Shown here: positions 1-64,000 of the stretch, piece after piece
Layout: each line of letters starts with the position of its first letter
How positions within the stretch are numbered: the first letter of the stretch is position 1
NCBI GenBank assembly: GCA_030594205.1
Contig: JAUVFR010000006.1
Span: 629 to 64,628, forward strand
Length of the DNA stretch: 64,000 nucleotides
Reading direction: 5' to 3'
Source of the DNA: Methanobacteriota archaeon
Lineage (GTDB): Archaea > Thermoplasmatota > Thermoplasmata > RBG-16-68-12 > JAJISG01
Position numbers and translations under genes: made by a program
Notes under the pieces: generated by a model
The model's database searches: none
Told to the model about the DNA's origin: nothing
What the model saw: the letters and a program-made list of their open reading frames with translations, nothing else

Positions 1-1192
1 ACTTGCCAAAGGTCGCGAAGACGGAACCATAGGAACCCGGCGCGATGAGTGGGAGGAGCCAGTCCTGAAGGCCGGCGATGGTGGAGGTATAGAAGGCGAT
101 GCCCCCGATCGGGGTGGTGGGTTGGATGGTACCACTTAGCACGAGTGGATCATTCGGGCTGGGGTAGGCCCCCAACCAGTACTGACCGCCTAAAAGCGGC
201 CACTCGGGGTGTTGCCAGAAGAGGAGGGAAAACATGCTGATGTTGGCCAGGATGGCCGCCACGAAGATGACGGGCAAGACGGAAGCGTAGATCAGCTTGA
301 TGGGATAGCGCCCTCGGGCCCCGCGGGCCCCTCCATGGGCCAGGGGGAGCTCTATGCGTGTGGATTCGAAGAAGGCCACGAAGAGGAAGATGACCACCGT
401 CGCCACGAGGGCGATGAGGGGGTTCGGTTCCTGGAGCAGGATGACCTCGTAGCCTCCGCCCATGATCTCTTGGGCGCTCATGGTGTTCAGGAAGTACACG
501 GTCTTCGGCACGGTGCCCACGGGGACGGCGCTGCCGGCCTGGGAGGGCATCCAGTTGAACGTCCCGGTGAAGACGGCCTGGGCCACCCCGGCGGCGATGA
601 AGAGGGAAATCCCACTCCCGATTCCCCACTTAGAGACCACTTCGTCCATCAAGAAGATGAGGTAGCTCCCGACGAAGAGCTGGGCGATGATGAGGATGTT
701 CGCCAAGAGGAGGCCGTTCCCGGCGACGAAGCCGTCCAACGCCATCACGAAGCCGGCCGAAGGTCGCAGGAAGCCGAACACCTGGGGAACGGACTCGACC
801 ACGATCATGACGAGGACGAGGAGCTTCTGGGTCCCCTGGTAGATGGCCTTGTCTTCCTCATTCCGGAGATCGAGGCGGATGATCTTTGCGCCTACGAAGA
901 GTTGCAGAATGATGGACGCCGTAACGATGGGTCCGATCCCTAAGTGGACAAGAGAACCCTGGGCCCCCGCCAAGATGGCGCGCAGGCTCGCGAAGAAGTC
1001 CAGGACCTGGGTTCGATCCAGGCCGTAGATGAAGGTGTTAGTGAGAACGAAATAGATGACCAGGATCAGCAGGACCCAGAGCATCTTCGTCCGAAAATGG
1101 ACGTGTCCCTCCGGTCGCGTCACGGCCGGCAGGCGGTCCGTGATGGGCTGTAGCTTGTAGAGGAAGCTCTTCCCTTCCGACCTGCCGAACAC
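1..1192 (-). CDS. secY: Preprotein translocase SecY/Sec61alpha (3' end runs off window)
   Basis: Hand translation from GTG at 1192: MFGRSEGKSFLYKLQPITDRLPAV...LGIGPIVTASIILQLFVG...RYPIKLIYASVLPVI; follows uL15 as in the spc operon; absent from the ORF track because it has no stop in the window. Confidence 0.96.
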   Translation of the reverse strand, partial: MFGRSEGKSFLYKLQPITDRLPAVTRPEGHVHFRTKMLWVLLILVIYFVLTNTFIYGLDRTQVLDFFASLRAILAGAQGSLVHLGIGPIVTASIILQLFVGAKIIRLDLRNEEDKAIYQGTQKLLVLVMIVVESVPQVFGFLRPSAGFVMALDGFVAGNGLLLANILIIAQLFVGSYLIFLMDEVVSKWGIGSGISLFIAAGVAQAVFTGTFNWMPSQAGSAVPVGTVPKTVYFLNTMSAQEIMGGGYEVILLQEPNPLIALVATVVIFLFVAFFESTRIELPLAHGGARGARGRYPIKLIYASVLPVIFVAAILANISMFSLLFWQHPEWPLLGGQYWLGAYPSPNDPLVLSGTIQPTTPIGGIAFYTSTIAGLQDWLLPLIAPGSYGSVFATFGK

Positions 1193-1195
1193 GGC

Positions 1196-1630
1196 CTATT
1201 CCTCTTCTTCTTGGGGGACGACCTGGCCCCCCGCCGCCTCGACCTTCTGGACCGCCTTGGGCGTGGCGGCGGAAACCGCCACCGTGAGGGGGATGCCGAC
1301 GGTGCCTCGACCCAAAAGCTTGGCGTAGCCGGCAGCCTGCAGGTCGACGCGGTAGCCCTTTCCTACCTTCTTGGCCACGCCCCGTTCGACGAACCCATCC
1401 AAGGCGTTTTCGAGGGCCTCCAGGTTGATCGTCCTTATGGTGCCGGGGGAAGCCGCGTGCCTCTTAAAGCCATATGGCCCAAAGTGCCCCGGATCGTACT
1501 TCACAACCCACTTCCACTTGTGTTTCAGCAGCCCGGCCTGGCCGTGGCCGCCCCGCTTCCCCTTGCCCCGACCGGCCTTCTGCCCGCGGCCGTGAGTCCG
1601 ATGACCCCGCTTCTTCCGCGTGCGCCCCAT
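1196..1630 (-). CDS. rpl15: 50S ribosomal protein uL15
   Basis: RGHRTHGRG...GKRGGHGQAG, KLLGRG motifs; operon position. Confidence 0.96.
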   Translation of the reverse strand: MGRTRKKRGHRTHGRGQKAGRGKGKRGGHGQAGLLKHKWKWVVKYDPGHFGPYGFKRHAASPGTIRTINLEALENALDGFVERGVAKKVGKGYRVDLQAAGYAKLLGRGTVGIPLTVAVSAATPKAVQKVEAAGGQVVPQEEEE

Positions 1631-1634
1631 TCAG

Positions 1635-2099
1635 TCACCCCATCATGCGTAAGAGGAGCTCGTTGATGGCCGGGCCTCGGTTCCCCAGCGCGCCGCCCTC
1701 CCGATAGGATCGCTTCACGCCGCCATAGCCTTTCCGCGGGGGACTCAAGCGAAAGACCGGCTTCACGTCGTCCAGGCGTTGCAGGTCCGCCTGCCCCTGC
1801 AGGACGGCCTCCGCCAAGGCGGCGATGGAATCGTACCCCATCTCCCGGACGTGGGTCTCCGTCAGTGGGGCGCCACCCACCCGTCGTCCGCGAGCCGCGA
1901 GGAGTTGGGCGAGGACTTCCCCATCCACCTCGCCCCAGGTGATGTAGTCCTTCGCCTTCACGAGCATCCCCATGTAGGTGTCCCGCGGGGGGAGAACCAC
2001 GCAGTGGTTGGGGCGGTGGAGACGCAACATCCCCAGGGTGTCTGCGATGTCGCCTCGGACCCGAATGCCCCCGCGTACCCGGACCGCGGCAACGCTCAC
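1635..2099 (-). CDS. rpl30: 50S ribosomal protein uL30 (archaeal long form)
   Basis: AVRVRG...DTLGMLRL...YITWGE...FRLSPPRKG. Confidence 0.96.
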   Translation of the reverse strand: MSVAAVRVRGGIRVRGDIADTLGMLRLHRPNHCVVLPPRDTYMGMLVKAKDYITWGEVDGEVLAQLLAARGRRVGGAPLTETHVREMGYDSIAALAEAVLQGQADLQRLDDVKPVFRLSPPRKGYGGVKRSYREGGALGNRGPAINELLLRMMG

Positions 2100-2962
2100 T
2101 CCGCCTTCCCTCCTTCCTTCTCGGAGGGCTTCGACGCGTCTGCGGGGGAGCCTTCGCCCTCAACGGTCGCCTCCGCTTCGGACTTCCCCTCCGCCTTGGG
2201 CAGCGCCGCCGCCGCCGCGGTAGCCGCGGCTTGGGCCTTCAGCTCGGCAAGATTGATCTCGAAAGCGGCCACGGGTCCCGAGAGGATGTGGAGGCGGGCC
2301 GCTTGTTCCGGGGTCACCTTGTACTCCATGGTCTGCCGCAGGGCGTCGGCGGCGGCGAAGGCGTAGTTCACCGTCGTCTTCGTGTGACCCCGAGCGAACC
2401 CCCATGCGTCTTTGATGCCCGAGAGGCGCACGATGCTCTTTACTACGCCCGCCAGGGCCAGTCCGATGCCCTGAGGCGCGGGCTTCAGCGTCAGCTCGAC
2501 CGACCCGCTGCGGCCGACGACCTTGAAGGGGAGGGTGTGGGGGGTGAAGCAGCCGCACTCCCAGGAGCCGCAACCGCGCTTGACCTCAATCATGTTCAAC
2601 TTGGCGTGATCGATGGTCTTGCGGATTGCGGGCCCGACCTCGCGGCCGCGAAGTCTGCCCACGCCCACGTACCCGTCGTTGTTGCCCACCACGACCGTGA
2701 TGACGAAGCCGATGCGCCGCCCCGAGTCGGTCATCCGTTGGACCATGTTGACATCAAGGACTTCGTCGGCGAGCTCCGGCAGCAGGAAGTCTACAATCTC
2801 GTGTTCCCGGAGTGGAAGGCCGGAGCGAAGTGCCTGGCCCATCGTGGTGATTTCGCCTCGAAGCACGCGTTTTCCAAGTCCCGTCTTGGGCAACCATTCG
2901 TCGAGTCGGTCCCATGGACCCGCCCGACTTCTTGGAGGCGGTCCTCTTCTCCGTCGTCTCAC
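2096..2962 (-). CDS. rps5: 30S ribosomal protein uS5 with Ala/Glu-rich C-terminal tail
   Basis: WLPKTGLG, VQRMTDSGRR, RGCGSWEC, TTVNYA motifs. Confidence 0.96.
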   Translation of the reverse strand: MRRRRRGPPPRSRAGPWDRLDEWLPKTGLGKRVLRGEITTMGQALRSGLPLREHEIVDFLLPELADEVLDVNMVQRMTDSGRRIGFVITVVVGNNDGYVGVGRLRGREVGPAIRKTIDHAKLNMIEVKRGCGSWECGCFTPHTLPFKVVGRSGSVELTLKPAPQGIGLALAGVVKSIVRLSGIKDAWGFARGHTKTTVNYAFAAADALRQTMEYKVTPEQAARLHILSGPVAAFEINLAELKAQAAATAAAAALPKAEGKSEAEATVEGEGSPADASKPSEKEGGKAE

Positions 2963-3459
2963 GTCGCTTCCACCTTTGCCTTGATTTCGTCCACCGACGG
3001 CGCGGGCACCGTTCCCAGGTGTTCTCCACGACGGCGGGCCTCATCCGGGACGACCTTGTCGTCACCGGGGACCTCGACCCCCGCGTCTCGTACCCCCTGG
3101 AGGGCGGCGAAGACACGGCTTCCCCGGGTCGGAGGATGAAGGCCAATGTCCGCCACGGCCTCCTTGACCTTCGCCGCCTTAGCGCGTCGACCTGCGAGGT
3201 AGCCCGTCAGATAGGCCGCGGATACGTTTCCGGTGTGGCCCTTCCATTCGAACTTGCGGAGCTCCCGGGCCGTCGCCGAGGCCAGGACCTGATCCCCGGT
3301 CAATCGAAACTGGATGAATTGGACGATGGTTTCGGACAGCGTCTTGCGAATGACAAGGCGTGGCTTCTCTGACTTGAGAAGGGCGAGGCGCCGCCGATAA
3401 TTGGTTTGCCCCTGGCGCCGACGTCGGAAGGGCACGTGCTGACGGGGACCCCGGGTCAT
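2959..3459 (-). CDS. rpl18: 50S ribosomal protein uL18
   Basis: MTRGPRQHVPFRRRRQGQTNYRRRL, NVSAAYLTG; ATG at 3459 overlaps the eL19 stop. Confidence 0.95.
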   Translation of the reverse strand: MTRGPRQHVPFRRRRQGQTNYRRRLALLKSEKPRLVIRKTLSETIVQFIQFRLTGDQVLASATARELRKFEWKGHTGNVSAAYLTGYLAGRRAKAAKVKEAVADIGLHPPTRGSRVFAALQGVRDAGVEVPGDDKVVPDEARRRGEHLGTVPAPSVDEIKAKVEAT

Positions 3460-3914
3460 TTGCCCTCCTGCCGCAGGACGTCTTCGGCCTGCAACTGCTG
3501 CTCCAAGTGACTTCGGCTGCGATACATTCCTCCCTTCGCACGGAGGTAGAATCGGCGGTAGTCTCTCGGCGCCAGTCGCCCATTGACACGATGCCGCTTC
3601 AGCGTGTCCCGCTGGGCTCGAATCGTGCGCATCCATCGGCGCTTCTTGGGGTCTCGCGCGCCGTGAGCCCCCTTTCGACGACCTGGGCCCCGCCGCCGTC
3701 CTTTCCGGCGCTGGCGCGCATTGTAGCGTGTCCGCCCCCGGGACTGGCCGGCGACGGGCAACCTCCGGACGAGGCCAGCTGAAATGACGGCACGGACGTC
3801 GTCGCGGGTGATGGCATCGGCGACATCCTCCATGCGATTGGGGTCGATCCAGACCCGATGGGCCCCGCACTTGAGGATACTCGCGGCCATGCGGCGCTGG
3901 TTGCTCAGGTTCAC
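3456..3914 (-). CDS. rpl19e: 50S ribosomal protein eL19
   Basis: GTG start, NLSNQRRMAASILKCG..RVWIDP, GRRRGPGRRKG, W.RTIRAQR. Confidence 0.95.
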   Translation of the reverse strand: MNLSNQRRMAASILKCGAHRVWIDPNRMEDVADAITRDDVRAVISAGLVRRLPVAGQSRGRTRYNARQRRKGRRRGPGRRKGAHGARDPKKRRWMRTIRAQRDTLKRHRVNGRLAPRDYRRFYLRAKGGMYRSRSHLEQQLQAEDVLRQEGK

Positions 3915-4537
3915 TCGACCACCCGATTGAGAATCCGAACGCCCAGCTCGTCGGCCCGCTCCTGGATGGAGACCCGCTTCCGAGTGCCGACGGAATGGGC
4001 AATCCGCGCGGCCTGTCTCTCCGGGTTGAGGCCCTCTAAGTCGGCAGGTCGATGGATGAGGACCTCTTGGAACCCGGATGGGTGGAGGCCTCGCACCCCA
4101 CGGGGGCCGCGGTGACCCGACGAGGGCATGGCGGGTCGATAGCCCAGGTGTCTCCGAAGCTTGGAGTGGTGTCCGCGGGGACGCCTCCATGCGCGTCCGA
4201 GCCGTTTGTATCGGAACCACTCCTGTCGGCGAAAGGCAGGGCGATGCGCGCGCCGGGTGGCCCGCTCCACCAAGAGGGCCTTGGTCCCCTCGGAAAGCAC
4301 GGGCTTGGCCCGGGCCACGTAGACTCTCTCCTCCAAGATTTCCATGTCTTCTTCGAGCTCCTCGATGGGCTCCTCGGCGGCCTCTCCCTCGGCCTCGATG
4401 TGAGCGAGGAGCCGCTCCCGGAGATCTGCCACCAGCCCTTCGTCATCCAAGTCATACTTCCGGGCCCACGCCTGGAGCTCGGCCTTGCGCGCCTTGTGGA
4501 TCTCGGTCCGCGTCGGGAAGTCCTGGTCTCTGGCCAT
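3911..4537 (-). CDS. rpl32e: 50S ribosomal protein eL32 with N-terminal SAP-like extension
   Basis: FRRQEWFRYKRL..WRRPRG.HSK, RGLHPSG motifs; extra ~75 aa at the N-terminus. Confidence 0.95.
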   Translation of the reverse strand: MARDQDFPTRTEIHKARKAELQAWARKYDLDDEGLVADLRERLLAHIEAEGEAAEEPIEELEEDMEILEERVYVARAKPVLSEGTKALLVERATRRAHRPAFRRQEWFRYKRLGRAWRRPRGHHSKLRRHLGYRPAMPSSGHRGPRGVRGLHPSGFQEVLIHRPADLEGLNPERQAARIAHSVGTRKRVSIQERADELGVRILNRVVE

Positions 4538-5080
4538 CTAGGCCTCCCCCTTGCTCACGAGATAAATCCCGTCCTGGAAGACCCGGGGATCCTTACGACG
4601 AATCCGGGTCGCCTGCTCCACATTGGCCGCCGTCTGGCCTACCGCCTCGATATCGGGCCCCTGGATGGTGACGGTGTCTCCCTTCACATCCACACGTGTC
4701 GTCCCCCGGATTTGCGCATGACGGGGATGACGCTCCCCGAGGAAGTTTTCGATGACCACCGCATCTCCCTGGACGGAGACCTTGACCGGGAAGTGGGCAT
4801 AGACCACCCGCATGGTGTAGGTGAAGCCCTCCGTCACTCCACGCACCATGTTCTGGATGTGGGAGGCGAACGTCCCCGCGAGGGCCTTCTCCCGTTTGCG
4901 GGGAAGGGGACTTTCCACCAAGACCTCGGCGCGCTCCCGGCGCAGCCGGACCCGAGAATCGTCGAGGGAACGCGAGAGGCGGACGTCGCCCTTCTGGACG
5001 GTCACCGTCCCACCCTCAATTTCCACATGGACGCCCTCGGGAATGGGGACTCGCTTCTCCACGATGCCCGTCCGTGTCAT
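4538..5080 (-). CDS. rpl6: 50S ribosomal protein uL6
   Basis: YAHFP, NFLGE, KDPRVFQDGIY. Confidence 0.97.
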   Translation of the reverse strand: MTRTGIVEKRVPIPEGVHVEIEGGTVTVQKGDVRLSRSLDDSRVRLRRERAEVLVESPLPRKREKALAGTFASHIQNMVRGVTEGFTYTMRVVYAHFPVKVSVQGDAVVIENFLGERHPRHAQIRGTTRVDVKGDTVTIQGPDIEAVGQTAANVEQATRIRRKDPRVFQDGIYLVSKGEA

Positions 5081-5087
5081 GTTCTCC

Positions 5088-5477
5088 TCAGTAGCAATAC
5101 GCCAATAGGCGCCCGCCGATCCCCGCCACCTTGGCCTGGGAGTGGGTCAGGACGCCCTGCGTGGTGGTCAAGATCAAGACTCCGAAGTCCTGGGCGGGCA
5201 GGAATCGGGACTCGTACTTCTGCAGGTCCGTCCGCTTGACGGCGAACCGTGGCTTGATGACCCCGCAGTCGTTCACGTTGCCGGACAGCCGGACTTCGTA
5301 GGCGCCGCCTCGCCCGTCCTCTTGGTAGGTGAAGTCCCCCACATAGCCGTTCTCCTGCATGACCCGCAGCACGCGTGCCACGAGCTTGGAAGCGGGTCGA
5401 AGGGTGACCATCGGCTTCCCGCTCCCTTCGGCGTTCTTGATGGTCGCCAGCGCGTCGTTCAGGAGGTCGTGTCGCAT
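5088..5477 (-). CDS. rps8: 30S ribosomal protein uS8
   Basis: MRHDLLNDAL..IKNAE, EDGRGG, GVIKPRF, IGGRLLAY. Confidence 0.96.
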   Translation of the reverse strand: MRHDLLNDALATIKNAEGSGKPMVTLRPASKLVARVLRVMQENGYVGDFTYQEDGRGGAYEVRLSGNVNDCGVIKPRFAVKRTDLQKYESRFLPAQDFGVLILTTTQGVLTHSQAKVAGIGGRLLAYCY

Positions 5478-5485
5478 GGGTTCAC

Positions 5486-5635
5486 CTAGGAGTACTTCCG
5501 GAAGCCCAGCTCGAAGGCGATCTCCCGGAAACACTGGCGGCAGAGGTGGATCCCGTAGCGTCGGACAATCCCGCGCTTCCGACCGCATCGCTTGCACCCC
5601 TGTTTGTGCCCGAAGGCACCTCGAGGGCCAGTCAT
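5486..5635 (-). CDS. rps14: 30S ribosomal protein uS14 (zinc-binding, 49 aa)
   Basis: Hand translation: [49 protein letters not shown]; below the ORF-track length cutoff. Confidence 0.96.
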
Positions 5636-5636
5636 G

Positions 5637-6146
5637 TTAGCCCTTCACCTCCACCTCGTAGCGCCCGGTCACGTAGTCTACCGCCTCCTGCGGGGTCGTC
5701 CGGTGCCGGTGCGGGATACGCCGCCGCCGGACCCGACGCCGGGCCACCCGGTACCCGGGCCGACGGAGCGTCACGCTGACGTCCATGCCGAAGAGTCCGA
5801 TGTCGGGGTCGTACCTCACCCCCTTGAAGTCGGTGTAGTCGGCAACGCCGAACGAGAAGTTGCCTTGGCGGTCGAAGGTGTAGCGGAACAGGATGTTGTT
5901 GCGGGCGTAGAAGGCCTCCCTAAGGAAACGGTCGGCCCGCTCGCCCCGCAGGGTGACCTTCGCCCCGATGGGCATGCCCTGCCGGATACCGAAGTCGCGG
6001 TTGGTGCTCTTGGAGAGGGTCTGGATCGCTTTCTGACCCGTCAGGCTCTCCAACACCTTCTGGGCGCGTAGAAGCTTGTCGCCGGCCTCCCCCACGCCGA
6101 TGTTGATAACGACCTTGTCGATCTGCACCTCCCGCATCGGGTTCAT
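5637..6146 (-). CDS. rpl5: 50S ribosomal protein uL5
   Basis: [38 protein letters not shown]. Confidence 0.97.
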
Positions 6147-6153
6147 GAGTACC

Positions 6154-6858
6154 TCACGCCTCCATGCTCTCCGGGAGGGCGATCACGGGCTTCTGCTTCC
6201 CCACCACGAACGCGTAGTCCACGATGCTGGAGAAGCCCTCTTTGAAGCGGACCTGATTGGGACGGGAGCTCCGTTGGACGACGATGTCCTCCACATGCCC
6301 CGTCTGTCCGACGTGCTTGCCCCCGATGAGGAGGGCCACGCCGCCCTTCTTGAGGGGCAACACTTCCTGGATCTCCTGCGAAGGCACCGCGATCTTGAGG
6401 GTGTCCCGCGTCTTGTGGCCGTTCTCCGCGAGGAGGTTGCGGCCGTCGGAGAGGTTATACTGGATGCGGCCCCCCCGGACGACCGTCTTGTTCTCGATCC
6501 GGGCGAGCTTCCAGCCGGCCTCCGCCTCCTGGATGGGCACCAACGCAAAGCGGCCGCGGGTGTCCAGGAGGACCCGGTAATGCTCCCCCACGTCGGGGAG
6601 GGACAGTGTGTCCATAAGCCCCAAGGGGAAGCTGGGATCCCGGACCGCGCGGTTGTCCACGTGGGCCTTTCGGGCCCGGATGACGGCCTTCGCCTCCCGG
6701 GCGTTGTCGGTATACCCGAGCATGTCCCGGAGGACAATGGTGAGGGGGATGCACCGGTGCAGGGGATGGGGCCCTGGTGAGGGGCGGACCGCCCACGTGC
6801 CCGTCTTTCGGGGGATGCTCCACGCTCGCGGAGCTGCGAGGCGTTTGAGCCGGGTCAT
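6154..6858 (-). CDS. rps4e: 30S ribosomal protein eS4
   Basis: LKRLAAPRAW.IPRK..W...PSPGPH, GGKHVG. Confidence 0.96.
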   Translation of the reverse strand: MTRLKRLAAPRAWSIPRKTGTWAVRPSPGPHPLHRCIPLTIVLRDMLGYTDNAREAKAVIRARKAHVDNRAVRDPSFPLGLMDTLSLPDVGEHYRVLLDTRGRFALVPIQEAEAGWKLARIENKTVVRGGRIQYNLSDGRNLLAENGHKTRDTLKIAVPSQEIQEVLPLKKGGVALLIGGKHVGQTGHVEDIVVQRSSRPNQVRFKEGFSSIVDYAFVVGKQKPVIALPESMEA

Positions 6859-7229
6859 GGGCGTCCTCCGGACCGCTCCACGAGGCGTCGCCGCCAGGGG
6901 TCGGTCATGTCGAGGCGGGTAATCCGAAGGTTCGAGGGATGCACGGGGCGCCCCACCTCGGTACCGTCCGCCTTGGCGACTGTGATCCCGTCCACGTAGA
7001 CACGGAAGTGGCGCCGGTCCACGCGAGTCACCTTCCCATCATGGCCTCGCTGCGTTCCTCGCATGATCTGGACTGTGTCTCCCTGGCGTACGGGGAGCGA
7101 CCGCGGGTAGCTCACCTTCGTGTCCTCGAGGTACTTGGGGCTCAGGTGGACGCGGACGAGACGACCGCGGCGGTGGAGGGGGCTCCGGTGCATCCGGCGT
7201 CGCTGCTTTCGGGGCTGTCGGCTTGACAT
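6855..7229 (-). CDS. rpl24: 50S ribosomal protein uL24
   Basis: SRQPRKQR, VRQGDTVQIMRG (KOW), VHPSN. Confidence 0.96.
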   Translation of the reverse strand: MSSRQPRKQRRRMHRSPLHRRGRLVRVHLSPKYLEDTKVSYPRSLPVRQGDTVQIMRGTQRGHDGKVTRVDRRHFRVYVDGITVAKADGTEVGRPVHPSNLRITRLDMTDPWRRRLVERSGGRP

Positions 7230-7237
7230 GCTTCCTC

Positions 7238-7636
7238 CTAGACGATCATGGAGGCCGTGGCCGCGATCCGGGGCCAGCGTTCGGCGGCCTCCCGGGCCAC
7301 AGGGCCCTTGATATCGGACCCCCGGGTCTCCCCGGTCTCCGTCGTGATGACGCAGGCGTTGTCTTCGAACTGTACCATGAGACCGTCCGGCCGGCGGAAG
7401 GGACGTCGCTGGCGGACGACCACGGCGTTCACGACCTGCTTGCGCATCTCGGGGCTTCCTTTCTTTACGCTGCCCACGAAAATGTCCCCCAAGGCGGCGG
7501 CCGGATAGCGGCGGGCGACCCCCTTGTAGTGCAGGACAGAGATGAGTTCCACCTGCTTCGCCCCGGTGTTGTCGATGCAGTCCAGCCGCGCGCCGCGCGG
7601 TAGGCCGCGGGTCTGTCGTCCTGGCAGTCCTTTCAC
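7238..7636 (-). CDS. rpl14: 50S ribosomal protein uL14
   Basis: GTG after GGAGG; [27 protein letters not shown]. Confidence 0.96.
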
Positions 7637-7638
7637 CG

Positions 7639-7974
7639 TCAGACCTCCTGTCGGCTCAAGACGACGAAGGCCACCGTCTTTCCAAGGGGGCGGCACTCTC
7701 CGAGGAGAACCCGATCCCCCACGTGGATATCCAAGCAGCCCGGTACGTGGGCCTTGTATCGTGAGCTCCGCTTCTCGAGGCGGTCGTACTTGAGAATTTT
7801 CCGGACGTACTCCCGGCGGACGGTAACGGTGCGGGCCATCTTGTCGGAAACCACCCGGCCCTCGAGGAGCGAGCCTCGGACCTTCAGGTGACCGTGGAAG
7901 GGGCAGCTGGGGTCGTCGCAGGCCCGTTCGGGGGCCGGGACGTCGTATCCGATGTCTTTCGCCCGTTGCGCCAT
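7639..7974 (-). CDS. rps17: 30S ribosomal protein uS17
   Basis: [20 protein letters not shown]. Confidence 0.96.
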
Positions 7975-7978
7975 TTGG

Positions 7979-8248
7979 TCACCTCGCCTTCTTTACCCGG
8001 TCCTCAGGTCGGTACCGCAACCGATCCCCGCGCACGATGATGCCCTCGCCCACGGCGAAACGGAAAGTGTTGCCTGCCTTGGGGACCCGCACCTCCATCC
8101 CGTCCGACTCCACGAGAAGGGTGTTCCTCGTTTCATCCACCACCCGACCCCCTACCTCGCGTTGGTTCGGGTCGGTGGCCTCCACCACCTCCACATCAAG
8201 GCCGATGAGCTCGTGCTTGACCAAGTCCTTCCTTCTCGAATCGTTCAC
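7979..8248 (-). CDS. rnp1: Ribonuclease P protein component 1 (Rpp29)
   Basis: HELIGL.V.V, G.VVDETRNTL, VPK, RPEDR. Confidence 0.93.
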   Translation of the reverse strand: MNDSRRKDLVKHELIGLDVEVVEATDPNQREVGGRVVDETRNTLLVESDGMEVRVPKAGNTFRFAVGEGIIVRGDRLRYRPEDRVKKAR

Positions 8249-8249
8249 C

Positions 8250-8546
8250 TCACGTAATCTCCACGTGGTACCCCAGATCTTGGAGTGTCTGTTCGACCTT
8301 CTTACGGTGTTCGCCCTGCAGTTCGATGCGGCCCTTCTTGACGGTACCGCCTGCCGCCACCTTCGTCTTCAGGGTCCGTGCCAGTTCGTCCAAGTCGACA
8401 TCCCCGGCATCGAGCCCCTCGACGATGGTCACGACCTTGCCGTACCGCCGCCGGTCGCTCGTAATGCGTATCCGTTGGGTCTCCTTGGCGATCTCCTCAC
8501 AGATGCAGATCTCATCAGGGAGCCCGCATGTTGCGCAGATCGCCAT
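8250..8546 (-). CDS. sui1: Translation initiation factor SUI1/aIF1
   Basis: C..CGLP...C.C, RRYGK.VT, GGTVK, IELQG.H. Confidence 0.94.
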   Translation of the reverse strand: MAICATCGLPDEICICEEIAKETQRIRITSDRRRYGKVVTIVEGLDAGDVDLDELARTLKTKVAAGGTVKKGRIELQGEHRKKVEQTLQDLGYHVEIT

Positions 8547-8798
8547 CTAGGCCCTTTCCTCCTCGTTGGTTTCCGTCACGGTTTCCTTCACTCCTTTCGA
8601 TCCTGCCTGTTCAGTAAGGACAGTAAGTACGCGGGAGATGTTCTTCCGAAGGGCCCGGATCTTGCCGGGGCTGGGCGGGGCACCGCCCATGGCGGCCACC
8701 CCCCGCTCGTGCATGAGCTCGTCCCGGAGGTCCTTCAACCGGGACTTCCGTTCTTCGAGAGTCATCTCCCGGATTTCCCGCGTCCTCAGGAGGGCCAT
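8547..8798 (-). CDS. rpl29: 50S ribosomal protein uL29
   Basis: LR..EIREM...PGKIRALRKNISRVLT. Confidence 0.94.
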   Translation of the reverse strand: MALLRTREIREMTLEERKSRLKDLRDELMHERGVAAMGGAPPSPGKIRALRKNISRVLTVLTEQAGSKGVKETVTETNEEERA

Positions 8799-9803
8799 CT
8801 AGTCCGCCTCCTTTCCCTTCTTGGCCGCAACCGTCTTCTTCTTGCTTGCGGAGGCCTTCTTCTTCGGGGCCTCCCCCCCGGCGGGTTTCTTCTCGGAGGC
8901 CTTCTTGGCGGCGACCTTCTTAGGGGCAGCCTTGGCCTGCTTCGTCTCAGGCGACGGCTTGGTGGGCATCTCCCCCGGTTCCGCCTTCGAGGGCGCCTCG
9001 GGACCGTCCTCCGAGGCCACCTCGGTGGAGTCCAACGCGGGCTCGGGGACCGCCGGTCCCTCGGGCGTGACGGCGGGCTCTCCTTCGACGGTCGGATCCG
9101 CGGCCTTTGGTTCCGCCTCGGGCCCCTCGGGCGTGGCCTCTGTGGGCTCCGCCGGGGCCTCTTCCGTCGGGGGCGCCTCCTCAGGACCCGAAGGCTCGGC
9201 AGGCACCTCAACCGCCACGACCCCGATCTCGTCGGGAAACTTGGCGTTGGGGTCCGTAATCCATACGGTGACCCCGATGGTCCCTCGCTTCAATTTGGCC
9301 GTGGAGAAGCCCTGGTCGACCCAGAGGTTCTTGGGCTCTCCGTTGTACTTGATATGGCCCGCGTTGAATTTCTGTGTGCGGTGCCGCTGGCTCGTGAGCT
9401 TGCCCGAGAGGCGAATAAGGGCTCCTCTGGCTCCGGACCCCATGATTCGGCGAAGGGTGGAGTGGCCCGCCCGGCGGAAGTGCCATCCTCGCTCGAGAGC
9501 GCTGGCGAGCTTCTCGGCCATGATCTGCGCGTTGATGGCGGGATTGGCTACCTCTTCGACCTCGATCTGGGGGTTGTCCAGGTCGAAGCCCCGATCCACG
9601 TTGTACGTCAGCGCTTTGATGCTCGCGCCCCGACGCCCGATGACGATTCCGGGCCTCTCGGCGAAGAGGGTGATTCGGGTTCCCATTGGCGTCCGCTGGA
9701 TGTCCAGCCCGCCGAAGCCGGCTCGTGCCGTCTCCTGCATGACGTACTCCTTCAGGAGTACTCGCTTGAGGTTATCCGCCACAATCTTTCGCTCCGATGC
9801 CAC
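8799..9803 (-). CDS. rps3: 30S ribosomal protein uS3 with long acidic then Lys/Ala-rich C-terminal tail
   Basis: GTG at 9803 overlaps the uL22 stop; RPGIVIGRRG (KH), LERGWHFRRA, SGKL. Confidence 0.95.
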   Translation of the reverse strand: MASERKIVADNLKRVLLKEYVMQETARAGFGGLDIQRTPMGTRITLFAERPGIVIGRRGASIKALTYNVDRGFDLDNPQIEVEEVANPAINAQIMAEKLASALERGWHFRRAGHSTLRRIMGSGARGALIRLSGKLTSQRHRTQKFNAGHIKYNGEPKNLWVDQGFSTAKLKRGTIGVTVWITDPNAKFPDEIGVVAVEVPAEPSGPEEAPPTEEAPAEPTEATPEGPEAEPKAADPTVEGEPAVTPEGPAVPEPALDSTEVASEDGPEAPSKAEPGEMPTKPSPETKQAKAAPKKVAAKKASEKKPAGGEAPKKKASASKKKTVAAKKGKEAD

Positions 9804-10246
9804 TACTCCACCTCCCTCAGGATGACCTCGACATTCGTCATCTCCTTCATCCACGGGCTGCTCCGCCCGAACGCCCGGGCCCGGTAGGACTTCACGGGGC
9901 GACCGCTATAGGCAGAGATGTGTTGGATGACCATGTTCTCCGTGTCCAGCCCCTTGTACTCGGCGTTCTCCTCCGCGCTCTCGAGGAGGCGGAGGATGTG
10001 CTGGGCCACCTTCACGGGATAGCCGCCGGGACCTACGCCTACCTGATGGGCGACCTCCTTGTTGTGGCGGCCATAGGGAATGGCGCGGCGCTTCGCCATC
10101 ACCTCTTCGAGAAGTCCCTTCGCCACATCCAGGGGTTGTCTGCGCAGGGCGCGACAGACCTCTCGCGCCTTCTTGGGCGAGATGGGCAGTTCCCGGCCGT
10201 AGGCCTTCGCCGTCGTATCCTCGTCTACGTCCTGGGAATAACCCAT
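9803..10246 (-). CDS. rpl22: 50S ribosomal protein uL22
   Basis: ISPKKA.E, G.YPVK, NAEYKGLD, RAFGR. Confidence 0.96.
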   Translation of the reverse strand: MGYSQDVDEDTTAKAYGRELPISPKKAREVCRALRRQPLDVAKGLLEEVMAKRRAIPYGRHNKEVAHQVGVGPGGYPVKVAQHILRLLESAEENAEYKGLDTENMVIQHISAYSGRPVKSYRARAFGRSSPWMKEMTNVEVILREVE

Positions 10247-10255
10247 CGCTCACCC

Positions 10256-10717
10256 CTATTTCAGCGGGAGGAACTTGGAGGAACGCGTCGCGCCGACGCC
10301 GGGGCCCGAGTGCTTCACCGGCTTCCGCGTCATCGCGAACTCTCCGAGGTAGTGTCCAATCATCTGGGCCCGAATTTCGAAGGAAACGAACTCCTTCCCG
10401 TTGTGAACTGCGACTTTGCGTCCAACGAAGGCGGGGAGAATGGGAATGTCCCGGCGGTGCGTGCGGACCAGCTCGCCGTCCCCGTCCTGCAGCTTTCGCA
10501 CGACGACCTGATGCTCCGCGGACAGCTCCCGGCCGTAGGTCCGGCGGACCCGGGCCGGGAGAAGGGGAAGCAACTCCCTCAGGCTCATGGCCTGCAGCTC
10601 CTCTAGGCTGTGCCCACGGTACGTGAACTCCCGCTTCCGTCGCGCGTCGGCCGCTCCCGCGCGCTTGCGCGCCCTCCGTCTAGCCGCCTTGGCGGATCCG
10701 CTTCCACGCTTCGGCAT
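10256..10717 (-). CDS. rps19: 30S ribosomal protein uS19
   Basis: FTYRG, RTHRRD, MIGHYLGEF, GATRSSKF. Confidence 0.96.
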   Translation of the reverse strand: MPKRGSGSAKAARRRARKRAGAADARRKREFTYRGHSLEELQAMSLRELLPLLPARVRRTYGRELSAEHQVVVRKLQDGDGELVRTHRRDIPILPAFVGRKVAVHNGKEFVSFEIRAQMIGHYLGEFAMTRKPVKHSGPGVGATRSSKFLPLK

Positions 10718-10719
10718 GG

Positions 10720-11433
10720 CTATACCCTCCTTCCTCTCGCCTTCTTCTTCCGCTTCTGCGGAGAGAGGCGACCGACCTTCCGCCCGGGGGGCGCGTTCCG
10801 CGAGACCGTGCTCGGCCTCCCCACGTGCTGATGGCTCCCGCCACCATGGGGGTGCGCGACGGCATTCATGGCCACGCCTCGGACCTTGAAGGCCGCTTTG
10901 GCCGTGCTCCGGAACGCATTCACCTTCTTCCCCGCCTTCGCGAAGGGCTTCTCTCGCTGGCCGGACCCGGCTACCACGCCGACCTGGGCTCGGCATGCGG
11001 GGTCGAGATCCTTGAACTCCCCCGAAGGAAGCTGAATCACGGTCTGGGTGCCGCGAGAGACGACGGCGGCTGCGGTACCCGCGGCGCGACAGAGTTTCCC
11101 GCCATCTCCGGGCTTGAGCTCGATGTTGCAGACGAGGGTGCCCTCAGGGAGGCCGCCAATCTCCACGATATGCCCCCGCTCGATCTCGCCCGCACCCACG
11201 AGTACTTCCTGACCCTCGGCGAGCCCTTCGGGCGCGAGAAGAAGAAACTCGCCCTCCTTGAATCGAACACGGGCCAAGGGAGCGCTTCGCCCGGGGGCGT
11301 GGAGGATCTTGGTCACGAGGCCCGAGCCTTCTCGCAGTGAGGGCAACGAAACGGCACCGGCATGCCGATGGCTGGGGGATCGGAACGTAGGCGATCCGCG
11401 CCCTCTGCGCTGAGCGATGATCTTCTTTCCCAT
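10720..11433 (-). CDS. rpl2: 50S ribosomal protein uL2
   Basis: MGKKIIAQRRGRG, VRGVAMN..HPHGGG, APPGRKVG. Confidence 0.97.
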   Translation of the reverse strand: MGKKIIAQRRGRGSPTFRSPSHRHAGAVSLPSLREGSGLVTKILHAPGRSAPLARVRFKEGEFLLLAPEGLAEGQEVLVGAGEIERGHIVEIGGLPEGTLVCNIELKPGDGGKLCRAAGTAAAVVSRGTQTVIQLPSGEFKDLDPACRAQVGVVAGSGQREKPFAKAGKKVNAFRSTAKAAFKVRGVAMNAVAHPHGGGSHQHVGRPSTVSRNAPPGRKVGRLSPQKRKKKARGRRV

Positions 11434-11442
11434 GAAACACCT

Positions 11443-11730
11443 TCAAAACACGCCTATCCGCATGCCGATCTCCTCTGCCGAGGAGGCGGCTTGCAGCTTG
11501 ATAATGGCATGTTTTCCGTCTTTCTTCGTATGGGTATTCACCTTTTCTACTTTGGCCTCAAAGAGGGACTCAAAGGCCTGCCGAATCTCCGTCTTCGTGG
11601 CGTCTCGCCGTACCACGAATTCCAGCCGGTTGCCATCCTTGAAGTCCTGGGACGCCGTGCCGGAGAGGTAGTTGAGGGACTTCTCCGTCACGATGGGATA
11701 GAGCAACACGCCGTGGGGGTCTTCGATCAT
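11443..11730 (-). CDS. rpl23: 50S ribosomal protein uL23
   Basis: P.VTEK, N.LEF.V...ATK.EI, KVNT. Confidence 0.94.
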   Translation of the reverse strand: MIEDPHGVLLYPIVTEKSLNYLSGTASQDFKDGNRLEFVVRRDATKTEIRQAFESLFEAKVEKVNTHTKKDGKHAIIKLQAASSAEEIGMRIGVF

Positions 11731-12740
11731 GGCCAGTCTCCGAGTTCATCAAGGGCATTCTTGCTGAAGAGGGTGAGCCTCCCCGGCATGCCGCCGGGGG
11801 CGAGGACTTCCGCGTTGATCCCCTGCGGTTCCTGGATTTCCACGCCCGGGAGGTTGGCGAAGGCGCGGCGGCCCACGGCCTCTCGCGTAAGCACGACCAA
11901 CGGCCCCTTCGGCCTGCGATAACGCCGCCCCCGCATGGTCCCCCGCCCCGCCCGGACCTTGCGTCCGGACGCCCGGGCCAGGTCCTCGTCGACCCCGAGC
12001 CGTTGGAATAGCTCCAGGGCCTGCGCGGTGTCGGTGAGCTCTTCCACCTTCTCCTCAAGGATGATGGGGAGCGAGAGATCCTCCGGGAAGAGGTGCCCCC
12101 TCCGCCGTACCCAGGCGGGATCTGCCGTGGCGGCGAGAGCGGATGCTCGGGCAAGGCGTCGCTCCTTCTTGTTCAGTTTCTTCTTCCAGTCTCGATCCGG
12201 ACGGGGGGGGTGGGCGCGCCGTCCGCCGACGGTGCCCGGGGACTGCGCTCCTCGACCGCCGCGTCCCTTCAAGCGGGGAACGCGCGACACGCCCCGCCCC
12301 TTGCCCCACCCCTCCACGGCGTGGCGGAGGCCAGCCCTAGGCGCCGGTCCGTAAGGCTGCCGACGGTTGGCCTGGAACGCGCTCACCGCACGCCGAATCG
12401 CGTCCGGTCGCACCTCGTGCCCAAAGACGGGTGGCAAGTCGATCGCTTTCACCGGCTTGCCCTTCACGGAGTAGAGGTATACCTGTCCCCTCCCTCGCTT
12501 CGGGCGTCGGGTGGGCTTCTCCTCTCCCTCCTCTCCCTCCTCTCCCTCCTCTTCGAGGACAAGGTACTCCTCCCCCTTCAACGCCTCGAGGATACGCTTT
12601 CGCAGCTCGGGAACCGTGCCGGAGGCGTCCAGATTCAAGGCCTCTGCCCACTCCTGGAGCCGGGCCTTGCGGGCACGTCGCACATCCTTCGGCTCGATGT
12701 CGGGGCGGGCGCGCTCCTCGTCGCTGGCCTTCTTCGCCAC
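11727..12740 (-). CDS. rpl4: 50S ribosomal protein uL4 with N-terminal SAP-like extension
   Basis: GTG 1 nt after the uL3 stop; WGKGRGVSRVPR, GGRRAHPP, RAGRGTMRGRRY, LAPGG.PGRLT. Confidence 0.95.
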   Translation of the reverse strand: MAKKASDEERARPDIEPKDVRRARKARLQEWAEALNLDASGTVPELRKRILEALKGEEYLVLEEEGEEGEEGEEKPTRRPKRGRGQVYLYSVKGKPVKAIDLPPVFGHEVRPDAIRRAVSAFQANRRQPYGPAPRAGLRHAVEGWGKGRGVSRVPRLKGRGGRGAQSPGTVGGRRAHPPRPDRDWKKKLNKKERRLARASALAATADPAWVRRRGHLFPEDLSLPIILEEKVEELTDTAQALELFQRLGVDEDLARASGRKVRAGRGTMRGRRYRRPKGPLVVLTREAVGRRAFANLPGVEIQEPQGINAEVLAPGGMPGRLTLFSKNALDELGDWP

Positions 12741-12741
12741 G

Positions 12742-13740
12742 CTAAGCCCCCTGTTTCGACGTGAGGGAGACGTACGCAAACTCGGGCTCTTCGACGACCT
12801 TCGGCTTGCGGGCCCGCATGGGGTCCCGCAGGCGCACGAGACGCTTGGTCGGTCCGGGAACGGAGCCCTTCACGATAAGGAAGGCGTTCCGGAGCTCCCC
12901 ATACCGGAGGAAACCCCCAGCGGGATTGATCTCCGTGGGGTCGTCTCCGATCTTCAGAACGAGCTTGTTGTACTCCGTTCGCTGGTGGTACCCCATCTGT
13001 CCTGCCTGGGGGACGGTGGGACGGGTGTAGCCCGGTTTGAAGGTTCCCAGGGTCCCGACCCGACGCCGAATCTTGCTGTCCTTGTGACTTAGGATCTTGA
13101 TGCCCCAGCGCTGCACGGCCCCCTGGAACCCCTTCGCCTTGGTAACCGCCGCCACGTCCACGAGCCGTCCGTCCTCGGCGAAGTCGTGGACGGTCACCTC
13201 CTTTCCCAATTGCTCCCGAGCGTATGCGAGGCGCTCGGCCACCGTCCCCCCTCCGACCCGGGTCTCCATGATGTCGGGAGCCTTCTTCGGAACGCCCGAC
13301 ACCAGGCGCGGTTGGGTGTACGTGAGAACCCGGATCTCGTCGAGGGACTCGGGGTCGAAGCGATCCCAGTCGGCGGTCGCCTTCCTCTTCGCCACCGGGC
13401 GGCGGCGGCCGAGTTCGCGATCGAGGTCGGAGCTCCACACCTCGCCGCGAGCCTGCAACCCCGAGGGACCGTCCTCGTAGAGGCGGACCGCCCCGACCTT
13501 CATCGGCGGCGTCTCCACGACGGTGACGGGGACCTGAATCTCCTGGCCGCTACTGGGGCTGTTGGGATTGAAGTCGACGAGGAGGACATGGGTCATGCCG
13601 GCCTTGTAGCCGGCGAAGGATTGGATGCGAGGGCTTCCGCTGACTTCGGGCCATGAGGCGAAATGGGGGACCTCCTTGCGGGCCCGTTTCCGCGGCGAAT
13701 AGGCCATGGACCCGCGGCGGGGCCGGTGGACTTTCGGCAT
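12742..13740 (-). CDS. rpl3: 50S ribosomal protein uL3
   Basis: PRRGS...PRKRA, GYKAGMTH, GQMGYHQRTEYNK, GSVPGP.KR. Confidence 0.97.
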   Translation of the reverse strand: MPKVHRPRRGSMAYSPRKRARKEVPHFASWPEVSGSPRIQSFAGYKAGMTHVLLVDFNPNSPSSGQEIQVPVTVVETPPMKVGAVRLYEDGPSGLQARGEVWSSDLDRELGRRRPVAKRKATADWDRFDPESLDEIRVLTYTQPRLVSGVPKKAPDIMETRVGGGTVAERLAYAREQLGKEVTVHDFAEDGRLVDVAAVTKAKGFQGAVQRWGIKILSHKDSKIRRRVGTLGTFKPGYTRPTVPQAGQMGYHQRTEYNKLVLKIGDDPTEINPAGGFLRYGELRNAFLIVKGSVPGPTKRLVRLRDPMRARKPKVVEEPEFAYVSLTSKQGA

Positions 13741-13752
13741 GCTTCCTCTGCG

Positions 13753-13860
13753 CGGGGAGCAGGGCTCCCCGGCCGGGTCGTGACGCTTCTCGCGGTCCAG
13801 AACCCTCGGGCCGCGGTGTTGGGGCGTTCCCTTTCCCAGGGCGTCTGACCCGGCTCGCCC
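13753..13860 (-). promoter_or_regulatory. Structured 5' leader of the rpl3 operon (candidate ribosomal-protein autoregulatory leader)
   Basis: Nested stems 13847-13854/13772-13779, 13841-13845/13782-13786, 13808-13815/13791-13798, and hairpin 13753-13771; TATA-like TTAAATA on minus at about 13880-13886. Confidence 0.5.
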
Positions 13861-13932
13861 CCGTTTCATGAGTGGGGTCTATTTAATCGTTGGCGTGTGG
13901 GGAGAAGGAGCCCCCGAACCCGGGCGCCAGCG

Positions 13933-13970
13933 GTTTTCGGCCCTGATAACACTAGCCGAACGTTTATATG
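13933..13970 (+). promoter_or_regulatory. Promoter with GTTTTC-N6-GATAAC element and TATA box TTTATATG
   Basis: Element 13933-13950, TATA 13963-13970; same geometry recurs at other GTPase-cluster promoters. Confidence 0.6.
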
Positions 13971-13999
13971 TGCACCCCTTGGAGGGGGGAACGAGGGTC

Positions 14000-14563
14000 A
14001 TGCCGGGCAAGAGGATGAAGATGAAGGTGTGCCTCGTAGGGGAGGCCGCCGTGGGGAAGACCAGCCTCATCCGCCGGTTCGTTCACGACGACTTCGACGA
14101 CAAGTACATTCAAACCTTGGGGACCAAGGTCTCCAAGAAAGAGATCGCCCTCGACGTCCCGAAGCACGGGGAGTTCACCGTGGACATGACCGTCTGGGAC
14201 ATCATGGGACAGAAGGGCTTCCGCGAGCTCCTCAAAGATGCCTACTTTTACGGGGCCAAGGGCATCATCGCAGGGTGTGACCTCACCCGGAAGGCCACCC
14301 TCGACGACCTCGACGACTGGATCGAGGGGGTCTACAGCGTCACCGGTCGGGTGCCCATCGAAATCTTCGCCAACAAGGCGGACCTCAAGGAGAAGTGGGA
14401 GCTCACCGAGAAGGAGGTGGAGCAGTTCTCCAAGGCCTACGACTCCCCCTACCACTTCACCAGCGCGAAGACGGGGGACAGCGTGGAGGAGGCCTTCCGC
14501 AACCTTGCCGCGCGGATCGCCTCGGAGCGCCTCGCCGATCGCCCGGCCACGGTCAAGGCCTGA
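14000..14563 (+). CDS. Rab-like small GTPase (Ras superfamily) 1
   Basis: GEAAVGKTS, YIQTLG, WDIMGQ, NKAD, SAK. Confidence 0.93.
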   Translation: MPGKRMKMKVCLVGEAAVGKTSLIRRFVHDDFDDKYIQTLGTKVSKKEIALDVPKHGEFTVDMTVWDIMGQKGFRELLKDAYFYGAKGIIAGCDLTRKATLDDLDDWIEGVYSVTGRVPIEIFANKADLKEKWELTEKEVEQFSKAYDSPYHFTSAKTGDSVEEAFRNLAARIASERLADRPATVKA

Positions 14564-14580
14564 CGGACCCCCAGAATCTA

Positions 14581-14617
14581 AAATCACGGGTGATAGGCTC
14601 GTGGTGGCTTTTATCTG
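14581..14617 (+). promoter_or_regulatory. Promoter with AAATC-N6-GATAG element and TATA-like TTTATCTG
   Basis: GATAG at 14592, TATA at 14610 (18 nt offset). Confidence 0.5.
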
Positions 14618-14641
14618 CTAAGGGACCCAAGCGCAACTGGG

Positions 14642-15178
14642 ATGCCGGTCCTCCTCCCTCCCAAGGAACAGGTCCTGAAGCTGAAGGTCTGCTTCGTCGG
14701 GGAGTTCGCCGTGGGGAAGACCAGCTTGGTCAACCGGTTCGCTCACGACACCTTTCAGGGCCGCTACATGGCCACCATCGGGGCCAAGATACAGAAGGTG
14801 GACCTGAAGGTCGACCAATCCAGGGTCATCATGACGCTCTGGGACATCATGGGAGAAAAGGGCTTCCGCGAGCTGCTGCGGGAGGCCTATTTCGAGGGGG
14901 CGAACGGCCTCGTTGCGGTCTGCGACCTGACGCGTCCGGCCAGCTTGTTGGACTTGGAGGAATGGATCGCCGCGGTCTATCGCATCGCGGGACGAATCCC
15001 CCTCGTCATTGTGGCCAACAAGGCCGACCTAACCGAGCATGCCGTCGTCACAGAGGAGGAGGTCCAGGCGTTTGCTCGGCGACACGACTGCGAGTCTTAC
15101 ATCACCAGCGCGAAGACCGGAGAGGGCGTCGGTGAGACCTTCCTGGCCATCGGGCGTGGAATGGCCCGACTGGCGTGA
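14642..15178 (+). CDS. Rab-like small GTPase 2
   Basis: GEFAVGKTS, YMATIG, WDIMGE, NKAD, SAK. Confidence 0.92.
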   Translation: MPVLLPPKEQVLKLKVCFVGEFAVGKTSLVNRFAHDTFQGRYMATIGAKIQKVDLKVDQSRVIMTLWDIMGEKGFRELLREAYFEGANGLVAVCDLTRPASLLDLEEWIAAVYRIAGRIPLVIVANKADLTEHAVVTEEEVQAFARRHDCESYITSAKTGEGVGETFLAIGRGMARLA

Positions 15179-15202
15179 CCCGCGGGGCAACTTGGGGCCC
15201 CA

Positions 15203-15241
15203 GATATCGGGCATGATAACGGAGTCTATAGGGTTTTATAA
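15203..15241 (+). promoter_or_regulatory. Promoter with GATATC-N6-GATAAC element and TATA TTTTATAA
   Basis: GATAAC at 15215, TATA at 15234 (19 nt offset). Confidence 0.6.
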
Positions 15242-15282
15242 CTCGACCCAAAGTAGCTCAGACTGCGCGTGGGGCGTGTTCG

Positions 15283-15828
15283 ATGGTCGAGCAAGAGAAG
15301 ATGAAGGTCAAGATCTGCCTCGTCGGCGAAGGAGCCGTGGGGAAGACCTGTCTCATCCGGCGTTTCGTCCATGACGAGTTCGAAGACCGGTACATTTCCA
15401 CCTTGGGGGCCAAGGTCTCCAAGAGGGAGATTATCGTCGACGGCGCGAACGGCGGTGAGGTGGCCGTGGACATGACGATCTGGGACATCATGGGCGAGAA
15501 GGGGTTCCGGGAACTGCTCAAGGAAGCCTACTTCCACGGGGCACAAGGCGTCCTGGCCGTCTGCGACCTGACACGCCGGGACACCCTCTATGACCTGCAC
15601 GATTGGGTCAAGGCGGTCAACAAGGTGACCGGTGACATCCCGGTCCAGTTCCTCGCGAACAAGAAGGACCTCGCAGACCAGAGAAGCTTCGAGGACAAGG
15701 AGATGGAGAGCGTGGCCGCGAAATACAACTCCGCGTTCCTCTCCACCAGCGCCAAGACCGGGGACAATGTGAGTGAAGCCTTTGAGAAGCTGGCCCGGAT
15801 GATCGCGAAGCGGCTCGTGCCGCAGTAG
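15283..15828 (+). CDS. Rab-like small GTPase 3
   Basis: GEGAVGKTC, YISTLG, WDIMGE, NKKD, SAK. Confidence 0.93.
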   Translation: MVEQEKMKVKICLVGEGAVGKTCLIRRFVHDEFEDRYISTLGAKVSKREIIVDGANGGEVAVDMTIWDIMGEKGFRELLKEAYFHGAQGVLAVCDLTRRDTLYDLHDWVKAVNKVTGDIPVQFLANKKDLADQRSFEDKEMESVAAKYNSAFLSTSAKTGDNVSEAFEKLARMIAKRLVPQ

Positions 15829-15903
15829 CCGCTGGCTGTGATTCCTCCCCCGGCCGAGCCCTCGGCGCTCGCCTTCAAGTAGCATCTTCCTGATTGAGCG
15901 CCC

Positions 15904-16155
15904 GTGCCGACAGGAACGGACAAGGGCCGTCCTACTCTGTCTTCCTCGTTCGGCTTGCTCTCAATCGCCCTCATAACATACGGCGCCTCAGCCTTCGTCC
16001 TGGCTGCCTCGGCGGGCTCGTTCGCGGCAGTAATCGCGATTGGCGGGGGACCGACCGGAGTCGTCCTTGACCGACTGGCAAATTCTCTAGGCATTGTTGG
16101 CATCGGTCCTCTCGGTGGGGCAGTGGTCCTTCTTGTCCTCTCCTTTCGCGCATGA
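15904..16155 (+). CDS. Hypothetical membrane protein (possibly the 5' half of a frameshifted gene)
   Basis: Two hydrophobic segments; ATGA overlap with the next ORF. Confidence 0.5.
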   Translation: MPTGTDKGRPTLSSSFGLLSIALITYGASAFVLAASAGSFAAVIAIGGGPTGVVLDRLANSLGIVGIGPLGGAVVLLVLSFRA

Positions 16156-16673
16156 AGGTGGTCGCGGAGGATGCCCCCGGGCACTTTGGGCAAGCCTGGC
16201 CCCTCATCCAAGGGGGCTGGATCCTGTCTTGGGTACTAGTCGGAATCGCTTTGGTTCTCGGTGTTCTCCTTATCTTCGCAAGAGGTACTCGCTTCGAAGG
16301 GGCCCGCGCATCGTTCGGGCTTGCCAGCGGCTTCGCAGCCCTGTCCTTCCTCGCGGCCATCTCAATCCCTGCTCTCATCAGGACCAAGGCCCGGCAGGAC
16401 ACGGTCTTCTGGGTCCTGATGGTGGCAGTTGCTCTCGGGGCCGTGGGGGTGAGCGGCGAAATGGCCCTCATGCTCCCACCATTGATCCGGATTCCTTCGT
16501 GGATCACCCTAGGAGGTTTCCCGTTGCTGAATTGGAACCTCCCCTTCGGGGCACTCGTTGGGACGAGTGCCCTTCTCATCAGCCTTTCTTATCGGGTGTT
16601 GGCCAGGAAGCAAGAAACCGTTGAACGACGCGGACCGAACGCGACCCACCTATCGGCACCACGACGACCCTAG
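16152..16673 (+). CDS. Hypothetical multi-pass membrane protein
   Basis: About four hydrophobic segments. Confidence 0.6.
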   Translation: MKVVAEDAPGHFGQAWPLIQGGWILSWVLVGIALVLGVLLIFARGTRFEGARASFGLASGFAALSFLAAISIPALIRTKARQDTVFWVLMVAVALGAVGVSGEMALMLPPLIRIPSWITLGGFPLLNWNLPFGALVGTSALLISLSYRVLARKQETVERRGPNATHLSAPRRP

Positions 16674-16793
16674 AGGCGTGGTGCGCTGAATCTCGTCCCC
16701 CGTGGACGAACCCAGCGGCCCTCCCGATTCTCTGGGAGAAGGTTTAATATGAAAGCGGAAGTATTTTCCACTGTTCAGACGGGATGACGCTCG

Positions 16794-18770
16794 ATGAGTG
16801 TTAGGGACAAAGAGGCGACCACTGAAGGCGGCATGCCATCCCTCGAAGGGTGGATTGCCACCCAAGACTTTGAGACCACGGCGGACATCCGCGTGCCCGA
16901 GGGGCTGGTTGAACAGGTCATCGGACAGGAGGAAGGCGTCAGGGTCGCACGCAAGGCGGCGGACCAGAAGCGTCATGTGATGCTTATCGGCGACCCCGGA
17001 ACGGGCAAGTCCATGATGGCCCGGGCCATGTCGGAGCTCCTCCCGCGGGAAGAGCTCCAGGATACGATTGTCTACCACAACCCAGAAGACCCCAACGAGC
17101 CCAAGATTCGAATCGTTCCCGCAGGCAAGGGCAAGGAAATCGTTCAGGCTCACAAGGCGGACGCGATGCGGCGCAAGGAGCAGCGAGCCTCGATGATGAC
17201 GACCATCATCGTTGTGATTGTCCTCATGTCCGCTATCCTGGCCTTCATTACCACTCCACCTCAGCCCATGATCCTCCTCTTCGGCATTCTGATCGCCGTC
17301 ATCATCTTCTGGGCCACCCGGACCATGGGGAACCGTCAGGATATGTTGGTCGTCCCCAAGCTCCTGGCCGGTCACGATCCGGACGACATGCCCGCTTTCA
17401 TCGACGCCACGGGCTCCCACGCGGGGGCCCTCCTGGGAGATGTCCGCCACGACCCCTTCCAGTCTGGCGGCCTCGAGACCCCTGCGCATGAACGGGTCGA
17501 GGCCGGCTCCATCCACAAGGCTCACAAGGGCATCCTTTTCATCGACGAAATCAACACGCTCCGATTGGAGAGTCAGCAGAGTCTGTTGACCGCCCTGCAG
17601 GAGAAGCAGTTCAGCATCGTCGGCCAGAGCGAGCGAAGTGCCGGGGCGATGGTCAAGACAGAGCCGGTCCCGTGCGACTTCATTCTCGTGGCTGCCGGAA
17701 ACTTGGATGCCCTCGGTAACATGCATCCCGCTCTTCGGTCCCGCATCCGCGGGTACGGTTATGAGGTGTACGTCAAGAGCGTCATGCCCGACACCTTGGA
17801 CAGCCGAGAGAAGATGGTTCGGTTCGTCGCCCAGGAAGTCGTCAAGGACGGGAAGATCCCCCACTTCGACAGGGAAGGGGTCCGGGAGGTCATCCATGAA
17901 GCGCAGCGGCGGGCCGGCCGCCGGGGTCAGCTGACCCTGCGACTCCGCGAGCTGGGCGGCCTCATCCGGGTGGCCGGGGACATCGCCCGCGAAGAAGGCG
18001 ACGCCGTCACTGGGGCGGACCACGTCATCGCCGCGAAAGGGATGGCGCGCAGCCTGGAGCAGCAGGTGGCCGACCGGTACATCGAGCACCGCAAGGAGTA
18101 CAAGACCTTCGTAACCGAGGGGTCGATGGTGGGCGTCGTGAACGGCATGGCTGTCCTGAACGCCGACCCCAGCATGTCTGAGTTCTCCGGGATCGTCATG
18201 CCGATTGTCGCCGAAGTGACGCCGGCCCAGAGCCGGAATGATGGGAAGATCATCGCCACGGGCCGCCTCGGTGAGATCGCCCGCGAGGCAGTCCAGAATG
18301 TCTCCGCTCTCATCAAGAAGTATACGGGCGAGGACATCAGCAACCACGACATCCACGTCCAGTTCGTGGGGACCTACGAAGGGGTGGAGGGGGACAGTGC
18401 CTCCATTTCCGTGGCCACGGCAGTCATTTCCGCTCTCGAAGAGGTGGAAGTAGACCAGCGGTGTGCCATGACAGGTTCCCTGAGCATCCGAGGCCAGGTC
18501 CTGCCCGTCGGCGGCATCACCGCAAAGATCGAGGCGGCGGCCGAGATGGGCTTCAAGAAGGTCATTATTCCCAAAGCCAACGTCAACGACGTTCTCATCG
18601 AGAGCCGATACCGAGGTGAGATTGAAATCATCTCGGTAGAGACGCTCAAGGAAGTCCTGGACCACGCCCTGGTCGGCCCGAAGAAGAACGGCCTCGTGAG
18701 CAAGCTGGCCGACATGGTCTCGACTCGACGCGAGCCCGTCGTCCCCCCGGACCGGGCCGTCCCCCAGTAG
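16794..18770 (+). CDS. lonB: Archaeal membrane-anchored ATP-dependent protease LonB
   Basis: GDPGTGKS Walker A, two-TM insert, LFIDE Walker B, GDSAS catalytic Ser, GGITAKI catalytic Lys. Confidence 0.96.
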
Positions 18771-18780
18771 GGGCCCTACG

Positions 18781-19302
18781 TTGGCGGGAGGCACTCCCTC
18801 TCGTGTTCTGTTCGTGGGCCGCTTCCAGCCGTTCCACCTGGGCCACCTGCACATGGTGAAGTCGCTGGTGCGCGAGTTTGACGAAGTGGTTCTGATCCTC
18901 GGGAGCAGCCAGGCCTCTCACACGTCCAAGAATCCGTTCAGCCTGGAGGAACGCACGAGGATGATTCGAGAGAGTCTCCAGGCCGAGGCGGTGGAGGCGG
19001 TCCGGATTGTCCCCATGCGTGACGTAGGGGATCACGCCGCCTGGCTAAGCGAACTTCGCATCCTCGCTCCGGCCTTTGGGGCCGTGGCGACGCACGACGG
19101 CGTGACGAGACACATCTTCAAGGAGGCCGGGTACAGGGTCCTGAACCGGCCTCTCCTCGACCGGGAAGTCCTCTCAGGCACGGAGGTCCGGAAACGCATC
19201 CGTGCAGGACAGGATTGGGAGCAACTAGTCCCCGGCGCGGTTCGTTCGATCATCCGCGAGCTTGATGCGGTCGAGCGAATCCGGGCCCTGGATGATCAAT
19301 AG
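18781..19302 (+). CDS. nadM: Nicotinamide-nucleotide adenylyltransferase
   Basis: GRFQPFHLGH, KNPFS..ER, SGTEVR. Confidence 0.9.
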   Translation: MAGGTPSRVLFVGRFQPFHLGHLHMVKSLVREFDEVVLILGSSQASHTSKNPFSLEERTRMIRESLQAEAVEAVRIVPMRDVGDHAAWLSELRILAPAFGAVATHDGVTRHIFKEAGYRVLNRPLLDREVLSGTEVRKRIRAGQDWEQLVPGAVRSIIRELDAVERIRALDDQ

Positions 19303-19763
19303 AGAACCAACAGCGTCAGGATTGTTCCGACCGAGAACCCGGAGACCGTGAGGTTGAGGGCAGGAGCCCAGCGGCGGCTCATGCCGGCCACGCGACCCCA
19401 CTTCTGCCCTCGGCGTGGCCAGGTATGGATTCCCGGTTCCGCTAGGCTGTCCAGCAAGAGATGCGAGGCCAGCCCTGTCAGACAGGCGCCCGCGAGAGTT
19501 GAAAGAGAGTCAAGCGACAAGAGTCCCGCAAAGCCGGCGAGGCTCAACGCGGCGAGGACGAGCAGGGCCCAGACCAGGCCGTAGGCCAGGGAATGGCCGT
19601 ACGGCGTCCTGGGACCCGATCTGCGATCCAACTCCAGATCCGGCAGGAGGGCCGTCAGGGCGGCATAGAACCCGTACGCCGTCAACGGCACGCCCTGGGA
19701 AAGGGATGTGAAGACGGAGGATAGGGCAAGCGCGAACAACGCATGGGCCAAGAGATTCGCCAT
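19296..19763 (-). CDS. Membrane-bound metal-dependent hydrolase (YdjM-like)
   Basis: H near the N-terminus, LLPDL, GHSL, SHLLLD motifs. Confidence 0.75.
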   Translation of the reverse strand: MANLLAHALFALALSSVFTSLSQGVPLTAYGFYAALTALLPDLELDRRSGPRTPYGHSLAYGLVWALLVLAALSLAGFAGLLSLDSLSTLAGACLTGLASHLLLDSLAEPGIHTWPRRGQKWGRVAGMSRRWAPALNLTVSGFSVGTILTLLVLY

Positions 19764-19915
19764 GTGCCAGGCGGGGGGTTGGGGACCTTCACGGTCGCGC
19801 CTACCTGCAGACTGCACGACACGACCGAGGCCTTGCAGAGCGACCTGGCTCGGACCCCTTCGCCTGCACCGAGGAGAAAGAAGGCTTATTGGCCGAGCCC
19901 CATTGCATTTCCGGA

Positions 19916-20653
19916 ATGTGCACCCTAATCCTCCTTCGCGACCAGGTTCCCGGATACCCCCTCTTCCTCCTGATGAACCGGGACGAGCTATACGGCCGTC
20001 CTTCCGAAGAGCCCACCCTGACCCGCGAGGCGACCTCCATCCTGGCGCCCCGCGACGTGCAGGCGGGAGGGACCTGGATCGGCGTGAACGAAGTGGGCGT
20101 CGTCGCGGCGATCTCTAACCGAGAAGAGGGGACCTACGACTCGGCCCGTCGGTCCCGAGGCCTCCTCTGCCTCGAGGCGCTGCGGCACACGTCGGCGTTG
20201 GAGGTGAAAGACTTCGTGGAGGAGGAGGTGGCCGAGGAGAGGTACAATCCCTTCAATCTGCTCTACGGCGACCGGGGTCACGCCTTCGTTACCCACTACG
20301 CGGAGAACCCGCGGACCGTCGATCTTGGGTCGGGGCTCCACGTTCTCGCGAACATGGACGTGGACGATGGAGGACAGCCCCGTATCCACCTCGTCCAGGA
20401 GGCCTTGCGGGACCGGCGACTTGGCGACCTCGCCGCGGCCATCGAAGCCGTGCAGACGGTCGCCGGGGACCACACCCTCTATCAGGGGGAGTCCGTCTGC
20501 CGGCATGGGGACCGGGCCGGGAGCGTGTCGAGTTCTCTCATCGCGATCTCGGAGAACTTTCCTCGAGACAGCCTCTTCCTGTACAGCGCCGGTCGGCCTC
20601 ACGACGCCCGGTACGAGGATTACTCGGCCCTTCTCGAGGGATTCATGCACTGA
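19916..20653 (+). CDS. NRDE/TANGO2 family protein
   Basis: MCT N-terminus, NRDE..RP, GGTWIGVN, SRG, YNPFNL. Confidence 0.92.
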   Translation: MCTLILLRDQVPGYPLFLLMNRDELYGRPSEEPTLTREATSILAPRDVQAGGTWIGVNEVGVVAAISNREEGTYDSARRSRGLLCLEALRHTSALEVKDFVEEEVAEERYNPFNLLYGDRGHAFVTHYAENPRTVDLGSGLHVLANMDVDDGGQPRIHLVQEALRDRRLGDLAAAIEAVQTVAGDHTLYQGESVCRHGDRAGSVSSSLIAISENFPRDSLFLYSAGRPHDARYEDYSALLEGFMH

Positions 20654-21824
20654 CCCGAGCCCGGGACCCGGGCCGGAGAAGAAAGGCCGCCGCCCCGCTG
20701 GCCGCCATGAATACTGCCAGCAGCGGGAAAATCAGCGCGAGGTCGGCCACGCTCCCAATGTAGCCCCCCAAGGCCGCGCCTGCCGCGCCGATCCCGAACA
20801 CGGCGAGAAAAACGAGGCCGTAGGCAAGGCCTCGCAGGTTCGGAGGCGCCCGACGGGAGACGAGGAGGTTTTGGAGGGGCTCGAGGGCGAAGAGAAGGAA
20901 GCCGAAGGCGAAGGCGATGACGACCACGGCGCCCGCGCTGGGAATCGCCAGGAGGATCAGGAGGCCGGCCACCAGGACCGAGGCCATCGCCAGCGTCGTT
21001 TCGACCCGCGGCCGGTCGGCGAGATACCCCCCTGCCACCTGCCCGGCTGCGCCGAGGGCGAGAATGACGGGGAAGAGGTACAGGCCCGCCGTCAGGGGGC
21101 GTGCCCCGACGCCAAGAGAGGGCAAGCCGAGGCTGTCCAGGTAGGCGGGGAGGAAGGTGAGGGCGCCCCAATACGCCACGCCGGCGAAAACGTAGACCAA
21201 AAGCACGAGGAAGAATCCCCTCGTCAGGAAGACCCCCTTCATCTGCGCCAGGTTCGCGGGCTCACGGCGTGCCTCCTCAGAGGGGGCACCAAAGACCATT
21301 CCGACGAGGACGACGAGGGCGGGGATGGCGAAGAGGGCGAGAATGGTCCGCCACTCCAAGGAGAGCAGCAAGAGGGCGGCGATGAGGGGTCCCAACGCGA
21401 CGCCGAGGCTCCCGCCCATGCCGTGGTACCCGAATCCGCGTCCCTGTTGGCGAACCTCGCGAGTGATCAAGGCGGTCCCGGCGGGATGATACGGACTCAG
21501 GAAGAGACCGAGGAAGGCGAGGGCGAGGGCGAGTTGGACGAGGGTCTGCGAGAGGGCAACAAAGAAGAGGGCAGCCACGGCCCCCAGGAGATACAGGTTG
21601 ATGAGGGCCTTGGAACCAATCCGGTCGGCCAAGTACCCAAAGGGGACACTTCCGGCCCCATAGAGCGCGTAGGCGGCGGCGGCGATGAGGCCCAGTACGT
21701 ACAGATCCGCGTCAAACTCCTCGATCCAGATCGTCAGGAAGAGAGGGATAATGAGGATGTAAGCGTGGTTCAAGGCGTGGGCCGCAGTCACGTAGCCGAC
21801 CAACATCCGCTCCCGGCGGTCCAC
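20643..21824 (-). CDS. MFS transporter
   Basis: About 12 TM segments, GYLADRIG motif A, YHPAG. Confidence 0.9.
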   Translation of the reverse strand: MDRRERMLVGYVTAAHALNHAYILIIPLFLTIWIEEFDADLYVLGLIAAAAYALYGAGSVPFGYLADRIGSKALINLYLLGAVAALFFVALSQTLVQLALALAFLGLFLSPYHPAGTALITREVRQQGRGFGYHGMGGSLGVALGPLIAALLLLSLEWRTILALFAIPALVVLVGMVFGAPSEEARREPANLAQMKGVFLTRGFFLVLLVYVFAGVAYWGALTFLPAYLDSLGLPSLGVGARPLTAGLYLFPVILALGAAGQVAGGYLADRPRVETTLAMASVLVAGLLILLAIPSAGAVVVIAFAFGFLLFALEPLQNLLVSRRAPPNLRGLAYGLVFLAVFGIGAAGAALGGYIGSVADLALIFPLLAVFMAASGAAAFLLRPGSRARVSA

Positions 21825-21914
21825 GCCGTTGGAAGTTCCCGTCCCCTTAAGGGCTTGCAGGCAGCAATGCCTCCCAGCGGGGCGCTCGCATCGAGGGGCG
21901 ACCAGGGTCGCCCC

Positions 21915-23564
21915 CTAGGCGAGGAGGAGGATCAGGGGCACGATGAGACTCCCCATCAGGTGCACCCGACGCACACCCACGAGAGGAGGGAGGAGGCCGA
22001 TGAGGGTGGCGAAGAGGGCGATGGCGAGTCCCATAACACCCGCGAAGAGGAAGGTGATACCCAAGAGAAAGGACAGGACACCGACCATGACCTTCCGGTA
22101 AGGGAAAGCCCCGGCAAGGCGCGCGAAGAGGGCCCCAAACCCCCGGGTAAGGAAGAACGAGGTCATCGATGCCACGGCGGAGGCCAAGAGGAACCAGGCC
22201 AGTGCCTGGGGGAAGTTGAGGAGAGGATCCCACGCAGCCACCAGGTCTCCCGAGAGGGTCTGGAGGGCTGCGGCCCCCCCGCTGCGAGGGCGGAGGATGA
22301 CAAAGAGAGCCACGATTGTGAAGAGCGCCGTGGCCGTGTTCACGCAGGACAGCGAGAGGATGAACGCCTCGTCGTTGGTCCGCTTTCCCCCTCCCTCCCC
22401 TGAGAGAAGCTGGGAGAAAATCGTAGCCGTGGCGGCGGTCACGCCCGGAATCCATGCAACGAAGGCGCCGACCAGGGTCCCCCCAACCGTGGCGCGAACC
22501 CGTTCTCGCCAGGCCAGCGTCGTACCCCCGGGGCGGATCTCTTGACGCGGAATGTGGGGCGTATGGGCTAGGCTGATGAGCAGGATTGGGAGGGCAAAGA
22601 GGCCCGTGAAGAGGGGAAGGAACCCCAAGCTGCGGAGATCGGCCTGGAACGCGGGAATCGGGAACCAGTTCCCGGCCAGGAGAGGCGAAAGGAGGACCAG
22701 TCCGCCAAGGTAGCCCGAGAGGAGGAACACCAGCGTCGCCCATCCCTTTTGGACGAGAGGTGCGAAGGCAGAGAGGCGGGGAGAGGGCGCGACGAAGAGG
22801 GCGACATCTCCGGCCAATGAAGCCGGAACCTGGCCTGCCAGCCGGACCTGGACGCTTCCGTAGCGGTCCGTGACGATCAGCCGATTTCCGACAAGGCCCG
22901 CGACCTCTCCTCGAAGGAGAAAGGCCTCGTCAGCGTCGGACGCCTTCGATGACGGGAGCCGGAGGATCTCTGGAGGAGCCTCTTCCGGACCTAGGATCCC
23001 CTCCGGCACGGTGCACACCAGCTCCTCTCGCGCTCGCCGTGGTTTCCCCGCCTCCGAAACAATGAGGATGCCAGCGACTAGAATCAGGCCAAAGGGGACG
23101 ACGGGGCGAAGATCGCCATAGCCGTCCACCGGCGTCCCCATGACCAGGCGGAAGGGGAGAATCAGGGCCAACCCCAGGAAGGCGGCCACGAGGCTCCCCC
23201 AGGCGGAGAGGTGGATGGCCTCAAGGCCCCGGCCCTTCAGGAGCATCCGATGTCCCGGCAGGACGGAGAGCGCGGTCTCCGCCTCGGGGGCTCCCAGGAA
23301 GATGGCGGGAACGTAATCGAGGAAAGTGTGGGCGACCACGTTTCCCACGACGAGGGCGCCGGCGAGAAGCACGAGGTCCTGCGGAGCCGGTGAGGCCCAC
23401 GAGAAGAGTGACCCGGCCAGGAGGAGAAGAGGAGTCTGGAACGCTAGGACGAGGGCGGCCACCGTGTTGACATGGAGGCCCGGGGTGAGCCCGGTTGCCA
23501 CACCGGCGGCCGTCCCCAACAGGGCGAAAGAGACCACTCCGAGAGCCAAGACGAGGGGGTCCAC
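21915..23564 (-). CDS. TctA/DUF112-family membrane transporter with a soluble insertion
   Basis: GLTPGLHVN, HTFLDYVPAIFLGAP, SVLPGH, VRRVHLMG. Confidence 0.85.
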   Translation of the reverse strand: MDPLVLALGVVSFALLGTAAGVATGLTPGLHVNTVAALVLAFQTPLLLLAGSLFSWASPAPQDLVLLAGALVVGNVVAHTFLDYVPAIFLGAPEAETALSVLPGHRMLLKGRGLEAIHLSAWGSLVAAFLGLALILPFRLVMGTPVDGYGDLRPVVPFGLILVAGILIVSEAGKPRRAREELVCTVPEGILGPEEAPPEILRLPSSKASDADEAFLLRGEVAGLVGNRLIVTDRYGSVQVRLAGQVPASLAGDVALFVAPSPRLSAFAPLVQKGWATLVFLLSGYLGGLVLLSPLLAGNWFPIPAFQADLRSLGFLPLFTGLFALPILLISLAHTPHIPRQEIRPGGTTLAWRERVRATVGGTLVGAFVAWIPGVTAATATIFSQLLSGEGGGKRTNDEAFILSLSCVNTATALFTIVALFVILRPRSGGAAALQTLSGDLVAAWDPLLNFPQALAWFLLASAVASMTSFFLTRGFGALFARLAGAFPYRKVMVGVLSFLLGITFLFAGVMGLAIALFATLIGLLPPLVGVRRVHLMGSLIVPLILLLA

Positions 23565-23624
23565 GGTTCGGGACGAAGGGGGGGAACAAAACGCCTGGAG
23601 CCTACATGCAGGCTGCCTGGTCAC

Positions 23625-25187
23625 TCAATCCGGGGAACCCCAGCCGCCCCCACCCGGGGTCTCCACGACGATGACGTCGTCCTTTCGGATGCCCATCGTG
23701 GTCTTGGAGGGCAGAGGGAGAAGGGTCCCGCCCCGGAGGAGGGAATTTCGACCTGGGGTCCCATCCGAACCCCCTCGAATCCCCCTCGGAGGAAACCGTC
23801 GGCGGTCGGAGATGAGAGAGACCGTTCCGCGCTCTCCCAGGAAGCGGACGGAACGAACGATGCCCATCCCCCCGCGAAATCGGCCGTCCCCCCCAGATCC
23901 GGGACGCAGGCGATACGCTTCCACCCGAAGGGGGTACGAGGTTTCGAGGGCCTCCACCGGCGTGTTCAGGGTGTTCGTCATGTGCGTCTGTACCCCGCTC
24001 ATGCCATCCCGGAAGGGGAGTGCCCCCTCGCCGCCCCCAATCGTCTCGTAGTATGCGAACTCCCCGTCCCCCCTCCGTCCGCCAAGAAGCAGGTTGTTCA
24101 TAGTTCCCTGCGACTGGGCAGGCACGACCTCGGGGAAGGCCTCCGCAAACGCCTTCAGCAGAACATCCACGATCCGCTGGGAGGTCTCCACGTTCCCTGC
24201 GGCCACCGCCGCGGGCTTCCGGGGGTTCAACAGCGAATCTTCGGGTGCCACGATCCGGAGGGGCCGATAGCACCCCTGGTTCGGGGGTGCGGTCGGGTCT
24301 GTGAGGGTCCGCAGGACATAGTACGCGCTGGCCAAGGTGACCGCATACGGCGCATTCACGTTCCCCGCCGACATTTCGGCCGTTCCCGTGAAGTCGACGG
24401 TCACGGCATCCCCCACCAGCTTGACTCGGACCCGCAGGGGAAGGGGTTCATCCATGACCCCGTCATCGTCGAGCTGGTCCTCCGCATCGTAGGTCCCGTC
24501 AGGCGCGGTCCTCAGGGCCCTGCGGACCCGGCGTTCGCTGTAGGCCAGGATCTCGTCGGCGAACTCCTCGAAGGCCGGTCGGCCGTACTTCGTTAGGTAC
24601 GCACGGAAGCGGCGATCGCCCGTGTTGTTGGCGGCCACCTGAGCGCGCAAATCCCCCATCCGCTCTCGGGGATCTCGCATTCCCTTGCGAACGCGCTCCT
24701 GCACGAGGGGATCCATGCGTCCTCGAAGAAGGAACTTCTGAGGCGAGAGAACGACGCCCTCTTCGAAGAGCGTGCGGCTGCCCGTCGGCATGGAACCGGG
24801 CGCGATCCCCCCAACGTCGGCGTGATGGGCCTTGTTGGCGGTGTACCCGACCAGATCGTCCTTCCAGAAGACGGGTTTGATCAGGGTGATGTCGTTCAGG
24901 TGCGAACCCCCCCTGTAGGGGTCGTTCAGGATGACCTGATCCCCCTCTTCTAGAGGCTCCCGAAGGAAGTCCCGGATGGCCCGGATGGCGAGGGGCATGG
25001 AACCGAGATGGACGGGGATGTGCTCTGCCTGGGCCACCATCCGGCCGTGGGCGTCGAAGATGGCGCAACTCGCGTCCATCCGTTCCTTGATGTTGGGGGA
25101 GTAGGAGGTCCTCCGGAGGACCTGTCCCATCTCCTCAGGAACAAAGGTGAATGCATTTTTCATGACCTCGAGGGAAACCGGGTCCAT
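23625..25187 (-). CDS. Hydantoinase B / 5-oxoprolinase subunit B
   Basis: SPNIKER.D.SCAIFD, IPVHLGSM, NDPY.GG.HL.D, TNT.NTP.E, TPGGGGWG. Confidence 0.93.
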   Translation of the reverse strand: MDPVSLEVMKNAFTFVPEEMGQVLRRTSYSPNIKERMDASCAIFDAHGRMVAQAEHIPVHLGSMPLAIRAIRDFLREPLEEGDQVILNDPYRGGSHLNDITLIKPVFWKDDLVGYTANKAHHADVGGIAPGSMPTGSRTLFEEGVVLSPQKFLLRGRMDPLVQERVRKGMRDPRERMGDLRAQVAANNTGDRRFRAYLTKYGRPAFEEFADEILAYSERRVRRALRTAPDGTYDAEDQLDDDGVMDEPLPLRVRVKLVGDAVTVDFTGTAEMSAGNVNAPYAVTLASAYYVLRTLTDPTAPPNQGCYRPLRIVAPEDSLLNPRKPAAVAAGNVETSQRIVDVLLKAFAEAFPEVVPAQSQGTMNNLLLGGRRGDGEFAYYETIGGGEGALPFRDGMSGVQTHMTNTLNTPVEALETSYPLRVEAYRLRPGSGGDGRFRGGMGIVRSVRFLGERGTVSLISDRRRFPPRGIRGGSDGTPGRNSLLRGGTLLPLPSKTTMGIRKDDVIVVETPGGGGWGSPD

Positions 25188-27115
25188 CAGCTCACCCGGA
25201 TGCGGAGGCATCCCTGCTCGTCTACCGAAACGGAGGTCCCGGGATCGACGACGGTCGTGGCCGTCTCTTCCTCCACGATCAATGGCCCTTTCCGTTTCGT
25301 GCCCGGGGGGGGGCGTCCGGTGAGAACGGGCGTCGGCGTCCGACTCCCGGCGAAGAGGACCTCCCGACTCCCTTCGGATCCCCCCTTGCCGCCCGGTAGC
25401 TTCGGACTGGGCCGATCCCGCCGGACCACGGCGGCAAGGCGGACATTCACGACCTCGAGGGACTCGTCCCTGCTCGCATAGCCAAATCGCGCCTCGTGGC
25501 TCCGATGAAACCGGGCCCTCAGGTTCTCCCCGTGGGGCACGTTGATCTCGTAACTCTGGCCCAAATAGCGAAGGTCCAGAGACCGGAGCATGAGCGCCGT
25601 TTCGGGAATTCCGGAGGCAGACAGCTCCTCCTCGGCCTTTCGCTTTAGCTCCGCGAAGGCCGCCTCCACCGCCTCCTCGGACCCCTCCAGCGGCCGAAGG
25701 ACCGATCGCCCGTAGTCGAGGCGGAAGTCCGAGAGGAGGATGCCATAGGCGGAGAAGGCGCCCGGGAGAGGAGGAACGACGACCTCGGGAATCTCCATCT
25801 CCCGCGCCACCTCGACCGCATGCATCGGTCCCGCCCCGCCGTAGGCGATCAGGACGAAGTCCCGAGGATCGAACCCTCGCCGTGCGAGGGCCACCGCGGC
25901 CGCTCGGACCATGGTGGAGACGACGACCCTCTGGACACCGGCTAATCCCTCCTCGAACCCCAAGTCCAAGGACTCGAAGAGCCGGCCCAAGCCCCGTCTT
26001 GCCCGCGCGGTGTCGAGAGCCATCTGGCCCCCAATCAGCGTCGGACCCAAGAAGCCGGCGAGGAGGTCCGCATCCGTCAGGGTCGGGATCGTTCCCCCTC
26101 GATTGTAGCAGAGGGGGCCGGGCTCCGCTCCGGCGCTCTGAGGCCCAACGCGCAAGGCACCGCCCTCGTCCTTCCAGGCCTCCGATCCCCCGCCCGCACC
26201 GATGGTCGTGATGTCAAGGACCGGTAAGGCGAGGGGGTACCCACCGATCGTAGCCTCGGTTGTCCAGGTGGGTTCTCCTTCTTGGATGGGTGAAATGTCC
26301 GTGCTGGTCCCGCCCATATCGAGGGTGAGCACGTTGGGGAGGCCGAGGGAGTCAGCCAGATACTTCGCTCCGGCGACCCCGCCGGCAGGCCCCGAAAGGA
26401 GGGCCTCCACGGGCCGTGTCAGGAGGCTCTCGGCCAATCGGAGCCCCCCATTGGAGCGCATGACCCAGAGGGGGCGAGAGAGGCGTGTCGTAAGGTCGTC
26501 AAGGTAGGACCGGACGATCGGGCCAATCAACGCGTCGAGGGCGGTCGTCGAGGTCCTCTCGAACTCCCGAAACTCCGGAAGCACATCCGAGGAGAGGGAG
26601 ACGGAGAAGTGGGACGCGAGGACGCGCCGGACCAAGGATTCGTGCTCTGGGTTGAGGAAGGAGAACAGCAGGCTAACGGCCACGGACTCGATGCCCCTTG
26701 CCTGCAACTGCGGCACCAGCGCCTCCACATCGTTCTCCGTCAGCGTTTTGAGAACGGTGCCCGCCGCGTCCACCCGCTCCGGCAGTCCGAAAGTCGCGGC
26801 ACGGGGCACAAGGGGTACCGGTCTGATGGCGCGGAAGTCGTAGAGACGGGGCCGGTTCTGCCGCCCGATGATCAGGAGGTCCTCAAATCCCTCCGTGGTC
26901 ACGAGGGCCGTCGGACTCCCCTTCCCCTCGAGGACAGCATTGGTGGCGATGGTCGTCCCGTGCCCCAGGACACCCACATCGAGGGGACGGAGGCCCTCCA
27001 GAAGCACGTCCTGCGGTCGATCTGGAGACGACGGGAGTTTGAAGGCCTCTAGCTTCCCCGCCTTCATGACGACGAAGTCAGTGAAGGTACCCCCTACGTC
27101 GACGGCGGCGTCCAC
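25187..27115 (-). CDS. Hydantoinase A / 5-oxoprolinase subunit A
   Basis: DVGGTFTD, HGTT.ATNA, SGPAGG, DMGGTSTD, GAGGGS. Confidence 0.93.
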   Translation of the reverse strand: MDAAVDVGGTFTDFVVMKAGKLEAFKLPSSPDRPQDVLLEGLRPLDVGVLGHGTTIATNAVLEGKGSPTALVTTEGFEDLLIIGRQNRPRLYDFRAIRPVPLVPRAATFGLPERVDAAGTVLKTLTENDVEALVPQLQARGIESVAVSLLFSFLNPEHESLVRRVLASHFSVSLSSDVLPEFREFERTSTTALDALIGPIVRSYLDDLTTRLSRPLWVMRSNGGLRLAESLLTRPVEALLSGPAGGVAGAKYLADSLGLPNVLTLDMGGTSTDISPIQEGEPTWTTEATIGGYPLALPVLDITTIGAGGGSEAWKDEGGALRVGPQSAGAEPGPLCYNRGGTIPTLTDADLLAGFLGPTLIGGQMALDTARARRGLGRLFESLDLGFEEGLAGVQRVVVSTMVRAAAVALARRGFDPRDFVLIAYGGAGPMHAVEVAREMEIPEVVVPPLPGAFSAYGILLSDFRLDYGRSVLRPLEGSEEAVEAAFAELKRKAEEELSASGIPETALMLRSLDLRYLGQSYEINVPHGENLRARFHRSHEARFGYASRDESLEVVNVRLAAVVRRDRPSPKLPGGKGGSEGSREVLFAGSRTPTPVLTGRPPPGTKRKGPLIVEEETATTVVDPGTSVSVDEQGCLRIRVS

Positions 27116-27172
27116 CCTCGATGGAAGGTCGCCGCGCTAAAAACCCCTAGGGAAACGGACGCCGAGCGGAGA

Positions 27173-27465
27173 TCAGGCCACCTCCAGCCGCTGCGCGCGG
27201 TGGAGGGGAGGGGGGCGTCCCAGACGAACGTAGGCCTCCCGGACCTCGCCTGGGATGTCGATTTGGCAATCAAGGAGACCTCTTGCTGGATGAGCTCTCC
27301 CGGGAAGAGGGGAGTCAGCGCCTCGGGACCGATGGGCTCCTTCGTCGCTGGGTCCACGGGAGGGGGCAAAGGCTCGGGAAGGTCAGCGACGATGTTGTAC
27401 CAACGACGCGGGACGTCGTCGACCGTGAGCAGGACCTTACAATGGCCGTTCTCCAGGACCGCCAT
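27173..27465 (-). pseudogene. trpB2: Tryptophan synthase beta-2 (TrpB2) remnant, frameshifted and truncated
   Basis: VPRRWYNIVADLPEPLPPP...LIQQEVS, then in the shifted frame IDIPGEVREAYVRLGRPPPLHRAQRLEVA-stop; covers only ~95 codons of a >400 aa enzyme. Confidence 0.8.
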
Positions 27466-27602
27466 ATGTAGCAAGATACGATACACTGTATAACATTAAT
27501 GAACACTGACGCTCGTGAATATACATTTAGAGAGGGTCAGGCGCATCACCTAGGAACGGCGGGGTTATCTAGTCATGTACGACTTGGTTCATTGGTGTTT
27601 CC

Positions 27603-28103
27603 ATGTGGGGCAAGATTCGACGCTACTTCGAGAAGTTTCCGGCCCAGGCCCGCGTGGCGCAACGGATGCTCTCGTACGGTTTCCGAGTGAAGGGAGACCG
27701 CGTCTACTGCGGGGACGTGGCCGTGGCCGAGACGGCCCTCGGGCGCGCGGTCGGGGTGGATCGTCGTGTCGTATCGGCCACCATCCGGACGATCCGGAAG
27801 TATCCGGAACTCTCTCGCATCTTTCGTCGTCTCCGGCCGGTGGCCCACCTCCGAGAAGTCGCACCCGTGATGGGGTGGGGGGCCATCGAGATTGTTCCGA
27901 ACGACGCGCTGGTGCCAGGCATCCTCGCCGGGGTCTCCTCCATCATTGCGCGGGCCTCGATTAGCATTCGCCAGGTCATCGTCGATGATCCGGAGGTGGT
28001 GGACGAGCCGCGGGGTTTCATCATCACGGATGCCCCCGTCCCGAGCGAGCTTCTACCGGCCATGAAGGCGGTCGAGGGCGTGCAGGGCGTCGTCCTGTAC
28101 TGA
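27603..28103 (+). CDS. ACT-domain amino-acid metabolism regulator (COG2150, TrpY-like)
   Basis: MW..I..YF..FPAQ..VA..M..YG, HTH-like VDRRVV..T, ACT PGILAGV...ISIRQ. Confidence 0.85.
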   Translation: MWGKIRRYFEKFPAQARVAQRMLSYGFRVKGDRVYCGDVAVAETALGRAVGVDRRVVSATIRTIRKYPELSRIFRRLRPVAHLREVAPVMGWGAIEIVPNDALVPGILAGVSSIIARASISIRQVIVDDPEVVDEPRGFIITDAPVPSELLPAMKAVEGVQGVVLY

Positions 28104-28147
28104 GACTGAGCGGCCGTTTAGAGCGGGAGAGGATGTCCACGCATGGC

Positions 28148-28570
28148 TCAGCGAGGTCGCTGCGCCCCGCGAAGGACCACCTCCGTGCGCATGCACCGAT
28201 CTTGAATGACCTTCAGCCCGGCCCGGCGGGCCTTCGCGGCGGCCTCCTCGTGCCGGATGCCAGACTGCATCCAGATGACGCGGGCCTCCGTCTCCAGCGC
28301 CTCGTCCACGATGCGGGGAACGTCGTCCGAGGGACGGAAGATCTCCACGATGTCGATGGGAAAGGGGATCTCCTCCAGCCGGGGGTACGCCTTCTCCCCC
28401 AAGACTTCGTCTGCAAAGGGATTCACGGGAACGATCCGGTAACCGTTCTCCTTAAGGAAACGAGGCACCGAGTGGGCGTCCTTCATCGGGTTCCGAGAGA
28501 GGCCAACGACGGCCACGATCTTGTATGTCCCCAGGATTTCCCCGATTTCGTCCACCTGGGAGGAGGTCAC
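28148..28570 (-). CDS. CoA-binding protein (YccU-like)
   Basis: AVVGLS, GY.IVPVNP, DIVEIFR, WMQSG, DRC. Confidence 0.9.
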   Translation of the reverse strand: MTSSQVDEIGEILGTYKIVAVVGLSRNPMKDAHSVPRFLKENGYRIVPVNPFADEVLGEKAYPRLEEIPFPIDIVEIFRPSDDVPRIVDEALETEARVIWMQSGIRHEEAAAKARRAGLKVIQDRCMRTEVVLRGAQRPR

Positions 28571-28634
28571 CGGTCATCAGACCGCCCTGCGGCTTCATAT
28601 GCCTTACAGGTCCCGGCCTCACCTCGAGCCGGAG

Positions 28635-31600
28635 CTACCGGCGCCGCCACAGGAGGATTCCTACGACCAAGGCAACGATTACGACGCCTCCCAAGATGGC
28701 GGCGAGGATCAGGGGCGGGATCCCAAAGAGCCCAGGCGGCAACACAACGGTCACCGTGACCGTGTCCGTTCCTTCGTTCCCGGCCCCGTCCACGACCGTC
28801 AGAGTGACGGTGTACTCGCCAGGCGTACTGAATGCGTAAGTCGGGTTCACCGCGTAGAGCGTCACGCTGCCTCCGTCCTGGAAGGTCCAGGTGTAGTTGG
28901 TGACGCCGACGTTGTCGGAGGAGCCGGAACCGTCGAAGGTGACAACAGCTTCGACCTCGACGGTCTGGTCGGGGCCTGCATCGGCGGCCGGGGACGTTGT
29001 ATCGAGTACGGTGACAGTCAGCGCATCGGTGGCTGTGTTGCCCGCCGCATCCACGATCGTCAGCGTGACGGTGTACGAACCGGGGTCACTGAAGGCATAG
29101 GTCGGGTCCACCGCGTAGAGCGTCACGCTGCCTCCGTCCTGGAAGGTCCAGGTGTAGTTGGTGACGCCGATGTTGTCGGAGGAGCCGGAACCGTCGAAGG
29201 TGACGAGCGTGTCCTCATTCACTGTCTGGTCGGGGCCTGCATCGGCGATGGGATCGGTAGCATCGCTGACCGTGATCGTCACGGTGTCGGCATCGGTGTT
29301 GGAATCAAAGTCCGTGACTGTCAGGGTCACGACGAAGACTCCCGGAGTCGCGAACATATACGATGGGGTTTCCCCGGTGAGCGTCTGGGCAGTGCCATCG
29401 GTGAAGGTCCACGTATGGTTGACAATCCCGACGTTGTCCGACGAGCTCGATCCATCGAACTGGACCAACGTACCTTCATCCACCGTCTGATCCGGGCCTG
29501 CGTTGGCTACTGGGGGCTCGGTGTCGAGGGTGACGTTGACCCACATGGTATCCGAGTCGGTGTTCAGGGCGCCGTCGGCCACCTCAAGAGTCACCAAGTA
29601 ATCCCCGCCTACGTTGAACGTGTAGGAGGGCATTTCCCCGTAGAGGGTCTCCGTACCGCTCGCCTGGAAGGTCCACGTGTAGTTGGTGATGCCGACGTTG
29701 TCGGAGGAGCCGGAGCCGTCGAAGGTGACCAACGTGCCTGGAGGCACGGGTTGATCCGGCCCTGCGTTTGCGCTGGGAGGCGCGTTATCGACGTCCAGGA
29801 ACGTCCAGTTCTGCCCGTAGTTGTCCCCGTAGTCCCAGGCCTGAAGCCAGAGTCCGTGTGTCCCGCTCGGAATCATATCGTCTCGGATGAAAGTCAGATT
29901 GACGATGGAGAACCAGCTCCCATACACCACGCTCATGCCGATGACGTTGTCGAAGTCGTCCAAGGTGTACACCATAAAGCCGGTCCGGAATTCCCCGGTC
30001 GGATCTGCGGGAACGGGCTCCGGGGAACCGCCGAGTCCCATGAGCTCAAGGGCGCCCGTCGTCTGAGAGAAGAGGACCTGCGCCCCGACGGGAATCGGGC
30101 TGGAGGCGTTCCGGTACTCTCCAGACACGATATGCCATGGGAGCTGCATGCCGAAGAAGGACAGTGTGACCCACTCCCGCCCGGAGGTGTTCCCCATTCT
30201 ACCGGCAGCGACCTGCGCGTCCCAGGAGAGGGCAACATCCCATAGCCCGGGCGAGGTCTCGACGACTTGATAGTCCGTCTCGGGGAAGGTTGACAGGAGG
30301 GTGAAGTTCCGTTCGCCAGCAGTGGCATTGCGAAGGGCGAGCACCGACAGCGCGACGCGCTCTAGCCATGTTTCGTTGATGGTCGCGGTCACCAGGGCCG
30401 GGTTGTTCACACTCACATTCACGGCAGGGGCCGCACCGAAGGCCGTGACGTTCGGACTCGTAGTGTCGATATCCAGGACCAAGTCGATCGAGAGGGTCTC
30501 CCCGCCCCCGATGGTGAAATTCGTGGAGTTGGTCCCATGGCCCATCGCGCGGGCGAAGAGAGTTAGGCTCGCCGGTACCACGTTCATGGCGTAGAACCCT
30601 GTCCCGTCCGTGAAGGTCTCGTTGAACCAAGCCCCGAAACCACTCGCCCGCACGCTCGCGCCAACGATCACGCCGATGGTGTCGTTCACATACCCCTGAA
30701 CCGTGGCATTCTCGGGGAGATCCGGGTACATGGTGAAGTTGAACCAGTTCACACCGACCGCGAGAGTGAGATCGGTCTCAAACAACTGGTAGCCGCCGAC
30801 GGAGGCATCCATCTCGGTGGGACCGGAGCCGAAGTCGATCTCGTAGTACCCTGTGGCGTTGGAGTTGGATTGGGCGCTGAGGGGTTCCTGGCCCAGCTGG
30901 ATGAAGACCCCACCCAGAGGCGCGCTTGTGATGACGTCCGTTACGAATCCCTTGAGGACGGCGTCCTCTGGGGCCAAGGTGAGGTTGACCCACAAGGTCT
31001 CGCCGTCGGCGATGGTGATGAACGTCATATTCAGCAGGTAACCCGACGCCTGGGCCCCCACGAACAAGGTACCGACGATGGTCCGCATCTCGTAGTAACC
31101 GGACGCGTTGGTGGACGTGAAGTTGGAGGGACCCTCATCGAGATCGCCGACGAACACCTGTGCCCCGTCAATGCCCAACGCCGTAGCTTCGTCGGTGATG
31201 TATCCCTTCACGGTCGCGGTTGTCGGCCTGAGCGTGAAGTTCTCCCAGCGGGTCTCGTTGACGCCAATGGACACCGATCGGCTGGCGGTGCCAAAGCCGT
31301 TGGCCGAAACACCCAACTCCCAGGAGCCTTGGAAGACGTTGATTGTGTAGTAGCCAGTCGCATTCGTGTTGGTGCTGTTGCCGAACCCCTGGACGCTGGC
31401 GAAGACGGTTGCGTTGTCGATGGGCGCCCCTGTGCCATTCACCGTGACGTAACCCTGGATCGTCGAGGTCTCCGGCGGGAACGGGTCCAGGGCCATGTCG
31501 ACCCACACCGTCTCCCCGCTACCCACCGTGAATGTCGTCTGGTTTGGCAGGTAGCCCGCCGCTTCCGACTGCAGCATGTAATCGCCCGGGATGATCGCCA

Positions 31601-32126
31601 TATCGTAGGCGCCCGATCCATCGATCTCGCTGAAGTTCACGTAGTCTGGCTCCATCGCCGGCGGAGTGAGCGCGAGCATCATGCCGTCGATGACCGGGTT
31701 TGAGGTCGTGCTGTCGGTCACGTTTCCACGGACTCGAGCGGTCTGAGCGGGAGCGGAGTCAAGGGAAACGTCCTTCACGGTATCCCCGGTGATCAGCAAA
31801 GACACTTCGAGGAAGAGGTAGTATTGGCCGTGGGCCACGGCGAAGAGGAAATCGCCGGCGGGCAGGGTCATGGTATAATTCCCGTTGGCGTCCGTGAGGG
31901 TCTCATTCAGATAGGCGACGGAATTACCCTCGACGTGGATGAGCGCGTCGGCGATGGGCCCCGAGGTGCTGTTGTCCGTCACCTGACCCGAGATGACAGG
32001 GTCTCCTGGGTCCGCAAGAACCGTCGGGGACGTGACGACGGCAAAGGCCGCCATGAACACGGCTCCGAAGAGAACGATCACGAGAAAGTGTACGCTTAGT
32101 CTACGAGTCTCAGCCGAGGATCCCAT
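28635..32126 (-). CDS. Large cell-surface glycoprotein: carboxypeptidase-regulatory-like repeats, four PKD domains, C-terminal membrane anchor
   Basis: Signal peptide; repeated G.VTD...PI.GA.V...T.A.GYY units; ADAGPDQ..FDGS.SSDN.G..NYTWTF x4; TM followed by WRRR; many N-x-S/T sequons. Confidence 0.9.
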   Translation of the reverse strand: MGSSAETRRLSVHFLVIVLFGAVFMAAFAVVTSPTVLADPGDPVISGQVTDNSTSGPIADALIHVEGNSVAYLNETLTDANGNYTMTLPAGDFLFAVAHGQYYLFLEVSLLITGDTVKDVSLDSAPAQTARVRGNVTDSTTSNPVIDGMMLALTPPAMEPDYVNFSEIDGSGAYDMAIIPGDYMLQSEAAGYLPNQTTFTVGSGETVWVDMALDPFPPETSTIQGYVTVNGTGAPIDNATVFASVQGFGNSTNTNATGYYTINVFQGSWELGVSANGFGTASRSVSIGVNETRWENFTLRPTTATVKGYITDEATALGIDGAQVFVGDLDEGPSNFTSTNASGYYEMRTIVGTLFVGAQASGYLLNMTFITIADGETLWVNLTLAPEDAVLKGFVTDVITSAPLGGVFIQLGQEPLSAQSNSNATGYYEIDFGSGPTEMDASVGGYQLFETDLTLAVGVNWFNFTMYPDLPENATVQGYVNDTIGVIVGASVRASGFGAWFNETFTDGTGFYAMNVVPASLTLFARAMGHGTNSTNFTIGGGETLSIDLVLDIDTTSPNVTAFGAAPAVNVSVNNPALVTATINETWLERVALSVLALRNATAGERNFTLLSTFPETDYQVVETSPGLWDVALSWDAQVAAGRMGNTSGREWVTLSFFGMQLPWHIVSGEYRNASSPIPVGAQVLFSQTTGALELMGLGGSPEPVPADPTGEFRTGFMVYTLDDFDNVIGMSVVYGSWFSIVNLTFIRDDMIPSGTHGLWLQAWDYGDNYGQNWTFLDVDNAPPSANAGPDQPVPPGTLVTFDGSGSSDNVGITNYTWTFQASGTETLYGEMPSYTFNVGGDYLVTLEVADGALNTDSDTMWVNVTLDTEPPVANAGPDQTVDEGTLVQFDGSSSSDNVGIVNHTWTFTDGTAQTLTGETPSYMFATPGVFVVTLTVTDFDSNTDADTVTITVSDATDPIADAGPDQTVNEDTLVTFDGSGSSDNIGVTNYTWTFQDGGSVTLYAVDPTYAFSDPGSYTVTLTIVDAAGNTATDALTVTVLDTTSPAADAGPDQTVEVEAVVTFDGSGSSDNVGVTNYTWTFQDGGSVTLYAVNPTYAFSTPGEYTVTLTVVDGAGNEGTDTVTVTVVLPPGLFGIPPLILAAILGGVVIVALVVGILLWRRR
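28848..29204. repeat. Near-identical 96-bp direct repeat in the last two PKD domains
   Basis: 28848-28943 versus 29109-29204 (261-bp period), one mismatch seen. Confidence 0.85.
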
Positions 32127-32267
32127 CCTGACTTCCTCCAAGAATTACTCAGCCGCCCCTCAACGTCATCGGCTATTAAAGGTAGGCTATATACTCAGGC
32201 ACAGGCAGGCTCCCCGGCCCCTCCCCTCGTTGGTGGATTTATGTACGCCGATAGCCCATAGTCCACC

Positions 32268-33680
32268 GTGAAGAGGCTCGCGACCCAGGCTGCCGAACGC
32301 GTGAAGCGGGCAGGCCATGTCGACGTCTTCAGCCACATCGATCCCGACGGGATCACGTCAGGAACCATCGCTTCCCAGGCCCTGGAGCGCCTGGGGATCG
32401 ACCATGAGATGCACTTCCTGAAGAAGTTGGACTCCAGGGCTGTGGAGGAGATCAAGGACCGCAACCCGGAGGCGGTGTGGTTCACGGACTTGGGGAGCGG
32501 CCTTTTCCATCGCCTCGCCGACCTGAGTGGCGTGATCACGGACCACCACCTCCCCTCCGAGGTCGTCGTGCCCGGGGGAGATCGGGACGACCTCCGTGAC
32601 TACATGACCCCTGACATGGTTCACGTCAACCCCCACTTGGTGGGCATCGACGGAACCAGCGAGCTCAGCAGCTCGGGAACCGCGTACCTGGTGGCCCGGG
32701 CGCTGAGTCGGGAGAACCAGGACCTGGCCGCCCTCGGGGCGGTCGGAGCGGTCGGCGACTTGCAGGATCGGGCCCAGGGCCGCCTGGTGGGGGCCAATCG
32801 GGAGGTGGTGGGTGACGGCGAGCGATCCGGCGTCCTCCAGGTCATCCGCGACCTGCGCCTCTTCGGACGGGAGACGCGTCCCGTGTTCCGGCTCCTCCAG
32901 TATGCGCACGATCCCCCGCTCCCCCATCTGACGGAGGACGCGGAGGCCTGCATCGTGTTCTTCCTCGAACTGGGCATCGACCTCAAAGGCGAGGGCGGAT
33001 GGCGTAGGTGGATCGACCTGGAGGCGGAGGAGAAGCGTACGGTCGTCTCCGAGCTGGTCATGTCCCTCCTCCAGAAGGGGTACGGCCACGCCCAGGCCCG
33101 CCGGCTCACCGGGGAGGTCTACCTCCTCCCGCGCGAAGAAGAGGGAACTCCCCTTCACGACGCGAAGGAGTTCGCCACACTCCTTAACGCGTGTGGCCGG
33201 TACGAGGCGGGGGAGGTAGGCTACCTCGTCTGCCGAGGCGACCGCGGGGAAGCGTACAAGCAGGCCCTCGGCCTCCTGAAGGGGCACCGGCGGCACATCG
33301 TGACCTCCTTGGACGTCGTGGACGATGTGGGCGTGGAGAGCCTGGACCACATCCAATGGTTCCACGGCGGGGACCGAATCAAGGACACGGTGGTGGGGAT
33401 TGCCGCCGGGATGGTGCTCGGCTCGGGTTCCGTCAAGCAGGACATGCCCCTCTTCGCGTTCGCCCAAGCAGAGGATGGGGTCAAGGTCAGTGCCCGCGCA
33501 TCTCAGCGTCTGTTGCAGCGAGGGCTCAACCTCGCGGTGGTGGTGCGTGAGGCGGCGGCGAAGGTCGGAGGAGAGGGAGGGGGCCATGCCGTGGCCGCGG
33601 GCGCGACCATCCCGCCAGGCACGGAAGACGAGTTCCTGCGGATCGCGGACGGAATGGTCGGCGTCCAGCTGCAGGCCTGA
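32268..33680 (+). CDS. DHH-family RecJ/GAN (Cdc45-like) nuclease
   Basis: H.DPDG, TDLGS, DHH, VGDLQ, LLNACGR, GGGH..AAG. Confidence 0.9.
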   Translation: MKRLATQAAERVKRAGHVDVFSHIDPDGITSGTIASQALERLGIDHEMHFLKKLDSRAVEEIKDRNPEAVWFTDLGSGLFHRLADLSGVITDHHLPSEVVVPGGDRDDLRDYMTPDMVHVNPHLVGIDGTSELSSSGTAYLVARALSRENQDLAALGAVGAVGDLQDRAQGRLVGANREVVGDGERSGVLQVIRDLRLFGRETRPVFRLLQYAHDPPLPHLTEDAEACIVFFLELGIDLKGEGGWRRWIDLEAEEKRTVVSELVMSLLQKGYGHAQARRLTGEVYLLPREEEGTPLHDAKEFATLLNACGRYEAGEVGYLVCRGDRGEAYKQALGLLKGHRRHIVTSLDVVDDVGVESLDHIQWFHGGDRIKDTVVGIAAGMVLGSGSVKQDMPLFAFAQAEDGVKVSARASQRLLQRGLNLAVVVREAAAKVGGEGGGHAVAAGATIPPGTEDEFLRIADGMVGVQLQA

Positions 33681-33774
33681 GGCCCGTGCCCTTGGTCCCT
33701 CAGATGCCCCCCTAGGATCCCGACGCCTCTGCCCCCTGAGAGATGATTAATAAAGCTGCCCCTTAGTCGAAGGG

Positions 33775-36453
33775 ATGCCCAGCGAGTATGAGCTCGCCTT
33801 CTTCGGGGAGAATGGCTTCACCCGCGAGGTCTGCCCAAGCTGCGGGCGGCCCTATTGGTCTCAAGGTGCTCACTCGACGTGCGGCGAGACGCCGTGCCAA
33901 GAATACGAGTTCATCGGGCACTCCCCCATGAAGAGGGAGCTCGAGCTCCCGGCGATGCGAGAGACGTTTCTCCGCTTTTTCGAGAACGAGGGCCACCCGC
34001 GGATCAGACGCTACCCCGTGGTGGCCCGTTGGCGCAACGACGTCTTCTACACCCAGGCCTCCATTTACCCCTTCCAACCCTGGGTCATCGAAGGCCTGGC
34101 GGAGCCGCCTGCGAACCCCCTCGGCATCTCTCAGCCGTGCGTCCGTTTCAACGACCTGGATAACGTCGGCAAGACGGGTCAGCACTTCTCGCTCTTCGAG
34201 ATGATGGCCCACCACGCCTTCAACGCCCCCAAGCGTGTCTACTTTAAGGAGCGAACCACAGAACTTTGCCATCGGTTCCTCACCGAGGAGCTGGGCATCG
34301 AGGCTCCAAGCCTCCGATACGCGGAGTCTTGGTGGGCGGGAGGGGGGTACAGCGGCCCGTCCTTTGAGGTGACCGTAAGCGGGGCCGAGGTGGCCACCCT
34401 GGTCTTTATGATGTTCCGGGGGGAAGAGAAGGGTGGCGAGCCCCTCAAGGGCCCCGTGGTGGACACGGGCTACGGGCTGGAGCGATTGACCTGGGTGTCC
34501 AAAGGATCCCCGAGCGCCTACGAAGCGGTCTTCGGGGACGTGCTTGAGACCCTCAAAGGGGACGCGGGCATCCAAACCGACGAACGGGTCCTGGCGGAGT
34601 ACAGCAAGGTAGCAGGGGGAATGAGCATTGAGACCCACGGTGACGTGCGTCGCCTTCGGTCGGATGTCGCGAATCGGCTGGGCCTCGGGGTGGAAGAACT
34701 GACGGCCTACACCCTGCCGCTGGAGTACGTGTACGCCCTCACCGATCACGCGCGAGCGCTGGCCTTCGTGTTGGGAGACGGCGTCGTTCCCTCGAACATG
34801 AAAGAGGGGTATTTCGCGCGACTCCTCGTGCGGCGTTCGCTCCGCGCGCTGGATCGGCTCGAAATCGATCGAGACTTGTCCGACATCCTCTCCCTCCAGA
34901 TTGGCCATTTCGCGAAGGACTTCCCCGAACTCCGGGAGTGGGAGGAGGAGATCCTCAAGCTGGCGGAGGTGGAGGCCGCCAAGTACGTCCAGACGCTGAA
35001 GCGGGGCCGACGGATCGTCCGGGATCGTGAAGCTGGCCTCTCGAAGGGGAAGAGTCTCTCGACGGAGGACCTGGTGGAGTTGTATGACTCCCACGGCCTG
35101 GTCCCCGAGGTCGTCCAGGAGTTCGCCAAAGGGAAGGTCGAGGTCCCGGATGACTTCTTTACCCAAGTTGCCGATCGCCATCTCGAAGTCGCGGAGGAGC
35201 GGCGGGAAGGAGCGACCTCCCCGCCCGACTTCCCCCCCACACGCCTTCGTTATTACGAGGATCCAAAACGCTTCGTCTTTGAGGCCACCTTCCTGGGAAC
35301 CTCCGAGGGCGGCGTGGTCCTCGATGAGACCTACTTCTATCCCGAAGGGGGGGGGCAGGAGCCGGACCATGGGACCATCGGGGAGGTCCCCGTGAACGAC
35401 GTCCAACTCGTGGGGGGCGTGGCCGTCCATATGGTGCCGGGGAAGGTCTCGTGGAAGAAGGGGGACCGAGTGGAAGGTCACATCGACGAGGGGCGTCGCA
35501 TGCGCCTTCTGCGACACCACACCGCCACCCACCTCGTCAACGGGGCCGCACGTCAGGTCCTCGGGCGTCACGTGTGGCAGACGGGAGCGCACAAGTCGGA
35601 GGATCGCGCGACCCTGGACATCACCCACTATCAGGGCCTCACGAGGCGGGAAGTCCAGGCTATCGAGACGCTGGCGAACCGGATCGTCCTCGAGGACCGT
35701 CCGGTCCATCAGCACTTCGTCCCGCGGGAGGAGGCCGAGGCTCACCATGGATTCATCCTCTACCAGGGGGGTTCCATCCCCGGGAGGGACATCCGGGTCG
35801 TGGACGTGGAGGACTTCGACGTCGAAGGGTGTGGCGGGACTCACGCCCTTCATACCGGCGAGGTGGGGCTAATCAAGATCTACCGAAGCCGACGGATTCA
35901 GGATGGTGTCGTCCGGCTGGAGTTCGTTGCCGGGGAGGCGGCGTTGGACCGCTTCCGGCAGCGGGAGCGAACGCTCGAAGAGGCCAGCGAGATCCTCCGC
36001 ACAAAGCCCGACGAGCTTCCCACCGCGGCAGACCGACTGGTGACCGCAAACAGGGAGCTCTCCGCGAAGGTCGAGCGTGCCGAAAGGCAGGCTTTCGCCC
36101 AGGAAGTGGAGGAGCTTCTCGCGGGGGCGGAGGACGTGGGAGGAACCCGGCTCGTGATCCACCTACGGATGGGGAGCAGTAAGGATCTCGTTGCCCTGGC
36201 CCAGGGGCTTCTGCGGGGACCCGGGGTCGTCGGGATCCTGGGTTCGCGAGATGGGACGGCCAGCATCCTCATCGGCCGGAGCGACGACGTATCTCTGGAC
36301 GCCCGAGAGGCCATCGAGACGGCTGCCGAACTTCTAGGAGGGAGGGGCGGCGGGAAACCTGATCTCGCCCAGGGGGGAGGCCCGCAGGCGGACCGTTTGG
36401 AGGAAGCCCTTGCCGAAGCAGAAGCCCGGGTTCGGGCGCTCCTGAGAGGTTGA
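33775..36453 (+). CDS. alaS: Alanine--tRNA ligase
   Basis: ASIY.FQP, FEMMAHHAFN, DTGYGLER, editing HHTATH/CGGTH, GGGKPDLAQG. Confidence 0.97.
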   Translation: MPSEYELAFFGENGFTREVCPSCGRPYWSQGAHSTCGETPCQEYEFIGHSPMKRELELPAMRETFLRFFENEGHPRIRRYPVVARWRNDVFYTQASIYPFQPWVIEGLAEPPANPLGISQPCVRFNDLDNVGKTGQHFSLFEMMAHHAFNAPKRVYFKERTTELCHRFLTEELGIEAPSLRYAESWWAGGGYSGPSFEVTVSGAEVATLVFMMFRGEEKGGEPLKGPVVDTGYGLERLTWVSKGSPSAYEAVFGDVLETLKGDAGIQTDERVLAEYSKVAGGMSIETHGDVRRLRSDVANRLGLGVEELTAYTLPLEYVYALTDHARALAFVLGDGVVPSNMKEGYFARLLVRRSLRALDRLEIDRDLSDILSLQIGHFAKDFPELREWEEEILKLAEVEAAKYVQTLKRGRRIVRDREAGLSKGKSLSTEDLVELYDSHGLVPEVVQEFAKGKVEVPDDFFTQVADRHLEVAEERREGATSPPDFPPTRLRYYEDPKRFVFEATFLGTSEGGVVLDETYFYPEGGGQEPDHGTIGEVPVNDVQLVGGVAVHMVPGKVSWKKGDRVEGHIDEGRRMRLLRHHTATHLVNGAARQVLGRHVWQTGAHKSEDRATLDITHYQGLTRREVQAIETLANRIVLEDRPVHQHFVPREEAEAHHGFILYQGGSIPGRDIRVVDVEDFDVEGCGGTHALHTGEVGLIKIYRSRRIQDGVVRLEFVAGEAALDRFRQRERTLEEASEILRTKPDELPTAADRLVTANRELSAKVERAERQAFAQEVEELLAGAEDVGGTRLVIHLRMGSSKDLVALAQGLLRGPGVVGILGSRDGTASILIGRSDDVSLDAREAIETAAELLGGRGGGKPDLAQGGGPQADRLEEALAEAEARVRALLRG

Positions 36454-36529
36454 GGGTTCGCCCGTGAATCTCGGCCCTGAAAGTCTCCGCCATGCCTTTT
36501 AATACGGGCCTTTCCGTAGAGCGGCCAGG

Positions 36530-38014
36530 ATGGAGTCCCTGGCTGACGAGGTCGAAGAAGTCAGGGCCCTCGTAGGTCGCCATTTCGCCATTTACGACAT
36601 CCGGGTTCGGCCTGAGGCCATCGCCGTTTTCGTCCGCGCGGAAGCCCCGCAGCTCGACGAGCGGTTCGAGGCCTTGCGCCTCGAGATGCGAGGGGGGAAG
36701 TACCTCCCCTTGCTCCGCCTCGAAGGCGGCGAACACATCCTCTACGTTCAGCGGAGTCCCCCCCGCCGGTTTCGTGGAATCTGGCTGAACGTCGTCTTGT
36801 TGGCGGCGACTCTGGCAACGACCCTCATCGCCGGGATGATCCACTGGGCGGGTTACAACAGGTCGGAGGACATTCTCACGCTCTCTAACGCCCTCTTCGG
36901 CGGCCTATTCTTCACGCTCCCCCTCATGGCAATCCTCGGAACGCATGAGATGGGGCATTTCATTATGGCACGCCGACACAAGGTCGCCGCCTCCCTGCCC
37001 TTCTTCATCCCCGCCCCGCCCCCGGTTATCTTCGGAACCTTTGGTGCCCTTATCAGCATGCGGGAGCCCATCCCGAACAAGAAGGCCCTCATGGACATCG
37101 GGATGTCGGGTCCCCTCCTCGGACTGGCCGTGGCGCTGCCCGTCACCCTCCTGGGTCTCTACCTCAACGCTCTCGATCCACCACTGGCAGGGACGAACGT
37201 TGGCGGCCAGGCTGTCGTCAACCTCCCGATCCTCTACCAGGCCATGCTCTTCGCCATCCCGATCCCGGACAACGCCCTCCTTCACCCCACGGCCTTCGCA
37301 GGATGGGTCGGCTTTCTGGTCACGGGACTCAACCTTCTCCCCGCGGGCCAGCTCGATGGGGGCCACGTCGCGAGGGCTCTCCTTGGGGACAAAGCCAAGT
37401 ATCTGAGCTACGCGGCCTTCGCCATCCTGCTCGCCCTCGGCTTCGTGTTCTTCTTCTCCTGGATCATCCTGGCTTTTCTGGTCCTCTTCCTCGGCCTCCG
37501 CCACCCCCCGCCCCTGAACGACATCACGCGCCTGGACGTCGGCCGCAAACTCGCGGGCGTTGGGGTATTTGTCCTCCTGATTTTGTCCCTCCACTGGATA
37601 CCCCTCCAGGAGATTCCCGTCGACGTGGCGGCGCAGTTCCGCGACCCCGCCGACCCCCTGGTAGCCATCGAGGAGGACAACGTGACGCTGACAAACTTCA
37701 CCGCGAACTACACCTTCATCCTGACCATCACGGGGAACGTCCGCACCGTGGTCGAGCTGAGCTTCGGCAGCTCCATCGAGAATCTGCCTGACTGGGAGAT
37801 TCTTTTCACCAGCGTGGATAACATGGAGATACGCGGGGAGAACGCCACCGTGATCCTGGATGCGTCGCGTTCCGCGGTGGGAACGATACTCATCCGTGCA
37901 CCCATCTTTGTTCCCCCCGGGGCCACCCGGTTCCTCGAGATCGTGGGGGACCTCCGGTCGGAGGCCTTCGGCGGTCGGGCGCAGGCCACGTTGTCCCTCA
38001 GGATCGATCTCTAG
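36530..38014 (+). CDS. Site-2 (M50) intramembrane metalloprotease with extracellular C-terminal extension
   Basis: HEMGH, NLLPAGQLDGGH; C-terminal beta-rich region with sequons. Confidence 0.9.
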   Translation: MESLADEVEEVRALVGRHFAIYDIRVRPEAIAVFVRAEAPQLDERFEALRLEMRGGKYLPLLRLEGGEHILYVQRSPPRRFRGIWLNVVLLAATLATTLIAGMIHWAGYNRSEDILTLSNALFGGLFFTLPLMAILGTHEMGHFIMARRHKVAASLPFFIPAPPPVIFGTFGALISMREPIPNKKALMDIGMSGPLLGLAVALPVTLLGLYLNALDPPLAGTNVGGQAVVNLPILYQAMLFAIPIPDNALLHPTAFAGWVGFLVTGLNLLPAGQLDGGHVARALLGDKAKYLSYAAFAILLALGFVFFFSWIILAFLVLFLGLRHPPPLNDITRLDVGRKLAGVGVFVLLILSLHWIPLQEIPVDVAAQFRDPADPLVAIEEDNVTLTNFTANYTFILTITGNVRTVVELSFGSSIENLPDWEILFTSVDNMEIRGENATVILDASRSAVGTILIRAPIFVPPGATRFLEIVGDLRSEAFGGRAQATLSLRIDL

Positions 38015-39006
38015 CTGCGCTCGAAGAGGCAGAAGTACCGGTCCAGGGAGCGGTGCACTCGGACCTTGTGCCATTCGAGCATCGCAAAGTGACGTCGGCC
38101 CAGTTCGATGAGCTCCGGGTCGGGGAGGGCAATGGCCAAGCGCCCGCCTTTGCGGAGAACGCCATGAAACGCGCGGAACGCGCGCCGCAAGAGGTCCGGC
38201 AGGTCCTCCCCCCGCGTCGTGGCACCTCGACCGTAGGGTGGATCCGTGGCGATGGCGTCCGCTTGGTTCATCGTCGCGGAGACCTCCCCCACGTCGGTGG
38301 CATAGAGCTCCGCCTCCATTCTAAAGTGTCGCAGGTTCCGTCTGCACCCTTCGATGACATCCTGCCGCAGGTCTCCTCCGACGGGACGCGCTCCCACCAG
38401 GAAGGCCTCCATGAGAATCCCCCCCGTGCCGCAGAAGGGATCGAGGAGAATCTCCCCCGGGGCAACGCCCGTGAGGTTCACGAGGGCGCGGGCGAAACGC
38501 GGGTGCATGACCACGGGGCGGGCGAACGGTCGGTGTCGGGCGGTGCGAGTCTCAAATTCACCCCGATTCACCTCCGCGGAGACAGGGTAGAGAAAGGCCT
38601 GCCGCCCTCGGACCAGCCGCAGGTCCACCTCGGGAGTTTCCAGGTCGACGACGCCCGTGGTCGCGAGCAGCTCGCCGAGCCGGGACTCCAGGCTGCTCGG
38701 TGCGCCATCAAGATAATCGGCCACACGCAGCCGGAACCGCCTTCCCTGCAGGTCGAGGGACGGGAGTCGAGTCTGGATCTCCTCCAGCTCGCCCCACAAC
38801 CAGGTCTTCCCCGCGGCCCGAGCGAAGGCGAGACGGGCAAGGAGCTTAGGGAGATCCACCTCCGATGGAAAGGCGGCGACCCGCGGCTCCACCCAGACCC
38901 CCCTCGGGCTGTGGCCCATGCCCCGGAGGACGGCAAGCACCTCGGCAATCGGGAGGTTGGGGTGCTCTCCCGAGAGCTCGACTACTGAGAGGCTCGTCTC
39001 AGGCAT
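38011..39006 (-). CDS. tRNA (guanine-10-N2)-methyltransferase Trm11/TrmG10
   Basis: ELSGEHP.L, THUMP-like region, LDPFCGTGG, TDPPYG. Confidence 0.88.
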   Translation of the reverse strand: MPETSLSVVELSGEHPNLPIAEVLAVLRGMGHSPRGVWVEPRVAAFPSEVDLPKLLARLAFARAAGKTWLWGELEEIQTRLPSLDLQGRRFRLRVADYLDGAPSSLESRLGELLATTGVVDLETPEVDLRLVRGRQAFLYPVSAEVNRGEFETRTARHRPFARPVVMHPRFARALVNLTGVAPGEILLDPFCGTGGILMEAFLVGARPVGGDLRQDVIEGCRRNLRHFRMEAELYATDVGEVSATMNQADAIATDPPYGRGATTRGEDLPDLLRRAFRAFHGVLRKGGRLAIALPDPELIELGRRHFAMLEWHKVRVHRSLDRYFCLFERS

Positions 39007-39141
39007 CCCGTTCCCTCACGCCCACCGACTCAACGAATCCAACGGCCAGAGGTGGATGCGAGTATTAAGGAGAAGGGACCGGCAAGGGCCGGACCCACAC
39101 CGAAAAGCCCTTAGGGGGCCCAGATTCATGGATCGGACGGC

Positions 39142-39630
39142 ATGTCTTCGGCTAAGCGGGAGGGCACCTTCGAAGAATTTCCCGCGTACGTCGTCCGCGA
39201 CTTCCAGCCCGAGGACGTAGCGGAACTCAAGGCTCTGACCCACACGGCCCTGGGAGAGGACTACCCCCGGTCCCTCTTCCTTGACATCCACGGCTGGTGG
39301 CCCGAGGGCTTCATTGTGACGTCCTGGCGAGACGAAGTCATTGCCTTCATAGCCGGCCTCGTCTCGTCTCCCGGCAAAGCCCGGATACTCATGCTTGCGG
39401 TCCGGGAGGACCTTCGGAGTCGAGGCATCGGCACGGCCCTCATGAAGGAGTTCACCCGTCGGTGCCGCCTCCGAGGACTGCGTTCGATCGAACTCGAGGT
39501 CCGGAACAGCAACCCGCGGGCCATGGAGTTCTACAAGCGGCTGGGCTACACCGTGCGGTACCTCCTCCCGCGCTTCTACACCGACGGGGAGGACGGGTAC
39601 AAGTTGTGGAGACCCCTCCCCAAGGAGTAG
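39142..39630 (+). CDS. GNAT/RimI-like N-acetyltransferase
   Basis: LAV....RSRGIG..LM, LEVR.SN..A..FY...G. Confidence 0.88.
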   Translation: MSSAKREGTFEEFPAYVVRDFQPEDVAELKALTHTALGEDYPRSLFLDIHGWWPEGFIVTSWRDEVIAFIAGLVSSPGKARILMLAVREDLRSRGIGTALMKEFTRRCRLRGLRSIELEVRNSNPRAMEFYKRLGYTVRYLLPRFYTDGEDGYKLWRPLPKE

Positions 39631-39678
39631 GACACGCCTCGTATCCTTGTAGGGCCCGCTCCTTCTCCCCACCGTCCG

Positions 39679-40120
39679 ATGGACGCGATCAGCGCTGAGG
39701 AAGTGATGCGTCACGCGCCCGACGCCTCCCGGGACTTGGATTCTCATCTCCGGGTCGGCGTGCTGAGCCTTCCCGGGGTGGAGGAGGCGTGCTTCGGGGA
39801 CGGAGGGGGGAACCTACTTCGTGGCCTTCTCCTTCGACGACGACCTCGTCCTTCGAGCCCATATGGAGAATCCGCTGCGTGTTGCGCTCGAGATGTCGGA
39901 GGGGGTAGCGCAGACGTTCCTAAACCGCCCCGACCTGGCGCGCACCGAGTTTCGACCCCCGGGCGAGAGCGACCCGCGCCCCCTCGGAGAAATCATTGAG
40001 GCAGCCCGAGAAGCGACGGGCGGTTCGATCGCCATCGATCTCGTCGTCACTTCCCAAGAAGACCTCCGGGCTGCGGTTCGACTAGGTCACGCCAGGTACG
40101 ACGTCTTGATGGCCGGCTGA
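39679..40120 (+). pseudogene. Hypothetical protein apparently split by a +1 frameshift in a G6 run
   Basis: ORFs 39679-39999 and 39821-40120 join if one G is removed from 39805-39810. Confidence 0.4.
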
Positions 40121-40137
40121 GGACACCCAGCCTCCCC

Positions 40138-41664
40138 CTACCCGATGTACCGCTCGTCGTCTGACTCGTGGTAGTTCCAGTACTGGTAGGGCGCAGTCGC
40201 CCGCTGGGCCTCGGTAAGGTCCCTGGATAGGCCCCCCTCGTAGGAGCCGTACCGCTCCTTGATCTGCTCCTCCACGGTGCGGGCAATCTTCACGGCCCGG
40301 GCGATGTGGGACGCCTCGATACGATCCCCGCTCTCGTTCACGACCAGGTCCCCGGCGGACCGGATTAGGCCGCCCATCTCCCGAAGCCGTAGAGTCAGGG
40401 AGCCGCTCTTCCCCTCCTGCTCCTTCGCCCGGCGGCGCGACTCTTTGATGATCGCCTCCACGGCCTCCTTGGAGGCGTGAGGGATCCGTCGGTCCATCGC
40501 GATCTCCTGGGCCACGAACTGGGCCATCTTCGCCCGATTTGTCTCGTTGTCGGGCATGGTGGTCTCCACGAGGACCTCGTAGCCGGATCCGACGATCCGG
40601 GAGCGGAGCGGGGAGAGGACGTAAGGGAGATCTTGGATGTTGCAGGCCGCGACGAAAATGAAGTCACACGGAACCGCATCCACACGTACGCTTGCCCCCG
40701 CGCTCTGCGGGTTCCGGCCGCTAATGGGGAACCGCTTCTCCTGCATGGCCGTGAGGATGTAACGCTGCAGAGGGCCGAGTTGCTGCAGCTCGTCGATGAA
40801 CAGGACCCCTTCGTGGGATTCATGAATCGCTCCGGCGACAACACGCACGTAGGGCTCGGTCCCTAGCTGCGGATGTCCGCCGTAGGGGTCGTGTTTCACG
40901 TCCCCTAGGAGTTCCGTCTCGCTGGCCCCCGTGGCCAGGAGGAACGGGTGGCGCTCCAGGGGGACCAACACCTTGTGGGGGCTCTCCTTCTCAATCTTCC
41001 GCCGCTTCTCCAGTGCCTTCTGGTCGAGGACCTTGACGAGTTCGCCCGCCCGCTCGTAGACCACGACCTCCTCCTTCCCGAACTGCTTCCGGGTCGTGGT
41101 GACGCGGTCCTTCTGGCTCATCTGTCCCAGGGTCACCTCCATAATCCCGCTGAGCAGGTCTCCGAAGGGGTTCCCCATGTTCTGCACGGCCGCCTTGGGC
41201 CGGGAACACCCGGGGCACACCGCGTCGGAGGGGGGGGAGTAGTGACCGCAATGGACGCACCGATACCGGAGGCGCTCCGCCACGCTGATGGGGACCTCCT
41301 CCGGGTCAATGAGTTCGCCCTCCGCCCCCTTGAGAGCCGACACCTCCCTGAGGGCCTCCTCGCGCCCCTTGACTTCCACAAGGGGCCTCTCGGGGCTCTC
41401 CGGATTGTGGACGACCCGTATCTCCTCGTTGGGTGGAGAAAGGTGAAGCGCGAGTGCCTGGGCGATCATGGACTTGCCCGTGCCAGGCGGCCCCACGAGG
41501 AGGAGGTGACGACGCTGTTTGGCCGCGATGCGCGCGAGACCGACCGCTTCGTCCTGCCCAACCACCCGATTCAGGGGGTCGGGAGGAATCAGGACGTCCT
41601 CGGTGGTCTCCATCTCCTCCCAGGAGAAGCCCTTTTGGGCGTCCAGGATGCCCTTGGAGACGAT
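40138..41664 (-). CDS. Lon-like AAA+ ATPase lacking the protease domain, with a C4 Zn ribbon (probable ATC start at 41664; first ATG at 41613)
   Basis: GPPGTGKS, LLGDV.HDP, LFIDE, LRSRI, TLRLRE; CVHC..CPGC; ends right after the AAA lid. Confidence 0.85.
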   Translation of the reverse strand: MVSKGILDAQKGFSWEEMETTEDVLIPPDPLNRVVGQDEAVGLARIAAKQRRHLLLVGPPGTGKSMIAQALALHLSPPNEEIRVVHNPESPERPLVEVKGREEALREVSALKGAEGELIDPEEVPISVAERLRYRCVHCGHYSPPSDAVCPGCSRPKAAVQNMGNPFGDLLSGIMEVTLGQMSQKDRVTTTRKQFGKEEVVVYERAGELVKVLDQKALEKRRKIEKESPHKVLVPLERHPFLLATGASETELLGDVKHDPYGGHPQLGTEPYVRVVAGAIHESHEGVLFIDELQQLGPLQRYILTAMQEKRFPISGRNPQSAGASVRVDAVPCDFIFVAACNIQDLPYVLSPLRSRIVGSGYEVLVETTMPDNETNRAKMAQFVAQEIAMDRRIPHASKEAVEAIIKESRRRAKEQEGKSGSLTLRLREMGGLIRSAGDLVVNESGDRIEASHIARAVKIARTVEEQIKERYGSYEGGLSRDLTEAQRATAPYQYWNYHESDDERYIG

Positions 41665-41673
41665 AGGAGCACC

Positions 41674-42975
41674 TCACTTCACGGCGAGATCGTCCGCGGT
41701 ATAGACGCGAACGCCCTCTGGCCGCTGTTCGATGCTGCCTTCCTTGACCCCTATAACCATCTCCATGCCGTTATCGCTCGCGATATCGAGGATGCGCTGG
41801 GTGATGATGCCGTCGAAGACGAGAACCTTGACGCCCTTCCCCTCCTTCTTCATGAGGTTCACGAGGTCGCGGACGGCGACCTCTTTGGGTTTCGCCTTCC
41901 CACCCTTGATGATCTGCGCCTTTGTGGTTCCTCGGAGGGATCGGAGAATCTCCTGGTACTCCTGAAGATCCTCAGGAACGCTGACCTCGGGCTCCGGAGC
42001 GCGAACCTTCTTGGGCGGAACCTTCTTGGGCGGAACCCTCTTGGGCGGAGCCCTCTCGGCGGGGCGCCCCGTCACCCGCGCTTCCTTCGCTGGTCTCGCC
42101 GGCCTCTGAGCCGACTTCGCCTTGCGAGGCCCTCGGCTGGGTCCAAGGCCAAACATATCGACGAACTGCTCTGCGGGCATCTTGTTCCGTAAGGCCTTCA
42201 TGATCTGCTTCTGGGTCAGCTCCTCGACCTCCCGGCCGCGAGGAGCCTTTGCGACGAAGTCCACCTCCGCCACCTGGAGGAGTTCCTTGAGGATGAGGTC
42301 CCCGCCCCGGTCGCCGTCGACGAAGGCGGTCACGACCTTCTCCTTGGACAGGTTCGTGATGGCGGAGGGAATGTGGGTGCCTTCTGCCGCGATGGCGTTC
42401 TTGATGCCGACCTTGAGGAGGTTCAACACGTCCGACCGGCCCTCGACCACGATGATGGCGTCGGTGTCCTCCACGTTCGGACCCGCAGGCAGCTTGTCAG
42501 GCCCATGGCTGACGATCTCCGCTACCTGGACGGCCTGGCGGACCTCCTCCTTCAGGTCGACGCTGGTCGCCTTGGAGCCCGCGAGCATCTCCGAGAGAAT
42601 CTCCTTCGCCCGATCGACGACCTGGGTCCGCTTCGTGATGCGGACGTCATCCACGCCTTCCACGCTCACTGTCGCCCGACAAGGGCCGATGCGCTCGATG
42701 GTCTCCAAGCCCGCGGCCAGGATGGAGGTCTCCACCTGGTCCAAGCTGGAAGGGATGAGAATCGATCCATCCGTCATTCCCTTCTTCGAGACGACATCCA
42801 CTTCGATTCGGCCGATGCGGCCGCTCTTCTGTAAGTCCCGGAGATCCAGCTCCTCGCCGAGGAGCCCTTCCGTTTGTCCGAATACTGCGCCGATGACGTC
42901 GGGTTTTTCCACGACCCCCTCGGCCTCCAACTTTGCGCGAATCTGATACTTTGTCGTACTAGGATCTACTGCCAT
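41674..42975 (-). CDS. dnaG: Archaeal DnaG (primase-like, exosome-associated)
   Basis: VEKPDVIGAVFGQTEGLLG, TOPRIM VVEGRSDV, DGDRGG. Confidence 0.96.
   Translation of the reverse strand: MAVDPSTTKYQIRAKLEAEGVVEKPDVIGAVFGQTEGLLGEELDLRDLQKSGRIGRIEVDVVSKKGMTDGSILIPSSLDQVETSILAAGLETIERIGPCRATVSVEGVDDVRITKRTQVVDRAKEILSEMLAGSKATSVDLKEEVRQAVQVAEIVSHGPDKLPAGPNVEDTDAIIVVEGRSDVLNLLKVGIKNAIAAEGTHIPSAITNLSKEKVVTAFVDGDRGGDLILKELLQVAEVDFVAKAPRGREVEELTQKQIMKALRNKMPAEQFVDMFGLGPSRGPRKAKSAQRPARPAKEARVTGRPAERAPPKRVPPKKVPPKKVRAPEPEVSVPEDLQEYQEILRSLRGTTKAQIIKGGKAKPKEVAVRDLVNLMKKEGKGVKVLVFDGIITQRILDIASDNGMEMVIGVKEGSIEQRPEGVRVYTADDLAVK
42004..42063. repeat. 15-bp tandem repeat (about 4 copies) encoding the PPKKV linker in DnaG
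   Basis: aaccttcttgggcgg x2, aaccctcttgggcgg, agccctctcggcggg. Confidence 0.8.
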
Positions 42976-43163
42976 GCTGTCACCTCTTTGGCAGCATTAC
43001 GCCTCTGATTACCTTGCTCCCAGGCTCGCCGACACTTTCGGCGGGGAAGGGGGATAGGGTGATATTGAGGGTGATGCCCTGTGCAAATTCAACTCGATCC
43101 CGGTGTATTTATATTTTCCGGAATGAAAATCTGGGCGGACCTGACAGGACGGCGCCTCGCGCT

Positions 43164-43553
43164 TTAGCTCGGTCGGATCCGAGCGACCAGTCGGCGGAGG
43201 CCCTCCACGTCCTTGACTTCCTTCCTGCAGAGACGCGCCAGACGCGCCCGGATCTCTGTGTTCGCCCGGACGTCGTTGGCCGCGAGGCCCTCGCGGAGAA
43301 GGCGAGAGAGCTGTCCGCCGCGACGGTCCCAGTCCGTGAGGATGATGACATGGTCATGCTCCTCCGCCAGGGTTTCGCAGAGACGGAAGACCGTCGTCCC
43401 CCCGTGGACGCGCACCAGGATTCCCTGAACGCCCAGTCTACGTAGCGCCTCGCGGTCCTTCTTCCCCTCGACGATGACGGGCATTTCCAGGCTAAGCTCG
43501 CAGAGCTCGCCCAGCGTTTCGAGAATCTCACGGTCCCTCTCCTCGAGATTCAT
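43164..43553 (-). CDS. Small TOPRIM-domain protein
   Basis: IVEGKKD..AL, ILTDWD..G. Confidence 0.88.
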   Translation of the reverse strand: MNLEERDREILETLGELCELSLEMPVIVEGKKDREALRRLGVQGILVRVHGGTTVFRLCETLAEEHDHVIILTDWDRRGGQLSRLLREGLAANDVRANTEIRARLARLCRKEVKDVEGLRRLVARIRPS

Positions 43554-43662
43554 GTCCAACTCCGGATGGAGCGAGGTCGCCCCGCAGGGTTCCAGTTCCC
43601 GACACGGCTTAACCTTCACCCTTCATCATCACCCTCAAATAAGGACCGTCGGATGTTCCACC

Positions 43663-44295
43663 GTGGCGGGGGACGAAATCGGCCTGGAACAGGTACTCCA
43701 GGTCTACCGCGGAGAGAGCCGGCGCAAGGGTCTCACGACCCTGGAGCCCGACTTCTGGGAGCGGGTCCAGGCCTACGTTGCGGGCCTCGAGGCCGACCTG
43801 GCCCAGGAAACCGCCCGAGACCCCAACTCCGCGAAGGCGGCCCTCTTACGGGACGAGCTCAAGAAGGTCCTCAAACGCCGTGAACAGATCTGGCAGTATC
43901 GGGGCCGGAAGATGGCCCTCATGGCCTGGAGCGCCGCGGCGGGGGCGACCACCGACACCGGCGTGCTTACCCCTTTGGAAGCAGAGAGCTTCGAGGAACT
44001 CATGGTCGTCCTGGACGCCAGCCGGAGGAGGGTCTTCGGGAAAGGGGAAGTGGGGCCCGCTAAGGCGCCTCCTCAGCCCGCGAAGGCCAAGGCCGACAAC
44101 CCCGCGCCGAAGCAAGCCCCCACGCACCCGGCCAAGGATCAGGTCCTCCTCCGAATCCTCGAAGACGTCCCACCCTTCGTCGGCCTCGACGTGACCTACC
44201 GCCTTCGGAAGCAGGACGTGGTGAGCCTGCCCCCCGACCTGGCCCAGGTCCTGACGGAGAAGGGCACGGCGGAGGAAATCCACCCCAAGATCTAG
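43663..44295 (+). CDS. GINS subunit (Gins51-like)
   Basis: E.....L..L.PDF N-terminal helical domain; C-terminal B-domain LRILEDVPPFVG...Y.L...DVVSLP...A.VL...G. Confidence 0.75.
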   Translation: MAGDEIGLEQVLQVYRGESRRKGLTTLEPDFWERVQAYVAGLEADLAQETARDPNSAKAALLRDELKKVLKRREQIWQYRGRKMALMAWSAAAGATTDTGVLTPLEAESFEELMVVLDASRRRVFGKGEVGPAKAPPQPAKAKADNPAPKQAPTHPAKDQVLLRILEDVPPFVGLDVTYRLRKQDVVSLPPDLAQVLTEKGTAEEIHPKI

Positions 44296-44310
44296 CCTCG
44301 GAGCCGCGGG

Positions 44311-44325
44311 ACAACCCTTATAAAG
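44311..44325 (+). promoter_or_regulatory. rRNA promoter (BRE/TATA CTTATAAA)
   Basis: AT-rich box ~210 nt upstream of the mature 23S 5' end. Confidence 0.6.
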
Positions 44326-44530
44326 ACGCCATCCCATTGTAGATGGACTCTTCAACGGGGGGCTCTGCCCGCGACTTGGCATCCCTGAGTTGATGTTGAG
44401 GAGCGCGGGTGCACTCGATGAGGACGCCTCATCGGGGAAGGGTCGAGACGCTGGAGGGGCTTCGCCTCGCTTGCACAGCGGTCCGTGAGGCGGTCATACG
44501 CAACCTGGACGTTAGTCAGGCCAGTAAGTC

Positions 44531-47716
<3,186 letters not shown>

Positions 47717-47828
47717 ACACCCTTGCTGGTCTGGCCGTTCATCAGGTCGCGTATGGTCGTCTCTGCACCTCCCACTTCGTTTTCGATCGGCCCGAAGCTT
47801 CAAGCCGCTCACCCGGCTTCTTCCGTCC

Positions 47829-49100
47829 GTGAGAGGGGCTCGGAATCTCGCCCCCGGAGGCCGCGAGCGGCGGGTCGAAGTGGATTGCCCCGTGTGCGTC
47901 GGGGACTGGAAGCGATGTCGCTTCGCCACCTGCCCGAAGTTACGGGGGGTCCGGGAGTGGACCCGGGAGGCCCAACGACACCAGGGCACGAGCCTCTATG
48001 GGGCCACGCCCCCCGCTGCTTTCGTGGGGCAGTGGGGCTACCCCCGCGTCCTGGTCGGACCTCTCCTTCCTCCGACGGATGTCGATGTCTCCCTCATGGA
48101 CGCCGAGGAACGGTGGTTGGGACTGCCGCTGCAGGAGATCCTTCGACTGCGGATGTCCATGGTCCGGGGGAAGCGCCCGCAACGAGTCGAGGTCGCCGCC
48201 CCGGACGACAGGCCACTGGAGGCACTCCAAGAGGTCGCCATGGCCTCGGATCCGGTGTACGCAGAGATGGAATTAACGAAGCGGCCGAACCTGGACATCT
48301 ACTTCTCACCCCGCGGGAAGCCCATGGGGCCTTCGGCCCCCTTCGAGTCCTTCGAACTTGCAGAGAACCCCACGGTTCCGCGCAGGGTCGACTACATCGT
48401 CTCCGACGGCGACCTGCGAGCGGGGCCCGGGACGTGGGACCTGTACGAGCACGGCATTGGGCAACGGCACTTGACCCGCCTCCTGAGCGTCGGTCTCCTT
48501 GGACAGACACGGCATCGACGACTTGTGCCAACGGAGTGGAGCATCACCGCCATCGATGACATCGTCGGGAAGCACCTCCGGGACCGGGTCCGGTACCATC
48601 CCGAGCTGGGGGAGGTTCACCTGTACGGCGCGGGAGCGGTGGCGAACAACGTTCAGATTCTCCTACTCCCCGGACCCTGGATGTTCGAGGCGCTGGAAGG
48701 TTGGGAGGGACATCCGGCGGGCCCCGCGTCCGACTTTGAGCGGGCTTGGGGACGAAAGGACTACCCCACGAACTTGGTCGGAGCGTACCACGCCTCTCGC
48801 CTTCCGGTCCTCGAGCACCTGGATACCATTCGGAGACAGGCCATCGCCCTGGTCTTCCTGGAGGTCTACCGGGAGTGGATCCCGCTTGGAGTGTGGCGGT
48901 TCCGGGAGGTGGCCCGGGAAGCCTTTCGACGGCGGGGGCGGCGGTTTTCGAGCCTGGATGAGGCCCTGGAGGTCCTCCGAGGCCGTCTCCGGATTCCCCT
49001 GGACCGGTGGCTTCAGAAGAGCACTCTCTACTCCTTCTACCGGAACCAGCGCCGGCTGGAGGACTTCGTGGAACCGTCGTCGGCGAGAAGCCATTATTAG
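47829..49100 (+). CDS. nreA: Nre-family DNA repair protein (NreA)
   Basis: C..C.....C....CP, PP..FVG..GYP.V, R.LVPT.WSITA.D, PLGVW..RE, C-terminal PIP QRRLEDF; start could be GTG 47880. Confidence 0.88.
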   Translation: MRGARNLAPGGRERRVEVDCPVCVGDWKRCRFATCPKLRGVREWTREAQRHQGTSLYGATPPAAFVGQWGYPRVLVGPLLPPTDVDVSLMDAEERWLGLPLQEILRLRMSMVRGKRPQRVEVAAPDDRPLEALQEVAMASDPVYAEMELTKRPNLDIYFSPRGKPMGPSAPFESFELAENPTVPRRVDYIVSDGDLRAGPGTWDLYEHGIGQRHLTRLLSVGLLGQTRHRRLVPTEWSITAIDDIVGKHLRDRVRYHPELGEVHLYGAGAVANNVQILLLPGPWMFEALEGWEGHPAGPASDFERAWGRKDYPTNLVGAYHASRLPVLEHLDTIRRQAIALVFLEVYREWIPLGVWRFREVAREAFRRRGRRFSSLDEALEVLRGRLRIPLDRWLQKSTLYSFYRNQRRLEDFVEPSSARSHY

Positions 49101-49128
49101 CCGTCCCCTTTCTGCCTCGGGGAGTGGT

Positions 49129-49790
49129 ATGGACTTCGAGGCCTATCGCGATGAGTTTCCCATCTTTGAGACGAAGGACTACCTGAACACGTGCTCTCTG
49201 GGACGAGGCGAATGCGGATCCGCCCGACCACCCTCGGCTTAGTGGTCGTCCTCTTCGCCTTCATTTTCACCGTAGCCATCTCCGGCTTCCTCTTCTGGTT
49301 CCTGGGCGGCCTCCTGTTCCGGCCCGAAGGCGGAATCGCTCTCGTGGAGGCGGTTCGACCCTCGGCATTCCCGTCTGCCCATCATCAAGGGGGGCTTGTC
49401 CTCGATGGCCTCCTCGGGGGCCCCGGTGTTCCCGATGCGGCCGCCCTCGGCCCTACAGTCCTTGTGCTGGCCCCTGACGATCTGGGCCACGCGACGTCTC
49501 TATCCGGACGTCCTTGAACGGGATAGGGGAACTGGCATCGCGTCGGCCAGCGATATGCCTCTTGTGCCGTCCCTGAATAGGGAGTTAGGGCAACGTGAGA
49601 TTGACACCCACCAGATCGCGGTCCTTCCGGGTGGGCACGCCTTCGTGGTGACGAACGACCAAGAGCTCTGCGAGTCCACCGATGGGGGCGCGACCTGGAC
49701 ACAAGTCGGGGCGGACTTCCCTCCGCATCTGGTGCCTCCTCGCGCTCTCGAAGGATTGAGGAATTTCCGGAGCGGCTTTACCCTAAATAG
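49129..49790 (+). pseudogene. Patchwork of gene remnants (class-V aminotransferase N-terminus, TM-anchor fragment, Asp-box/BNR fragment)
   Basis: MDFEAYRDEFPIFETKDYLNTCSLG then loss of similarity; hydrophobic MRIRPTTLGLVVV...; STDGGATW at about 49675-49700. Confidence 0.55.
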
Positions 49791-49810
49791 CGAGAGCCAG
49801 ATGAGCTATC

Positions 49811-50473
49811 ATGGCACTGCCTCTGACGCTCTTCGTGGACATCCACGAGCCGGAGGAAATTCAGGCTCACATAGAGGAGGCCGGGGTTCCCGTCGAGCGC
49901 AAGACCCTCGCTCCCGGAGACTACATCGTGGGAGAGGTGGGCGTGGAGCGCAAGACCATCCAGGATTTCTTCTCCTCCATCGTCAACAAACGGCTCTGGG
50001 AACAGGTTTCCCGCCTTCGCGAGACCTATCCTCGGCCCCTCGTGGTGGTCGAAGGGGATCTGGCTCTCGTGGACGAGTATAGCAATCCCAAGGTGTTCTG
50101 GGGCGCGTTCCTGGCCCTCCACTTCGAGGAAGGGGTGCCCGTTCTCTTCGCGCCGAACTACCGCCACACGGCCCTCCTGCTGGAAACCCTCTACCAGCAG
50201 CAACTAAAGGCGCCCATAACCTTCAGCCTCCGCCACAAGCCCAAGCTTCTCAGTCTCCCCCAGCAACAGGAGTTCGCGGTCCAGGGCCTCCCGAACATCG
50301 GGGACACCCTGTCGAAAGCCCTCCTGGAACGCTGCGGGTCCGTGCGAGGGGTCATGACCGCCTCCGAGGGGGACCTCTTGAAAGTGCCAATGATCGGCCC
50401 GAAGAAGGCCCTCCGCGTTGCGGAGCTGCTGGACGCCCCCTACGAGGGAGAGCAGCGGAAGATCGAAGATTAG
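49811..50473 (+). CDS. xpf: Short XPF/ERCC4 structure-specific nuclease with HhH domains
   Basis: GDY, VERKT..DF..S....RL.EQ, LPNIG, VPMIGPKKA. Confidence 0.88.
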   Translation: MALPLTLFVDIHEPEEIQAHIEEAGVPVERKTLAPGDYIVGEVGVERKTIQDFFSSIVNKRLWEQVSRLRETYPRPLVVVEGDLALVDEYSNPKVFWGAFLALHFEEGVPVLFAPNYRHTALLLETLYQQQLKAPITFSLRHKPKLLSLPQQQEFAVQGLPNIGDTLSKALLERCGSVRGVMTASEGDLLKVPMIGPKKALRVAELLDAPYEGEQRKIED

Positions 50474-50543
50474 GGGAAGAGTCTAGATAGGTGAGCTTGG
50501 AGCCTCGGTCTCCCGCCTTGTCCTTGCGGGGCTGGCGGGGCCA

Positions 50544-51179
50544 TTACCGCCCGTTGCGGCGTACCGGCAGGGGGATGAGACGCCGGAGCTGGGCGCCCAC
50601 CTTCTCTCCCTTCTCCGCCGGTTTGGATCCCTTCTCCTCGTACTCCCCCTCCAGGAGCCGGCTGAGGTAGTCGTCGACGAACGGGACTTCCTCCACGATC
50701 CCGCTCCAGTCCCGGAGCTCGTCCCCATGGTTCCGCTCGAGATCGTCGAGGGCCCTCTGCATCTGGGCGATGATGTCCTCGGGAGGATCGCCCCGGATCA
50801 TTGTCGCCAGGACCGCGTGCTGGCCGGACACGATGGAGATCTTCAGTTCGCCAAAGGACATCTCGTTGAGCTCCCCCGATTCCCCCTTGAAGGCGTCCCG
50901 AATGAACTCTTGGACGGCCCGAAGCATGCCGGAGAGGATGTCGCTGTCCGCGTAGGGCTTCAGACGTCGCGTGAGGTGGCGGAGGAGGGTGCCGCTGCGC
51001 TGGAGGAGGAAGACCTCCTCCACGTACGTCTCCCGGGTCTCCGTGCCTTCCGTCTTTCTCCTGCGCCTCCGGAGGTTTCTGAGCATTTGATACGTGATGA
51101 GCGAGAGCCAGACACCCTGAATCGCGATGACACCAACGACCAGAATGATGATTGCATCCGCGACCCCTTGGGTGACCAT
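50544..51179 (-). CDS. Single-pass membrane protein with cytoplasmic longin/roadblock-like domain
   Basis: N-terminal TM followed by RRRRRK; VEEVFLL..SG.LL.H...D.DILSGML.AVQ.FI.DAF...L.EM.FG..KI pattern (fold call is inference). Confidence 0.7.
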   Translation of the reverse strand: MVTQGVADAIIILVVGVIAIQGVWLSLITYQMLRNLRRRRRKTEGTETRETYVEEVFLLQRSGTLLRHLTRRLKPYADSDILSGMLRAVQEFIRDAFKGESGELNEMSFGELKISIVSGQHAVLATMIRGDPPEDIIAQMQRALDDLERNHGDELRDWSGIVEEVPFVDDYLSRLLEGEYEEKGSKPAEKGEKVGAQLRRLIPLPVRRNGR

Positions 51180-51267
51180 GATGTGCCTCGCAGAGGTGCC
51201 CCGAAATCGCTGGCGCCCGAATCAGAGTGCACCGAATCCCGGGGAGAGAGGCCTCTTCGGGTCGGAG

Positions 51268-51291
51268 CATAAACCTTGGCTCCTGACTATC
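51268..51291 (-). promoter_or_regulatory. Promoter of the longin-like gene: GATAG element and TTTATG box
   Basis: GATAG begins at 51291, TTTATG at 51273 (18 nt offset). Confidence 0.45.
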
Positions 51292-51599
51292 AGCAAGGGA
51301 TGTTGCCTCCGCGTCCGCCCCGCTGCCCGCTATCGCTTGGGCAGCTGGGCCACGGCGGCATCCTGGGTCTCCTCACTCGGAATCGCCCGGACCCGGCTCC
51401 TGCGTTTCACCCCTTCGGGGCCAGAGCCCGCGGAGCCGCCCCAGGAGCCCTCCGAAGCCGCTCAGGGAGAAGCCCTCATCGGCCCATAGATGTTGGAGGA
51501 GGTGTCGAATTCCAATGACCGCCGACAAGCGGATCGGGACCTGCGGGCATCCCGAGATTCTGAAAGGAGATGGGCCTCACTCTGAAGGGAGCACAGGAT

Positions 51600-51637
51600 A
51601 CTGTCGCTCTCGATAACGGCCGCGTTAGGTTTATAAC
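51600..51637 (+). promoter_or_regulatory. Promoter with ACTGTC-N6-GATAAC element and TATA TTTATAAC
   Basis: GATAAC at 51612, TATA at 51630 (18 nt offset). Confidence 0.6.
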
Positions 51638-51663
51638 GAAATAGGCACGAGTTCCCTCGTCCG

Positions 51664-51924
51664 ATGCCAACCGCATCCCCCCTTTTTGAGCTGCAACCGA
51701 CATCCCAGAAGGAAGCGGACGAGTGGATTCTCGTCCTGATCGGCGCCCTCCGGAAGAAATCGGGCAAGGGAGAGTGGAGCCTCCGGATCGTGCATGACGA
51801 CGGGCAGGAACTGGTCTTCGAGTGCGACCCTCCGCTCTCGAACGAGGACGTGTCGGAAGTCTTTGTCCGCTACCACATTCGGTCGATGACCGCGAATGAA
51901 GAAGACCTGAGGGAGGGAGAATGA
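51664..51924 (+). CDS. Small hypothetical protein coupled to GTPase 4
   Basis: ATG ~25 nt after the TATA box; ATGA overlap with the GTPase. Confidence 0.65.
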   Translation: MPTASPLFELQPTSQKEADEWILVLIGALRKKSGKGEWSLRIVHDDGQELVFECDPPLSNEDVSEVFVRYHIRSMTANEEDLREGE

Positions 51925-52481
51925 CGTCGCTGGAGGAGCCTCGGATCAAGCTGAAGATCTGTCTGGTGGGTGAGCCGGCCGTCGGCAAGACGTCTCTCAT
52001 CCGGCGCTTCGTGCGCAACGAGTTCACCGACGACTACACGGTGACCCTGGGGACTCGCATCTCCAAGAAGGAACTCCGCCTCCCGGTCTCCGACGGAGGG
52101 GAACCAGAGGGGGTGACCCTCGTGATCTGGGACATCATGGGTCAGGAGGGCATTCGGGAGCTCCTAAAGGAGGCGTTCTTCCTAGGCGCTCAGGGAATCC
52201 TTATGGTCTGCGACGTGACCCGGCCCGAGACCCTCCCCAGACTAGAGGGCTGGCGGGAGTCGGTCCAAGAGATCGCCGGACCGCTGCCTTCCTACCTCCT
52301 CGCCAGCAAGGCCGATCTGACCGACCAGGCGTCGTTGCCTGAGACAGACCTGGCCGCGACATGTCAAGGATGGAATTGCTCCTGGCAGTTCAGCAGCGCA
52401 AAGACCGGTCAGGGCGTCGAAGAAGCCTTCGAGATTCTCACTCGCACGGTCCTCAATGGACAGCGCGCACCCGCGCAGTAG
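51921..52481 (+). CDS. Rab-like small GTPase 4
   Basis: GEPAVGKTS, YTVTLG, WDIMGQ, SKAD (variant G4), SAK. Confidence 0.92.
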   Translation: MTSLEEPRIKLKICLVGEPAVGKTSLIRRFVRNEFTDDYTVTLGTRISKKELRLPVSDGGEPEGVTLVIWDIMGQEGIRELLKEAFFLGAQGILMVCDVTRPETLPRLEGWRESVQEIAGPLPSYLLASKADLTDQASLPETDLAATCQGWNCSWQFSSAKTGQGVEEAFEILTRTVLNGQRAPAQ

Positions 52482-52529
52482 TTCGTCCTATGCCCGAGGA
52501 TCCGCCTCCACTGTGCAGAATCCTCAATC

Positions 52530-53108
52530 TCACAGCACGGCTGGCGCGACACCCTGCTCTGCGAGAATATTCTCGAGGACCTTCTCCCCCAGGGTGTGGA
52601 ACACGGGTTCCACGTTCTCCCCCATCTGTGCGCTCGTGAAATAATAGGGGGAATCAAACGCGGAGGCGTACCCGTCCACCTCGCGCTTGCCCACGAGCAT
52701 TACCGCCTCGTCCCTGAGATCGGACTTGTTGATGGCGTAGACGACCGGGACAGGGCCCGCTACCTGGAAGACCGACTCGACCCACTCGTCGAGAGCCCGA
52801 AGGGTGGAGTGGCGGATGATGTCACACACGGCGATGATGCCCTGGGTCCCGAGGAAGAAGGCCTCCCGAAGGAGGTCACGAACCTGCTTCTCACCCATAA
52901 TGTCCCAGATGAGCATATCCATGTTGACGACGCCCTCCGTGCCCGGCATCCGCATCCGGAGCTCCTTTTTCGAGATCTTGGCACCCAGCGTGGTGATGTA
53001 CCCTTCGTCGAACTCGTCCAAGACGTATCGCCGAATCAGACTGGACTTGCCGACGGCGGCCTCGCCGATAATACAGATCTTGACCTTGATGCGTTCACCG
53101 GGTTCCAC
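52530..53108 (-). CDS. Rab-like small GTPase 5
   Basis: GEAAVGKSS, YITTLG, WDIMGE, NKSD, SAQ. Confidence 0.92.
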   Translation of the reverse strand: MEPGERIKVKICIIGEAAVGKSSLIRRYVLDEFDEGYITTLGAKISKKELRMRMPGTEGVVNMDMLIWDIMGEKQVRDLLREAFFLGTQGIIAVCDIIRHSTLRALDEWVESVFQVAGPVPVVYAINKSDLRDEAVMLVGKREVDGYASAFDSPYYFTSAQMGENVEPVFHTLGEKVLENILAEQGVAPAVL

Positions 53109-53257
53109 GAGGATCCCCCGCGTCCTTCTGTCCCGGCACCCTCGTTATTAACCTGCCGAACCAATTCTCAGATCGTGTCCAGAATCGACGAGCGCGGTTC
53201 GCAGTCGTACGAAGGGCGGAGGAACGCTCTTAAGCGGGACATGCCACTCCGCCACAC

Positions 53258-54073
53258 ATGGGACGCATCGGCCGTGGCTGGGAAATGAGCAAGATCAGCT
53301 TCGGCATTCTGCGTCGAGACAAAGAGCTCGTTCTGTTCCCCTTCCTCTCCCTCCTCGTCTCGGGTCTCGCGTGGGGTCTCCTCCTGGCGAGCATCTTTTT
53401 CCTCGACATCCCCTTCTTCAACCAATTCACCGGGAACCCGCCTCTCTTCTATGGTTTCCTGCTTCTCTTCTACTTCCTCACCGCTTTCGTGGCGGTGTAC
53501 TTCCAGGCGGCCGTGGTGGGCTCGGCGATGATCCGATTGGGGGGCGGAAAACCCACCGTGGGGGATGCGCTCCGCCAAGCCAACAGGCACATTGGGAAGC
53601 TTCTCCTGTGGGCCCTCCTCACGGCCACCGTGGGTCTCATCCTGCGGGCCATCCGGAGGCAGGCCGGCTTTCTGGGTAGACTCATTGCGGGCGCGCTTGG
53701 CGTGACCTGGGCCCTGGCCACTTCCATGGCGATCCCCGTCATTGTGACTGAAGGGCTCGGACCCTGGGCGGCCTTGAAGCGCTCCGCTCACCTCTTCAGG
53801 CAGGCCTGGGGAGAGACCATCGTAGGCGGCTTCGGCGTCGGCCTCGTCCTGGTCCTACTGGCCCTCGTCGGGCTGCTCCCGCTGGTGATTGGGTTCCTCC
53901 TGGGATCAGGCACCGCACTCCTCGTGGGGGGCGGGATCGCCCTGGCCTACTGGTTCGTCCTCGCTCTCGTCTGGGGCGCCGCTCTGCCGGCCTTATCGGC
54001 CGTCCTTTACCGGTACGCGGTCGAAGGCCGTCGGATGCCGGGAATCCCGGAGAACGTTCTGCCTCCCGTCTAA
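53258..54073 (+). CDS. DUF6159-like membrane protein
   Basis: MGR..RGW...K.S...L..DKEL, PVIV.EG.G...A.KRS..L....WGE. Confidence 0.75.
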   Translation: MGRIGRGWEMSKISFGILRRDKELVLFPFLSLLVSGLAWGLLLASIFFLDIPFFNQFTGNPPLFYGFLLLFYFLTAFVAVYFQAAVVGSAMIRLGGGKPTVGDALRQANRHIGKLLLWALLTATVGLILRAIRRQAGFLGRLIAGALGVTWALATSMAIPVIVTEGLGPWAALKRSAHLFRQAWGETIVGGFGVGLVLVLLALVGLLPLVIGFLLGSGTALLVGGGIALAYWFVLALVWGAALPALSAVLYRYAVEGRRMPGIPENVLPPV

Positions 54074-54084
54074 GTCTAGGGGCA

Positions 54085-55182
54085 TCAAGCGGGGCGGAGG
54101 AGACGGACCACATCCTCCCAGCCGGCATTCGTTTTGAAGCCTTTCGGGTGAAAGGAGGTGCGCGTGGACACGAATCCGGCCTCCGCCAGCCTTCGGTGCG
54201 TTTCCACCATGGAAGGAGGCGAGATGCGAAGGTGATGTGCGACCTCATCGGTCGTGTAAAAGAGGGCGGGCGCGGTTGCCTCTGCCCGCCACGTCTCAAG
54301 GAGGCGGTCGAGGAAGGCCGGCATGTGCTCGCGCACACGCATCGCACCCAGGAGGTTCTGATCGTGGAGAGGGCCTGCCCAGAGGGGTCCGGCATCGCCC
54401 TCCGACCCCATGACGCGGTCCTTTCCCTCCGGGAAGCTGACGTGACCGAGTTGAGCGAGGGCCGCGTCGGCCCGGCGGGCCCCGGATCGCACGTGGAAGA
54501 AGAGCTTGTAATAGTGCTCCCGCCAAACGGAGAGTAGTGGCCGAACGGCCAGTTCGAGGCGTGCCGCGGTGCGGAGAACGAAACCTGCGAGGATGCGGAC
54601 ACCCATCTCATGTCGGAACGGGCCACGGATCGGGACGGAGTCGTATCGGCGCCGGCATGTCTTTGGATAGGTACCTGCGAGGGGGGCGGTATCCGTCGCC
54701 GTGACAGCGAGATAGCCCGGCGGCCGAAGAGCGCGCAGCGCGTTCTCGGTAAAAGGCGCGGGGCTCCCGAACGGGTCCACGTCCACGTAATCGAACCGCT
54801 CAGTGGCGAGGAGGGCGTTGAGGTCTTGACAGTGGACACGGACGTCCGCGAGGCCGTTGCGCACGACGTTGTTCCGAATCAGATCGTACGACTCCCGGCG
54901 ACGATCGTTCAAGGTTAACTCGAAGGGGGCGGCCACCTCGAGGCCGAACCGAATGCCCTGTATGCCCGTCGATGCGAGGCCGTCCAGAACTCGGCGCACG
55001 CCCGCGGCGACCACGGTCAGGACGAGGACGGAGATGTGACGGGGGGTCGCCATGGCGGCATTGTAGAAGGGTCCACCCCTGACCTTCCCCGGTCCCCGCC
55101 GGGTATGGTCTGCCGGGACGAGAACCTCCGCGAGGCCCTCCTGAACCGGTATCAGTTCCTCGACGTGGGTTACCGTGCCCAT
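54085..55182 (-). CDS. trm1: tRNA (guanine-26-N2)-dimethyltransferase
   Basis: FYN..M...R, LASTGI.GIR, VDVDPFGSP, VTATD, HE.G.RIL. Confidence 0.92.
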   Translation of the reverse strand: MGTVTHVEELIPVQEGLAEVLVPADHTRRGPGKVRGGPFYNAAMATPRHISVLVLTVVAAGVRRVLDGLASTGIQGIRFGLEVAAPFELTLNDRRRESYDLIRNNVVRNGLADVRVHCQDLNALLATERFDYVDVDPFGSPAPFTENALRALRPPGYLAVTATDTAPLAGTYPKTCRRRYDSVPIRGPFRHEMGVRILAGFVLRTAARLELAVRPLLSVWREHYYKLFFHVRSGARRADAALAQLGHVSFPEGKDRVMGSEGDAGPLWAGPLHDQNLLGAMRVREHMPAFLDRLLETWRAEATAPALFYTTDEVAHHLRISPPSMVETHRRLAEAGFVSTRTSFHPKGFKTNAGWEDVVRLLRPA

Positions 55183-55718
55183 TCGCCCTTGAGCAACCCC
55201 ACGATCTTGTACGGAAGGAGATTTCGGTTCACGGGCGTCACCTCCAGAATGCGAACGTCGTCCCGCCGTCGAATGTCCTGGAGGAGGGGGTTCCTCGACT
55301 TCTTGTGCAGAGTCAAGATGACGGGCTTCTCCGAGTCTAGAGCGTCCTTCACCGCCTCCACGAACTCTTCGCTCTCCATCTCCATCTTGCCCACTTCATC
55401 GACGACGACGATGTTGGCCTCCTCTGTCGCCTGGCGTATGGCATTCACCCCAACGCCGTTCAGCGCTTCGATGTCCACGCCGTGCCGCCCCACTTTGACA
55501 TTGGACTCGATCTCTGGCGAAGCCAACAGCTCCCGCTTCTTGGTGGACCAGTCCGTGACCCAGAATCCACGTCGCCGTCCGTCTTTGATAATCGGCTCGG
55601 TCACCATGCCTCCGACCCGGCCGCCTGCCTCTTCTAGCATCTCGATGACTTTCAGGAGGGCGTAGGTCTTTCCTGCATTGGGAAGCCCCGTGATGCCAAT
55701 CTTGAGGCTCGTGACCAT
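55170..55718 (-). CDS. THEP1-family NTPase
   Basis: ITGLPNAGKT, VDEVGKME. Confidence 0.9.
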   Translation of the reverse strand: MVTSLKIGITGLPNAGKTYALLKVIEMLEEAGGRVGGMVTEPIIKDGRRRGFWVTDWSTKKRELLASPEIESNVKVGRHGVDIEALNGVGVNAIRQATEEANIVVVDEVGKMEMESEEFVEAVKDALDSEKPVILTLHKKSRNPLLQDIRRRDDVRILEVTPVNRNLLPYKIVGLLKGEWAR

Positions 55719-55787
55719 GAATCCCCGTGCCCGGAAAGGCGGTCAGGCCTATTAAACACGTACGCGTTGGCCAGTTCGGCCCGCCGC

Positions 55788-56171
55788 CTATCCTCTCGGC
55801 GCCGTTCGACGCATCTCTCGGATGCGCATCAGGGGATAACGGAGCTCCCGTTCGTAGCGTAGCGCCGCCAGGGCTGCTGCCTCGCCGTAGTGTATGCGAA
55901 CCTCGACGTCCAGCATCTCGCCGGTCAGGGGCCGATAGGGGAAGGACCCTTCCGTCCCGCCTCTCGTCGGATCGATGCGAACGCGCACGTTCTCGACGAA
56001 TGGCTGAAGGCGGGTCCCCTCCTCGATCGTGTGGGCGAGCGACTCAGCGTTCTCCGGGGAGACCGGGGCTCCCACGTATTGGTGAAATAAGGATCCCAGC
56101 TTGATGCCAGCCTCGAAGGCGGCCCGCTCTGCGTCCGTACACTCGAAGTAGTCGGCCGTCGGGTCCTCCAT
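55788..56171 (-). CDS. Archaeal dihydroneopterin aldolase family (MptD-like)
   Basis: ERAAFEAGIKLG.LFHQYVG.PV, QPFV, L.YPLM. Confidence 0.82.
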   Translation of the reverse strand: MEDPTADYFECTDAERAAFEAGIKLGSLFHQYVGAPVSPENAESLAHTIEEGTRLQPFVENVRVRIDPTRGGTEGSFPYRPLTGEMLDVEVRIHYGEAAALAALRYERELRYPLMRIREMRRTAPRG

Positions 56172-56223
56172 GCGACCCCCTCATGTGCAAGGGGCGAGGC
56201 GTCTAAGAGTCTTTGCGACGACC

Positions 56224-56958
56224 TCACCCTTCGAGGTGATCTAGAGTCTCACCGAGGCTCCGAAGCACGATGACGTCTGACACGCTATGCCTCCCCCTCC
56301 GATCGATGAGCATCGGGGTCAGCCCGACTTCGGCGGCCCCCCGAACATCGGCCTCGAGGTTGTCGCCGATGTGGACCGCCTCGTGAGGCTCGACGTTCAT
56401 TGCGGTCAGGGCGGCACGAAAGATCTTCGGGTCGGGCTTTTCGACTCCCACCGCATAGGAGTAGGTGACAGACTCAAACCGCCAAGCGAGCCCGAGGTCC
56501 TCAAGCCCTGCGGGCAACTTGTGGGATGCGTTGGAGATGATCCCCAATCGGTATCCCTCCTCCTGCAGCCGCCCAAGCGTCGGTTGGACGTCCTCGAAGA
56601 GATGGCTTTCCACGCCGTCAAAGAGGGTTTGAACCCGATCGAGAATCGCCTCTTCGGGCGGCAAGCCGAGGCGCCGTAGAACGGCCGCATCATGGCGGCG
56701 TAAGAACTCCTCCTCTTGCTCCGGAGGGGGAAAGGCAGACTCCAAGTCATCCTCGGTCCGTCCGCGGAGAGCCCGGATGATGTCGCCTCGGCTGAACTCG
56801 GGTCCTCGCGTCCCCAATCCCTCGACCATCTCCTCCGAGGTCACCTCATAACCGCTGTCTTGGAGGGCTTGAACCCAAATCACATCGGCGCGGGGTTCCG
56901 CCCATGCGAGGGTTCCGCCGAAGTCGAAGAACAGGACCGTGTACCGGCGTGACGCCAT
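56224..56958 (-). CDS. HAD-superfamily hydrolase
   Basis: FDFGGTL, ISN, KPDPKIF, HIGDN..AD. Confidence 0.9.
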   Translation of the reverse strand: MASRRYTVLFFDFGGTLAWAEPRADVIWVQALQDSGYEVTSEEMVEGLGTRGPEFSRGDIIRALRGRTEDDLESAFPPPEQEEEFLRRHDAAVLRRLGLPPEEAILDRVQTLFDGVESHLFEDVQPTLGRLQEEGYRLGIISNASHKLPAGLEDLGLAWRFESVTYSYAVGVEKPDPKIFRAALTAMNVEPHEAVHIGDNLEADVRGAAEVGLTPMLIDRRGRHSVSDVIVLRSLGETLDHLEG

Positions 56959-57063
56959 GACCGCTGGCGCACGCGGATGTTTCCTATAACCCTTTTCGCG
57001 AGTGGAATTGAGGCCAGACGGGGATCCCAGAAACTTATCAGCCGTTCGAAGCTAGCCCGGGTC

Positions 57064-57642
57064 ATGCGACACAAGTTCGACCCCGAAAATCTCGCAATGC
57101 TAACCGATCCGGAGCGGGTCGAATGGCAGAATCCCTTCGCGATTCTCCAGGCGTTCGGTCTCCGATCCGGGATGTCCATGGCCGATGTGGGCTGTGGATC
57201 GGGCTTCTTCTCCCTACCGGCCGCCGAGCTTGTCGGGGACAAAGGGGGCGTCTACGCCATCGACGTGCAGGAAGCGATGCTTTGGGCCCTCCAGGATCGA
57301 CTCCTGGAGCACCGCGTAGCCCGGGTCCTTCCGGTCCTTTCACGCGAGGACCTCATCCCTCTCGCCTCCGACTCGGTGGACTTCGCATTGCTGGTCAACG
57401 CCCTACACGAACTCGACGGGAATGCGACGATTCAAGAGGTGCGCCGGCTCCTGCGGGAAGACGGCCGGTTCGGGGTGGTGGACTGGAAGAAGGAGCCGAT
57501 GGAACGCGGGCCGCCCGTGGAACATCGCATCGCGGTGGACGACGCCCGCGTCTGGATGGTGGAGAACGGATTCGAAGGGGAGGGCGTGGAGGTCGGCCCC
57601 TACCACTACGGACTCCTCCTCTCGGTGGTCGAAAAGGGTTAA
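57064..57642 (+). CDS. Class I SAM-dependent methyltransferase
   Basis: ADVGCGSG, YAID, VDW. Confidence 0.88.
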   Translation: MRHKFDPENLAMLTDPERVEWQNPFAILQAFGLRSGMSMADVGCGSGFFSLPAAELVGDKGGVYAIDVQEAMLWALQDRLLEHRVARVLPVLSREDLIPLASDSVDFALLVNALHELDGNATIQEVRRLLREDGRFGVVDWKKEPMERGPPVEHRIAVDDARVWMVENGFEGEGVEVGPYHYGLLLSVVEKG

Positions 57643-57667
57643 TCGAACCCGGCAGTCCGTAGCCTCG

Positions 57668-58198
57668 ATGAAGCTCATCGGTGTCCTCGGTGGTCAAGAG
57701 CCGGAGGAGAAGTTCCTGACGGTGGCCGAAGAGGTAGGGTACCGGATCGCCCAGGGCGGCGCCGCCGTCATCTGCGGGGGCCTGTCCGGGGTTATGGAGG
57801 CCGCATGCAAGGGGGCGAAGCGAGGGGGTGGACTCAGCATTGGGGTGCTGCCCTCCATTCGGAAGAGCGACGCCAATCCCTACGTCGACATCGTCATCGC
57901 CTCGGGCATGAGCACCGCCCGCAACGTGATCATCGTCCGTTCGGCCGACGCTCTCATCGCCATCGACGGCAGCTACGGGACCCTTTCGGAGATCTCTCAC
58001 GCTTTTGAGCAGCGCAAGCCCGTGGTCGCCCTGGGGAGCTGGGACATGGGGAACCTGGGCGTCCCGCTCGAACTCTACCGGGAGGCCGAGGATCCCCAGG
58101 AAGCGGTGGGCCTGGCCCTCGCGTTGGCAGAGGAGGCGGAAGACTCTCCCATCCCCTTCCGCGGGTCCAGGTCCCTTCCTCGCGGCACCCGGGGCTAG
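57668..58198 (+). CDS. TIGR00725/LOG-family protein
   Basis: CGG..GVMEA, ARN..IV.S.D, GTLSE. Confidence 0.88.
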   Translation: MKLIGVLGGQEPEEKFLTVAEEVGYRIAQGGAAVICGGLSGVMEAACKGAKRGGGLSIGVLPSIRKSDANPYVDIVIASGMSTARNVIIVRSADALIAIDGSYGTLSEISHAFEQRKPVVALGSWDMGNLGVPLELYREAEDPQEAVGLALALAEEAEDSPIPFRGSRSLPRGTRG

Positions 58199-58968
58199 CG
58201 TTTCTCCAGGTCCTCCCCGCCAGCGAAGACCGCCTGGATTCCACTGTACAGGTCCTCGATGCCGTAGGGAATCTCTGACGAGACGGGGGTCAGCCGCCGG
58301 TATACACCGATCGTCTCGAGGGCCTTGAGAAACTCGATGTCAAGGAGCTGTTTCGGACTCCCGCCCTCCTCGACGAGGGCGTCGTACAGGGCGTAGGGGT
58401 CGGAGGACCATCTGAGGACCGCCCGGAGGTCCTCTTCAGAGAGGACGTCGGCCTTGGAGAGGATGTTGAGGAAGGGGAGCGAGTGACGGAACTGGGCGGT
58501 CGCGCTTAGGAGGAGGGAGCTCACGAGGCCCGAGGGGCTTCGCACGAGGATGGGATCGGAGAGGTAGGCGAGGAAGCCGTCGTTGTGACCGAACGCATCA
58601 ATCACCACACGGCTCGACTCTCGGAAGGTGAACAGCTCCATCTGTCCGGGCGTATCCACGAGCAGAAAGTCCGTCTCGAAGCTCTCCAAGACCTTTCCCA
58701 CTTCGTTGACGTGGGCTGCGATCAGGTCGGCCGCGACGATCTGGGCGCCATTGGGACCCAGCTCGTACTCGTCCATGATCTCGGAGAGGCGGATCCAGTC
58801 GCGTATGTCCACGTCCGGCTCGTAAGGCACCGTCTCGGCCCCGGGGTCGAGATTGAGGGTGACCGCATCGTACCCTTGCAGCACCGCCCAGGCGCGGTAG
58901 GCTTCCACGAGGGTACTCTTGCCGCTGCCTGCCGTCCCGACGAAGTACACGATGGGCGTAGGGGCCAC
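58195..58968 (-). CDS. GPN-loop GTPase
   Basis: GTAGSGKS, NLDPG, LGPNG, DTPGQ.E. Confidence 0.93.
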   Translation of the reverse strand: MAPTPIVYFVGTAGSGKSTLVEAYRAWAVLQGYDAVTLNLDPGAETVPYEPDVDIRDWIRLSEIMDEYELGPNGAQIVAADLIAAHVNEVGKVLESFETDFLLVDTPGQMELFTFRESSRVVIDAFGHNDGFLAYLSDPILVRSPSGLVSSLLLSATAQFRHSLPFLNILSKADVLSEEDLRAVLRWSSDPYALYDALVEEGGSPKQLLDIEFLKALETIGVYRRLTPVSSEIPYGIEDLYSGIQAVFAGGEDLEKR

Positions 58969-59007
58969 GCGCCACGAGAGGTCGGGGGCTAATTAAAGCG
59001 TGGGGGA

Positions 59008-59118
59008 CGGGCCTGAAGGGACTTTCGGGGCCACGGGGGCCCTTTCGAACCCTTGACCAATCGGTATCTCCGGAGTGGCCTAAGAGCCGATCGCTCTACC
59101 TAGCTGAGCTACAGGCCC
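59008..59118 (-). tRNA. tRNA-Lys(CUU) with two introns (37/38: 59066-59080; 59/60: 59022-59043)
   Basis: GGGCCTG/CAGGCCC acceptor stem, GCTC/GAGC D stem, ATCGG/CCGAT anticodon stem with CTT, AAGGG/CCCTT T stem; removing both inserts restores 7-nt loops; CCA not encoded. Confidence 0.92.
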
Positions 59119-59266
59119 GTCAGGGGACCATGAGCGGCGGGTGGGCTTAAAGATATTGAGAGGGAGGTGCGGGGCGAGTCTTTATAGAATCCGAAGGGTG
59201 GGAACACCCGTGGACCTCCGGGACCTGGGGGAGCCTCGACTCGAGTACCGTCCCCTCCTCGCAGGC

Positions 59267-59740
59267 CTAGGTGTCCCAATCGTACAACCCGACCCCCCAG
59301 GGGCCCGGGTCCTCCAACAGGGTGATGAGGAGCGCGTAATGGCGGCCCGTTTCGACCTGCACTCGGAAGTAGTCTCCGACGTTCAGTGTGAGGTCTCCAT
59401 CGGCGTCGATATAGGACACGGGTCCGAAGGGGTCGCTCGCGTTGAGGGCCGCCTCGTGTCGGAGGGAACCATTGATCAGGCGGAAACCAAGCTCCTTGAA
59501 GGGCCGGGGGAAGGAGGCCGCCTCGACGGTCACGGTCGTCACAGCATCTGTGGTCTCCCCGACCAACGTGTAGAAGGGATCCCTGGGCTGGCCCTCAAAT
59601 TGCAGGAGGATCGGCAGGAACACGATCCCAAGAACGACGGCGAGGCCGATGGAGGCGCCAGCCGATATGAGCATCACGCGTTTGCCCTGGGGCGAGAGGG
59701 GTCGTCGACGACCCTTGTGTCCACCCTCCGCTTCAGTCAT
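59267..59740 (-). CDS. Hypothetical membrane-anchored extracellular protein
   Basis: Basic N-terminus, one TM, D.DGD..L..GD motif. Confidence 0.65.
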   Translation of the reverse strand: MTEAEGGHKGRRRPLSPQGKRVMLISAGASIGLAVVLGIVFLPILLQFEGQPRDPFYTLVGETTDAVTTVTVEAASFPRPFKELGFRLINGSLRHEAALNASDPFGPVSYIDADGDLTLNVGDYFRVQVETGRHYALLITLLEDPGPWGVGLYDWDT

Positions 59741-59745
59741 CCCGC

Positions 59746-62634
59746 CTACTCCACGTATATGGCCGGTCTCCCGGGGAATGCCTGACTGGCCTTCGAGAGG
59801 GGGTCGTCGATGTCCAGGTCCCCCTCCTCATATACCATGACCTCGGCGCCCAGCTCGGACTGGGTGAAGGGAATCGCCCTCCGCAGCAAGCTCTCCTCGT
59901 CCATGGTCCAATCGTAGGACTCCAGCCGCTTTGGACCGCGCTTCTCCTGACTCGAAACCAGCTGCTTGGCGAAGTAAGGAAGGGCGGCCCCGTGGTCAGC
60001 CACTTCCGATTCCTTCCTCGCTTCCTTGATGAGGTTGCCCGCGTCAAGCCTCCCTTCGCCATGAAGCCGGGCCGCTACTCTATGGACGGTCCGCTTCCAA
60101 GGCGGCGCTGTGTAGAAGATAATCCGCTTAGCGACAATGTGGGTGGCCTTGAGGATCTGTCGCACATCGTCCAAGACGTCTTTCAGATACTCCTCCATGG
60201 CCTCCGCTTTAGGATCGACCGCATCGTCGGAGGCCTCTGGGTACGGCGCGTGCTGGATCAGTCCCTCCTTGCCCAGGGCTACCCAGATCTCCTCCGCGAC
60301 GTGCGGGGCATACGGGGCGAGAAGCTTGGCCTGGACCTCTTGAAATTCATCCCAAAGTGTCCCGTTTGGCACTCCGCCAACTCGTCGGAGGTACCAACTC
60401 CATTCCCGTTGCAGATCGAAATAGGCGTGTTTCAGGGCGGTGCGATGGCTCAGGCTCTCCATAGCCTCGGTGGTCTCTTGGATGGCTCGATGTAGGACAG
60501 ATCGGAACCAGCGATCCACGGGTCGGCCCTCCTCGGTCGGCTCGGGTTTCGTGGCGGCCGCCTCGTAGAGCCCCGCGAGGCGCCTTCCCACCGACTCCGC
60601 GAACTCCGTGTCGAAACTGGCGTCATCGAGGCCTTCTCCCCCCTGGGCCAGGCCCAGCCGAGTGGCGTCCGCGCCCCATTCCCGGATGGCATCACGTAGG
60701 AAAAGGGCCCCCGCGCGGGACTTCGACATGCGCCGACCGGGGACAGAGATCCAGCCGTTGACACCGAGCGCCCGCGGCCAGAGATCTGGGGGGAAGATCG
60801 CGACGTGGTTGAACAGCAGGAATGCGAAGTGGTTGGAGACCAGGTCCTTCCCCGAGTTGCGGAGATCAAAGGGATACCAGTAGGCAAACTCCCGCTGCAT
60901 ATCCTCCACGAGGTCCAGGGAAATCCCCGTGACGTCAGCGACCTCCTTCGCATCCCCTTCACCCAGGAAGACATAGTTGAAGAGCTCGTCCCGGAGCTGC
61001 TGGGGATCCACCTTCCCGCTCTGGAGGATGTGGGCAATCGTGTAGTAGGCCATGTAGATGGTGGAGTCCGAGAGGGACTCGATGACCCAACTCTCGTCCC
61101 AGGGGAGCCGCGTACCGAGCCCCTGGTGGTGCGTGCAGGCCCAATCCCGGAGCCAGTCGATGACGTGATGGAGTTGTTTCCGAATGGCCTCGGGGTAGAG
61201 GGTCAAGTCCTCCAAGACCTCGTGAACCTTGGCCTTCCACGTCGGTTCGCCGTAGACTAGGAACCACTGGTCCTCCACTACCTTCACGACGGCCGGGGTG
61301 AGGCACCGACACACCACGGGCCCGCTGGGCTCAAAGAGGATGTCCGCGTCTCCGTCGGCCAGCATCTGGGCCTTCACCTTCTCCTTGGCCTCCTCCACCT
61401 TCAGGCCGGCGAAGGCTCCGGCACGGTTGTTCATGACACCATTGTAGAACTCGGCCCGGTACACCTCCTCCTTCGCTCGTTGGAGACGATCCGTCTCGTC
61501 AGAGCTCTTGATGCCCATCCGTTCGACGACCTCCAGAGCGGGCGTGGGACCGAACCCCTCTAGGTCGATGATGGGGATGGGCTCCAACGATTGGACAAAG
61601 GGCACATCCATGTGGTACTTCTCCAGGGTCTCCTCGTCCTCCTGGAGCTCCCGGAGGGCCACCCAATCGTCCGGAGCGTCGGCCGGTACGCTGCTCACGA
61701 TGCCCGTCCCGATGCTGTGGTCGATGAAGCGCGTCGGCAGGATCGGAATGGGGTCGCCCACGAGGGGGGAGACGGCGCTCTGGCCCAGGAGGTGGTGACC
61801 CTCCACCGTCCCAAGGACCTGGATGTCCTTCCCTTGCTCTCGGAGCTTCCTGACCGCCCCCTCGTTCACGATCCATCGTTCGTCGCCGACCTGGGCGTCC
61901 ACATACTCGGCGTCCGGATCCACCCAGACGTTTGTCGTACCAAAGATGGTCTCGGGGCGTAGGGTGGCAGCCAGGAGGAATCGCTGCATGAGGCGGAACT
62001 TCATGAGTACGAACTCCTGGGGGACCTCCCCCTCCCCTTCGAACCGATCATGGTCCCCGATGGGAATCTCGTCGCGGGGACACCAGATTACGGGATGTTT
62101 CCCCAACCGTATGTAGTCCCCCTTACGAAGCCGGCGGAACTGCCACCGAACGAATGCGTCGTAGGGCGGGTTCTGGTCCGTCGTGATGAAGCTCCGGGAC
62201 CAATCAAGCCCGGCTCCAAAGGCGACGAGGTCCTTCTTCGTCTCCTCCGGAAAGACCTGGATCCAATGGAGGGGATCGGCGAAGGCCGGAATCTCCTCCT
62301 CGGCAATCCCGTTGCTGCGGAGAATCTCGATCTGCTCCTCGTCTCCGTCGGCGACCCGCTTCGCGGCCCCCAGGATGGGGAGACCCGTGACGTGGAACGC
62401 CTGCGGGAACAGGACGTTGTAGCCCCGCATCCGCTTGTAGCGGGCCATGATGTCGGCGTGGAGAAAGGTGTAGCCGAACCCGAGGTGCTGGAGGCTGTTG
62501 GTGTAGGGGTACGGGACATTCACGAAGTACTTTGGTCGCGTCTCATCGGCCCGGGCTTCGAAGACCTTGGCCTTCGCCCATCGTTCCTGCCAGCGCGCCT
62601 CTGCCGTGCGCCTGTCATACCCCTGGCCAGGCAT
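59746..62634 (-). CDS. leuS: Leucine--tRNA ligase (archaeal type; HLGF and RMSKS variant motifs)
   Basis: PYPY.N, DW.RSF.T, TLRPET, IESLSDSTIY, SGKDL..NH, C-terminal P.RPAIY. Confidence 0.93.
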   Translation of the reverse strand: MPGQGYDRRTAEARWQERWAKAKVFEARADETRPKYFVNVPYPYTNSLQHLGFGYTFLHADIMARYKRMRGYNVLFPQAFHVTGLPILGAAKRVADGDEEQIEILRSNGIAEEEIPAFADPLHWIQVFPEETKKDLVAFGAGLDWSRSFITTDQNPPYDAFVRWQFRRLRKGDYIRLGKHPVIWCPRDEIPIGDHDRFEGEGEVPQEFVLMKFRLMQRFLLAATLRPETIFGTTNVWVDPDAEYVDAQVGDERWIVNEGAVRKLREQGKDIQVLGTVEGHHLLGQSAVSPLVGDPIPILPTRFIDHSIGTGIVSSVPADAPDDWVALRELQEDEETLEKYHMDVPFVQSLEPIPIIDLEGFGPTPALEVVERMGIKSSDETDRLQRAKEEVYRAEFYNGVMNNRAGAFAGLKVEEAKEKVKAQMLADGDADILFEPSGPVVCRCLTPAVVKVVEDQWFLVYGEPTWKAKVHEVLEDLTLYPEAIRKQLHHVIDWLRDWACTHHQGLGTRLPWDESWVIESLSDSTIYMAYYTIAHILQSGKVDPQQLRDELFNYVFLGEGDAKEVADVTGISLDLVEDMQREFAYWYPFDLRNSGKDLVSNHFAFLLFNHVAIFPPDLWPRALGVNGWISVPGRRMSKSRAGALFLRDAIREWGADATRLGLAQGGEGLDDASFDTEFAESVGRRLAGLYEAAATKPEPTEEGRPVDRWFRSVLHRAIQETTEAMESLSHRTALKHAYFDLQREWSWYLRRVGGVPNGTLWDEFQEVQAKLLAPYAPHVAEEIWVALGKEGLIQHAPYPEASDDAVDPKAEAMEEYLKDVLDDVRQILKATHIVAKRIIFYTAPPWKRTVHRVAARLHGEGRLDAGNLIKEARKESEVADHGAALPYFAKQLVSSQEKRGPKRLESYDWTMDEESLLRRAIPFTQSELGAEVMVYEEGDLDIDDPLSKASQAFPGRPAIYVE

Positions 62635-62709
62635 CCGCGCTGCCTAGGCGCAAGGTTTCTTAAACCCTTTTCCGCAGGCCCCTCCAGAGGAAATCAATGT
62701 CCGACTGAA

Positions 62710-62788
62710 TATGACATCTGTCATAATCGTTATATAGGGACCTCCGAATGCCTGGCGGACTAGCGTCCCGGATATGACCTGTGTCATA
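62710..62788 (+). promoter_or_regulatory. Promoter with two TATGAC-N4-GTCATA palindromes flanking TATA TTATATAG
   Basis: 62710-62725 TATGACATCTGTCATA; 62773-62788 TATGACCTGTGTCATA; TATA 62730-62737. Confidence 0.75.
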
Positions 62789-62811
62789 CCGGAAACCGAG
62801 GTCTGTGCGCC

Positions 62812-63177
62812 ATGGAGACAAGCGAGCGAATTACGATCCGCCTCGACCGGGAGATCCTGGCCCGCATGGATGCACTCCTGAGAACCAGGACCGGGTATGC
62901 GAGCCGCTCCCAGTTATGCCGCGCCGCCATGCGACAACTCCTAGAATCCCTCGAAGGGCGTAGCACGCGTGTGACGGCCGAGATTCCCTCTTCCTACCTC
63001 GACTTCTTGGACGCCCTCATCCAAAACGGTTACTTTCTGAGCCGGGAGCACGCGGCCCAGCGGCTCATTGAGGAGGGACTCTCCCGGGAACGGGTGAAGG
63101 GCATCCTCGCACACCAGGAATCCATGGGACGCGCCTCCGGGAAGATCTTTCCCGTGGAGCTGAAGAAAGACGGGTAG
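62812..63177 (+). CDS. Tandem ribbon-helix-helix regulator (CdrS-like)
   Basis: ERITIRL....L..MD.L.....Y.SRS...R.A plus a second RHH-like unit; directly upstream of an ftsZ-like gene. Confidence 0.8.
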   Translation: METSERITIRLDREILARMDALLRTRTGYASRSQLCRAAMRQLLESLEGRSTRVTAEIPSSYLDFLDALIQNGYFLSREHAAQRLIEEGLSRERVKGILAHQESMGRASGKIFPVELKKDG

Positions 63178-63318
63178 GGGTTTACACTGCAGGACGTGTG
63201 GGCGAACAGGGGAGGCCTGTCGGCGGCAAGCGAAGAGGGCCGTGCCGTAGGCACTGTCAGAAGGGATGGGATGCACCACAGCACCCTCCCCTGTCCCCAC
63301 CGACCCTAGGAATCCGCC

Positions 63319-64000
63319 ATGCTCGATCGAGAGACGGCTCAGGAAATCCTGAACCAGCTCCCGGGCGACCTGGAGGAACCCCGTATCCTTCTTGTGGGCG
63401 TGGGAGGCGCGGGCATCAACATGCTTCGGACTGTCGACGCCGGGGCTGGGCTCGAGTTGGTGGCCATGGACACGGATGACTACGCGCTAGCCCTGTCAGG
63501 TATCCCGGACCAACTCTACCTTCGCACGCCAGGAGACGGCGGGACGGGAGGGGACCCGGGACTAGGCAGAGCATCGGCATTGAGCCACCGAGATGAAATC
63601 CAGGAGCTCTTAGAAGGAGACATCCTCTGCCTCATGACGGGCCTCGGCCGGGGGACCGGGACGGGCGTTGCCCCCGTGGTCGCCGAACTGGCCCGGGACC
63701 GAGGTCTTCCCGTCCTCGCGTTCCTCGCATGGCCGTTCCGACGGGAAGACCTTGCCCAAACGGCAGGCAAGGGGCTTCACGCCCTTCGGGCCTTCGCCGA
63801 TGGGCTTCTTGTTCTCGACAATGAGGCCGCGAGGGAACTCCCTGGGATCGAAGCACGGAGCGACGCGGCCCAGCGCGTGAATGAGATGTTTGGGCAGGTC
63901 CTGTTGGACCTTGGCGACCGCGTTCATGGCGCCTTTCCCTTCAGTGTCCGTGAAGAGATGGCCGATTTCCTCGCCAGTCTTCCTAGGGGAGATGCGAACT
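63319..64000 (+). CDS. Divergent FtsZ/tubulin-family protein (3' end off window)
   Basis: Hand translation: RILLVGVGGAGINM, MDTD, GTGGDPGLG, GLGRGTGTG..PVVA, PFRRE, LDNE. Confidence 0.85.
   Translation, partial: MLDRETAQEILNQLPGDLEEPRILLVGVGGAGINMLRTVDAGAGLELVAMDTDDYALALSGIPDQLYLRTPGDGGTGGDPGLGRASALSHRDEIQELLEGDILCLMTGLGRGTGTGVAPVVAELARDRGLPVLAFLAWPFRREDLAQTAGKGLHALRAFADGLLVLDNEAARELPGIEARSDAAQRVNEMFGQVLLDLGDRVHGAFPFSVREEMADFLASLPRGDAN

Follow-up and report, generated by a model that had tools for sequence, protein, structure and literature searches.

Genes and promoter sites in the window

The window analysed here is a 64-kb stretch from the 1.54-Mb Thermoplasmata assembly of an uncultured archaeon, which was the genome scanned. 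It carries five genes for Ras-family small GTPases, all with full-length matches to Pfam PF00071 of 94-131 bits (cut-off 21.6 bits), and the whole genome contains 11 such matches. The promoter sites and genes are listed in Table 1. The upstream-element scores are bits from a 20-nt motif model that was learned genome-wide and read at a fixed offset.

Table 1. Promoter sites and associated genes in the 64-kb window. Sequences of minus-strand sites are given as read on that strand.
Feature	Sequence	Position	Strand	Score and remarks
Upstream palindrome	GGTTTTCGGCCCTGATAACA	13932-13951	+	17.8 bits; BRE/TATA motif from 13959, 27 nt on
BRE/TATA	AACGTTTATATGTG	13959-13972	+	14.0 bits; promoter of Ras GTPase 1
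Ras-family small GTPase 1, 187 aa		14000-14563	+	PF00071 E 1.5e-33
Upstream palindrome	TAAAATCACGGGTGATAGGC	14579-14598	+	10.2 bits
Weak TATA after 14579-14598 palindrome	TTTTATCT	~14604-14619	+	5.4 bits
Ras-family small GTPase 2, 178 aa		14642-15178	+	PF00071 E 3.5e-35
Upstream palindrome	AGATATCGGGCATGATAACG	15202-15221	+	17.6 bits; kept at orthologous loci
BRE/TATA after 15202-15221 palindrome		15229-15242	+	12.0 bits
Ras-family small GTPase 3, 181 aa		15283-15828	+	PF00071 E 4.1e-38
Upstream palindrome	GAATCTCGGCCCTGAAAGTC	36466-36485	+	14.0 bits; BRE/TATA 36493-36506; not listed earlier
Peptidase_M50 membrane protease, gene of 36466-36485 palindrome		36530-38014
AAA+ ATPase, downstream of 41769-41788 palindrome		40138-41613	-	leader would be ~116 nt
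TATA of 41769-41788 palindrome		41748-41761		7.7 bits; within 3' end of Toprim gene 41674-42975
Upstream palindrome	CGATATCGCGAGCGATAACG	41769-41788	-	14.6 bits; not listed earlier
211-aa ORF without known family, gene of 51285-51304 copy		50544-51179	-
TATA of 51285-51304 copy		51264-51277	-	9.9 bits
Weak copy	AACATCCCTTGCTGATAGTC	51285-51304	-	6.7 bits; proximal half and poor distal half
Upstream palindrome	TACTGTCGCTCTCGATAACG	51599-51618	+	12.9 bits; distal half poor
BRE/TATA after 51599-51618 palindrome		51626-51639	+	12.5 bits
Two-gene operon		51664-52481	+	86-aa ORF 51664-51924 and Ras GTPase 4 51921-52481; ATGA overlap
Ras-family small GTPase 5, 192 aa		52530-53108	-	PF00071 E 7.3e-27
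TATA of 53163-53182 half-site		53142-53155	-	7.6 bits
Half-site, proximal TGAGAA only, at correct offset		53163-53182	-	full-motif score <0 bits

An earlier note on this DNA had described a GATA-type word at a fixed distance from TATA at six promoters of GTPase/longin genes. Re-reading of the letters reproduced all six pairs and their offsets: on the plus strand, GATAAC at 13945 with TTTATAT at 13963, GATAG at 14592 with TTTATCT at 14610, GATAAC at 15215 with TTTTATAA at 15234, and GATAAC at 51612 with TTTATAA at 51630; on the minus strand, GATAG at 51291 with TTTATGC at 51273, and GAGAA at 53169 with TTAATAA at 53151. When scored with the motif model, four of these copies are sound (17.8, 17.6, 12.9 and 10.2 bits), whereas one is weak (6.7 bits) and one is a half-site. 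The list of six was incomplete, the two further sites in the window being those at 36466-36485 (+) and 41769-41788 (-). The element is absent, as had been noted, from the rpl3 promoter (TATA at 13891, minus strand; -10 bits) and from the strong TATA at 44313 ahead of the 23S gene (0.6 bits).

A palindrome at a rigid distance from BRE/TATA

The full element is TTaTC-N6-GAtAA, a palindrome of 16-18 bp with the consensus rTTaTCa-N4-tGAtAAy and the core ATC-N6-GAT, in which the half-site centres lie 11 bp apart, or about one helical turn. The near-palindrome GTTATC-N6-GATAAC of the earlier note was read correctly. TATC-N6-GATA occurs 14 times in the genome, and the spacings N2-N5 and N7-N10 occur 0-4 times each. 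The distance from the start of the element to the start of the BRE/TATA motif is exactly 27 nt. This leaves ~8 nt between BRE and the proximal edge of the element, and the centres of the element and of TATA are ~24.5 bp apart.

The position was assessed by tests that were gene-free and were performed on this one genome, which has 967 TATA-like sites. In an unbiased 5-mer test, TGATA and GATAA ranked first among the position-biased words, with 27 occurrences each at one position compared to 1.7 (p 3e-23) and 1.9 expected, respectively; the mirror half TTATC occurred 17 times compared to 1.9 expected, and the enrichment p-values lay between 1e-11 and 1e-23. The loose word GA[TG]A[AG] was present at the one offset in 43 of the 967 sites, compared to ~3.6 at any other offset, and GATA[AG] was found 18-21 nt before 15 of 356 TTTAT words, with 0-3 at other offsets. 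Expectation maximization (EM) recovered the palindrome without any position being given, and 40 of its 91 sites of at least 8 bits were at offset 27. Conversely, among the 294 genome positions scoring at least 12 bits, a TATA followed at +27 in 41, at +26 in 10, at +28 in 4 and at any other offset in at most 7. The element in its own right was never found over TATA or the predicted start: of the 10 copies that seemed to lie downstream, 9 belong to promoters on the other strand, seen in mirror image.

In being an inverted repeat common to several promoters, and in lying upstream of and adjoining BRE/TATA, the element resembles an archaeal upstream activator site. We read it as a cis-regulatory site that is not confined to the GTPase genes.

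Genes marked by the element

The element was found at 61 of 782 promoters, compared to 11 at control offsets. The positional test by which the earlier note could have been refuted was passed at the level of promoters as well as of words (27 against 1.9). EM estimated that ~114 of the 967 TATA sites carry the element, and 87 composite sites (element plus TATA) were counted genome-wide. These promoter counts are approximate, because the genome that was scored also served to train the motif model and the gene calls were home-made. Together they suggest a regulon of roughly 50-110 promoters, or ~5-12% of all promoters in this Thermoplasmata genome. The control offsets suggest that ~10-20% of the element calls are false, and GyrB, topoisomerase I, TBP and proteasome alpha may be false positives among the listed targets.

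Expanded families with signalling or surface roles are strongly over-represented in the regulon. By automated calling, the element was present at 5 of 7 callable Ras promoters (p 5e-5), 7 of 12 KaiC-like promoters (p 7e-6) and 3 of 5 promoters of small winged-helix proteins (p 0.004); when the Ras promoters were scored by hand, 8 of 10 reached at least 8 bits and 2 more had the proximal half only. Other marked genes encode type-IV pilin-like proteins, proteases and a Roadblock protein (C43:18352-18735; Robl_LC7, 23.7 bits, cut-off 23), and 22 of the 60 marked genes that were scanned belong to no known family.

The earlier note had proposed a dedicated GTPase/longin regulon under one activator. 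The part of this claim that stands is that the element links loci 37 kb apart, as well as loci on other contigs; 8 of 10 Ras promoters and one Roadblock gene carry it, and related GTPase loci elsewhere keep it (60 of 64). The exclusivity does not stand: few of the 61 promoters and of the 87 composite sites belong to Ras genes, an identical arrangement of element and offset is found at genes for KaiC-like ATPases, pilins, winged-helix proteins and proteases and at many genes without a family, and the label 'longin' was confirmed for neither of the two unnamed ORFs. An exclusive regulon of this kind is contradicted by these counts, and we regard it as most improbable.

Conservation in other genomes

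At loci of GTPase-3 relatives in other genomes, the element was found at exactly 27 nt in 60 of 64 cases (51 of 55 without near-duplicates), and the conservation upstream of orthologues that had been called for is therefore present. At these loci TATC and GATAA hardly change, in contrast to the 6-nt spacer and the flanks, which vary freely. Upstream of genes of the winged-helix family, the core ATC-N6-GAT was present at 16 of 20 loci of the order (other spacings 0-7) and at 12 of 20 loci in other families of the class (other spacings 0-4). In 12 other genomes of the order, N6 totalled 524 and N9 264; in a genome of another family, the gap was 13-16 in 23 of the 32 GATAA...TTWA matches listed. 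A crude genome-wide count outside the order gave almost no excess (6499 versus 6079).

Not all targets are kept. Of 20 genomes of the order, only 8 have the site at a single-copy KaiC-like orthologue, with 4 of 4 in its own family and three other families (f2, f4 and f7) mostly without it. This pattern indicates that the membership of the regulon turns over between genomes.

These data also bear on whether the element arose by chance or through gene duplication, or is a DNA or RNA hairpin without a role in initiation. As paralogues, the three tandem GTPase genes could have inherited some of the upstream sequence that they share, and a palindrome could in principle fold. However, the paralogous promoters have only the half-sites and TATA in common, and unrelated gene families carry the element. 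Likewise, it is the letters of the half-sites that are kept, not merely their complementarity, and the enrichment is far from that expected of chance. The 5-mer enrichment, the unrelated families and the pattern of conservation all contradict such an origin, which we consider extremely improbable.

A small winged-helix family as candidate factor

The fixed distance at dozens of genes and the conservation in relatives make it most likely that the element is where one undescribed gene regulator docks. A family of ~115-aa winged-helix proteins, apparently autoregulated, is the candidate factor, because its own promoters carry the site across the class. The family is present in all 13 searched genomes of the order with 4-10 copies each. 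It is likewise frequent beyond the order, in 75 of 121 genomes of the class, so that distribution gives no reason to prefer it; the family may be no more than a conserved target of the factor that reads the element.

All 30 of the family members examined match HTH_20, and 16 of them show weak matches to the TrmB DNA-binding domain. The structural model is confident (pLDDT 90.7), and with the HTH_20 matches it assigns the candidate to the ArsR/HTH_20-type winged-helix fold. Comparison with the PDB gave Phr and ArsR homologues as top matches, the best being the Pyrococcus regulator Phr (2p4w; E 5e-5, TM 0.65 over 103 columns). The predicted homodimer scored 0.53, compared to 0.00 for the best control. 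In the calibration of the tool, 20 of the 30 solved homomers and 1 of the 23 monomers came up to the mark passed here; the prediction runs shared at least 82% of contacts, with a partner pLDDT of at least 82. Since solved structures include dimers of ArsR/Phr-type proteins, the score may reflect only the likeness to these proteins.

Proposed mechanism and its rivals

We assign a probability of about 0.7 to the reading in which a dimeric, probably activating factor reads the element at ~50-110 promoters, with the winged-helix family as candidate. As in the earlier note, we infer 'dimeric' from symmetry and 'activator' from position, and position is the only basis for the proposed sign of regulation. 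A homodimeric winged-helix protein would bind the palindrome on one face of the DNA, and the bound protein would probably touch TFB or TBP and thereby raise initiation; this contact is proposed because the site keeps a rigid distance to BRE/TATA and is always upstream. The factor would act on its own genes too. An argument that the factor rescues weak promoters is unavailable, because BRE is not weaker in element promoters (AA at the BRE position in 14 of 32, compared to 105 of 434 others). No RNA sequencing run was found to contain this DNA.

The site could instead be the operator of a repressor or dual regulator that hinders TFB/TBP next to BRE, or that silences accessory genes until a signal releases it. 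The element promoters have BRE and TATA of normal strength and so may not need help, and the solved structure nearest to the candidate factor is that of Phr. Repressors also make up the majority of the archaeal regulators characterised so far (PMC4158304). In the cases covered there, however, sites at or downstream of TATA go with repression, and the element in its own right was never found to cover TATA or the predicted start. Activation is associated with sites upstream of BRE/TATA, as for TrmBL1/Tgr, for Ptr2 with TBP and for TFB-RF1 with TFB (PMC4158304). We judge a repressing role to be unlikely.

It is very unlikely that the element is instead an extended promoter element read by one of four TFB paralogues, which would define a promoter class with no separate regulator. 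The genome does have four TFB genes and one TBP gene, and such a reading would suit the rigid spacing. However, the palindrome is symmetric and lies 8-25 nt beyond BRE, as would suit a dimer better than one asymmetric TFB, and the tie of the same palindrome to the winged-helix family across the class points to another protein.

Comparison with known archaeal systems

No description of this element turned up in the literature that was searched. One close parallel is the Thermococcales glycolytic motif (TGM, TATCAC-N5-GTGATA), which is likewise an inverted repeat with a TATCA/TGATA half-site and serves a large regulon under TrmBL1/Tgr. Upstream of BRE/TATA, TGM goes with activation, and TrmBL1/Tgr controls its own gene (PMC4158304). 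In contrast to the element, TGM has the spacing TATC-N9-GATA, which occurs 3 times here compared to 14 for N6; it lies both upstream and downstream of TATA, whereas the element is always upstream and never at the start site; and it serves sugar-metabolism genes in another lineage, while the element marks signalling and surface genes in Thermoplasmata. The candidate, at ~115 aa, also differs from TrmBL1/Tgr in having no effector-binding domain.

The sites of Ptr2 (Methanocaldococcus) and TFB-RF1 (Pyrococcus) resemble the element in abutting BRE/TATA on the upstream side. Ptr2 and TFB-RF1 are known to act at a few promoters and their motif differs; here one site at rigid spacing is found at ~5-12% of promoters. 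Their mechanism is recruitment of TBP or TFB (PMC4158304), and similar recruitment would be expected of the factor that reads the element.

Phr, the heat-shock regulator of Pyrococcus furiosus, is the best structural match to the candidate; it too has a winged-helix fold, forms dimers and recognises an inverted repeat. It is longer (~200 aa compared to ~115 aa, with 22-23% identity) and represses by binding at the transcription start (PMC4158304). The candidate is not a member of the Phr family, because the NCBIfam Phr model gave 13.3 bits against a cut-off of 320.

A broader scheme, which is possible but which we hold to be on the doubtful side, is that a family of Phr/TrmB-like winged-helix dimers of ~115 aa is an ancient self-regulating activator of the class Thermoplasmata, acting at one fixed position ~50 nt before the transcription start, whose site has spread in this order to 5-12% of promoters. 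If so, the expanded Ras-like GTPases, Roadblock, KaiC-like ATPases and type-IV pilins would be wired into a single transcriptional programme. Such a programme would amount to a small-GTPase network in a prokaryote, signalling to surface structures or to motility and governed by one master switch.

The two unnamed ORFs

The 86-aa and 211-aa ORFs had no match in Pfam or NCBIfam, and their profiles matched no PDB sequence. When they were aligned by hhalign with the Roadblock protein of the same genome, the probabilities were 0.2% and 0.1%, respectively. The AF2 model of the 211-aa protein was unusable (pLDDT 41.5); its strands and helices follow the order bb-a-bbb-a-a after an N-terminal helix, which resembles the order in longin domains. 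A search of the Atlas gave a weak lead (0.78) to a Roadblock/longin cluster.

Copies of the element in the window

The element is a near-palindrome of the form TTaTC-N6-GAtAA that begins 27 nt before BRE/TATA, and it is genuine, conserved and, it appears, new to description; as an upstream control site it defines a large regulon that includes the GTPase genes. The source genome (G000, 1.54 Mb, 64% G+C) is assembled in 69 contigs, and the window corresponds to C63:629-64628. The earlier note had listed six GTPase/longin promoters with a shared GATAAC-type sequence, and all six letter strings were found in place. Five of the window genes behind the sites encode Ras-family small GTPases (PF00071, E 7e-27 to 4e-38). 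With a 20-nt motif model at the fixed offset, the four plus-strand sites scored 17.8, 10.2, 17.6 and 12.9 bits and the minus-strand site at 51291 scored 6.7 bits, while at 53169 on the minus strand nothing but the proximal half, TGAGAA, is present and the score is below 0 bits. Two strong copies that had not been listed are included in the table.

The second of these, together with its TATA (41748-41788, minus strand), sits within the 3′ end of a Toprim (DnaG-like) gene (41674-42975); it would be an internal promoter for the next gene, with a leader of approximately 116 nt. The absence from the rpl3 and 23S promoters noted earlier also held: no element was scored at the rpl3 promoter (TATA 13891, minus strand) or at 44313, where a strong TATA precedes the 23S gene (44526-47721) by about 210 nt. 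The 23S rRNA gene is itself interrupted by a group I catalytic intron at 46466-46709 on the plus strand (RF00028, 68.7 bits, E 2.5e-15).

Features of the source genome (locations without a contig label are window positions)
Feature	Location	Strand	Remark
Ras-family GTPase	14000-14563	+	PF00071
Ras-family GTPase	14642-15178	+	PF00071
Ras-family GTPase (GTPase 3)	15283-15828	+	PF00071
Extra element copy	36466-36485	+	14.0 bits, before Peptidase_M50 gene
Extra element copy	41769-41788	-	14.6 bits, before AAA+ ATPase gene
211-aa ORF	50544-51179	-	divergent from the 86-aa ORF and GTPase 4 pair
86-aa ORF	51664-51924	+	stop overlaps GTPase 4 start (ATGA)
Ras-family GTPase (GTPase 4)	51921-52481	+	PF00071
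Ras-family GTPase	52530-53108	-	PF00071
Small winged-helix paralogue	C39:73236
Small winged-helix paralogue	C39:75708
Small winged-helix paralogue	C51:47578
Small winged-helix paralogue	C48:41064
Small winged-helix paralogue	C43:48615
TFB paralogue	C64:227155-227706
TFB paralogue	C51:53291-53839
TFB paralogue	C39:35554-36093
TFB paralogue	C14:47003-47551
TBP (sole gene)	C14:18417-18938

Position relative to the general promoter motif

The general promoter motif, learned by EM from the regions upstream of 1040 home-made gene calls, is AA-N-S-Y-TTAWA. Of the 484 regions in which it was matched, 228 have it approximately 30-42 nt ahead of the start codon, so most transcripts of this genome should be leaderless or nearly so. 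Scanning the genome with this motif gave 967 TATA-like sites, and all 5-mers upstream of them were tested for positional bias. The top word was TGATA, which occurred 27 times within a 4-nt window where 1.7 were expected (p 3e-23); GATAA likewise occurred 27 times against 1.9 expected. The mirror half TTATC, located 10-11 nt farther upstream, ranked next among distinct words (17 against 1.9 expected). The looser word of the earlier note, GA[TG]A[AG], was also enriched, being present at one offset from 43 of the 967 sites compared to about 3.6 elsewhere. In a gene-free count over the whole genome, GATA[AG] was located 18-21 nt upstream of 15 of 356 TTTAT words, with 0-3 at other offsets.

When EM was run on the 45 nt upstream of the TATA-like sites with position left free, the palindrome rTTaTCa-N4-tGAtAAy was recovered, with an estimated 114 or so sites. 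Its start lies exactly 27 nt before BRE/TATA in 40 of the 91 sites of at least 8 bits. Among the 294 genome positions of at least 12 bits, TATA was found at +27 in 41, at +26 in 10 and at +28 in 4, with no more than 7 at any other offset. The internal spacing is equally restricted: TATC-N6-GATA occurs 14 times in the genome, and the N2-N5 and N7-N10 spacings 0-4 times.

Conservation in related genomes

Relatives of GTPase 3 were collected at one genome per species (66 loci, 59-94% identity), and 64 of these had enough upstream DNA to be counted. Conservation upstream of orthologues was evident, with an element of at least 8 bits exactly 27 nt before BRE/TATA in 60 of the 64 loci, and in 51 of 55 after near-duplicates were removed. 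The anchored alignment of these loci shows hardly any variation in TATC and GATAA, a 6-nt spacer devoid of information and no conservation upstream of the element; this pattern is the classic footprint of a predicted protein site.

In 20 relatives, GATAA-N{6,24}-TTWA exceeded its control in the genus, the family and families f5-f7, and in one genome of another family (G017) the gap was 13-16 nt in 23 of the 32 matches listed. An apparent class-wide excess of TATC-N6-GATA in a sample of 121 genomes was rejected as an artefact of a low-biased reversed-pattern control, a bias suspected to come from the TAG/CTA in that pattern. With N9, a spacing of the same codon phase, as the replacement control, N6 totalled 524 against 264 for N9 in 12 genomes of the order, exceeding it in 11 of the 12, and 6499 against 6079 in the remaining 108 genomes of the class. 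These sums include one genome marked as unpublished, G112 (counts 2 and 1), and are unaffected by it. The N6 excess over N9 is confined to the order of the window. Membership of individual genes turns over: of 20 genomes of the order, 8 keep the site of a single-copy KaiC-like orthologue, among them all four of the window's own family, and it is mostly lost in f2, f4 and f7.

Size and content of the regulon

The regulon proposed in the earlier note was one of GTPase/longin genes; the element was found to be far wider, on many other gene families. The genome has 11 Ras matches served by 10 promoters, of which eight carry an element of at least 8 bits at offsets 25-28 and two (53169, minus strand, and one on contig C34) have the proximal half only. 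No element was found at the eleventh Ras gene, on contig C60. Composite sites, defined as an element of at least 9 bits with a TATA of at least 6 bits at offset 25-29, number 87 in total. Outside the window, 69 downstream ORFs were usable, and the 60 best-element ORFs among them were scanned with Pfam. These comprised seven KaiC-like ATPases, four HTH_20-type regulators, three Ras GTPases beyond those of the window, three archaeal pilin-like proteins, one Roadblock/LC7 protein, one DnaA-type ATPase with DUF835, and 22 ORFs without a family. Other AAA ATPases, zinc-ribbon and large surface proteins, an M6 peptidase and a glycosyltransferase were also present, as were the housekeeping genes for GyrB, topoisomerase I, proteasome alpha and TBP, which may be false calls.

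An automated gene-linked count, in which some promoters are missed because the home-made start-codon calls are imperfect, placed an element of at least 8 bits at 61 of 782 promoters compared to 11 at control offsets. In this count, enrichment was observed for KaiC-like genes (7 of 12 promoters, p 7e-6), Ras genes (5 of 7 script-callable promoters, p 5e-5) and the small winged-helix family (3 of 5 promoters, p 0.004). Element promoters are also found in clusters. At C39:71497-76130 they precede a GvpD-like KaiC ATPase and then a pair of small winged-helix genes; behind another element on this contig, at 76108, no ORF was found. Five or six lie within 12 kb at C29:25700-38100, where the genes are KaiC-like, DnaA-DUF835, zinc-ribbon and a 1347-aa surface protein.

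A candidate binding protein

Five paralogous genes, each with the element in its promoter, encode proteins of about 110-128 aa. These proteins match HTH_20 and, weakly, the TrmB, Phr, Sta1 and Lrs14 models. Of 121 genomes of the class, 75 have this winged-helix family, as do 13 of 13 genomes of the order, at 4-10 copies. Upstream DNA was compared for two sets of 20 family genes, one drawn from the order and the other from different families of the class, and the count of exact cores was relied on because bit scores at these loci are inflated in low-G+C genomes. The exact core ATC-N6-GAT was present at 16 of 20 loci of the order and 12 of 20 loci of the other families, compared to 0-7 and 0-4 loci, respectively, for other core spacings, and in most loci the element stands 27 nt before BRE/TATA. 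When a regulator family keeps one site in its own promoters throughout a class, autoregulation is the usual reading, which makes these small winged-helix proteins a candidate binder of the element. In several genomes of the order (G014:C8, G020:C115, G083:C49, G126:C25), three paralogues lie within about 9 kb, which looks like a conserved cluster.

The AlphaFold model of the small winged-helix protein is confident (pLDDT 90.7), and the closest solved structure to it is that of Phr, the heat-shock regulator of Pyrococcus (2p4w, E 5e-5, TM 0.65), followed by ArsR homologues. Homodimer prediction gave 0.53 compared to 0.00 for the best control; when the tool was calibrated, 20 of 30 solved homomers and 1 of 23 monomers attained this mark. 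Agreement of contacts between runs was at least 82%, the partner pLDDT was at least 82, and the predicted interface is symmetric, through strand 79-89. Because similar dimers have already been solved, this pass may reflect mere likeness to them. A 204-aa ArsR-type protein (C64:157529-158143) that also carries the site is a poorer candidate: with the query used, 12 of 31 genomes of the order yielded it, and none of the 14 genomes from families f2-f4 did, although the element is present in those families.

Proposed mode of action

The half-site centres are 11 bp apart, a distance at which a winged-helix dimer could bind along a single DNA face. About 8 nt separate the proximal edge from BRE, and the spacing to BRE/TATA is strictly kept in unrelated genes and in different genomes. 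Among the archaeal examples in a review (PMC4158304), sites upstream of BRE/TATA go with activation, through contact with TBP (Ptr2) or TFB (TFB-RF1), a mode also proposed for TrmBL1/Tgr, and sites at or after TATA go with repression. A small peak of the element at -24 to -26, which might be read as repressor-type placement over the start site, consists of mirror images of opposite-strand promoters in 9 of 10 cases. Because of this position rule and because the element was not found over the start site in its own right, the favoured reading is an activator site whose protein would recruit TFB or TBP.

A repressor or dual role for the binding protein is a less likely reading, and it would fit the BREs at element promoters, which are no weaker than others. 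By the same measurement, compensation for a weak BRE was not seen, the BREs being of normal strength. A look-up of RNA runs containing window positions 13800-16000 found none. A minor alternative to recruitment by an activator is that a single TFB defines a promoter class of its own; four TFB paralogues and one TBP are encoded in the genome, a set that could support several promoter classes.

Relation to known systems

No prior description of the motif or regulon was found in the literature searched, mostly at abstract level. The element belongs to a known kind, the BRE-proximal regulator sites, and a concrete candidate can be named for its factor. Among described elements, the Thermococcales glycolytic motif (TGM), TATCAC-N5-GTGATA, comes nearest, having in common with it the TATCA half-site and the logic of upstream placement for activation. 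However, the TGM spacing corresponds to TATC-N9-GATA, which occurs 3 times in this genome compared to 14 for N6, and positions, targets, lineage and factor architecture also differ; the element is therefore outside the TGM family.

To our knowledge, almost nothing is known of gene regulation in uncultured Thermoplasmata, or of the roles of many archaeal Ras-like GTPases and KaiC-like ATPases. A single conserved site offers a testable handle on both. It predicts joint action of GTPases, Roadblock protein, KaiC-like ATPases, pilins and many family-less genes, names a small protein family as the regulator to test, and provides an example, at genome scale, of how the archaeal TBP/TFB machinery would be controlled from an upstream site at strict spacing. 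Even if the candidate is wrong, the site-defined regulon can be used to find the true factor.

Unnamed genes beside GTPase 4

The longin label given earlier to two unnamed ORFs was not confirmed. Neither the 86-aa nor the 211-aa ORF has a family match in Pfam or NCBIfam, and no kinship to longin/Roadblock proteins was found by Pfam, NCBIfam, PDB profile or hhalign. Atlas gave no support for the 86-aa ORF and a match of 0.78 to longin/Roadblock for the 211-aa protein, a weak lead. The structure model of the latter (pLDDT 41.5) is too poor for structure search; the predicted order of strands and helices appears longin-like. Both ORFs are conserved in Thermoplasmata, and they seem to be adjacent in at least two other genomes of this class, in which their homologues have consecutive locus tags. 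The divergent arrangement of the 211-aa ORF (50544-51179, minus strand) and the 86-aa ORF with its GTPase (51664-52481, plus strand) thus seems to be conserved.
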